Shown one piece after another: positions 1-64,000 of a stretch of DNA of 64,000 nucleotides. Both the position numbers and the translations under genes were made by a program. The DNA is from Blastocystis sp. Blastoise. Lineage: Eukaryota; Protista; Bigyra: Opalinata. Under the pieces are notes generated by a model. The model was not told the origin of the DNA. It saw nothing but the letters and a program-made list of their open reading frames with translations, and searched no databases. The stretch spans positions 930,001 to 994,000 of the forward strand of contig JBBPEB010000011.1 in assembly GCA_039096225.1 (NCBI GenBank). The letters are read 5' to 3'. Positions within the stretch are counted from its first letter, which is position 1. Each line of letters starts with the position of its first letter.

Positions 1-3000
1 GAATATGTTATACTAACAGTTTCACATCGAGGACCTATTTCTATATAAGTATTTGGATCATAATCAATTAAATAGCCAAGGGAATTTCCATTAATATCTA
101 CTCTATTTGAAGATAAAACTCCATTTTGAAATATTGAATCTTGTTTATTATATATATTCATATATAGATCGAAAGAATCAGATATATTTTTAGTTGTTTC
201 CCTTTGTTTATAAGCAAAAGGTGTAACAGGATATTGTTTATTATTATTCAATAAAGGAGATTCTATATAATCAGAATAAGAAGAAGAAATATCATTTTTT
301 TCTTTTGTACTTATGAATATATTATTAGAAATATTAGTAGTATTAAATATAGAATATACTTTTAATGCTATAATATTTTCTCCTAATAAAAAATGAGATA
401 AAGATAAAGAAATCCCTGTTTCTGACATATATATTGTTTTATTATAAGAAAAAACATTAAAAGAAGAAGATATTAAAGAATTAGTAATTTGATTATTATA
501 TAATGAAGTAAGAGTATTATTTGAGTTAGAAGAAGAAATTAAATATCCATTAATATATATATCATATTCATAATCAGATTGAATACGTATATTAATACTT
601 GTAACATTACTATTCTCTATAGTAAATATACGTCTTAAATATATAGTTTGATTCGTGAAGAATTCTATATGAGATAAAGAATTCGAATAGAACGATGAGT
701 CATTATAATGAATAGATGTCCAATCATCAGAATCTTGAATAGAGTATATATATTTCCATATAGAAACAGAAGGAGGAAGAATATAATCTAAATTTAAAGG
801 GAAAAATACAGAATTAGCATTTCTATTAAATGAATAAGAATAAATTTGATAGTTTCCACTAGTAGCAATAATACTACCTTCAGGGAAATAAGGAGTAGAT
901 CGTGCATATAAATAAATATCTAATCGTTGCTTATAGAAACACATAGGATAACTATTAGTAGTATTAGTAAATAAAATAGTATCAAATAGAACAGTATTAT
1001 CATTATCTCTTGATTGTAAAACCCATTCGACATTCCCTTCTGTTTTATCAACATTAATTTTAAAATGTACATATATATAAGGATATACACAATCAGAAAT
1101 AGTAATAGTAATATTATCATGATAAACCTTACCAAATATATCAAGTACAGTAAGAACATATTGTTCATGATCTAAAAGAATAGTAGGTGTACCATATATA
1201 AAACCATTAGAAGAATCTAAAATCATACTTGGATGAAGAGAAGGCATTAAAGTATAAGCAAGATAATACTCAGTAGGTTTATAAGACATCGATATAGGTA
1301 TATTTCTAAAGAAATAAATAGATGAAGAATAATAATGAAAATCTGGAACTTTTATTTTAGTATAATCTTCTATATAATATTCTACTTGTGAAATTCCTAT
1401 AATTGATTGATCTCCATAAGAAGTATATATAGCAAAAGTTAAATTAAATCCTATATAATTTTGAAGTATAAATGGTAAATAAAAACATCGTTTTAAAAAC
1501 TTTGGATTCCAATAAAAATGTTGATCTTCAAAAAATTGTTCAGAAGTACCATTAAATAATATACCAGCTAAACTGAAATGAAAATCAATAAGATGATATG
1601 TATCAATACTACTTTTATCTAATGTACATACTTTATTAAACATATTAAATCGTGTATGTATAGTTTTATATATTAATGTTGCAGAATTTAATGTTGTATT
1701 ATGAAATAAAAACCATTGTGTAGATAATGATTTATCAAATAAGTTATAGGGTGATGTTATAATAGACTCAGGAGGATCAACGGTTATTGTAGCATCGTAT
1801 GAATAAGACTGAATATTGCTGATTTCATTAAAAAATAAATATCCATCAAAATGAAATTCAAAATCATCTTTATTTTCAACAGCATATGATGAATCAAAGA
1901 ATATAGATAGTATATTTTCTCCTTCTTTAATAAATGTAGTACTTCCCTTACAATTCTGATAATATTTATTATACTCTTTAGAAGAAGAAGAAGAAGAGAA
2001 AATAGATGATTTAGAAGATGATCTAGAAGATGATATTAAGATAGATTCTTCACTTATATAATGAATACTATTAAATCCATGATGATGAATCGTATTGGTA
2101 GAATCTGAAACTGACTGAAATGTATTTAATTCATCATTTACATAACGAGTTGTATTTTGATTAATATAATTCTTAATAAAGGATTCTTTATCAATATGGC
2201 ATGTTTCAATTCCATTCACATAAAGTATAAAGGGTAAATTAAAATAAAATTTAAAGACCCAACTTTGTGAAATACTAGAAGTTTGTTTATCTACTAGTAT
2301 ACGATTTCTAAATAATAATTTTGAAGTTATATTAGAAGATAGAGTTGTTGAATTCTGTTGATATATAAACCAATTAGAATCATCAAAAGAAGGAAACATC
2401 CAATCATTTGATATATCATTTGTTATAAATTGATAACTCCATGTAGAGTTTAAGGTAATAAATAAAGTAGGATTAAAATTATATATATCTTGAAGTCCAA
2501 AAGAATAAGGAGTAATACGTAAATAAGGATCATAAAAGTTGATATTATGATCACATATAAAGGAAACATCCATATATATTCCTTTATCCCATAATAGAGG
2601 TTGAGAAGTATTAAAAGAAATAGAATATGTATAAGGTAATAAACATAAATAAAAATGAGAAAATGTATTGGGTGAACGATATATAGAAAGAGTTGAACTT
2701 TGTGTTTTTAAATAAATAATAGAATAGTCAGTACTAGTAGTAATAGGAAGAGTAACAAATGTAAAAAGAGAAATTACCGATGTAGATGGACAAACTATAT
2801 ATATATATATAGATCATGATACTTTAAAAATATTTTAAAAAATGAAAATAGAAATAAATATATAACTATATAAACTATAATAATACACATACAAATTACA
2901 TTCAAATGAAATATATAATACTCTGTGATATTATATATTATACTATCTGCTTTAATTTCAATAGTAAAATCACCAGCATCTGTAAGGATAGTTTTTATAT

Positions 3001-4579
3001 TTCCAGAAGTAGGATTAATAACACAAGGAGAAGGAATATTACTGTTAATAATTTGAAAGTTTTCATATCCTGTTGATAATGGTGAATAATTAATAGAATC
3101 ACCTACCATATAAGAACTAATATAATTCATATATTGAAGAGACGAATAGAAAGTTAAACCATTTACAGATAATAAAGAAATATGATGAATATCTATCTCT
3201 ATTTGAGAAGCTATAAAGAAGAGATATATAGATAGATATAGATATTGATATATATTATATATATTATACATTTATATATATTTATATAATATTAATAAAT
3301 ACATAAATATAGATTAAAAAAGAAGTAAATGATAATTCTTTATATAATATATACATAATTTAATATCTTAATTATAATATAATATATATATATATAACTT
3401 AAAGAATAATAAATAAATACTAATAGAAAATGAGTATTGACTAAATGCCAAGCGATTTGAGTTCATAATAAATGATTTCTTTTGTTGATAAGGAATAGTA
3501 ATTTCAAATAATTTCTTATCTAAATAATGTTTATTACCTTCATTATCAATACCATATAATATAATAGATATATCAAACGGTAGAGTAGCAGTATATTTGA
3601 ATGTTAATGAATACATACCTATCCATACTTTTCTATATATATATATAAGATAAGAGACATCTATATTATAATAATTTATAATAATTCATAATAATTCATA
3701 ATAATTTAATAATAATTCATAATAATTTAATAATAATTCATAATAATTTAATAATAATTCATAATAATTTAATAATAATTTATAATAATTTATAATAATT
3801 TATAATACAATACATATATACCTAGTAGGAATAAATGAATAATAGATATTAAATGATTTAAATGGTATAGATATCTCTGAGGAGGAGTCTAAGGAGAATA
3901 TATTATTACATTTATTAAGTAAATTATTATAAGGAGAAGAACATTCGACATGGCCAACTGTAGACTGGATTATAGTGTGAACTAGAGATAAATAGAGATA
4001 AATAGATATATAAAGATTTATAAATAAATAAATATATCTATATATATATAGATAGAGATTTAAAATGATAAGTATAAAATAATACATATATATATAGAAA
4101 TAATAATTACTATTAATATATATATGAATATTAAAAACGCAATTGAATAATAATTATATTTTATAGATAAGAAAAGAAATATATATAAAATATATTGAAT
4201 ATATATAATAAATAATAATATAATAACTTAAAAATTTAAAAAATACTATTTTTATCAGTAAGAGGATAGAATAAATAATTAAGAGGGATTCGATGAGGGT
4301 TTTCGAGGGATCGCGCGTGTAATTCAACGGCAATAACTAATTTATGATCATGAAACGTAAAATGACGCGTCGACAGAGTATTACTAGAAGAAGAAGAGTT
4401 AAAATATATACCAATTATTGAGAATAAAAATATTAATACAAAAATAAAGTATTTTTTATAAATAATACTTAAGAAATAAACATATAAAAATATAGAATAT
4501 GAATTCAATATGAATTAAGAAAATAATATATACATATATAATAAAGCAAGAAAAAAATGATAAAAATGATAGTAAAAAC

Positions 4580-4614
<35 letters not shown>

Positions 4615-5735
4615 TAAATCAAATGTGGGTCCATCACATATATCACCAGGAGTGGTTGATGTTATATTCCCTCTATATATATATTAATAATAATAATACA
4701 TTTAACTATATGAATAATAATAATAATAATAATATATAACTACATTAATAATAATAATATAAACTACATTAATAATAATAATATATAACTACATCAATAA
4801 TAATAATATATAACTACATCAATAATATTAATATATATATACGATTTAATACAATATCTATCAATTTCTATACCACCAATATAAATAACAATGCCACTTT
4901 TAGCTCGAATACTTAATTGAAATAAAATATCATTTACTTCAGAATCAATTTGGAGTACCGTACGAAAGTAAACGGTTGTAACGTCATGTCTAACGTCAAT
5001 TCCTGGTGAAAAAGAAGGCCATGAAAAGAAGCTAGTCGATGTTTTCCAATCATCAGTATTTTGACTAGTTTTAGTATATTGCCAATCATAAGTATTCGTC
5101 ATAAGAATATAGGCTATATATTAATATGAGAAAAAATTTAAATAAAAAAAAAATAAAAATATATATATTAAAGAAATAAAAAAAAATGTAATACATAGAA
5201 TTAAGTAATACTATTAAATATATATATAAGAATAAGTATCATAAAATACTATGAAATGGTTGAAAAGTAGGTTCATCAGTATGATATGTATGGTATGGAT
5301 TATTTGTAGTAATAATTACAAAATCGTTATAAAGAAGTGTCAATTTTGTGTTTTCACTTGCTGTATTACCCCATCCATGTCCATCTCTATAAATAATTAA
5401 GATAAAATATATTTTTAATATACATACTTGGATGTCATTACAAAACGGAATACAGATTGTATTGGTAAACACAAGTTCACAATCTTGTAAGAAAAACTGA
5501 GATCAAAATATGATTCTTCATCCTCATAGAAGGCAATCCACGAATCATCTTTATTCAATTCAATCTTCCAATAATCATTTTTTGCATTTTCTCTATACTC
5601 CTTCTTTATAGAAAATGACATACAGTCATCTTTGGCACTTGCTGCTATGAACAAATTACAATAAACTAAATTATAAGATATACCTTTAACGACAATACAA
5701 GACAAGATTGCCAAAGTGACCAACCAATTGAGCAT
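1..5735 (-). CDS. Large secreted/surface multidomain protein (signal peptide; repeated galactose-binding-like + discoidin-like + putative Ig/He_PIG-like modules); multi-exon, 3' end beyond the left edge
   Basis: ATG at 5735 gives MLNWLVTLAILSCIVVKG (signal-peptide-like), followed by GT-AG introns. ORF-track fragments 5415-5735, 5239-5472, 4794-5102, 4236-4508, 3800-4087, 3368-3616 and 2795-3271 each contain an exon. A long exon starting at 2794 read open wherever I translated it toward base 1. The motif W.Y...W...DS.W..Y[FL]R...[IV]Y[IV]NG...N[IV]IA recurs three times. Ig-like strings: IPSPCVINPTSGNIKTILTDAGDFTIEIKA and LHPSMILDSSNGFIYGTPT. Confidence 0.8.
3668..3805. repeat. Intronic low-complexity tandem repeat (ATAATTCATA/ATAATTTA units)
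   Basis: Directly visible imperfect tandem units inside an intron of the left gene. Confidence 0.8.
4715..4830. repeat. Intronic ~25-bp tandem repeat (AATAATAATAATATATAACTACATT-like, ~4 copies)
   Basis: AACTACAT recurs at roughly 25-bp spacing. Confidence 0.75.
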
Positions 5736-7750
5736 TAAAATAATGCTAAATAAAACTTATTATCCACAAAAATAAAGTATAAAAAGACTTCGTTTCTTTA
5801 ATTTTGATTTCTCAAATAACCATGTTTTTTCTATTGTATTGACAGAAATTTAGAAAATCGCCATAAAAAAAAATTTTGAACAAGATGTGTCTTTTCTTAT
5901 GGATTCCTTTAATATGGCTTTTTTATTTATTTTATATCATATTTTTTTGTACAGTTAATTAATAATAATAAACTTTTAAAATTTTTTTGTAGCTATATTT
6001 CTCTCATTAATAATGTATTGAATTGTAATTGTCTTATTTTTGAAGTTAAAACGGTTGTATCATGTGATTTATAATAATGTAACATTGATAATAATATTTT
6101 TTTTGTGATAGGGTAGTTTAACCAGTATTTGTTTACTAAAAAACACAATAAAGACCATTAAAAATCATTTATTTCATTTCTGTATTGCAAATAATTATTA
6201 ATTATTATGAGTTACGTAGTGAATAATATCGAAAATTCAGGACATCGACATTTTTATATCATTGAATATATATCAAGTGACTTTTTATTAATGGACTCTA
6301 GCTATTTTGATTCAGACAGAATAATATATATCCTTTTAATACAACGAAATGACAAAAAGACTCGTGAAATAAAATTTTTTGTATAATCTAATTGATGCAA
6401 CTGAGTCACAGTATAATGAGAAGTAATCTTTATATATAGAATATTTATTTAGAATTCATATCATGATTCATCAACAAACAATTACAATTTAAAAACGTAT
6501 TATTGCAATCACTTTTCATATAACATCATGATTTAAAATGTAGAAAAATAAATTTAAGTAAAAATATTAAAAAACAAAAAAATAATAATAAAAGTAAAAA
6601 CAAAAAGAAAAGTCTATAATAAAATTTAATAATTGTATGGATTATTTGATTTTATCAAGCTTTATTGAGTATACAATAATTAAAAAATAGGTTTTGTATT
6701 ATAACAAGGGATAGTGTCAATTAGAATATTTAAAAAAAGAATTCTACAGATTGTCAACTGTGCAAATTAATTAATTTCTTTATAATGCAACTGTATAGTG
6801 ATATATGTGAAATATCTATATTACTGGCAAACAAATAAGAAATAAACTGAAGTCGAATTCATAGAATAAACCTTTGATTGACAACTAAATTTTTCAAAAA
6901 AATCCGTTCTTTTTTTATGACTCAATATATACCATCCAAAACGAGAAAACATCATTATAAAGCTTTGATTAGAGAAAATAAAAAAATGAACTTCTCATTT
7001 TTAAAAAATACTTCTTGTGTGGCATGTCATACATATGGTAGTTAGTTTAAGCAATTAATAATGTCATAATTTCAAAATATTCGATAAATACTCTTGAATA
7101 GAAATGGCATCTCCTAATTTTCATGTAGGATTTCTTGCTAAATTGGGGAATTATTGACGAGCTATTATAGAGAAATGAAATGAATGGTGGAAAAATTGAG
7201 ATTTGAGATTGATGGTAGAAATGAATGGCTGTCGTTGTTATCTTTGACGCATTCTCCACAACAACGAAGCAAAAATTGGGTTCTTTATCAATAATAGACC
7301 CATAATAATTGGAGTAGATTCTCTGTTTGCAGCGTTTGTCATCAAAAAAACAATCTTTGGGAAGGTTTCTCTTTTTTGCAATTGTAGATGCTTAGGAATG
7401 AAATTTTTAAGTGTGCCAATAAAAAAAAAGATGATAGTGCTTTATTGAAGTTAACATATTCATGAAATATAGTTCTAAATAGTCTACCAATATCATATCA
7501 TACTATTGCCATTGATATCATCAAGTAACTTGAGTGTGCAAGTGATGATGATCTTTAAATGAAAGTACTAGATCTTCTTTTAAAGTGTATTATGAGTTCA
7601 AATATCAATTTAGGATGCCATAAAAATAGTTAGTAATGGATAATTAAATTAATTAAAGTAAATAAATGATAATAAAAATCATTAATTTTGTCATTTTTCT
7701 TGGGAAAATAATTTAATAAATGTCATCGGTTTTTATCCTATCTAACCAAT

Positions 7751-7764
7751 AAAATCGCGGTTTT
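7751..7764 (+). promoter_or_regulatory. Candidate promoter element AAAATCGCGGTTTT next to a CCAAT box
   Basis: Lies ~140 nt upstream of the PYC ATG. The same 14-mer occurs in reverse orientation at 24274-24287 in a divergent promoter. Confidence 0.4.
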
Positions 7765-7900
7765 ACGAATAATTACAAAAAAACATTTTGATGTTTCGGT
7801 TTTTATAATTATTGATGAAATAGGCAGGATTTAACCGTCATGAAATAAATGCCAGAAATTAAGTATTATTATTTTTATTGAACAACTGATACAATTCATC

Positions 7901-10900
7901 ATGTTATCCTCTGTTCAAATATTCAAACAATCTGCTTTCACTCGTGCTATGGCTACTTCAGTTAAGTTACCTTTTAAGAAGGTAATGGCTGCTAATCGTG
8001 GTGAAATTGCTTTACGTATTATGAGAGCTTCTCAAGAATTAGGTATTCCTACTGTTGGTATTTATTCTTATGAAGATCGTTTCGGTTTACATCGTACTAA
8101 AGCTGATCAATCTTTCCTTCTTGATCGTAAGAAGAGTCCTATTGCTCAATATTTAGATATTAATTATATTGTAAAGATCGCTAAGGAAAATGGTGTATCT
8201 GCTGTCCATCCTGGTTATGGTTTCCTTTCTGAAAATGCTGCTTTTGCTGATGCTGTTGAAAAAGCTGGAATGACTTTCGTTGGTCCTACTGTTGATAACT
8301 TAAGAATGTTTGCTGATAAGACTACTGCTCGTGAACATGCTATTAAGCATAATATTCCTGTTGTTCCTGGTACTCCTGGTCCTATTGGTACTTATGAAGA
8401 AGCTAAAAAGATTTGTGATAAGATTGGTTTCCCTATTATTATTAAAGCTGCTTTTGGTGGTGGTGGTAAAGGTATGAGAGTTGTTAATAAGATGGAAGAT
8501 CTTAAGGATAATTTCAGTTTAGCTAGTCGTGAAGCTTTAGCTGCTTTTGGTAATGGTACTGTTTTCATTGAAAGATATGTTGCTGAACCTAGACATATTG
8601 AAATTCAAGTTCTTGGTGATGGTACTGGTAACGTTATTCATTTATTTGAACGTGATTGTTCTGTTCAAAGAAGACATCAAAAAGTTATTGAAAATGCTCC
8701 TGCTTATCATTTAGATCCTCAACTTCGTGATAAGATAGCTGATGCTGCTGTTTATCTTTGTAAAACACTTAAATATCGTAATGCTGGTACTGTAGAATTC
8801 CTTGTTGATAAACAAGGTAGATTCTATTTTATGGAAGTTAATCCTCGTGTTCAAGTAGAACATACTGTTACTGAAGAAGTTACTGGTATTGATATTGTTC
8901 AAACTCAATTAAAGATAGCTGCTGGTTATACTCTTAATGATTTAGGTCTTACTCAAGATAAGATTAAAACTCGTGGTTATGCTATTCAAGCTCGTATTAC
9001 TACAGAAAATCCTTCTAATAATTTCCAACCTGATACTGGTGTTATTACTGCTTATCGTGAAGCTACTGGTCAAGGTGTACGTTTAGATGGTGTTGGTTAT
9101 CAAGGTTTAGAAATTACTCCTCATTATGATTCTTTACTTGTTAAATTAACTTGTAGAGGTGCTACTTATCAAGATGCTGTTAATAAACTTCATCGTGCTC
9201 TTACTGAATATAGAGTTCGTGGTGTTAATACTAATGTTCCTTTCTTATTAAATCTTTTAGAAAAAGAACAATATTTAGAAGGTAAAGCTACTACTTTCTT
9301 CATTGCTCAAAATCCTGATTTATTAGATCCTCGTCCTAGTAAGAACCGAGGTCAAAAGACTCTTCAATATTTAGGTAATTTAATTGTTAATGGTCATCCT
9401 TCTGAATTAGGTGCTACTGGTCCTGCTCCTGCTAAGACTGAACCTTTAGTTCCTGCTACTCCTAATGAACCTATGCCTACTGGTTTTAGACAAATTTATA
9501 AAGAACAAGGTCCTAAAGCTTTTGCTAAAGCTGTTCGTGATCATAAAGGATTATTATTAACTGATACTACATGGAGAGATGCTCATCAATCTTTACTTGC
9601 TACTAGAATGAGAACTAGAGATATCTTAGCTATTGCTCCTTATACTGCTCATGCTTTTAATAATTTATATTCTTTAGAATGTTGGGGAGGTGCTACTTTT
9701 GATGTAGCTATGAGATTCTTACATGAAGATCCTTGGGAAAGATTAGCTCTTATGAGAGAACAAGTTCCTAATATTCCTTTCCAAATGTTATTAAGAGGTG
9801 CTAATGCTGTTGGTTATTCTGCTTACCCTGATAATGTTAATTATAAATTCTGTGATTTAGCTGTTAAGACTGGTATGGATGTTTTCAGAGTCTTTGATTC
9901 TTTAAATTATATTGAAAATATGAGATTAGGTATTGATTGTGTTGGTTCTGCTGGTGGTATTATTGAAGCTACTCTTTGTTATACTGGTGACTGTGCTAAT
10001 CCTAATGAAAAGAAATATACTATTGATTATTATCTTGAAACTACTAGAAAATTAGTTGATTTAGGTATTCATGTTTTAGCTATTAAAGATATGGCTGGTT
10101 TATTAACTCCTCAATCCGCTAGATTATTAGTTAGTAGTATTCGTAAAGAATATCCTAATTTACCTATTCATATTCATACTCATGATACTGCTGGTACTGG
10201 TGTTACTTCTATGATTGCTTGTGGTGAAGCTGGTGCTGATGCTGTTGATGTAGCTATTGATTCTATGTCTGGTATGACTTCTCAACCTTCTATGGGTGCT
10301 GTTGTTTCTTCTCTTAGAGGTACTCCTTTAGATACTGGTATTGATCATAATAAACTTACTCAAATTAATGATTATTGGAGTGATGTTCGTGGTGTTTATG
10401 CTCCTTTTGAATGTGGTCAAAAGAGTGGTTCTTCTGATGTTTATGATCATGAAATGCCTGGTGGTCAATATACGAATCTTATGTATCAATCTCAACAATT
10501 AGGTCTTACTGGTCAATGGCCTCTTGTTAAAAAAGCTTATGAAGATGCTAATGATTTATGTGGTGATATTATTAAAGTTACTCCTTCTTCTAAAGTTGTC
10601 GGTGATTTCGCTAACTTTATGGTCCAAAATAAATTAACTAAACAAGATGTTCTTGCTAAAGCTGATGAATTAAACTTCCCTACTTCTGTAGTTGAATATT
10701 TCCAAGGTTATTTAGGTATTCCTGAACCTTGGGGTTTTAATGAAGAAGTTAGAAGTAAAATCATTAAAGGTAAGAAATTACCTAATGGTAAAGATAGATT
10801 AACTGGTAGACCTGGTGCTGAAATGCCTCCTTATGATTTAGAAGGTACTAAAGCTAAATTACAAGCTAAATATGGTAAGGATCGTATTCAAGATACTGAT

Positions 10901-11431
10901 GTTATCTCTTATGCCTTATATCCTCGTGTCTTTGATGATTGGATGACTTATGAAAAACAATATGGTGATGTCTCTAAAATACCTACTCGTTATTTCTTAA
11001 GACCTATGACTGTTGGTGAAGAAACTTGTGTTACTATTGAAAATGGTAAAGATATGTATATTAACTATAAAGGATTATCTGAAGTTAATAAAAAAGGAGA
11101 AAGAGAAGTTAATTTCACTCTTAATGGTTTAGCTAGATCTGTTATTGTTAAAGATACTAAATCTGGTGTTACTATTAAAGTCAATGAAAAAGCTACTGAT
11201 AAAGCTGGATCTGTTGGTTCTCCTATGACTGGTGCTGTTGTTGAAATCACTTGTAAACCTGGCCAAAAAGTTAAAGCTGGTCAATCTCTTGTCATCTTAT
11301 CGGCTGCTAAGATGGAAACTATCGTCTCTGCTCCTTGTAATGGTACTTTAAAGAGAATTCTTGCTGTCAAGGGTGAAAAGATGGAAACTGGTGATCTTCT
11401 TGTCGAAATCGAAGAAGAAAAGAAGAACTAA
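7901..11431 (+). CDS. PYC: Pyruvate carboxylase, intronless, with probable mitochondrial/MRO targeting presequence
   Basis: 1176-aa ORF. Biotin carboxylase motifs ANRGEIA, HPGYGFLSEN, RDCSVQRRHQK, EVNPRVQVEH. Carboxyltransferase motifs RDAHQSLLATR, WGGATFD, HIHTHDT, KVTPSSKVVGD. C-terminal biotinyl domain (SAAKME). The N-terminus MLSSVQIFKQSAFTRAMATS lacks acidic residues. Confidence 0.97.
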   Translation: MLSSVQIFKQSAFTRAMATSVKLPFKKVMAANRGEIALRIMRASQELGIPTVGIYSYEDRFGLHRTKADQSFLLDRKKSPIAQYLDINYIVKIAKENGVSAVHPGYGFLSENAAFADAVEKAGMTFVGPTVDNLRMFADKTTAREHAIKHNIPVVPGTPGPIGTYEEAKKICDKIGFPIIIKAAFGGGGKGMRVVNKMEDLKDNFSLASREALAAFGNGTVFIERYVAEPRHIEIQVLGDGTGNVIHLFERDCSVQRRHQKVIENAPAYHLDPQLRDKIADAAVYLCKTLKYRNAGTVEFLVDKQGRFYFMEVNPRVQVEHTVTEEVTGIDIVQTQLKIAAGYTLNDLGLTQDKIKTRGYAIQARITTENPSNNFQPDTGVITAYREATGQGVRLDGVGYQGLEITPHYDSLLVKLTCRGATYQDAVNKLHRALTEYRVRGVNTNVPFLLNLLEKEQYLEGKATTFFIAQNPDLLDPRPSKNRGQKTLQYLGNLIVNGHPSELGATGPAPAKTEPLVPATPNEPMPTGFRQIYKEQGPKAFAKAVRDHKGLLLTDTTWRDAHQSLLATRMRTRDILAIAPYTAHAFNNLYSLECWGGATFDVAMRFLHEDPWERLALMREQVPNIPFQMLLRGANAVGYSAYPDNVNYKFCDLAVKTGMDVFRVFDSLNYIENMRLGIDCVGSAGGIIEATLCYTGDCANPNEKKYTIDYYLETTRKLVDLGIHVLAIKDMAGLLTPQSARLLVSSIRKEYPNLPIHIHTHDTAGTGVTSMIACGEAGADAVDVAIDSMSGMTSQPSMGAVVSSLRGTPLDTGIDHNKLTQINDYWSDVRGVYAPFECGQKSGSSDVYDHEMPGGQYTNLMYQSQQLGLTGQWPLVKKAYEDANDLCGDIIKVTPSSKVVGDFANFMVQNKLTKQDVLAKADELNFPTSVVEYFQGYLGIPEPWGFNEEVRSKIIKGKKLPNGKDRLTGRPGAEMPPYDLEGTKAKLQAKYGKDRIQDTDVISYALYPRVFDDWMTYEKQYGDVSKIPTRYFLRPMTVGEETCVTIENGKDMYINYKGLSEVNKKGEREVNFTLNGLARSVIVKDTKSGVTIKVNEKATDKAGSVGSPMTGAVVEITCKPGQKVKAGQSLVILSAAKMETIVSAPCNGTLKRILAVKGEKMETGDLLVEIEEEKKN

Positions 11432-12732
11432 ATTTGTTGAAACTAATAGTTATGTTGTATTGTAGTTGTAATCAGTTATGATTAAGACTCTGTTTATTGA
11501 TGTTATATGTCTTTAACAAATCTGTTTTAATATATCTTGTATTTTGAGTTATTTATTTTGCAATTTTTCTGTGTTTTTGTTATAAATATGATATATTTTT
11601 GCCAGTAATTATTTATTATGTGTTTTGTTTTTTTTTAAATTTTTTTAAAGAATCAATATAAAATTATGCTAATTAAAGTATATATACATTTGTTTTCTGA
11701 ACAAAACAAAGAAAATTGACAAGAGGGAGATATGTATATGAGGAAATGGAGATAAAAGTGAGTATAAAGTGAAAATATAATATAAATGTATATATAACAA
11801 TTTTGACTATACATATTAGTGTATAGAGACTTGGAGATTATAAAAGGAAATAGTATATATATTGTGTGTGTTTTTAGAAATGAATGAATATAGAAATGAA
11901 ATATATAAGTATAAAACGAAGAATACATACTACAAAGTAAATATATATCTATAAAAAAAAATTTACAAATGACAAGAATTTGAATATTAATATTCAAAAT
12001 TGTTTATAGATATATATGTATAGGTAAAAAAATGATGAGTGTATGAAATATTGAATAATAGTAGTAGTATATATATATATATGTAAAAAATATATATATA
12101 CTATGTATATAATGTATAGGTTGTATTGTAAAGATAAAATAAATATTATATTTACAGGTATATAAATAAATAAAGAAGAAAAAAGATAACGATGAAAAGA
12201 ATTATATGTATAAATATAATATAAATATGTGTATACATAAAATATAAACATACATATAGATATATGTATATATAAAAAGACTTTAAAAAAAGCCAAAAAT
12301 TGTTAAAATGTAAGTATATATACCGATAAAGTATAAAAGTTAAATAAAAAGTTATTATTATTATTATAATTATAATTATTATATATATACATAATAATAT
12401 ATAAAAAAACACATAGGTGAAAACATATAGAGATGTTATTGAAGGAACTGAATGGACTATTAAATAAAAATGAATATATATCAAATCTATTATATATAAA
12501 AGTGATATATATTATAGAAAAAAAATATGTAAAAGAAATATGAAATGAAACAATATAAATGAAATAAGATTAAGATAAAAATAATTTGATATATAATCAA
12601 ATGAAGATAAACTAAATACAAACACTTAAAATAACGAATGATAATGACTATAAGAAAATAAGTGAATAATTATAAGTAAGCAAGAGAATAAATAAAAAAA
12701 AAAAAGGAGATAAATGTGAAACTTAAAACAGT

Positions 12733-12853
12733 AATTAATAAAAATATAGAAATGAAATAAAATTAATAAAAAACATAGAAATGAAATAAAATTAATAAAA
12801 GTATAGAAATGAAATAAATTTAATAAAAATATAGAAATGAAATAAAATTAATA
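12733..12853. repeat. ~28-bp minisatellite, 4 copies (AATAAAAATATAGAAATGAAATAAAATT)
   Basis: TAGAAATG recurs at 12747, 12776, 12804 and 12832. Confidence 0.85.
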
Positions 12854-13929
12854 TATATATATATTCAATAACAAAATGAATTTGAAAAGTGTTATTAATA
12901 TAATATATGCGTAATAATAGTATTATTGTTAACACGAATATAAGGGGTGTATATAAAGAAGAAAATCCTATATATATATATTATATATATAATATACATT
13001 ATATATATAATTGAGAAAAGTTTGGATGGTATATCAAAAAAAAAAGAAGATAATTTAATACCAAAAGAGAACCAATATATATATGAAAATACTGGTAGAA
13101 AAATTGATGTAATAAAAAAAAAAGAAAAAAATTCAAAATGAAAGACAAAAGAAATAGTAGAAATATAAATAAAAGTATATACATATATATATAGAATCTA
13201 TATATAAATAAGAAATACTAGGAAAGCTTTCTAATATATATAGATATTAAACTGAAGATATTCCAAAAAAAACAAGGAATAATATAAATATATATATAAG
13301 TGAAAAGTAAATATAAGCTAATAATAGAATCAAAGGTTGAAAAGTCATGTGCAAAACATGTGATATCAAATCATCAGAAATATATATAATATAGTATATA
13401 GTATATATATGTTTAAAAAGGCCAAATAAATGGAACAAAGACATATATACATAATATATATATATTATATATATTATATATTTATAAATATATAAGAGAA
13501 GATTAAAAAAAAAAGAAATATTGAATATACATAATATAATGAAGTATTAATAGTATATATATTTATGTAGTAAATATATAATGATAATATCTATATATAT
13601 CAATATATATGATATATGCATAGTTTATTAAGATAGAAAAGAACTGAAGAATCCGTTCTATTGATATATATATATATATACAAAAAAATGAGAATATACT
13701 ATCATAATAAGAAATGGAAGTATAAAAAAGAAAATATATTAATCTATATAAATAACAATGAATATATATATATTAACTAGAAGAGAAAATATATAAAAAA
13801 AAGATACAATAATAAGATATTTATTGCAAAAAAAAAAAAATAGTAGCAGTGACATATATATATATATATAAATAATATATATATATATAGAATGAAACAC
13901 GTATATATAAAAATTTTGAAAGCACAACA

Positions 13930-13962
<33 letters not shown>

Positions 13963-14072
13963 ACTGTGTAAATAGAGTTAAAAGTGAAAGCGTTGTCTAA
14001 ATGAAAGAATACTGATATATATATACATGTATATATATATAGTATCTATATAGATAGCTCTCTATTTACACT

Positions 14073-14713
14073 TTAAGAATGAAAAAAAGTGACTACTCCA
14101 AGAGAGTTCGTCATAACCCCGCCAAAAAGAAGCGCGGGATCTTCGGAGGGAAAGAGGGTTACTCTACAGGAACAAGGGCAGGTGCATAAATAATCACGTT
14201 CACTATATATATAATATAAATAATATAAATATATATATACATATTTCCCACGGTTAAAAAAGGGTCAGGAGCCGTATTTGCAAGTATTTTATTAACATCA
14301 TATATAGCAAATCTATATATAATATAATATAATAGTATAAATATAATATAATAATATAATATAATATTATAAAATAGAATAAAATAATATAATAGTATAA
14401 TATATAATAGTATATATACCCATTAATTCCTGTAGCAATCACGTGACGAGTGTTCTTTTGATGTTCTAAAGAAAGAAATTGATCACATGCTCGAGTAGTG
14501 AATGAAGTTATTCTATAGAATTATATAAATATAAAATATATATCTCTAAATAGAAATGAATAAGAAGAATGTATTAATAAATACATATATACATTTTTGT
14601 ATGTATATTGATTTTAATAAGCATTCCTTCTTTATAATCACGGGAAACACCAGCAGATCCAAATAAAAAGTGAGACCCGTCAAGCATACAATGACACATA
14701 ATATTCTAAAGAA

Positions 14714-14793
<80 letters not shown>

Positions 14794-14906
14794 ATGTTTA
14801 TACATACATTAAGACGTGTATTCATTTCATATACAAATAATTCATCTAAAATATTATATATTTGAAAGACACCGTTTCTACTTACAAGGGAAATAAGATT
14901 ATCATC

Positions 14907-14954
<48 letters not shown>

Positions 14955-16935
14955 CTCTCTATATTTACAACAATACTTGTATATATATCATCCGTTTTTA
15001 AGAAAAATATATGAGCAATTATTCTTCCTATATATAAATATATATATATAAATATATATATATATAAATATATATAAATATACTTAAAATTAGATCTCCA
15101 TTTATTTTATCCATAGTAACGACACGAAGAGAATTATAAGAATCAATTATATAAACAACTAAATATCAATAATAAATATACTATTCTTAAAATAGGAAAG
15201 AAAATAATTATATATATAAAATAGTATATATACCTATATCTGCTAGAATAACTTGATCCTTTCTGTCACAGGGAGTTCGTATACATGAATGTATAATAGT
15301 AGCAGAGTCTTCAAGTATACTTCCTATAGAGGATAAGAGGGAGATAAAGAGAAGAGATAGATATATATATAGTTATAGAATTATATACAAAGAATAGTAA
15401 TAAAGAAATATAATTAATAATAATAAATAATATAAATAATATAATAATTAAATAATAAATAATATAATAAATAATATAAATAATATAAATAATAATAAAT
15501 AATATAAATAATAATAAATAATATAAATAATATAATAAATAATATAAATAATATAAATAATAATAAATAATATAAATAATATAATAAATAATATAAATAA
15601 TATAATAAATAATATAAATAATATAATAAATAATATAAATAATATAATTAAATTAATAAAATAAATACTCATAACATAGCTCTTGCGAATATCTTCATTA
15701 TTAATATAAATAGGAACAACTTCATGTGTAGTTACAACAAATATATAATTCTCATCACAATAATGGATCGTTTTAATTGGCTATATATGATATATATGTA
15801 AAATAAATAAGAAATACAATAATAACAGAAAAAACTTACATTTTCAAATGGAAATACTTTACAGCTAGAGGGAGGATCAAAAGTTAGAAATAAAAAGTGT
15901 GCATTCATTCCAAAAGAGGCACCAATAGCCATATATCTATTAGGGCAAAAAACGGCATTTGAAACATCTAGAAAATTCATAATAAAAGTGATAAAAATAA
16001 AATTAATTTTTATGTTGATGAACATACCATGCATCATACAATTATTGACAGAAAGAGGATACGAAATTCTCTAAAAAAAATAAGTAAATAAGAAAAAACA
16101 AATTAAATGCTTAAAAATACTCCACTGTTCTGGCATCTGAAATATTGAAAAAATTGTTTACACTGCTCATGTTCTTCAGGAGTTGAAAATTGAACTTAAA
16201 AAAAAATGTTAAATTACTTCAAATAACAAATAAGTGATTCAATAAAAAGACATCTGAATAATAATGAAGAATACTTACTGCTAACAATTTGAGACAAATT
16301 TTGGTGTGAACTCGCTGTCTGGATATATTGATAGTAAAAGTATGCAATAAAACCTATGAAAATGTAAATATAGCGTTAGGAAGTATATTCAATGGACAAT
16401 AAATAAATAAATAAATATATATACATCCATAAGGATTCAAAAGGAGACTTACATCGGGGAAATCAGAGCGAGGGGGTAAAGCGAATGGAAGGTTGATTTC
16501 TAAATAAGATCGGTTGGTAATACATATATATTTTTTTTTTATATATTTCATACGTTCAATTGGATATCCAGAGTTAGAATTATAAAGATATTTTGGGTCG
16601 ATTTTCTGCATCATACAAGCAACTTCATGTATCTATATATAAAGTAGAGTCTGAAATCACATATGCATACGTCTTCAATGCTATCCAAGTGTTCTGCTAA
16701 TGCAATTTGTTGTTGACAAAGACGATGTTTTTCCTCAATATTCCGTCTATATAGAACGTTAATAAGAATAAATTTATAAATACCTTTCTTCTGGTGAGAG
16801 AAGATTTTCATTGTAGTAAAGAAGGATGAATGGTTCCTTGAGTTGAGATTGATAACGAGCTAAATTATCTATATTTTCTTGATCTAGCTGTTCATTTTTT
16901 TGTAATAAGTAATCAGGAAATAAAGGATTGCTCAT
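14073..16935 (-). CDS. Multi-exon hypothetical protein; helical N-terminus, C-terminal half beta-rich (possibly WD40/beta-propeller-like)
   Basis: ATG at 16935 (MSNPLFPDYLLQKNEQLDQENIDNLARYQ). More than a dozen short exons are bounded by GT..AG. The last exons splice in frame to ...HVIATGINGFAIYDVNKILANTAPDPFLTVGNIERDYLCTCPCSCRVTLFPSEDPALLFGGVMTNSLGVVTFFHS* (TAA 14075-14073). The fold call is only an impression. Confidence 0.7.
14713..14791. repeat. (AAT)n intronic microsatellite
   Basis: Pure AAT run filling almost the entire intron. Confidence 0.95.
15410..15655. repeat. Intronic AATAATATA-type low-complexity repeat
   Basis: Imperfect 9-12-bp A/T-only units. Confidence 0.85.
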
Positions 16936-19377
16936 AATAATTAGTATAAGAAAAATAAAAAAATAATGTGAACTTTGTTTAATGAAAAGCTTCGTCAAAC
17001 ACAAAATCAACATAAAGCAAAAACCAATAGGATAACAGCTTGGTTTTAGCCAATCATATTCATTCTAAATGAGAAAATGGTTTCATTTTTTTTTTAAATT
17101 CTTGGTTTTTCTCGAAAAGTAAGGATTGGAAACAGATTCTAGTTTGTAAAAGTTTGATTTTGATACATGTTTAACATGAATAATATTTGTTTTTAGGTCA
17201 TATTCAATAGATATATAAATATATTGGTATTGTTTTGAAAGTTGTAAAATACTAAAAACAAATCGGCTTCGCTTCATTTTGAAGAGATTTGTTTATATTA
17301 TGGTAAGAGTGATGTTGTAAGAACTGTCAACGAATTGAAATGTTAATATTTGACACTTAAGACAAGAAATAAGAAAGAATAGCTCATTTCACCAAAGAGA
17401 AAAAGTGAATAATCATGGGAAAAAAGTATTTTTGACTAGAAAGTAGTGGTGTGTGTTCAAGGTCATTTTTTTCCTCACGTGCAATACAATATAAAGAATG
17501 AATAAATAGCTTTCTTTTATTGCTTTACTGTAAATGTCAATTATTTTAACAAGAAAAACTATTAATGCCAATTTCTTCAAACAATACGATGAATATGTTT
17601 TTGTTGTGATGTCATCTAACCGTTAACAAGGTAGATGTAGCTTTTGAGATGTTATTTTATGTGAAAATCATAATTTTAATTTCATTTTTTAATAATTATT
17701 TACAGCTTAAAGGAACCACTTACTTGAACATTGTATCTTTTTGCATCACATAGAATGAAGAATACCGACAAGATTAGTATGAGATTACCTAGCTTCGTCA
17801 CACGCTCAATATATAGCTTCATCAAAAGGGAGCTGGATCTTGTCTTCGCCAAAAAGATTTTTTTTTGTCTTCTAAAACTCGGACCATTTTTTAAAAATTA
17901 TTGGAATTAATATGATGTAGATCTTTCTTTAGACTCTTGATTTTAATATTATTTTTTAATGAAAATATTTTAATAGCTCAATGCTAAAACATATTCTTTT
18001 TGAAAGGCTATAGGAGTAGATCATTCATAAATGATATTGTCCTTTTATGTTTTTTTAGTATTTATATTACACTATAGGCTTTACACATTGCTTTCAAACC
18101 ATATTATATAGATAATGAATCATGACTTTAAGATAAAAAATTATGATTGACAAAAATCGAGTCAATAACTAATTATTTTTGTCCTTGATTTATAGAATAA
18201 CGTACAGAATTCATTGATATCTATTAAATGAACAAGATATGCTACATTAATAATTTTGCTCGTTGTACACGTTGTTCATTTGATTTTAAGAATACACCTA
18301 TGTCTGCATCTATGATAAGTGTGCAAATATTGAAAACAAAAATATATAATAATTCTTTTTTTGAAACAAGTCTTAGAAACGAATATTTTTGTTCTTTGTT
18401 CTGTTAACTATTTTGTGTTTGAACTGAATAAGAGCAGTTTTGAAAAATATATTTATATTTAGTATAAAGGTAAGACAATGTGAATAAGTCTTTAGATACA
18501 AAGTAGAATAACGCTTTGGTTTATTTTATAATTTTCTTTTTTATTATATAAAATAATGGCATATGCTCAATTCCATAATATAACAAAGTGAATACTGCGA
18601 TATACATACATTCCCTTACAAACAGTCATAAAACAGAGGTGTAATAGAAATATCTGAAAAATGGGAAAATAATTTGAGTCAAAATGAGGAAGATTCTAAC
18701 TCAAAAGTACGTTCTAACATAGAGTAGTTCATTGGTTAAATGGATTCGTTATTACATCAAGAACTAAATTACAATTTTATGTATACACGTTGAACTTGAA
18801 CTGACTCAAACCTCAGTTGTGAAGCATAACGAATAGAAACTACGGTCAGACAAAATAACTGACTACTTGTTGAAGGATGGAGTAATAAATAGTTGAGTAT
18901 GGTCATCCACAAAAACGAGTCGTGACACAATAGTCCTCCATATTGACGAGAAAGACTAAATCCAGGAAAAAAGAGGTTTTTTTTATCTATCCAGTATAAA
19001 TGGAGATGATTGGTTCCACCAAATCCAATTGTTCAATAAAATCAATCAGATAATGATGACAATGAAGTTGTCATTATAAGAAATAATAGGAAGATGGGAG
19101 AAACTTTTTCAAATGAAAGGATGAGAAATTCTCATGGAAATAGTAACAAAATGAAGGGTTTTTTAAAAATTTCATGTATCCTATTTTTAGAAATATCCAA
19201 TAAATTTAAAAAACCTTTAATTATTTGTCGCAAAAAGCAGGAAAAATGACACAGTCCCAATTTCGGTCATTCAATCAATTCCTTCTTTTCGTTTTTCTTA
19301 TCTCCAATTCTACTTCTCCTTTTTTTTGTTGTTTTTGGACAGTATTTGTTTTATTCTTTTTGTTGCAATAAAATCAA

Positions 19378-21849
<2,472 letters not shown>

Positions 21850-21924
21850 TTGTCATGTGCATCTTACTCTTTTTACTGGCTGTTTAATTGTGTTTGCTTG
21901 TGATTTATTGTTCATTTTTGGGTA

Positions 21925-21964
<40 letters not shown>

Positions 21965-22008
21965 TTGTAGTCAACTTGAAGTTTTTTTTCTTTGTGTTTT
22001 ATTTCATT

Positions 22009-22056
<48 letters not shown>

Positions 22057-22762
22057 TCTCCTTTTGAGTTATTACTACTATTTACATGAGTTTCTAGAGT
22101 TATATTTATTGTTGAATTATATGATTGTTTATATTTATATGTTTCATTTCATGTGAATTTTTTTCTGTTTGTAATATATATACAATATATATGTAATCAT
22201 TTATCTTATTATATTTTTTACTTTCTTTTCCAATTATTTTTTCATTTTATGCATATATACATACATATTGCTAGTTTTAACTGTTTTATAACATTTCTTC
22301 ATTATTCTTATTGTGTTTCCTATTCTTTAGATATTCTCTTTTTTTCCTTTTTTGTTATTTTTCTTATTCATATAAGTTTCTTTTCAAACAATTTACTTGT
22401 TTATATAATTATATTACATTTTATGAATGCTTTGTTACATTCTTTTGTTATTTGTTTATACATTGAAGCTTATGAATTCAATTATTGTTTGGTTCATTTT
22501 CAAGTGGTTTACTTTATTGTTATCATATACATTCTTTCAAATATATATATTTATATATATAATTTATATTTAAAAATTAATAGTCTTCAAATATATATAA
22601 ATGAATTGTGTATAGAATTAAAAGCAACAAAGCAAAACAATATTCATATAAATAAAAATGTATAATGTATATAAAGAAGTGTATATTTATATATTCAGAG
22701 CGAATAGTCAAAAATAATACATTTCATGGAATACATACAACTGTCATAAAGTATATATTATT

Positions 22763-24092
22763 TTAGTTTGTAGGATTATTTCTTCTATTCTATATATATA
22801 TATTATAAATATATAAATGTATATTCAAGAATTTAAATATATATATACGAAATTTCTATTTACAGGACGTCTACTTACATGAGAACGATCTATAAAGGTA
22901 ATTAAATAAATATAAATAATAATAAAAAAAAAAGTCAAGTCAATAGTTTATATACTTGGAACAATAGCTTTTTCATTACTATAGAAATAAAAAATAAAAA
23001 ATAAAATATATTCACAAATATATAAAAGTATATTTACGGGAATGTTACTTTGACTTGAGCACCAGGAGGTAATTGAAATATTGGTTCTCTAATTTCTATA
23101 ATAATATATAATAAATAATAATATATAATAATAATATAAAATAAATAATAATAATAATATAAAATAAATAATATATATACGTTTATGTTTAAGAACACTA
23201 ACAACACGTTGAGCACTATATATATAAATTATATAATTATATAAAGGAAGAAATAACCATATAATAAAATAAATATATAATAATATAAAATAATAAAATA
23301 AACTAAATAAATTAGTATATATATATATATACGGTGCACGGTTAGGAATAACTCTAGTAATATGTCTCTCTTGGTTTCTAAATGTATTATTATTCTTCTT
23401 AATAGTACGATGGAAAGTAGGAACAGGACGAGATGAAACGGGAACCACGTTACGAGTATTTATTGGTCGGCGAGGAATACTATTCATATTGGAATTACGA
23501 ACAGGTCTTGAAAAACGTCTTCCAGGAGTTTGCTAAATAGAAATATATTTATAATACTTATTGATAGACATCTATACTACAAAATAAAAATAATATTGAA
23601 AAAGACAAAAAAAAATAACTATTGTCACATTAAGTATAGAATTTTACTCTAGTCATTCTTCCATTTTGATTGTTTTGATTTAGATTATTATTTTGATTGG
23701 TGGTATTATTGATATTTCTTCTTTGATTTCTGCGAGGTTGTCCATTACTAGTATTTCTCATGTTTCGACGATTATTAGTATTCGTTTGTTGAACTTGAGG
23801 TTGAACATCAGTGGTAGCTTTTTCAGTAGCTTTTTTGTTTTTCTCTGCATCAACAAGATCCGCTATAAATTTAAAAAATATATTTACATAAAATAAGCAT
23901 AAAAAGTGTTATATACCTAAGGCAACGCTGTTTAATTCTACATCCATGACTAGAATAAATCATATAATTATGTTAAAATACATATTATTAAACAAGAATA
24001 CTTATTTGATCTTTTACGAAGAAGAATCGATTCTTTAAGACCTGTAAGGAATAAAGTAAGAAAGAATATTCAAATTATACTGAAACTGTCAT
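22763..24092 (-). CDS. Small Arg/Asn-rich, probably disordered protein (possible RNA-binding/mRNA-export adaptor-like); ~10 exons
   Basis: Exons splice in frame: MTVS-VLKNRFFFVKDQI-IMDVELNSVAL-ADLVDAEKNKK...NNRRNMRN...-QTPGRRFSRPVRN...-EIREPIFQLPPGAQVKVTFP-...-NRRNNPTN* (TAA 22765-22763). The true start could be the internal MDVELN. Confidence 0.7.
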
Positions 24093-24379
24093 CGCAATTT
24101 TAAATTTGAATTTATATTTTCTATATAATTTTCTCACATCTGATTACGTTTTTGTCTTTTTGTTTTTTTCGCCTTAACCTTTAGAGAAAAAATTCGAAAA
24201 ATACATTTCAATAAAATATCGAGAATACTCTATGGTATTATTCTTTTAAATAATCATGCTTGAAATCAAACAAAAAACCGCGATTTTTAAGAATGACTTC
24301 GAATATTTTCTTTTTTATTGATCCTTGTTTTATTATTTGAAATTTTGCTTTTTATTCATTATCTAGAATACTGTTCATA
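24093..24379. promoter_or_regulatory. Compact divergent (bidirectional) promoter containing AAAACCGCGATTTT
   Basis: 287 bp between head-to-head ATGs. The motif is at 24274-24287. Confidence 0.5.
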
Positions 24380-24962
24380 ATGGATGCAATAAAATTAGAA
24401 GGTAATACTCTGATTTTTCCAAAATCAAGTGATTATTCAAGTTGTTCTATGGAGTCTGAGTATTCAAATAATATTAAAATCGAAATTTTAAACTCAGATC
24501 AAGTATCTTCAGAAATCCAAAATGAACTTCAACTTAATCCTGTGTATTTTCTGGTTCTTTTATAAATAATCCTATTACATATGCCTATATCTTTATATAG
24601 AATCATATCAAATATGGCAATTATAGGTAATAATGGTCATTGTCTATATTATCAAAGAGATGGTATATTCTTTTAATCATTATATGTTTATATGCTTTAT
24701 TTTTTAAAAGAATTATTAAATCTTCTCTTGGCTTAACTATTGTTATCATATATATAGGAGAAGAAAATGTATTTTTTTTCAAATTTATTTGTTTTTTATC
24801 TCTTTTCTATTAGATTCCTTTATCTTCATATGAATCATTTTCAGAGACAATTCAGCCACCTTCATCCATTGATTGTATAACCCCTATAAAGAGCATATAT
24901 CCTTATACAAATGTAACACCAACAAATGTACGAGAAGATGTTACTCATGTATATATTATTAT

Positions 24963-25042
<80 letters not shown>

Positions 25043-25206
25043 TTTTGAGTCAAGAGATGATTATTCCATAAATGAAGATCAATGTAAGCTATAGTTATAT
25101 ATGCTTATAGTTTTTTTTTCATATTCATATTATTAGATTATATATATATATATATAGCTTTTACATCACAATCATTCATGCAACTTCCTGAAGAATTAGA
25201 AGAAGA

Positions 25207-25252
<46 letters not shown>

Positions 25253-25457
25253 CTATTACTTTTTTACATATAGTTTTAATACTATTCAAAAGAATATGTT
25301 ATATGCATTTTCATATCTACAAAAAACAGTATATATTTGAAAATTTCATTTTATTTAAAATTCAATTATATATATATAATCATTTTTTATATAGTCAAAA
25401 GCATTATTAAAAGAAAATATACAACTTAAACAAAAATATTGTCAATCACAACACTAA
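24380..25457 (+). CDS. Hypothetical protein with short C-terminal coiled-coil-like segment; 8 exons including an 11-nt microexon
   Basis: In-frame splicing gives MDAIKLEGNTLIFPK...-IISNMAIIGNNGHCLYYQRD-GEEN-IPLSSYESF...-SKALLKENIQLKQKYCQSQH* (TAA 25455-25457). Confidence 0.7.
24968..25039. repeat. (TA)n intronic microsatellite (one of many)
   Basis: Pure TA run ending at the AG acceptor. Confidence 0.95.
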
Positions 25458-25791
25458 ATATATATATATAAAGTTATTCATGTTGTTATTTCTATTTTGT
25501 GTGTCACTTATTTGTCTTTTGTCTTTTATTTTTTGATAGTCATGTGTTTCTAAAATATTTCATTGATGGGCTTTTATCTTATCGTTGAATTTAATACATT
25601 TCTCTAAGCAAAAAAAACTTTTTTAAAGAATGGTTCATGAATTGTTTCAAATTTTAATTCAATAATTTAAAGGCCTGGACTGAGGTTCATCAATTTTACA
25701 GTTAACGATATGATTTAGTAAAATTATTTTGTACTAACCAAAACTTGAAAGATATTTTTTTCTTCAAAAATAATATTCTGCTTTTACAAAA

Positions 25792-29881
<4,090 letters not shown>

Positions 29882-31714
29882 TTCTATTAAATTAATATAT
29901 ATAAATATTATTTATTAAAAAAGATATATCTTTTTTTGTAAATTTTCTTGACTCTATATGAATCTACTCAATAGATAATTTTGTTTTCTATTCATGGTAT
30001 TTTATTTGGTCGTTTTGCATTTAATTTACTACTACTTTTCTGAAATACAATATATCTATATTTTTATATAACCAGTAATGTCATAAAATATACATTCAAT
30101 TTGACAACATCTTATGTTTTATCTAACGATGTTATATTTACAAATTGAGAAACATTTCACAAATTTCTAAGATTTACACACAATTATATATATCAGATAT
30201 GTATACAGAAAATAGAACTATAATATTATAATTACTTTCTCATTTCTGTCAATAGAATTGTGTAATAAGAAAAAAGAATTGGCTCATATTTGCATACTAC
30301 TATAATATTCGAACGTAATAGCAATGTAAACCATCTTTACATATTAATTATATATCAAATAGAATCTTTTTCAACATTATTAATTTGACATCTAATTAAT
30401 TTAAGAATTCTATTATGAAAAAAAGCTTAAATAAGTATTACACTCATTTTATAGAAAAGAATCTTCTAGCAAAAAAGTGATGACATAGATACTTGGCACT
30501 ATAAAAAAAAGTCTTATTTTTATTGCTATCATTGTATGAAGTACTATATGTTGCTCCTGTCGTATATACTCATTTCTAACCAATAGTTTTACTCTTAATA
30601 CATGCGTAACATTTCATTCAATATTTCATTATAATAGTTAAATCACCTATTACATACGTATAAGAATATAAATATAAAGATTATTAAAGAAAAAAAGAAA
30701 TAACTTGACATTCAAATCCAACATAATTTATCTTTCTGCTGCAAGAACTACATACCTGTAATGTAGACTAAATGTTGAAGAATAAAAACTTATTTATATG
30801 CTATATATCTATAATAATTTTTCAAAATACAGCTTCATTGTTTTTTAGATAAACTTTTTATTATATTTTTTGATTGACTCTATATAAAAGAATAATGATT
30901 TTAATATTTTAATATTTTTATTCGTTGAATACATTTTCTTATTAGCCGCGTACTGTACGTAGAGTTAGCAAAGAATCTTTCATAATTGACTCTGATGTTT
31001 TCATGATTATTATTAAAATGAAATTTATTTAGTAATTTAGTAATTCCAATGTATTATTAAGTTTAATATATATATATAAATCATGATTTTATGATATATA
31101 CTTCATGTCTTGTAATTGATGTTATGTTTCTTATTAAAGAATATCTGGTTTTTTATATCCTGCAATGTTTTCAAACTCATTAAAAATGAGATATTATATT
31201 TTTTTAGATATTTAAGTCAAATTGTTGGTCAAAATTTAAAAGAATATTCTTATTTAAAGAAATGTACACATAGTTTGGACACTAATTGTAGATTGTTCTA
31301 GACACAAAATATAACTGAGAGTCAAATTATATCATTTAATTAATTTGTCTGGTGTTGCAACAAAATGCATTATGAAGTTGTTTTGATGCTAATAAATGTA
31401 AGATATTATAAAAATAAACATACATATTTGTTAAAATATGCTTTTAATACTATTCTGAAATAATGATAGAACATAAATCATAATTTTCTAATAATGAAAA
31501 CGATATGATATTGATAAAAACGTATATAGATTTAAAAAAAAAACGTCTATGTTTAAATTAAACTATTGTAATGTTGACTGATAATTAATTACAATAGAAT
31601 AATAGCTTAAAACAATGTGAGCAAGAAATATACTAACAAATTATATATAAAATATGAATAAAAAGTCATAAACAATAACAATAAAACAAATAAGCATACA
31701 AAAAGGGCAAATGT

Positions 31715-32298
31715 TTAATCGTTTTTCTTTTCTTCAGAAGTTTTTTCTTCATGAGATTCTACAGATTCTTCAGTGTGTTTAGGAGAAATATGTTCTTTAC
31801 TAGCTTCTCTATAGGCTTGATATTGACTGAGTAATGAAGGAAGGCATAATAATAAATAACTTAAAAGAACAGAAAGAACGTTTATAGCAATGTTTCTTTG
31901 ATATTTAACTATTTTTCTTATTAAATGTTTATAGTCTTTACTAGCATTTCTTCTATGATCAAGTTCAGTAAGATTATAAGCATGAGAAGCACTACTCATT
32001 TTATAGATGTTGTCTATTTAAATATACTTGTAAATATTGTTATCCAATTAAAAAAATTAATAAAAAAAAAGATAAAAAAAAACATACAAATGATATAACC
32101 AACACTTCCGATAAGAGTAACCCAATTGATAGGTACAGCTTTATTTAAGAAAGCCATGTATTTCGAACGTAAAACAGCACCAATAGGTAAAGTGAGAATC
32201 AACACACCAATAAATTGGATGATATCGATAGCAACAAAAGCAATATAATTGAGATTAAGAGCCTCAATGTTTGCAGTAACAATACGAGGAATACGCAT
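31715..32298 (-). CDS. BAP31/BAP29/Yet-family ER membrane protein; 2 exons
   Basis: Intron 32087-32014 joins the two ORF-track pieces (GYII-YNIYKMSSASH). Three hydrophobic segments, ILTLP after TM1, KIVKYQRNIAI (family QRN motif) before TM3, and a C-terminal KKND (KKxx ER-retrieval signal). Confidence 0.75.
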
Positions 32299-32439
32299 TT
32301 TATTTTATACTCAAAGATTAAATAATTATATCAATTTTTTTTTTTCTTCTTGAGAAGATCATGGAACTTCCAGAAGAAACACAAATTCTTTTCTCTTAGA
32401 AAAACTTCTGTTTATTATATTTGATTACTCTATCACCAA

Positions 32440-32660
32440 ACTGTACTTTTTCAACAGGGTTTGCCATAGGCGATCCAAGTTATAATGCATTCCAAAAGTT
32501 TTTATCCTACGCCTTGAGCCACCAACAGTACCCCCTACAACTGGTTCTTTTGGGTTCTTTGTACCCCAGTAGAGTCTTCATGGCGAACCCTGAATGTAGG
32601 TTAGCGCCGAACACTAAGAAAGTTTTTCTGTATGCCTTAAGAGTCGCAAAGTACCCATAA
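32440..32660. ncRNA. Candidate structured non-coding RNA of unknown family
   Basis: ~44% GC by hand count (96/220) in AT-rich intergenic DNA. Nested complementary segments: 32443-32449/32648-32654 and 32455-32467/32580-32592, plus internal hairpins. Confidence 0.4.
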
Positions 32661-33096
32661 AAACGGTTTAAAGAACTTTTTTTCTACAAAAGAATTCTTG
32701 TGGCGGACCTTAGTTTTTCAAAAGTCAAATTTGGCCTGTATATCAACATGATTCTTTAATGAAAAAGTTGGCCTACCCTAAAAAGGCTTCTTTTCACAAC
32801 ATTGTTGAACTCAATAAAAACTGGCTCTCTAAATATCTCAAGAGAGTTTTTTTGCTGATAAGAAATAATTCTTGGTAATTTGGTTAAGGTGTTGACAAAA
32901 AAATAAATTCTTGTGTTATTTGTTGTTCAAAGCTTAGCTGTGTATAACATAATAAAGTATTTATTTTTTTAAAAGTCAAGCATCATTTACGATACCTTTA
33001 TATTTCAGAAAGAATAAACTTCGACAAATGAAACAAAACAATACCACGTTTGAAACTATTGATTAAATCTTGCTGTTATATAAACAAATTGTATAT

Positions 33097-35513
33097 CTAA
33101 TTATAGGATGTAATTGTAATTATATTTTTATAAACTGAAACTTCTGAATTTATGGTTAAAGTTTTATATAGTTCAATGGCTCTGATGACATTATTTATGC
33201 TGTTATTAATATTGGTAATGACAGTGTCTTTATCAGTACTAAGAACTTCTATACGAACAGAATATTGGAGATCATCCTCGTCATTAGATACTTTTATTGT
33301 TTCTGGAGAATGAACTTTTAATGTAAACAAAGGAACACGAATCGATCTAATTACAGCTCTTTCTAAATCTATCATAAAGAGACATGATAGACTTTTATGA
33401 TTCATATATTTTACATTGTATGTATAATCAACATATATATGGTTATTGGGAGGATTAATTGGTAGACAACCATAGATAATTTCTTGATTCCATTCACCCA
33501 TAATTCCATTTTGAGAACATTCTTTTCCAATTCTACCACCAAGATTTTCATAAGGGCAACTAATGTACTTAATGTATCCAGTTTCGCTTGCAGGCCATGT
33601 TTCGTCTCCAAGACAATAAGCTCCATTATATGCAACATAGTCTTCAAGAGGGGTAAGATCTGTATAATGATGGAAAATTTTTGGTGACAAACTCTTTAAT
33701 TGTCTAGCTAGATACTCAGTCTTAACAGCAGCATTTTTGATTAAATCATCTTGAAATAGGACATTTGACCCAAGTCGTACATTCAATTCAACGTTATAAA
33801 TATTATACTATATATGATCATAAAAGAGATAGTTAACAGAAAATTAAAAAAAAATAACATTAAAAAATACATCAATTGTTCTGTTTCTAAAAACCATAAA
33901 TTCAATTTCATATAATATATATTGATAAGTTCGTAAATAAGCTCTCAATAAAGTATATTTTGCAGAATCGTCAATTGCTGTTACATAAATATTATGTAAA
34001 AGAACTCGTGAAAAGTATTCAGTATGTCCTGCAGCTGCTTCTTTTAACTCTATAAATAATAAAAACAATAGTTTTATTATATACAATTTTACTAGAATAA
34101 AAGATATAAAAATACGACAACCACGTGGATTTGGATCTTTGTTATTAAAATGACCTGTTCTGACTCCATCAACAACTTGTAGATCACATTGATATGACGT
34201 ATAACCAAAATGTGTATCATTATCACATGGTTTTTGATATGTGGTTCCAATGAGCATTTCGGGTGGTGGTGGTCTTTTTGCTTCATAGATATTTGTACAG
34301 GTAACTATTTTCACACACTCATTATTGTATACACGTTCATCTTCATTACATAATTGACAGTTAGTATTACCAGAGTCATCTCCAGACACAATTCCAAAAC
34401 ATAGTTGACAAGGAGAAGAACCAGTTTCAGAATAGTACTGACCATAACAAGGATAACTTGTTTCAACAGGAGCTGAATCTGTACAAAAAGCAATTGATGT
34501 ACTTTTCACAGGAGAATAAGGTCTATCTTCAGGACACTTAAAACGTCTCCCACCACTACAATAATAACCTTCCTCACAATTAGCCTGATCTGAACGAATA
34601 GTCTCTTTAACTGTCAAAGGAATCGTATAACAGCCTGAAGAAACCTCAATTGGATAACCTGATTGTTTAGGACAGTAAACATCAACTGAACCACACTCTT
34701 TATCATGAATAGATGTACTACCACGAGGACAATAATATCCTTCTGCACAGTATTCAACACAGTAAAGACTGGCAATTTCAGATGCTGCTAAACCGGGTTC
34801 ACACAAAGCACATGCTTCAAGATTTCCTCCACAGCAATCATATCTCTGTCTTCCAGGAGGACAAACATGTCGAATTCCTTTCTCACAATAGCCACCTATA
34901 AATATGTACTTCTAAAGGAATAAAATATACCTCCTTCACAATACTCATAACCAATACTAACAGTAACAGTTTCATTATATACTTTTTGAGAAATTCTAGT
35001 TGCATATGGGATCTAAAAGCATTATTATTATATAACAGAATAAATACTGGTATCTTAACAGAAGTTCCTCTTGGACAATAATAGTCAGTATCTGTACAAG
35101 GAAAATCATTTTTTGTATATTTTGATAATCCTATTAGTATATTAATAAAGAATAAGATGATAATAGTAAATACCAGCAGGACATATAAAACCCATATCAC
35201 ATTCTCCACCACAGCCTTTTGTAGAAGTCCATTCAGAGATAGGTTGCTCGTACGTACCATAAGTACCTATAAGGTTATAATGAATAAATAAATTTATACC
35301 TGGTAAACATAATTCACATTCTTCTGTATATTCAGAATAAAAACATGCTAAAACTGATTAATAAGAAATAAAACATATTATTACTCATAGGACATTTCTC
35401 TAGTTCGTCCGGATTAACTAAAATATTATGAAACAATAAAATAATTACATACTTTGACAATTGACTAAATTGAAAAATAAAGGGACTATTACATATAATA
35501 CAAGGTATCTCAT
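33097..35513 (-). CDS. Secreted Cys-rich protein: signal peptide, CxxGxYC..CP (GCC2/GCC3, ephrin-receptor-like) repeats, then two [HRM-like Cys module + ~110-aa alpha/beta domain] units; 9 exons
   Basis: ATG at 35513 gives MRYLVLYVIVPLFFNLVNCQ. Short GT-AG introns splice in frame through ORF-track pieces 34883-35260, 33844-34806 and 33097-33786. CLGDETWPASETG...CP....GGRIGKEC...GEW.....C resembles the hormone-receptor (HRM) Cys pattern. No C-terminal TM segment. Confidence 0.85.
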
Positions 35514-35803
35514 GTAATGTAAATAATAAAAATATCCAAAATCATTCATTTCTTTTCATAAAATAATAAAGATACGTATTCATAAATATTATTGGCTGAC
35601 TTTATTTCTTTTCATGTGACTTTGAGATTAGGTTTTTTCTAAATATATTCTCACGGGAATCAGCTAGAAATAGCTCAAAAAATAAAAAGTTTCTTTTCAA
35701 ATACATAGAGAAAAAGTTGAAACAAGAAATTATTATTGGAACATATTAATGTAATACAAAAATATAAAATTATATTTTTTTGCTTTAAGTTTCTTAACAA
35801 GAA
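35514..35803. promoter_or_regulatory. 290-bp bidirectional promoter between the two Cys-rich paralogs
   Basis: Head-to-head ATGs at 35513 (-) and 35804 (+). ATTGG (reverse CCAAT) at 35591. Confidence 0.55.
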
Positions 35804-38800
35804 ATGTACGTGAAATTTTTGATTTATTTATTTTTAATCATTTCGGCTTTGGGCCAAGGTATATATATTATGTTTTTTTCCTAAAATTCTTTAGAATGCT
35901 TGTATTATCCTGAAGGAGAAGGGTCAGGAGAGGTATATATTTATTAAAAAACTATTATATATATCAATAGCTTCCACCAGAGGGATATTATGCAGATCCT
36001 GTAGAGGAAGATTATTTCCCTGATTTCTATGATATTTGTCCGATAGGTATGACTTCTTTGTTGTATATATTAACTAATTATTATAGGTTACTATTGTACA
36101 AATGGATGTAAATACCCTTGTCCACCAACTAATTACGGAAGTGAAGAAGGCTTGACAACATCAGAATGTAGTGGAAAGTGCAAAGAGGGTGATTATTATT
36201 TAATTTATTAATTAATAGTATATAGGTTATATTGGTAGCGACGGTCTATATATATTTAAAACAGAAAGTTGTCTAGGAAAATGCAAACAAGGCTATGCTT
36301 GCCCATACAAAGGTATATAATAAATTATTTATGACATCAAATTTCGTTTGTTTAGGAATGACTGATAAAACAATGATACCGTGTAGCACATATGGAGAAA
36401 ATTATTATTGCCCATCTGGAACAGTAAACCCTTTGAAAGTAAAAAATATATTTATATGTATATAATTCAATAAATAGGTAAGTCTGGGATATTATATAAT
36501 TAAAGATACAAATAGCAATGGTATAAGCCAAAGAAAATGCGAAAAAGGTAATTATTGTATAGAAGGTATTAAATATTCTTGTCCATCTGGTTCTTATGGT
36601 AATGAAACTGGTCTTTATAATAATAATTGTAGTGGTAAATGTTTAGAAGGTTATTATTGTTTAGAAGGATCTATATCATCAATTGAAAATGAATGTGGTA
36701 ATGCAAATGTATATTGTCCTTTAGGTTCTTCTTCTCCTATTAATGTTCCTTTAGGTTCTTATTCTATTCCTCTTGATGTTAATTCTACAATTCGTTCTAA
36801 TTTTGTTATTTGTGAAGAAGGTAATTATTGTATAGAAGGTATTAAATATTCTTGTCCATCTGGTTCTTATGGTAATGAAACTGGTCTTTATAATAATAAT
36901 TGTAGTGGTAAATGTTTAGAAGGTTATTATTGTTTAGAAGGATCTATATCATCAATTGAAAAATGAATGTGGTAATGCAAATGTATATTGTCCTTTAGGT
37001 TCTTCTTCTCCTATTAATGTTCCTTTAGGTTCTTATTCTATTCCTCTTGATGTTAATTCTACAATTCGTTCTAATTTTGTTATTTGTGAAGAAGGTAATT
37101 ATTGTATAGAAGGTATTAAATATTCTTGTCCATCTGGTTCTTATGGTAATGAAACTGGTCTTTATAATAATAATTGTAGTGGTAAATGTTTAGAAGGTTA
37201 TTATTGTTTAGAAGGATCTATATCATCAATTGAAAATGAATGTGGTAATGCAAATGTATATTGTCCTTTAGGTTCTTCTTCTCCTATTAATGTTCCTTTA
37301 GGTTCTTATTCTATTCCTCTTGATGTTAATTCTACAATTCGTTCTAATTTTGTTATTTGTGAAGAAGGTAATTATTGTATAGAAGGTATTAAATATTCTT
37401 GTCCATCTGGTTCTTATGGTAATGAAACTGGTCTTTATAATAATAATTGTAGTGGTAAATGTTTAGAAGGTTATTATTGTTTAGAAGGATCTATATCATC
37501 AATTGAAAATGAATGTGGTAATGCAAATGTATATTGTCCTTTAGGTTCTTCTTCTCCTATTAATGTTCCTTTAGGTTCTTATTCTATTCCTCTTGATGTT
37601 AATTCTACAATTCGTTCTAATTTTGTTATTTGTGAAGAAGGTAATTATTGTATAGAAGGTATTAAATATTCTTGTCCATCTGGTTCTTATGGTAATGAAA
37701 CTGGTCTTTATAATAATAATTGTAGTGGTAAATGTTTAGAAGGTTATTATTGTTTAGAAGGATCTATATCATCAATTGAAAATGAATGTGGTAATGCAAA
37801 TGTATATTGTCCTTTAGGTTCTTCTTCTCCTATTAATGTTCCTTTAGGTTCTTATTCTATTCCTCTTGATGTTAATTCTACAATTCGTTCTAATTTTGTT
37901 ATTTGTGAAGAAGGTAATTATTGTATAGAAGGTATTAAATATTCTTGTCCATCTGGTTCTTATGGTAATGAAACTGGTCTTTATAATAATAATTGTAGTG
38001 GTAAATGTTTAGAAGGTTATTATTGTTTAGAAGGATCTATATCATCAATTGAAAATGAATGTGGTAATGCAAATGTATATTGTCCTTTAGGTTCTTCTTC
38101 TCCTATTAATGTTCCTTTAGGTTCTTATTCTATTCCTCTTGATGTTAATTCTACAATTCGTTCTAATTTTGTTATTTGTGAAGAAGGTAATTATTGTATA
38201 GAAGGTATTAAATATTCTTGTCCATCTGGTTCTTATGGTAATGAAACTGGTCTTTATAATAATAATTGTAGTGGTAAATGTTTAGAAGGTTATTATTGTT
38301 TAGAAGGATCTATATCATCAATTGAAAATGAATGTGGTAATGCAAATGTATATTGTCCTTTAGGTTCTTCTTCTCCTATTAATGTTCCTTTAGGTTCTTA
38401 TTCTATTCCTCTTGATGTTAATTCTACAATTCGTTCTAATTTTGTTATTTGTGAAGAAGGTAATTATTGTATAGAAGGTATTAAATATTCTTGTCCATCT
38501 GGTTCTTATGGTAATGAAACTGGTCTTTATAATAATAATTGTAGTGGTAAATGTTTAGAAGGTTATTATTGTTTAGAAGGATCTATATCATCAATTGAAA
38601 ATGAATGTGGTAATGCAAATGTATATTGTCCTTTAGGTTCTTCTTCTCCTATTAATGTTCCTTTAGGTTCTTATTCTATTCCTCTTGATGTTAATTCTAC
38701 AATTCGTTCTAATTTTGTTATTTGTGAAGAAGGTAATTATTGTATAGAAGGTATTAAATATTCTTGTCCATCTGGTTCTTATGGTAATGAAACTGGTCTT

Positions 38801-41800
38801 TATAATAATAATTGTAGTGGTAAATGTTTAGAAGGTTATTATTGTTTAGAAGGATCTATATCATCAATTGAAAATGAATGTGGTAATGCAAATGTATATT
38901 GTCCTTTAGGTTCTTCTTCTCCTATTAATGTTCCTTTAGGTTCTTATTCTATTCCTCTTGATGTTAATTCTACAATTCGTTCTAATTTTGTTATTTGTGA
39001 AGAAGGTAATTATTGTATAGAAGGTATTAAATATTCTTGTCCATCTGGTTCTTATGGTAATGAAACTGGTCTTTATAATAATAATTGTAGTGGTAAATGT
39101 TTAGAAGGTTATTATTGTTTAGAAGGATCTATATCATCAATTGAAAATGAATGTGGTAATGCAAATGTATATTGTCCTTTAGGTTCTTCTTCTCCTATTA
39201 ATGTTCCTTTAGGTTCTTATTCTATTCCTCTTGATGTTAATTCTACAATTCGTTCTAATTTTGTTATTTGTGAAGAAGGTAATTATTGTATAGAAGGTAT
39301 TAAATATTCTTGTCCATCTGGTTCTTATGGTAATGAAACTGGTCTTTATAATAATAATTGTAGTGGTAAATGTTTAGAAGGTTATTATTGTTTAGAAGGA
39401 TCTATATCATCAATTGAAAATGAATGTGGTAATGCAAATGTATATTGTCCTTTAGGTTCTTCTTCTCCTATTAATGTTCCTTTAGGTTCTTATTCTATTC
39501 CTCTTGATGTTAATTCTACAATTCGTTCTAATTTTGTTATTTGTGAAGAAGGTAATTATTGTATAGAAGGTATTAAATATTCTTGTCCATCTGGTTCTTA
39601 TGGTAATGAAACTGGTCTTTATAATAATAATTGTAGTGGTAAATGTTTAGAAGGTTATTATTGTTTAGAAGGATCTATATCATCAATTGAAAATGAATGT
39701 GGTAATGCAAATGTATATTGTCCTTTAGGTTCTTCTTCTCCTATTAATGTTCCTTTAGGTTCTTATTCTATTCCTCTTGATGTTAATTCTACAATTCGTT
39801 CTAATTTTGTTATTTGTGAAGAAGGTAATTATTGTATAGAAGGTATTAAATATTCTTGTCCATCTGGTTCTTATGGTAATGAAACTGGTCTTTATAATAA
39901 TAATTGTAGTGGTAAATGTTTAGAAGGTTATTATTGTTTAGAAGGATCTATATCATCAATTGAAAATGAATGTGGTAATGCAAATGTATATTGTCCTTTA
40001 GGTTCTTCTTCTCCTATTAATGTTCCTTTAGGTTCTTATTCTATTCCTCTTGATGTTAATTCTACAATTCGTTCTAATTTTGTTATTTGTGAAGAAGGTA
40101 ATTATTGTATAGAAGGTATTAAATATTCTTGTCCATCTGGTTCTTATGGTAATGAAACTGGTCTTTATAATAATAATTGTAGTGGTAAATGTTTAGAAGG
40201 TTATTATTGTTTAGAAGGATCTATATCATCAATTGAAAATGAATGTGGTAATGCAAATGTATATTGTCCTTTAGGTTCTTCTTCTCCTATTAATGTTCCT
40301 TTAGGTTCTTATTCTATTCCTCTTGATGTTAATTCTACAATTCGTTCTAATTTTGTTATTTGTGAAGAAGGTAATTATTGTATAGAAGGTATTAAATATT
40401 CTTGTCCATCTGGTTCTTATGGTAATGAAACTGGTCTTTATAATAATAATTGTAGTGGTAAATGTTTAGAAGGTTATTATTGTTTAGAAGGATCTATATC
40501 ATCAATTGAAAATGAATGTGGTAATGCAAATGTATATTGTCCTTTAGGTTCTTCTTCTCCTATTAATGTTCCTTTAGGTTCTTATTCTATTCCTCTTGAT
40601 GTTAATTCTACAATTCGTTCTAATTTTGTTATTTGTGAAGAAGGTAATTATTGTATAGAAGGTATTAAATATTCTTGTCCATCTGGTTCTTATGGTAATG
40701 AAACTGGTCTTTATAATAATAATTGTAGTGGTAAATGTTTAGAAGGTTATTATTGTTTAGAAGGATCTATATCATCAATTGAAAATGAATGTGGTAATGC
40801 AAATGTATATTGTCCTTTAGGTTCTTCTTCTCCTATTAATGTTCCTTTAGGTTCTTATTCTATTCCTCTTGATGTTAATTCTACAATTCGTTCTAATTTT
40901 GTTATTTGTGAAGAAGGTAATTATTGTATAGAAGGTATTAAATATTCTTGTCCATCTGGTTCTTATGGTAATGAAACTGGTCTTTATAATAATAATTGTA
41001 GTGGTAAATGTTTAGAAGGTTATTATTGTTTAGAAGGATCTATATCATCAATTGAAAATGAATGTGGTAATGCAAATGTATATTGTCCTTTAGGTTCTTC
41101 TTCTCCTATTAATGTTCCTTTAGGTTCTTATTCTATTCCTCTTGATGTTAATTCTACAATTCGTTCTAATTTTGTTATTTGTGAAGAAGGTAATTATTGT
41201 ATAGAAGGTATTAAATATTCTTGTCCATCTGGTTCTTATGGTAATGAAACTGGTCTTTATAATAATAATTGTAGTGGTAAATGTTTAGAAGGTTATTATT
41301 GTTTAGAAGGATCTATATCATCAATTGAAAATGAATGTGGTAATGCAAATGTATATTGTCCTTTAGGTTCTTCTTCTCCTATTAATGTTCCTTTAGGTTC
41401 TTATTCTATTCCTCTTGATGTTAATTCTACAATTCGTTCTAATTTTGTTATTTGTGAAGAAGGTAATTATTGTATAGAAGGTATTAAATATTCTTGTCCA
41501 TCTGGTTCTTATGGTAATGAAACTGGTCTTTATAATAATAATTGTAGTGGTAAATGTTTAGAAGGTTATTATTGTTTAGAAGGATCTATATCATCAATTG
41601 AAAATGAATGTGGTAATGCAAATGTATATTGTCCTTTAGGTTCTTCTTCTCCTATTAATGTTCCTTTAGGTTCTTATTCTATTCCTCTTGATGTTAATTC
41701 TACAATTCGTTCTAATTTTGTTATTTGTGAAGAAGGTAATTATTGTATAGAAGGTATTAAATATTCTTGTCCATCTGGTTCTTATGGTAATGAAACTGGT

Positions 41801-44800
41801 CTTTATAATAATAATTGTAGTGGTAAATGTTTAGAAGGTTATTATTGTTTAGAAGGATCTATATCATCAATTGAAAATGAATGTGGTAATGCAAATGTAT
41901 ATTGTCCTTTAGGTTCTTCTTCTCCTATTAATGTTCCTTTAGGTTCTTATTCTATTCCTCTTGATGTTAATTCTACAATTCGTTCTAATTTTGTTATTTG
42001 TGAAGAAGGTAATTATTGTATAGAAGGTATTAAATATTCTTGTCCATCTGGTTCTTATGGTAATGAAACTGGTCTTTATAATAATAATTGTAGTGGTAAA
42101 TGTTTAGAAGGTTATTATTGTTTAGAAGGATCTATATCATCAATTGAAAATGAATGTGGTAATGCAAATGTATATTGTCCTTTAGGTTCTTCTTCTCCTA
42201 TTAATGTTCCTTTAGGTTCTTATTCTATTCCTCTTGATGTTAATTCTACAATTCGTTCTAATTTTGTTATTTGTGAAGAAGGTAATTATTGTATAGAAGG
42301 TATTAAATATTCTTGTCCATCTGGTTCTTATGGTAATGAAACTGGTCTTTATAATAATAATTGTAGTGGTAAATGTTTAGAAGGTTATTATTGTTTAGAA
42401 GGATCTATATCATCAATTGAAAATGAATGTGGTAATGCAAATGTATATTGTCCTTTAGGTTCTTCTTCTCCTATTAATGTTCCTTTAGGTTCTTATTCTA
42501 TTCCTCTTGATGTTAATTCTACAATTCGTTCTAATTTTGTTATTTGTGAAGAAGGTAATTATTGTATAGAAGGTATTAAATATTCTTGTCCATCTGGTTC
42601 TTATGGTAATGAAACTGGTCTTTATAATAATAATTGTAGTGGTAAATGTTTAGAAGGTTATTATTGTTTAGAAGGATCTATATCATCAATTGAAAATGAA
42701 TGTGGTAATGCAAATGTATATTGTCCTTTAGGTTCTTCTTCTCCTATTAATGTTCCTTTAGGTTCTTATTCTATTCCTCTTGATGTTAATTCTACAATTC
42801 GTTCTAATTTTGTTATTTGTGAAGAAGGTAATTATTGTATAGAAGGTATTAAATATTCTTGTCCATCTGGTTCTTATGGTAATGAAACTGGTCTTTATAA
42901 TAATAATTGTAGTGGTAAATGTTTAGAAGGTTATTATTGTTTAGAAGGATCTATATCATCAATTGAAAATGAATGTGGTAATGCAAATGTATATTGTCCT
43001 TTAGGTTCTTCTTCTCCTATTAATGTTCCTTTAGGTTCTTATTCTATTCCTCTTGATGTTAATTCTACAATTCGTTCTAATTTTGTTATTTGTGAAGAAG
43101 GTAATTATTGTATAGAAGGTATTAAATATTCTTGTCCATCTGGTTCTTATGGTAATGAAACTGGTCTTTATAATAATAATTGTAGTGGTAAATGTTTAGA
43201 AGGTTATTATTGTTTAGAAGGATCTATATCATCAATTGAAAATGAATGTGGTAATGCAAATGTATATTGTCCTTTAGGTTCTTCTTCTCCTATTAATGTT
43301 CCTTTAGGTTCTTATTCTATTCCTCTTGATGTTAATTCTACAATTCGTTCTAATTTTGTTATTTGTGAAGAAGGTAATTATTGTATAGAAGGTATTAAAT
43401 ATTCTTGTCCATCTGGTTCTTATGGTAATGAAACTGGTCTTTATAATAATAATTGTAGTGGTAAATGTTTAGAAGGTTATTATTGTTTAGAAGGATCTAT
43501 ATCATCAATTGAAAATGAATGTGGTAATGCAAATGTATATTGTCCTTTAGGTTCTTCTTCTCCTATTAATGTTCCTTTAGGTTCTTATTCTATTCCTCTT
43601 GATGTTAATTCTACAATTCGTTCTAATTTTGTTATTTGTGAAGAAGGTAATTATTGTATAGAAGGTATTAAATATTCTTGTCCATCTGGTTCTTATGGTA
43701 ATGAAACTGGTCTTTATAATAATAATTGTAGTGGTAAATGTTTAGAAGGTTATTATTGTTTAGAAGGATCTATATCATCAATTGAAAATGAATGTGGTAA
43801 TGCAAATGTATATTGTCCTTTAGGTTCTTCTTCTCCTATTAATGTTCCTTTAGGTTCTTATTCTATTCCTCTTGATGTTAATTCTACAATTCGTTCTAAT
43901 TTTGTTATTTGTGAAGAAGGTAATTATTGTATAGAAGGTATTAAATATTCTTGTCCATCTGGTTCTTATGGTAATGAAACTGGTCTTTATAATAATAATT
44001 GTAGTGGTAAATGTTTAGAAGGTTATTATTGTTTAGAAGGATCTATATCATCAATTGAAAATGAATGTGGTAATGCAAATGTATATTGTCCTTTAGGTTC
44101 TTCTTCTCCTATTAATGTTCCTTTAGGTTCTTATTCTATTCCTCTTGATGTTAATTCTACAATTCGTTCTAATTTTGTTATTTGTGAAGAAGGTAATTAT
44201 TGTATAGAAGGTATTAAATATTCTTGTCCATCTGGTTCTTATGGTAATGAAACTGGTCTTTATAATAATAATTGTAGTGGTAAATGTTTAGAAGGTTATT
44301 ATTGTTTAGAAGGATCTATATCATCAATTGAAAATGAATGTGGTAATGCAAATGTATATTGTCCTTTAGGTTCTTCTTCTCCTATTAATGTTCCTTTAGG
44401 TTCTTATTCTATTCCTCTTGATGTTAATTCTACAATTCGTTCTAATTTTGTTATTTGTGAAGAAGGTAATTATTGTATAGAAGGTATTAAATATTCTTGT
44501 CCATCTGGTTCTTATGGTAATGAAACTGGTCTTTATAATAATAATTGTAGTGGTAAATGTTTAGAAGGTTATTATTGTTTAGAAGGATCTATATCATCAA
44601 TTGAAAATGAATGTGGTAATGCAAATGTATATTGTCCTTTAGGTTCTTCTTCTCCTATTAATGTTCCTTTAGGTTCTTATTCTATTCCTCTTGATGTTAA
44701 TTCTACAATTCGTTCTAATTTTGTTATTTGTGAAGAAGGTAATTATTGTATAGAAGGTATTAAATATTCTTGTCCATCTGGTTCTTATGGTAATGAAACT

Positions 44801-47800
44801 GGTCTTTATAATAATAATTGTAGTGGTAAATGTTTAGAAGGTTATTATTGTTTAGAAGGATCTATATCATCAATTGAAAATGAATGTGGTAATGCAAATG
44901 TATATTGTCCTTTAGGTTCTTCTTCTCCTATTAATGTTCCTTTAGGTTCTTATTCTATTCCTCTTGATGTTAATTCTACAATTCGTTCTAATTTTGTTAT
45001 TTGTGAAGAAGGTAATTATTGTATAGAAGGTATTAAATATTCTTGTCCATCTGGTTCTTATGGTAATGAAACTGGTCTTTATAATAATAATTGTAGTGGT
45101 AAATGTTTAGAAGGTTATTATTGTTTAGAAGGATCTATATCATCAATTGAAAATGAATGTGGTAATGCAAATGTATATTGTCCTTTAGGTTCTTCTTCTC
45201 CTATTAATGTTCCTTTAGGTTCTTATTCTATTCCTCTTGATGTTAATTCTACAATTCGTTCTAATTTTGTTATTTGTGAAGAAGGTAATTATTGTATAGA
45301 AGGTATTAAATATTCTTGTCCATCTGGTTCTTATGGTAATGAAACTGGTCTTTATAATAATAATTGTAGTGGTAAATGTTTAGAAGGTTATTATTGTTTA
45401 GAAGGATCTATATCATCAATTGAAAATGAATGTGGTAATGCAAATGTATATTGTCCTTTAGGTTCTTCTTCTCCTATTAATGTTCCTTTAGGTTCTTATT
45501 CTATTCCTCTTGATGTTAATTCTACAATTCGTTCTAATTTTGTTATTTGTGAAGAAGGTAATTATTGTATAGAAGGTATTAAATATTCTTGTCCATCTGG
45601 TTCTTATGGTAATGAAACTGGTCTTTATAATAATAATTGTAGTGGTAAATGTTTAGAAGGTTATTATTGTTTAGAAGGATCTATATCATCAATTGAAAAT
45701 GAATGTGGTAATGCAAATGTATATTGTCCTTTAGGTTCTTCTTCTCCTATTAATGTTCCTTTAGGTTCTTATTCTATTCCTCTTGATGTTAATTCTACAA
45801 TTCGTTCTAATTTTGTTATTTGTGAAGAAGGTAATTATTGTATAGAAGGTATTAAATATTCTTGTCCATCTGGTTCTTATGGTAATGAAACTGGTCTTTA
45901 TAATAATAATTGTAGTGGTAAATGTTTAGAAGGTTATTATTGTTTAGAAGGATCTATATCATCAATTGAAAATGAATGTGGTAATGCAAATGTATATTGT
46001 CCTTTAGGTTCTTCTTCTCCTATTAATGTTCCTTTAGGTTCTTATTCTATTCCTCTTGATGTTAATTCTACAATTCGTTCTAATTTTGTTATTTGTGAAG
46101 AAGGTAATTATTGTATAGAAGGTATTAAATATTCTTGTCCATCTGGTTCTTATGGTAATGAAACTGGTCTTTATAATAATAATTGTAGTGGTAAATGTTT
46201 AGAAGGTTATTATTGTTTAGAAGGATCTATATCATCAATTGAAAATGAATGTGGTAATGCAAATGTATATTGTCCTTTAGGTTCTTCTTCTCCTATTAAT
46301 GTTCCTTTAGGTTCTTATTCTATTCCTCTTGATGTTAATTCTACAATTCGTTCTAATTTTGTTATTTGTGAAGAAGGTAATTATTGTATAGAAGGTATTA
46401 AATATTCTTGTCCATCTGGTTCTTATGGTAATGAAACTGGTCTTTATAATAATAATTGTAGTGGTAAATGTTTAGAAGGTTATTATTGTTTAGAAGGATC
46501 TATATCATCAATTGAAAATGAATGTGGTAATGCAAATGTATATTGTCCTTTAGGTTCTTCTTCTCCTATTAATGTTCCTTTAGGTTCTTATTCTATTCCT
46601 CTTGATGTTAATTCTACAATTCGTTCTAATTTTGTTATTTGTGAAGAAGGTAATTATTGTATAGAAGGTATTAAATATTCTTGTCCATCTGGTTCTTATG
46701 GTAATGAAACTGGTCTTTATAATAATAATTGTAGTGGTAAATGTTTAGAAGGTTATTATTGTTTAGAAGGATCTATATCATCAATTGAAAATGAATGTGG
46801 TAATGCAAATGTATATTGTCCTTTAGGTTCTTCTTCTCCTATTAATGTTCCTTTAGGTTCTTATTCTATTCCTCTTGATGTTAATTCTACAATTCGTTCT
46901 AATTTTGTTATTTGTGAAGAAGGTAATTATTGTATAGAAGGTATTAAATATTCTTGTCCATCTGGTTCTTATGGTAATGAAACTGGTCTTTATAATAATA
47001 ATTGTAGTGGTAAATGTTTAGAAGGTTATTATTGTTTAGAAGGATCTATATCATCAATTGAAAATGAATGTGGTAATGCAAATGTATATTGTCCTTTAGG
47101 TTCTTCTTCTCCTATTAATGTTCCTTTAGGTTCTTATTCTATTCCTCTTGATGTTAATTCTACAATTCGTTCTAATTTTGTTATTTGTGAAGAAGGTAAT
47201 TATTGTATAGAAGGTATTAAATATTCTTGTCCATCTGGTTCTTATGGTAATGAAACTGGTCTTTATAATAATAATTGTAGTGGTAAATGTTTAGAAGGTT
47301 ATTATTGTTTAGAAGGATCTATATCATCAATTGAAAATGAATGTGGTAATGCAAATGTATATTGTCCTTTAGGTTCTTCTTCTCCTATTAATGTTCCTTT
47401 AGGTTCTTATTCTATTCCTCTTGATGTTAATTCTACAATTCGTTCTAATTTTGTTATTTGTGAAGAAGGTAATTATTGTATAGAAGGTATTAAATATTCT
47501 TGTCCATCTGGTTCTTATGGTAATGAAACTGGTCTTTATAATAATAATTGTAGTGGTAAATGTTTAGAAGGTTATTATTGTTTAGAAGGATCTATATCAT
47601 CAATTGAAAATGAATGTGGTAATGCAAATGTATATTGTCCTTTAGGTTCTTCTTCTCCTATTAATGTTCCTTTAGGTTCTTATTCTATTCCTCTTGATGT
47701 TAATTCTACAATTCGTTCTAATTTTGTTATTTGTGAAGAAGGTAATTATTGTATAGAAGGTATTAAATATTCTTGTCCATCTGGTTCTTATGGTAATGAA

Positions 47801-50800
47801 ACTGGTCTTTATAATAATAATTGTAGTGGTAAATGTTTAGAAGGTTATTATTGTTTAGAAGGATCTATATCATCAATTGAAAATGAATGTGGTAATGCAA
47901 ATGTATATTGTCCTTTAGGTTCTTCTTCTCCTATTAATGTTCCTTTAGGTTCTTATTCTATTCCTCTTGATGTTAATTCTACAATTCGTTCTAATTTTGT
48001 TATTTGTGAAGAAGGTAATTATTGTATAGAAGGTATTAAATATTCTTGTCCATCTGGTTCTTATGGTAATGAAACTGGTCTTTATAATAATAATTGTAGT
48101 GGTAAATGTTTAGAAGGTTATTATTGTTTAGAAGGATCTATATCATCAATTGAAAATGAATGTGGTAATGCAAATGTATATTGTCCTTTAGGTTCTTCTT
48201 CTCCTATTAATGTTCCTTTAGGTTCTTATTCTATTCCTCTTGATGTTAATTCTACAATTCGTTCTAATTTTGTTATTTGTGAAGAAGGTAATTATTGTAT
48301 AGAAGGTATTAAATATTCTTGTCCATCTGGTTCTTATGGTAATGAAACTGGTCTTTATAATAATAATTGTAGTGGTAAATGTTTAGAAGGTTATTATTGT
48401 TTAGAAGGATCTATATCATCAATTGAAAATGAATGTGGTAATGCAAATGTATATTGTCCTTTAGGTTCTTCTTCTCCTATTAATGTTCCTTTAGGTTCTT
48501 ATTCTATTCCTCTTGATGTTAATTCTACAATTCGTTCTAATTTTGTTATTTGTGAAGAAGGTAATTATTGTATAGAAGGTATTAAATATTCTTGTCCATC
48601 TGGTTCTTATGGTAATGAAACTGGTCTTTATAATAATAATTGTAGTGGTAAATGTTTAGAAGGTTATTATTGTTTAGAAGGATCTATATCATCAATTGAA
48701 AATGAATGTGGTAATGCAAATGTATATTGTCCTTTAGGTTCTTCTTCTCCTATTAATGTTCCTTTAGGTTCTTATTCTATTCCTCTTGATGTTAATTCTA
48801 CAATTCGTTCTAATTTTGTTATTTGTGAAGAAGGTAATTATTGTATAGAAGGTATTAAATATTCTTGTCCATCTGGTTCTTATGGTAATGAAACTGGTCT
48901 TTATAATAATAATTGTAGTGGTAAATGTTTAGAAGGTTATTATTGTTTAGAAGGATCTATATCATCAATTGAAAATGAATGTGGTAATGCAAATGTATAT
49001 TGTCCTTTAGGTTCTTCTTCTCCTATTAATGTTCCTTTAGGTTCTTATTCTATTCCTCTTGATGTTAATTCTACAATTCGTTCTAATTTTGTTATTTGTG
49101 AAGAAGGTAATTATTGTATAGAAGGTATTAAATATTCTTGTCCATCTGGTTCTTATGGTAATGAAACTGGTCTTTATAATAATAATTGTAGTGGTAAATG
49201 TTTAGAAGGTTATTATTGTTTAGAAGGATCTATATCATCAATTGAAAATGAATGTGGTAATGCAAATGTATATTGTCCTTTAGGTTCTTCTTCTCCTATT
49301 AATGTTCCTTTAGGTTCTTATTCTATTCCTCTTGATGTTAATTCTACAATTCGTTCTAATTTTGTTATTTGTGAAGAAGGTAATTATTGTATAGAAGGTA
49401 TTAAATATTCTTGTCCATCTGGTTCTTATGGTAATGAAACTGGTCTTTATAATAATAATTGTAGTGGTAAATGTTTAGAAGGTTATTATTGTTTAGAAGG
49501 ATCTATATCATCAATTGAAAATGAATGTGGTAATGCAAATGTATATTGTCCTTTAGGTTCTTCTTCTCCTATTAATGTTCCTTTAGGTTCTTATTCTATT
49601 CCTCTTGATGTTAATTCTACAATTCGTTCTAATTTTGTTATTTGTGAAGAAGGTAATTATTGTATAGAAGGTATTAAATATTCTTGTCCATCTGGTTCTT
49701 ATGGTAATGAAACTGGTCTTTATAATAATAATTGTAGTGGTAAATGTTTAGAAGGTTATTATTGTTTAGAAGGATCTATATCATCAATTGAAAATGAATG
49801 TGGTAATGCAAATGTATATTGTCCTTTAGGTTCTTCTTCTCCTATTAATGTTCCTTTAGGTTCTTATTCTATTCCTCTTGATGTTAATTCTACAATTCGT
49901 TCTAATTTTGTTATTTGTGAAGAAGGTAATTATTGTATAGAAGGTATTAAATATTCTTGTCCATCTGGTTCTTATGGTAATGAAACTGGTCTTTATAATA
50001 ATAATTGTAGTGGTAAATGTTTAGAAGGTTATTATTGTTTAGAAGGATCTATATCATCAATTGAAAATGAATGTGGTAATGCAAATGTATATTGTCCTTT
50101 AGGTTCTTCTTCTCCTATTAATGTTCCTTTAGGTTCTTATTCTATTCCTCTTGATGTTAATTCTACAATTCGTTCTAATTTTGTTATTTGTGAAGAAGGT
50201 AATTATTGTATAGAAGGTATTAAATATTCTTGTCCATCTGGTTCTTATGGTAATGAAACTGGTCTTTATAATAATAATTGTAGTGGTAAATGTTTAGAAG
50301 GTTATTATTGTTTAGAAGGATCTATATCATCAATTGAAAATGAATGTGGTAATGCAAATGTATATTGTCCTTTAGGTTCTTCTTCTCCTATTAATGTTCC
50401 TTTAGGTTCTTATTCTATTCCTCTTGATGTTAATTCTACAATTCGTTCTAATTTTGTTATTTGTGAAGAAGGTAATTATTGTATAGAAGGTATTAAATAT
50501 TCTTGTCCATCTGGTTCTTATGGTAATGAAACTGGTCTTTATAATAATAATTGTAGTGGTAAATGTTTAGAAGGTTATTATTGTTTAGAAGGATCTATAT
50601 CATCAATTGAAAATGAATGTGGTAATGCAAATGTATATTGTCCTTTAGGTTCTTCTTCTCCTATTAATGTTCCTTTAGGTTCTTATTCTATTCCTCTTGA
50701 TGTTAATTCTACAATTCGTTCTAATTTTGTTATTTGTGAAGAAGGTAATTATTGTATAGAAGGTATTAAATATTCTTGTCCATCTGGTTCTTATGGTAAT

Positions 50801-53800
50801 GAAACTGGTCTTTATAATAATAATTGTAGTGGTAAATGTTTAGAAGGTTATTATTGTTTAGAAGGATCTATATCATCAATTGAAAATGAATGTGGTAATG
50901 CAAATGTATATTGTCCTTTAGGTTCTTCTTCTCCTATTAATGTTCCTTTAGGTTCTTATTCTATTCCTCTTGATGTTAATTCTACAATTCGTTCTAATTT
51001 TGTTATTTGTGAAGAAGGTAATTATTGTATAGAAGGTATTAAATATTCTTGTCCATCTGGTTCTTATGGTAATGAAACTGGTCTTTATAATAATAATTGT
51101 AGTGGTAAATGTTTAGAAGGTTATTATTGTTTAGAAGGATCTATATCATCAATTGAAAATGAATGTGGTAATGCAAATGTATATTGTCCTTTAGGTTCTT
51201 CTTCTCCTATTAATGTTCCTTTAGGTTCTTATTCTATTCCTCTTGATGTTAATTCTACAATTCGTTCTAATTTTGTTATTTGTGAAGAAGGTAATTATTG
51301 TATAGAAGGTATTAAATATTCTTGTCCATCTGGTTCTTATGGTAATGAAACTGGTCTTTATAATAATAATTGTAGTGGTAAATGTTTAGAAGGTTATTAT
51401 TGTTTAGAAGGATCTATATCATCAATTGAAAATGAATGTGGTAATGCAAATGTATATTGTCCTTTAGGTTCTTCTTCTCCTATTAATGTTCCTTTAGGTT
51501 CTTATTCTATTCCTCTTGATGTTAATTCTACAATTCGTTCTAATTTTGTTATTTGTGAAGAAGGTAATTATTGTATAGAAGGTATTAAATATTCTTGTCC
51601 ATCTGGTTCTTATGGTAATGAAACTGGTCTTTATAATAATAATTGTAGTGGTAAATGTTTAGAAGGTTATTATTGTTTAGAAGGATCTATATCATCAATT
51701 GAAAATGAATGTGGTAATGCAAATGTATATTGTCCTTTAGGTTCTTCTTCTCCTATTAATGTTCCTTTAGGTTCTTATTCTATTCCTCTTGATGTTAATT
51801 CTACAATTCGTTCTAATTTTGTTATTTGTGAAGAAGGTAATTATTGTATAGAAGGTATTAAATATTCTTGTCCATCTGGTTCTTATGGTAATGAAACTGG
51901 TCTTTATAATAATAATTGTAGTGGTAAATGTTTAGAAGGTTATTATTGTTTAGAAGGATCTATATCATCAATTGAAAATGAATGTGGTAATGCAAATGTA
52001 TATTGTCCTTTAGGTTCTTCTTCTCCTATTAATGTTCCTTTAGGTTCTTATTCTATTCCTCTTGATGTTAATTCTACAATTCGTTCTAATTTTGTTATTT
52101 GTGAAGAAGGTAATTATTGTATAGAAGGTATTAAATATTCTTGTCCATCTGGTTCTTATGGTAATGAAACTGGTCTTTATAATAATAATTGTAGTGGTAA
52201 ATGTTTAGAAGGTTATTATTGTTTAGAAGGATCTATATCATCAATTGAAAATGAATGTGGTAATGCAAATGTATATTGTCCTTTAGGTTCTTCTTCTCCT
52301 ATTAATGTTCCTTTAGGTTCTTATTCTATTCCTCTTGATGTTAATTCTACAATTCGTTCTAATTTTGTTATTTGTGAAGAAGGTAATTATTGTATAGAAG
52401 GTATTAAATATTCTTGTCCATCTGGTTCTTATGGTAATGAAACTGGTCTTTATAATAATAATTGTAGTGGTAAATGTTTAGAAGGTTATTATTGTTTAGA
52501 AGGATCTATATCATCAATTGAAAATGAATGTGGTAATGCAAATGTATATTGTCCTTTAGGTTCTTCTTCTCCTATTAATGTTCCTTTAGGTTCTTATTCT
52601 ATTCCTCTTGATGTTAATTCTACAATTCGTTCTAATTTTGTTATTTGTGAAGAAGGTAATTATTGTATAGAAGGTATTAAATATTCTTGTCCATCTGGTT
52701 CTTATGGTAATGAAACTGGTCTTTATAATAATAATTGTAGTGGTAAATGTTTAGAAGGTTATTATTGTTTAGAAGGATCTATATCATCAATTGAAAATGA
52801 ATGTGGTAATGCAAATGTATATTGTCCTTTAGGTTCTTCTTCTCCTATTAATGTTCCTTTAGGTTCTTATTCTATTCCTCTTGATGTTAATTCTACAATT
52901 CGTTCTAATTTTGTTATTTGTGAAGAAGGTAATTATTGTATAGAAGGTATTAAATATTCTTGTCCATCTGGTTCTTATGGTAATGAAACTGGTCTTTATA
53001 ATAATAATTGTAGTGGTAAATGTTTAGAAGGTTATTATTGTTTAGAAGGATCTATATCATCAATTGAAAATGAATGTGGTAATGCAAATGTATATTGTCC
53101 TTTAGGTTCTTCTTCTCCTATTAATGTTCCTTTAGGTTCTTATTCTATTCCTCTTGATGTTAATTCTACAATTCGTTCTAATTTTGTTATTTGTGAAGAA
53201 GGTAATTATTGTATAGAAGGTATTAAATATTCTTGTCCATCTGGTTCTTATGGTAATGAAACTGGTCTTTATAATAATAATTGTAGTGGTAAATGTTTAG
53301 AAGGTTATTATTGTTTAGAAGGATCTATATCATCAATTGAAAATGAATGTGGTAATGCAAATGTATATTGTCCTTTAGGTTCTTCTTCTCCTATTAATGT
53401 TCCTTTAGGTTCTTATTCTATTCCTCTTGATGTTAATTCTACAATTCGTTCTAATTTTGTTATTTGTGAAGAAGGTAATTATTGTATAGAAGGTATTAAA
53501 TATTCTTGTCCATCTGGTTCTTATGGTAATGAAACTGGTCTTTATAATAATAATTGTAGTGGTAAATGTTTAGAAGGTTATTATTGTTTAGAAGGATCTA
53601 TATCATCAATTGAAAATGAATGTGGTAATGCAAATGTATATTGTCCTTTAGGTTCTTCTTCTCCTATTAATGTTCCTTTAGGTTCTTATTCTATTCCTCT
53701 TGATGTTAATTCTACAATTCGTTCTAATTTTGTTATTTGTGAAGAAGGTAATTATTGTATAGAAGGTATTAAATATTCTTGTCCATCTGGTTCTTATGGT

Positions 53801-56800
53801 AATGAAACTGGTCTTTATAATAATAATTGTAGTGGTAAATGTTTAGAAGGTTATTATTGTTTAGAAGGATCTATATCATCAATTGAAAATGAATGTGGTA
53901 ATGCAAATGTATATTGTCCTTTAGGTTCTTCTTCTCCTATTAATGTTCCTTTAGGTTCTTATTCTATTCCTCTTGATGTTAATTCTACAATTCGTTCTAA
54001 TTTTGTTATTTGTGAAGAAGGTAATTATTGTATAGAAGGTATTAAATATTCTTGTCCATCTGGTTCTTATGGTAATGAAACTGGTCTTTATAATAATAAT
54101 TGTAGTGGTAAATGTTTAGAAGGTTATTATTGTTTAGAAGGATCTATATCATCAATTGAAAATGAATGTGGTAATGCAAATGTATATTGTCCTTTAGGTT
54201 CTTCTTCTCCTATTAATGTTCCTTTAGGTTCTTATTCTATTCCTCTTGATGTTAATTCTACAATTCGTTCTAATTTTGTTATTTGTGAAGAAGGTAATTA
54301 TTGTATAGAAGGTATTAAATATTCTTGTCCATCTGGTTCTTATGGTAATGAAACTGGTCTTTATAATAATAATTGTAGTGGTAAATGTTTAGAAGGTTAT
54401 TATTGTTTAGAAGGATCTATATCATCAATTGAAAATGAATGTGGTAATGCAAATGTATATTGTCCTTTAGGTTCTTCTTCTCCTATTAATGTTCCTTTAG
54501 GTTCTTATTCTATTCCTCTTGATGTTAATTCTACAATTCGTTCTAATTTTGTTATTTGTGAAGAAGGTAATTATTGTATAGAAGGTATTAAATATTCTTG
54601 TCCATCTGGTTCTTATGGTAATGAAACTGGTCTTTATAATAATAATTGTAGTGGTAAATGTTTAGAAGGTTATTATTGTTTAGAAGGATCTATATCATCA
54701 ATTGAAAATGAATGTGGTAATGCAAATGTATATTGTCCTTTAGGTTCTTCTTCTCCTATTAATGTTCCTTTAGGTTCTTATTCTATTCCTCTTGATGTTA
54801 ATTCTACAATTCGTTCTAATTTTGTTATTTGTGAAGAAGGTAATTATTGTATAGAAGGTATTAAATATTCTTGTCCATCTGGTTCTTATGGTAATGAAAC
54901 TGGTCTTTATAATAATAATTGTAGTGGTAAATGTTTAGAAGGTTATTATTGTTTAGAAGGATCTATATCATCAATTGAAAATGAATGTGGTAATGCAAAT
55001 GTATATTGTCCTTTAGGTTCTTCTTCTCCTATTAATGTTCCTTTAGGTTCTTATTCTATTCCTCTTGATGTTAATTCTACAATTCGTTCTAATTTTGTTA
55101 TTTGTGAAGAAGGTAATTATTGTATAGAAGGTATTAAATATTCTTGTCCATCTGGTTCTTATGGTAATGAAACTGGTCTTTATAATAATAATTGTAGTGG
55201 TAAATGTTTAGAAGGTTATTATTGTTTAGAAGGATCTATATCATCAATTGAAAATGAATGTGGTAATGCAAATGTATATTGTCCTTTAGGTTCTTCTTCT
55301 CCTATTAATGTTCCTTTAGGTTCTTATTCTATTCCTCTTGATGTTAATTCTACAATTCGTTCTAATTTTGTTATTTGTGAAGAAGGTAATTATTGTATAG
55401 AAGGTATTAAATATTCTTGTCCATCTGGTTCTTATGGTAATGAAACTGGTCTTTATAATAATAATTGTAGTGGTAAATGTTTAGAAGGTTATTATTGTTT
55501 AGAAGGATCTATATCATCAATTGAAAATGAATGTGGTAATGCAAATGTATATTGTCCTTTAGGTTCTTCTTCTCCTATTAATGTTCCTTTAGGTTCTTAT
55601 TCTATTCCTCTTGATGTTAATTCTACAATTCGTTCTAATTTTGTTATTTGTGAAGAAGGTAATTATTGTATAGAAGGTATTAAATATTCTTGTCCATCTG
55701 GTTCTTATGGTAATGAAACTGGTCTTTATAATAATAATTGTAGTGGTAAATGTTTAGAAGGTTATTATTGTTTAGAAGGATCTATATCATCAATTGAAAA
55801 TGAATGTGGTAATGCAAATGTATATTGTCCTTTAGGTTCTTCTTCTCCTATTAATGTTCCTTTAGGTTCTTATTCTATTCCTCTTGATGTTAATTCTACA
55901 ATTCGTTCTAATTTTGTTATTTGTGAAGAAGGTAATTATTGTATAGAAGGTATTAAATATTCTTGTCCATCTGGTTCTTATGGTAATGAAACTGGTCTTT
56001 ATAATAATAATTGTAGTGGTAAATGTTTAGAAGGTTATTATTGTTTAGAAGGATCTATATCATCAATTGAAAATGAATGTGGTAATGCAAATGTATATTG
56101 TCCTTTAGGTTCTTCTTCTCCTATTAATGTTCCTTTAGGTTCTTATTCTATTCCTCTTGATGTTAATTCTACAATTCGTTCTAATTTTGTTATTTGTGAA
56201 GAAGGTAATTATTGTATAGAAGGTATTAAATATTCTTGTCCATCTGGTTCTTATGGTAATGAAACTGGTCTTTATAATAATAATTGTAGTGGTAAATGTT
56301 TAGAAGGTTATTATTGTTTAGAAGGATCTATATCATCAATTGAAAATGAATGTGGTAATGCAAATGTATATTGTCCTTTAGGTTCTTCTTCTCCTATTAA
56401 TGTTCCTTTAGGTTCTTATTCTATTCCTCTTGATGTTAATTCTACAATTCGTTCTAATTTTGTTATTTGTGAAGAAGGTAATTATTGTATAGAAGGTATT
56501 AAATATTCTTGTCCATCTGGTTCTTATGGTAATGAAACTGGTCTTTATAATAATAATTGTAGTGGTAAATGTTTAGAAGGTTATTATTGTTTAGAAGGAT
56601 CTATATCATCAATTGAAAATGAATGTGGTAATGCAAATGTATATTGTCCTTTAGGTTCTTCTTCTCCTATTAATGTTCCTTTAGGTTCTTATTCTATTCC
56701 TCTTGATGTTAATTCTACAATTCGTTCTAATTTTGTTATTTGTGAAGAAGGTAATTATTGTATAGAAGGTATTAAATATTCTTGTCCATCTGGTTCTTAT

Positions 56801-59800
56801 GGTAATGAAACTGGTCTTTATAATAATAATTGTAGTGGTAAATGTTTAGAAGGTTATTATTGTTTAGAAGGATCTATATCATCAATTGAAAATGAATGTG
56901 GTAATGCAAATGTATATTGTCCTTTAGGTTCTTCTTCTCCTATTAATGTTCCTTTAGGTTCTTATTCTATTCCTCTTGATGTTAATTCTACAATTCGTTC
57001 TAATTTTGTTATTTGTGAAGAAGGTAATTATTGTATAGAAGGTATTAAATATTCTTGTCCATCTGGTTCTTATGGTAATGAAACTGGTCTTTATAATAAT
57101 AATTGTAGTGGTAAATGTTTAGAAGGTTATTATTGTTTAGAAGGATCTATATCATCAATTGAAAATGAATGTGGTAATGCAAATGTATATTGTCCTTTAG
57201 GTTCTTCTTCTCCTATTAATGTTCCTTTAGGTTCTTATTCTATTCCTCTTGATGTTAATTCTACAATTCGTTCTAATTTTGTTATTTGTGAAGAAGGTAA
57301 TTATTGTATAGAAGGTATTAAATATTCTTGTCCATCTGGTTCTTATGGTAATGAAACTGGTCTTTATAATAATAATTGTAGTGGTAAATGTTTAGAAGGT
57401 TATTATTGTTTAGAAGGATCTATATCATCAATTGAAAATGAATGTGGTAATGCAAATGTATATTGTCCTTTAGGTTCTTCTTCTCCTATTAATGTTCCTT
57501 TAGGTTCTTATTCTATTCCTCTTGATGTTAATTCTACAATTCGTTCTAATTTTGTTATTTGTGAAGAAGGTAATTATTGTATAGAAGGTATTAAATATTC
57601 TTGTCCATCTGGTTCTTATGGTAATGAAACTGGTCTTTATAATAATAATTGTAGTGGTAAATGTTTAGAAGGTTATTATTGTTTAGAAGGATCTATATCA
57701 TCAATTGAAAATGAATGTGGTAATGCAAATGTATATTGTCCTTTAGGTTCTTCTTCTCCTATTAATGTTCCTTTAGGTTCTTATTCTATTCCTCTTGATG
57801 TTAATTCTACAATTCGTTCTAATTTTGTTATTTGTGAAGAAGGTAATTATTGTATAGAAGGTATTAAATATTCTTGTCCATCTGGTTCTTATGGTAATGA
57901 AACTGGTCTTTATAATAATAATTGTAGTGGTAAATGTTTAGAAGGTTATTATTGTTTAGAAGGATCTATATCATCAATTGAAAATGAATGTGGTAATGCA
58001 AATGTATATTGTCCTTTAGGTTCTTCTTCTCCTATTAATGTTCCTTTAGGTTCTTATTCTATTCCTCTTGATGTTAATTCTACAATTCGTTCTAATTTTG
58101 TTATTTGTGAAGAAGGTAATTATTGTATAGAAGGTATTAAATATTCTTGTCCATCTGGTTCTTATGGTAATGAAACTGGTCTTTATAATAATAATTGTAG
58201 TGGTAAATGTTTAGAAGGTTATTATTGTTTAGAAGGATCTATATCATCAATTGAAAATGAATGTGGTAATGCAAATGTATATTGTCCTTTAGGTTCTTCT
58301 TCTCCTATTAATGTTCCTTTAGGTTCTTATTCTATTCCTCTTGATGTTAATTCTACAATTCGTTCTAATTTTGTTATTTGTGAAGAAGGTAATTATTGTA
58401 TAGAAGGTATTAAATATTCTTGTCCATCTGGTTCTTATGGTAATGAAACTGGTCTTTATAATAATAATTGTAGTGGTAAATGTTTAGAAGGTTATTATTG
58501 TTTAGAAGGATCTATATCATCAATTGAAAATGAATGTGGTAATGCAAATGTATATTGTCCTTTAGGTTCTTCTTCTCCTATTAATGTTCCTTTAGGTTCT
58601 TATTCTATTCCTCTTGATGTTAATTCTACAATTCGTTCTAATTTTGTTATTTGTGAAGAAGGTAATTATTGTATAGAAGGTATTAAATATTCTTGTCCAT
58701 CTGGTTCTTATGGTAATGAAACTGGTCTTTATAATAATAATTGTAGTGGTAAATGTTTAGAAGGTTATTATTGTTTAGAAGGATCTATATCATCAATTGA
58801 AAATGAATGTGGTAATGCAAATGTATATTGTCCTTTAGGTTCTTCTTCTCCTATTAATGTTCCTTTAGGTTCTTATTCTATTCCTCTTGATGTTAATTCT
58901 ACAATTCGTTCTAATTTTGTTATTTGTGAAGAAGGTAATTATTGTATAGAAGGTATTAAATATTCTTGTCCATCTGGTTCTTATGGTAATGAAACTGGTC
59001 TTTATAATAATAATTGTAGTGGTAAATGTTTAGAAGGTTATTATTGTTTAGAAGGATCTATATCATCAATTGAAAATGAATGTGGTAATGCAAATGTATA
59101 TTGTCCTTTAGGTTCTTCTTCTCCTATTAATGTTCCTTTAGGTTCTTATTCTATTCCTCTTGATGTTAATTCTACAATTCGTTCTAATTTTGTTATTTGT
59201 GAAGAAGGTAATTATTGTATAGAAGGTATTAAATATTCTTGTCCATCTGGTTCTTATGGTAATGAAACTGGTCTTTATAATAATAATTGTAGTGGTAAAT
59301 GTTTAGAAGGTTATTATTGTTTAGAAGGATCTATATCATCAATTGAAAATGAATGTGGTAATGCAAATGTATATTGTCCTTTAGGTTCTTCTTCTCCTAT
59401 TAATGTTCCTTTAGGTTCTTATTCTATTCCTCTTGATGTTAATTCTACAATTCGTTCTAATTTTGTTATTTGTGAAGAAGGTAATTATTGTATAGAAGGT
59501 ATTAAATATTCTTGTCCATCTGGTTCTTATGGTAATGAAACTGGTCTTTATAATAATAATTGTAGTGGTAAATGTTTAGAAGGTTATTATTGTTTAGAAG
59601 GATCTATATCATCAATTGAAAATGAATGTGGTAATGCAAATGTATATTGTCCTTTAGGTTCTTCTTCTCCTATTAATGTTCCTTTAGGTTCTTATTCTAT
59701 TCCTCTTGATGTTAATTCTACAATTCGTTCTAATTTTGTTATTTGTGAAGAAGGTAATTATTGTATAGAAGGTATTAAATATTCTTGTCCATCTGGTTCT

Positions 59801-62800
59801 TATGGTAATGAAACTGGTCTTTATAATAATAATTGTAGTGGTAAATGTTTAGAAGGTTATTATTGTTTAGAAGGATCTATATCATCAATTGAAAATGAAT
59901 GTGGTAATGCAAATGTATATTGTCCTTTAGGTTCTTCTTCTCCTATTAATGTTCCTTTAGGTTCTTATTCTATTCCTCTTGATGTTAATTCTACAATTCG
60001 TTCTAATTTTGTTATTTGTGAAGAAGGTAATTATTGTATAGAAGGTATTAAATATTCTTGTCCATCTGGTTCTTATGGTAATGAAACTGGTCTTTATAAT
60101 AATAATTGTAGTGGTAAATGTTTAGAAGGTTATTATTGTTTAGAAGGATCTATATCATCAATTGAAAATGAATGTGGTAATGCAAATGTATATTGTCCTT
60201 TAGGTTCTTCTTCTCCTATTAATGTTCCTTTAGGTTCTTATTCTATTCCTCTTGATGTTAATTCTACAATTCGTTCTAATTTTGTTATTTGTGAAGAAGG
60301 TAATTATTGTATAGAAGGTATTAAATATTCTTGTCCATCTGGTTCTTATGGTAATGAAACTGGTCTTTATAATAATAATTGTAGTGGTAAATGTTTAGAA
60401 GGTTATTATTGTTTAGAAGGATCTATATCATCAATTGAAAATGAATGTGGTAATGCAAATGTATATTGTCCTTTAGGTTCTTCTTCTCCTATTAATGTTC
60501 CTTTAGGTTCTTATTCTATTCCTCTTGATGTTAATTCTACAATTCGTTCTAATTTTGTTATTTGTGAAGAAGGTAATTATTGTATAGAAGGTATTAAATA
60601 TTCTTGTCCATCTGGTTCTTATGGTAATGAAACTGGTCTTTATAATAATAATTGTAGTGGTAAATGTTTAGAAGGTTATTATTGTTTAGAAGGATCTATA
60701 TCATCAATTGAAAATGAATGTGGTAATGCAAATGTATATTGTCCTTTAGGTTCTTCTTCTCCTATTAATGTTCCTTTAGGTTCTTATTCTATTCCTCTTG
60801 ATGTTAATTCTACAATTCGTTCTAATTTTGTTATTTGTGAAGAAGGTAATTATTGTATAGAAGGTATTAAATATTCTTGTCCATCTGGTTCTTATGGTAA
60901 TGAAACTGGTCTTTATAATAATAATTGTAGTGGTAAATGTTTAGAAGGTTATTATTGTTTAGAAGGATCTATATCATCAATTGAAAATGAATGTGGTAAT
61001 GCAAATGTATATTGTCCTTTAGGTTCTTCTTCTCCTATTAATGTTCCTTTAGGTTCTTATTCTATTCCTCTTGATGTTAATTCTACAATTCGTTCTAATT
61101 TTGTTATTTGTGAAGAAGGTAATTATTGTATAGAAGGTATTAAATATTCTTGTCCATCTGGTTCTTATGGTAATGAAACTGGTCTTTATAATAATAATTG
61201 TAGTGGTAAATGTTTAGAAGGTTATTATTGTTTAGAAGGATCTATATCATCAATTGAAAATGAATGTGGTAATGCAAATGTATATTGTCCTTTAGGTTCT
61301 TCTTCTCCTATTAATGTTCCTTTAGGTTCTTATTCTATTCCTCTTGATGTTAATTCTACAATTCGTTCTAATTTTGTTATTTGTGAAGAAGGTAATTATT
61401 GTATAGAAGGTATTAAATATTCTTGTCCATCTGGTTCTTATGGTAATGAAACTGGTCTTTATAATAATAATTGTAGTGGTAAATGTTTAGAAGGTTATTA
61501 TTGTTTAGAAGGATCTATATCATCAATTGAAAATGAATGTGGTAATGCAAATGTATATTGTCCTTTAGGTTCTTCTTCTCCTATTAATGTTCCTTTAGGT
61601 TCTTATTCTATTCCTCTTGATGTTAATTCTACAATTCGTTCTAATTTTGTTATTTGTGAAGAAGGTAATTATTGTATAGAAGGTATTAAATATTCTTGTC
61701 CATCTGGTTCTTATGGTAATGAAACTGGTCTTTATAATAATAATTGTAGTGGTAAATGTTTAGAAGGTTATTATTGTTTAGAAGGATCTATATCATCAAT
61801 TGAAAATGAATGTGGTAATGCAAATGTATATTGTCCTTTAGGTTCTTCTTCTCCTATTAATGTTCCTTTAGGTTCTTATTCTATTCCTCTTGATGTTAAT
61901 TCTACAATTCGTTCTAATTTTGTTATTTGTGAAGAAGGTAATTATTGTATAGAAGGTATTAAATATTCTTGTCCATCTGGTTCTTATGGTAATGAAACTG
62001 GTCTTTATAATAATAATTGTAGTGGTAAATGTTTAGAAGGTTATTATTGTTTAGAAGGATCTATATCATCAATTGAAAATGAATGTGGTAATGCAAATGT
62101 ATATTGTCCTTTAGGTTCTTCTTCTCCTATTAATGTTCCTTTAGGTTCTTATTCTATTCCTCTTGATGTTAATTCTACAATTCGTTCTAATTTTGTTATT
62201 TGTGAAGAAGGTAATTATTGTATAGAAGGTATTAAATATTCTTGTCCATCTGGTTCTTATGGTAATGAAACTGGTCTTTATAATAATAATTGTAGTGGTA
62301 AATGTTTAGAAGGTTATTATTGTTTAGAAGGATCTATATCATCAATTGAAAATGAATGTGGTAATGCAAATGTATATTGTCCTTTAGGTTCTTCTTCTCC
62401 TATTAATGTTCCTTTAGGTTCTTATTCTATTCCTCTTGATGTTAATTCTACAATTCGTTCTAATTTTGTTATTTGTGAAGAAGGTAATTATTGTATAGAA
62501 GGTATTAAATATTCTTGTCCATCTGGTTCTTATGGTAATGAAACTGGTCTTTATAATAATAATTGTAGTGGTAAATGTTTAGAAGGTTATTATTGTTTAG
62601 AAGGATCTATATCATCAATTGAAAATGAATGTGGTAATGCAAATGTATATTGTCCTTTAGGTTCTTCTTCTCCTATTAATGTTCCTTTAGGTTCTTATTC
62701 TATTCCTCTTGATGTTAATTCTACAATTCGTTCTAATTTTGTTATTTGTGAAGAAGGTAATTATTGTATAGAAGGTATTAAATATTCTTGTCCATCTGGT

Positions 62801-64000
62801 TCTTATGGTAATGAAACTGGTCTTTATAATAATAATTGTAGTGGTAAATGTTTAGAAGGTTATTATTGTTTAGAAGGATCTATATCATCAATTGAAAATG
62901 AATGTGGTAATGCAAATGTATATTGTCCTTTAGGTTCTTCTTCTCCTATTAATGTTCCTTTAGGTTCTTATTCTATTCCTCTTGATGTTAATTCTACAAT
63001 TCGTTCTAATTTTGTTATTTGTGAAGAAGGTAATTATTGTATAGAAGGTATTAAATATTCTTGTCCATCTGGTTCTTATGGTAATGAAACTGGTCTTTAT
63101 AATAATAATTGTAGTGGTAAATGTTTAGAAGGTTATTATTGTTTAGAAGGATCTATATCATCAATTGAAAATGAATGTGGTAATGCAAATGTATATTGTC
63201 CTTTAGGTTCTTCTTCTCCTATTAATGTTCCTTTAGGTTCTTATTCTATTCCTCTTGATGTTAATTCTACAATTCGTTCTAATTTTGTTATTTGTGAAGA
63301 AGGTAATTATTGTATAGAAGGTATTAAATATTCTTGTCCATCTGGTTCTTATGGTAATGAAACTGGTCTTTATAATAATAATTGTAGTGGTAAATGTTTA
63401 GAAGGTTATTATTGTTTAGAAGGATCTATATCATCAATTGAAAATGAATGTGGTAATGCAAATGTATATTGTCCTTTAGGTTCTTCTTCTCCTATTAATG
63501 TTCCTTTAGGTTCTTATTCTATTCCTCTTGATGTTAATTCTACAATTCGTTCTAATTTTGTTATTTGTGAAGAAGGTAATTATTGTATAGAAGGTATTAA
63601 ATATTCTTGTCCATCTGGTTCTTATGGTAATGAAACTGGTCTTTATAATAATAATTGTAGTGGTAAATGTTTAGAAGGTTATTATTGTTTAGAAGGATCT
63701 ATATCATCAATTGAAAATGAATGTGGTAATGCAAATGTATATTGTCCTTTAGGTTCTTCTTCTCCTATTAATGTTCCTTTAGGTTCTTATTCTATTCCTC
63801 TTGATGTTAATTCTACAATTCGTTCTAATTTTGTTATTTGTGAAGAAGGTAATTATTGTATAGAAGGTATTAAATATTCTTGTCCATCTGGTTCTTATGG
63901 TAATGAAACTGGTCTTTATAATAATAATTGTAGTGGTAAATGTTTAGAAGGTTATTATTGTTTAGAAGGATCTATATCATCAATTGAAAATGAATGTGGT
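35804..64000 (+). CDS. Giant secreted Cys-rich tandem-repeat glycoprotein (>9,100 aa, 3'-incomplete), with one +1 frameshift in repeat copy 2 as assembled
   Basis: Exons 35804-35858 (MYVKFLIYLFLIISALGQ, signal-peptide-like), 35895-35932, 35971-36046, 36087-36188, 36226-36312, 36356-36438 and 36478-end. Introns are 36-43 nt GT-AG and all junctions are in frame. The last exon reads into a stop-free 91-aa unit: GNYCIEGIKYSCPSGSYGNETGLYNNNCSGKCLEGYYCLEGSISSIENECGNANVYCPLGSSSPINVPLGSYSIPLDVNSTIRSNFVICEE. Confidence 0.85.
36547..64000 (+). repeat. 273-bp coding tandem array, ~100.5 copies in the window, apparently identical
   Basis: Units start at 36547, 36820, 37094 and then every 273 bp to 63848. 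The printed lines recur exactly every 5460 bp (20 units; lines 37021, 42481, 47941, 53401, 58861), so there are no net indels after copy 2. Confidence 0.98.

What the first reader, a model, noticed from the sequence alone, without database searches (positions are those of the whole stretch)
35804..64000. Hidden giant gene: >100 identical 91-aa, 8-Cys modules in one >27-kb exon (a ~1-MDa or larger secreted filament-like glycoprotein)
Seen: a signal-peptide exon and five more short exons splice in frame into a 273-bp array whose reading frame has no stops. Each unit has 8 Cys and three N-glycosylation sequons (NET, NCS, NST), giving >800 Cys and ~300 sequons in the window alone. The ORF track misses it because the unit has no Met and the frame runs off the end. 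Known: CxxGxYC...CPxGxY repeats (GCC2/GCC3, ephrin-receptor-like) form disulfide-bonded extracellular rods in protist surface and wall proteins. Inference: a very long, acidic, glycosylated, protease-resistant fibre for a surface coat, cyst wall or tether, with length set by repeat number. I do not recognise it as a described protein.
Basis: partly seen in the sequence, partly recalled or inferred. Interest (0 to 1): 0.9.

Follow-up and report, generated by a model that had tools for sequence, protein, structure and literature searches.

The report
Giant cysteine-repeat surface rod of Blastocystis
A tortoise-gut Blastocystis has two genes that each stack about 200 or more identical disulfide-bonded modules behind a secretion signal, human Blastocystis has a gene of the same design, and these rod-like proteins are testable candidates for the unidentified fibres of the cell's surface coat, although the copy in this window has a one-base frameshift that may or may not be real.

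Summary
The array is real: seven exons splice in frame into identical 273-bp units (91 aa, 8 Cys, three sequons), 215 copies to the contig end. One claim fails: a +A in copy 2 gives TGA at 36964, so as assembled the protein stops at 309 aa. All four indels in the two arrays are +1 homopolymer slips in a Nanopore assembly, so error is likelier (~60%), but reads could not settle it. The organism is tortoise Blastocystis (Rus-B). A second gene (C18; noted earlier by this scan) has a different head, the identical unit, and stays in frame for 13,387 codons. Neither 3' end is assembled. The module is a widespread stramenopile repeat, normally 4-12 diverged copies; it does not hit PF07699 but folds like the Chlamydomonas mastigoneme Mst1 cysteine-rich rod. 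Human subtype-3 strain DL has a homologous gene, sharing five intron positions, with 62 or more near-identical copies of a different unit; in human-gut contigs such arrays lead into cadherin, TIG and multi-pass membrane regions. Best reading: a length-variable, glycosylated extracellular stalk of 2 MDa or more, candidate surface-coat fibre. Expression and function are unshown.

The parts
35804..35858 (+). Exon 1: ATG and hydrophobic signal peptide (18 codons)
   Evidence: signal peptide judged by eye, no predictor run
35895..35932 (+). Exon 2
35971..36046 (+). Exon 3, acidic; flanking introns (phase 0, phase 1) match the DL homologue
36087..36188 (+). Exon 4, diverged Cys module
   Evidence: z 4.7 to the matching DL exon
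36226..36312 (+). Exon 5, diverged Cys module
   Evidence: z 4.2
36356..36438 (+). Exon 6, diverged Cys module
   Evidence: z 3.6
36478..64000 (+). Exon 7, giant exon; runs on to the contig end (C34:1,025,233)
36545..64000 (+). Array of identical 273-bp / 91-aa 8-Cys units (100.6 in the window, 215 to the contig end)
36959..36966 (+). Extra A in copy 2 followed by TGA; real or assembly error, unresolved
33097..35260 (-). Divergently oriented neighbour carrying one diverged copy of the module (52% over 77 aa); full exon structure not worked out

Best explanation
A protein-coding gene for a giant extracellular stalk. Steps: (1) the signal peptide sends the chain into the ER (inferred from sequence); (2) each 91-aa unit folds as a small beta-rich module of the growth-factor-receptor/TNFR-like cysteine-rich class, probably with four disulfides and up to three N-glycans (fold predicted, bonds and glycans inferred); (3) 215 or more units make a rod of at least 19,700 aa, about 2.1 MDa and roughly 0.75 micrometre if the rise per residue equals that of Mst1 (inferred); (4) the unassembled tail most likely resembles that of the human-subtype homologues (diverged modules, cadherin and TIG repeats, multi-pass membrane region), so the rod would hold the short unique head far from the cell or be shed into the fibrillar coat (inferred; about 55% for this tail, about 20% for an unanchored Cys-Cys cap); (5) unequal crossing-over and gene conversion amplify and homogenise the unit within and between the two paralogues (inferred from identical units behind different heads). 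The +A in copy 2 is taken as a residual homopolymer error (about 60%).
For: Splice model in frame; five intron positions and phases shared with the DL gene; codon-position bias and rarity of an open frame; C18 sister gene in frame for 13,387 codons through identical units; exact 91-aa period in homologues; model pLDDT 98, best PDB match Mst1, E 2e-6, Z 7.4, rmsd 4.5 over 178; Mst1 cysteine-rich domain is a 26-nm, 26-disulfide filament element (PMC11015965); DL array of 62 or more copies; cadherin/TIG/membrane tails in human-gut contigs; all four indels in 411 copies are +1 homopolymer extensions, one site hit twice, in a Nanopore/Flye assembly (PMC10690189); the coat is filamentous and carbohydrate-bearing (PMC6115916).
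Against: As assembled the frame stops in copy 2, only about 420 bp from unique sequence where polishing should work best. No RNA or peptide evidence (one search is uninformative). No 3' end in the assembly; no cadherin match in this genome. Z 7.4 is below the level the tool calls clear, and a shared fold shows no function. The tails in human-gut contigs were assembled across a collapsed repeat and could be mis-paired with heads. A reported outer-layer thickness of 0.2-0.35 micrometre in other isolates (PMC4222385) is shorter than the extended rod.
Confidence: 0.55

Rival explanations
1. The +A is real: this gene makes only a 309-aa secreted protein or is a (perhaps heterozygous) null allele, its array kept identical by conversion with the C18 gene, which supplies the giant protein.
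For: The insertion is in copy 2, next to unique sequence; edge copies often escape homogenisation (own knowledge); a frame-preserving five-base variant survives in one C18 copy, so polishing did not erase rare variants; the same +A occurs in a C18 copy.
Against: Frameshifting indels (4) outnumber substitution events (2) across 112 kb, the pattern of Nanopore residual error; the DL array from the same pipeline also has a frameshifted copy; head exons and splice sites are intact.
Confidence: 0.28
2. The gene is real but the copy number is inflated or the identity is a polishing product; the true array is tens of copies.
For: Both contigs end inside the array; racon and three rounds of Polypolish can pull repeat copies towards a consensus (mechanism from own knowledge); the one public run with the sequence shows no depth excess over the array (depth 2-3, contigs only, possibly RNA).
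Against: Two separate contig ends carry 196 and 215 copies; the same pipeline kept 31 variant types among 61 DL copies and a rare variant on C18.
Confidence: 0.12
3. The array is a satellite born from a coding module, now non-coding (for example a subtelomeric block) and not translated at either locus.
For: Perfect homogeneity, contig-end position, no annotated protein from it among the database hits.
Against: In-frame fusion behind two different signal-peptide heads at different points of the unit; 143 consecutive stop-free copies on C18; same design in human subtype 3.
Confidence: 0.05

Closest known systems
Chlamydomonas MST1 mastigoneme protein, cysteine-rich domain (PDB 8WA2, 9B4H, 8TX1; PMC11015965)
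   Same: Best structural match of the three-unit model; elongated disulfide-rich growth-factor-receptor-type rod with N-glycans, secreted, forms extracellular filament
   Different: 13-19% identity; MST1 has one 678-aa domain of diverged repeats plus Ig-like domains and a polyproline helix; Blastocystis has no flagella or hairs
Unnamed stramenopile 8-Cys 91-aa repeat proteins (oomycetes, diatoms, Cantina, metagenomes; some auto-named 'ephrin type A/B receptor-like')
   Same: Same module and spacing, 40-66% identity per unit, signal peptides common
   Different: 4-12 copies about 43-48% alike within a protein, often ending in a Cys-Cys cap; here 215 or more identical copies
Blastocystis ST3 DL WA538_004986 (KAK8815864.1, hypothetical, 4710 aa) and ST3/ST4-like metagenome homologues
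   Same: Signal exon, five shared intron positions, giant exon with a homogenised 8-Cys array; two different heads share one unit
   Different: Amplified unit is 104 aa (two 52-aa half-modules, 41-45% to our residues 33-90); copies keep variants; tail of cadherin, TIG and membrane helices is visible there, missing here
CRMP / GCC2-GCC3 / 'cast multi-domain' proteins of apicomplexans and ciliates (PMC9670195)
   Same: Long Cys-repeat ectodomain of the EGFR-like class; giant relatives at 25-33% identity; human-subtype homologue has several C-terminal membrane helices
   Different: No PF07699 hit in the unit; no Kringle or MAR domain seen; diverged repeats; membrane region untestable here

Membership tests
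PF07699 Ephrin_rec_like (GCC2/GCC3) | Match above the Pfam cut-off | tested here: not met
   No hit for three units; 2 of 85 aligned homologue segments hit
PF07699 Ephrin_rec_like (GCC2/GCC3) | Same fold class | tested here: inconclusive
   TM 0.54-0.67 to predicted PF07699 proteins; EphB2/EphA2 Cys-rich domain Z 4.2-5.2 over about 50 residues
MST1-like mastigoneme proteins | Growth-factor-receptor-type cysteine-rich rod | tested here: met
   Foldseek E 2e-6, TMq 0.46-0.57; VIA Z 7.4; fold-level only
MST1-like mastigoneme proteins | Sequence homology to MST1 | tested here: not met
   Profile of alignment A1 finds no PDB sequence at E up to 1
MST1-like mastigoneme proteins | C-terminal polyproline helix; filament assembly | not testable with these tools
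   3' end not in the assembly
CRMP | Multiple C-terminal transmembrane helices | not testable with these tools
   Tail missing; present in the human-gut homologue L067
CRMP | Kringle or MAR domain (in some members) | tested here: inconclusive
   No Pfam hit at the start of exon 7; the short head exons were not scanned, nothing Kringle-like by eye
Stramenopile 91-aa 8-Cys repeat family (unnamed) | Eight conserved Cys and Gly spacing, 91-aa period | tested here: met
   Near-invariant Cys/Gly columns; exact 91-aa period in P0266 and P0250
Stramenopile 91-aa 8-Cys repeat family (unnamed) | C-terminal Cys-Cys cap of the unanchored subgroup | tested here: inconclusive
   Cap profile hits other genes (best C4:788221, E 5e-5), none next to the arrays; only 150 of 418 candidates scored

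The most novel reading that the evidence does not exclude
Blastocystis from tortoises to humans keeps a pair of paralogous genes whose cysteine-module stalks are amplified to tens or hundreds of copies and homogenised between loci, producing multi-megadalton, near-micrometre surface fibres whose repeat number sets coat depth; in this strain they would be among the longest proteins known and are missing from the annotation.
Probability: 0.3. Interest if true: 0.85.

Novelty: new variant of a known kind. Interest (0 to 1): 0.62.

Why it matters
The filamentous, glycosylated surface coat of Blastocystis varies among isolates and has been linked to adhesion and to resistance against an antimicrobial peptide (PMC6115916), but I found no paper naming its protein fibres. 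These genes give specific candidates, unit peptides for proteomics and a copy-number prediction, including in human subtype 3. They are invisible or truncated in current annotations and collapse in short-read assemblies. Two genes with different heads and one identical coding array is also a clear case of inter-locus concerted evolution.

Tried and rejected
Reads: the only run found (X1, contigs, RNA only a guess) has perfect pieces at 33083-33287, 36654-36758 and 36839-36956 at depth 2-3, none over the A-run or a splice junction; it shows neither transcription nor copy number. Cap, cadherin and homologue-tail queries found no continuation. Pfam hits to the unit (RNase A, zinc finger, toxin 28 and others) are all below cut-off and were rejected. 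No annotated protein with this unit was found at 250-796 aa, at 4,900-15,700 aa or among the top 150 representatives; lengths in between were covered only by the representative search. The other tortoise assembly ('Blastoise') could not be fetched. Head-to-head orthology (C34 or C18 against the two ST3 heads) is unresolved. A slippage on/off switch was considered unlikely: a run of four to five A is short. The joined spliced protein was built only inside scripts from the held DNA to check the frame; it was not sent to any search tool, and searches used single exons by reference.

Full report
Observation. The window holds a 273-bp tandem array from about 36541 to its end, 100.6 copies. Ninety-eight units are identical; copy 2 is 274 bp. 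The unit reads as 91 aa with 8 Cys, three sequons, no Met and pI 4.3. All 91 codons end in A or T, against GC3 of 0.25 in the head exons and 0.11 in pyruvate carboxylase, and only 0.26% of shuffled units have an open periodic frame. Six AT-rich GT-AG introns of 36-43 nt join an ATG at 35804 with a signal-like peptide to the array in frame. As assembled, an extra A at 36959-36963 gives TGA at 36964-36966, and the product is 309 aa. So the statement that the frame has no stops is wrong for the spliced gene, though true for the copies downstream.

Source. The window's pyruvate carboxylase differs by one residue from that of Blastocystis sp. 'Blastoise'. Genome size 33.34 Mb matches tortoise strain Rus-B of Lind et al., assembled from Nanopore reads with Flye and polished with racon, Polypolish and POLCA (PMC10690189). 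The identification as Rus-B is an inference from size and relatedness.

Beyond the window. The array runs 58.7 kb to the end of contig C34: 215 copies, with a second +1 in copy 157. A second gene on C18 (ATG at 819,462, five introns, a different head) enters the same unit at another point (offset 93) and stays open for 13,387 codons; it has 196 copies to its contig end, two +1 slips, one substitution and one frame-preserving five-base variant. An exact count gives 411 copies in the genome, all accounted for, so neither tail is assembled. Earlier readers of this scan noted the C18 gene and the frameshift; I checked both.

Is the frameshift real? All four indels are one-base homopolymer extensions, the unit's A4 run being hit in both arrays, and they outnumber substitution events; the DL array from the same pipeline also has a frameshifted copy. 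That favours error. Against this, copy 2 is near unique sequence, and a rare variant survived polishing on C18. The one public run available does not cover the site. I put error at about 60%. A GTAAAT donor at 36908 and an acceptor at 36998 could in principle skip the insertion in frame, but the 91-nt intron is longer than the others here and has no support.

The module. Homologues are abundant in oomycetes, diatoms, other stramenopiles and metagenomes; a profile finds 1,484 representatives at E up to 1e-30, many of them more distant Cys-repeat giants. Close relatives have 4-12 copies about 43-48% alike, often with an exact 91-aa period, and many end in a conserved Cys-Cys cap without a membrane helix. 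The unit does not hit PF07699 or any PDB sequence. AlphaFold2 on three units gives pLDDT 98, pTM 0.83, short beta strands. The best solved match is the cysteine-rich part of Chlamydomonas Mst1 (E 2e-6; Z 7.4, rmsd 4.5 over 178 residues), then Eph, Elapor1, class C GPCR and TNFR cysteine-rich domains. In Mst1, 678 residues span 26 nm with 26 disulfides and dimerise along the filament (PMC11015965). Scaling gives about 3.5 nm per unit and about 0.75 micrometre for 215 units; mass at least 2.1 MDa before glycans. These are extrapolations.

Human Blastocystis has the same design. The top profile hit is WA538_004986 of subtype-3 strain DL. Its locus has a signal exon, short exons and a giant exon with at least 62 copies of a 312-bp, 104-aa, 8-Cys unit in 31 variant types. 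That unit is two half-modules 41-45% identical to our residues 33-90, so the amplification is independent. Five introns of the DL head match the last five of ours in phase (0,1,1,1,0) and position, with exon-by-exon z of 3.6-4.7; this is independent support for the splice model. In human-gut metagenome contigs the array collapses to one or two copies, or the contig starts at it; two different heads lead into the same unit, and then into diverged 91-aa modules, cadherin repeats, TIG repeats and several membrane helices. Joins across a collapsed repeat may mis-pair heads and tails. No cadherin match was found in this genome, which fits a tail missing from the assembly or a different tail.

Mechanism and verdict. 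Shown: coding signature, splice model with conserved introns, two identical arrays behind different heads, a parallel array in human subtype 3, a confident rod-type fold. Inferred: secretion, disulfide and glycan load, length, membrane anchor, role in the coat, concerted evolution. The coat is described as loose carbohydrate-bearing fibrils that vary among isolates (PMC6115916), and my searches found no paper assigning proteins to it or describing these arrays; the library lacks most subscription journals. It works like an Mst1- or CRMP-type cysteine-rich extracellular rod but is not filed under either. Rated a new variant of a known kind, interest 0.62: a real and testable lead, marked down because this locus is broken as assembled, no expression is shown and the tail is unknown.

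Noticed in passing
window:7901-11431 +: Intronless pyruvate carboxylase; the 'Blastoise' record differs by one residue and lies on a contig about 304 kb longer, which may span the array; a second near-identical copy is annotated there (WA158_005121).
   Followed up: partly
window:33097-35260 - and G000:C18 about 797,000-798,700 -: The head-to-head neighbour with one diverged module has a look-alike about 21 kb upstream of the C18 gene (69% over 156 nt, similar C-terminal exon), suggesting old paralogous segments.
   Followed up: partly
G000:C18:858,905-858,913: One copy carries five clustered substitutions that keep the frame, probably a real variant or conversion tract.
   Followed up: partly
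window:36475-36483: The acceptor of intron 6 is followed directly by a GTAAGT donor-like sequence.
   Followed up: no
window:36654-36758: Run X1 has a 135-nt contig that closes a 105-nt loop within the unit at depth 3, probably a library chimera.
   Followed up: partly
G000:C4:788221, C25:800861, C25:948293, C26:697227, C26:1072591: Other long open frames (824-3,560 aa) weakly match the Cys-Cys cap profile; C4 is the likeliest ordinary family member.
   Followed up: no
L061:5001-24184 (Blastocystis DL): The NCBI model WA538_004986 starts at an internal Met, missing the signal exons, and stops at a frameshifted copy although the array goes on.
   Followed up: yes
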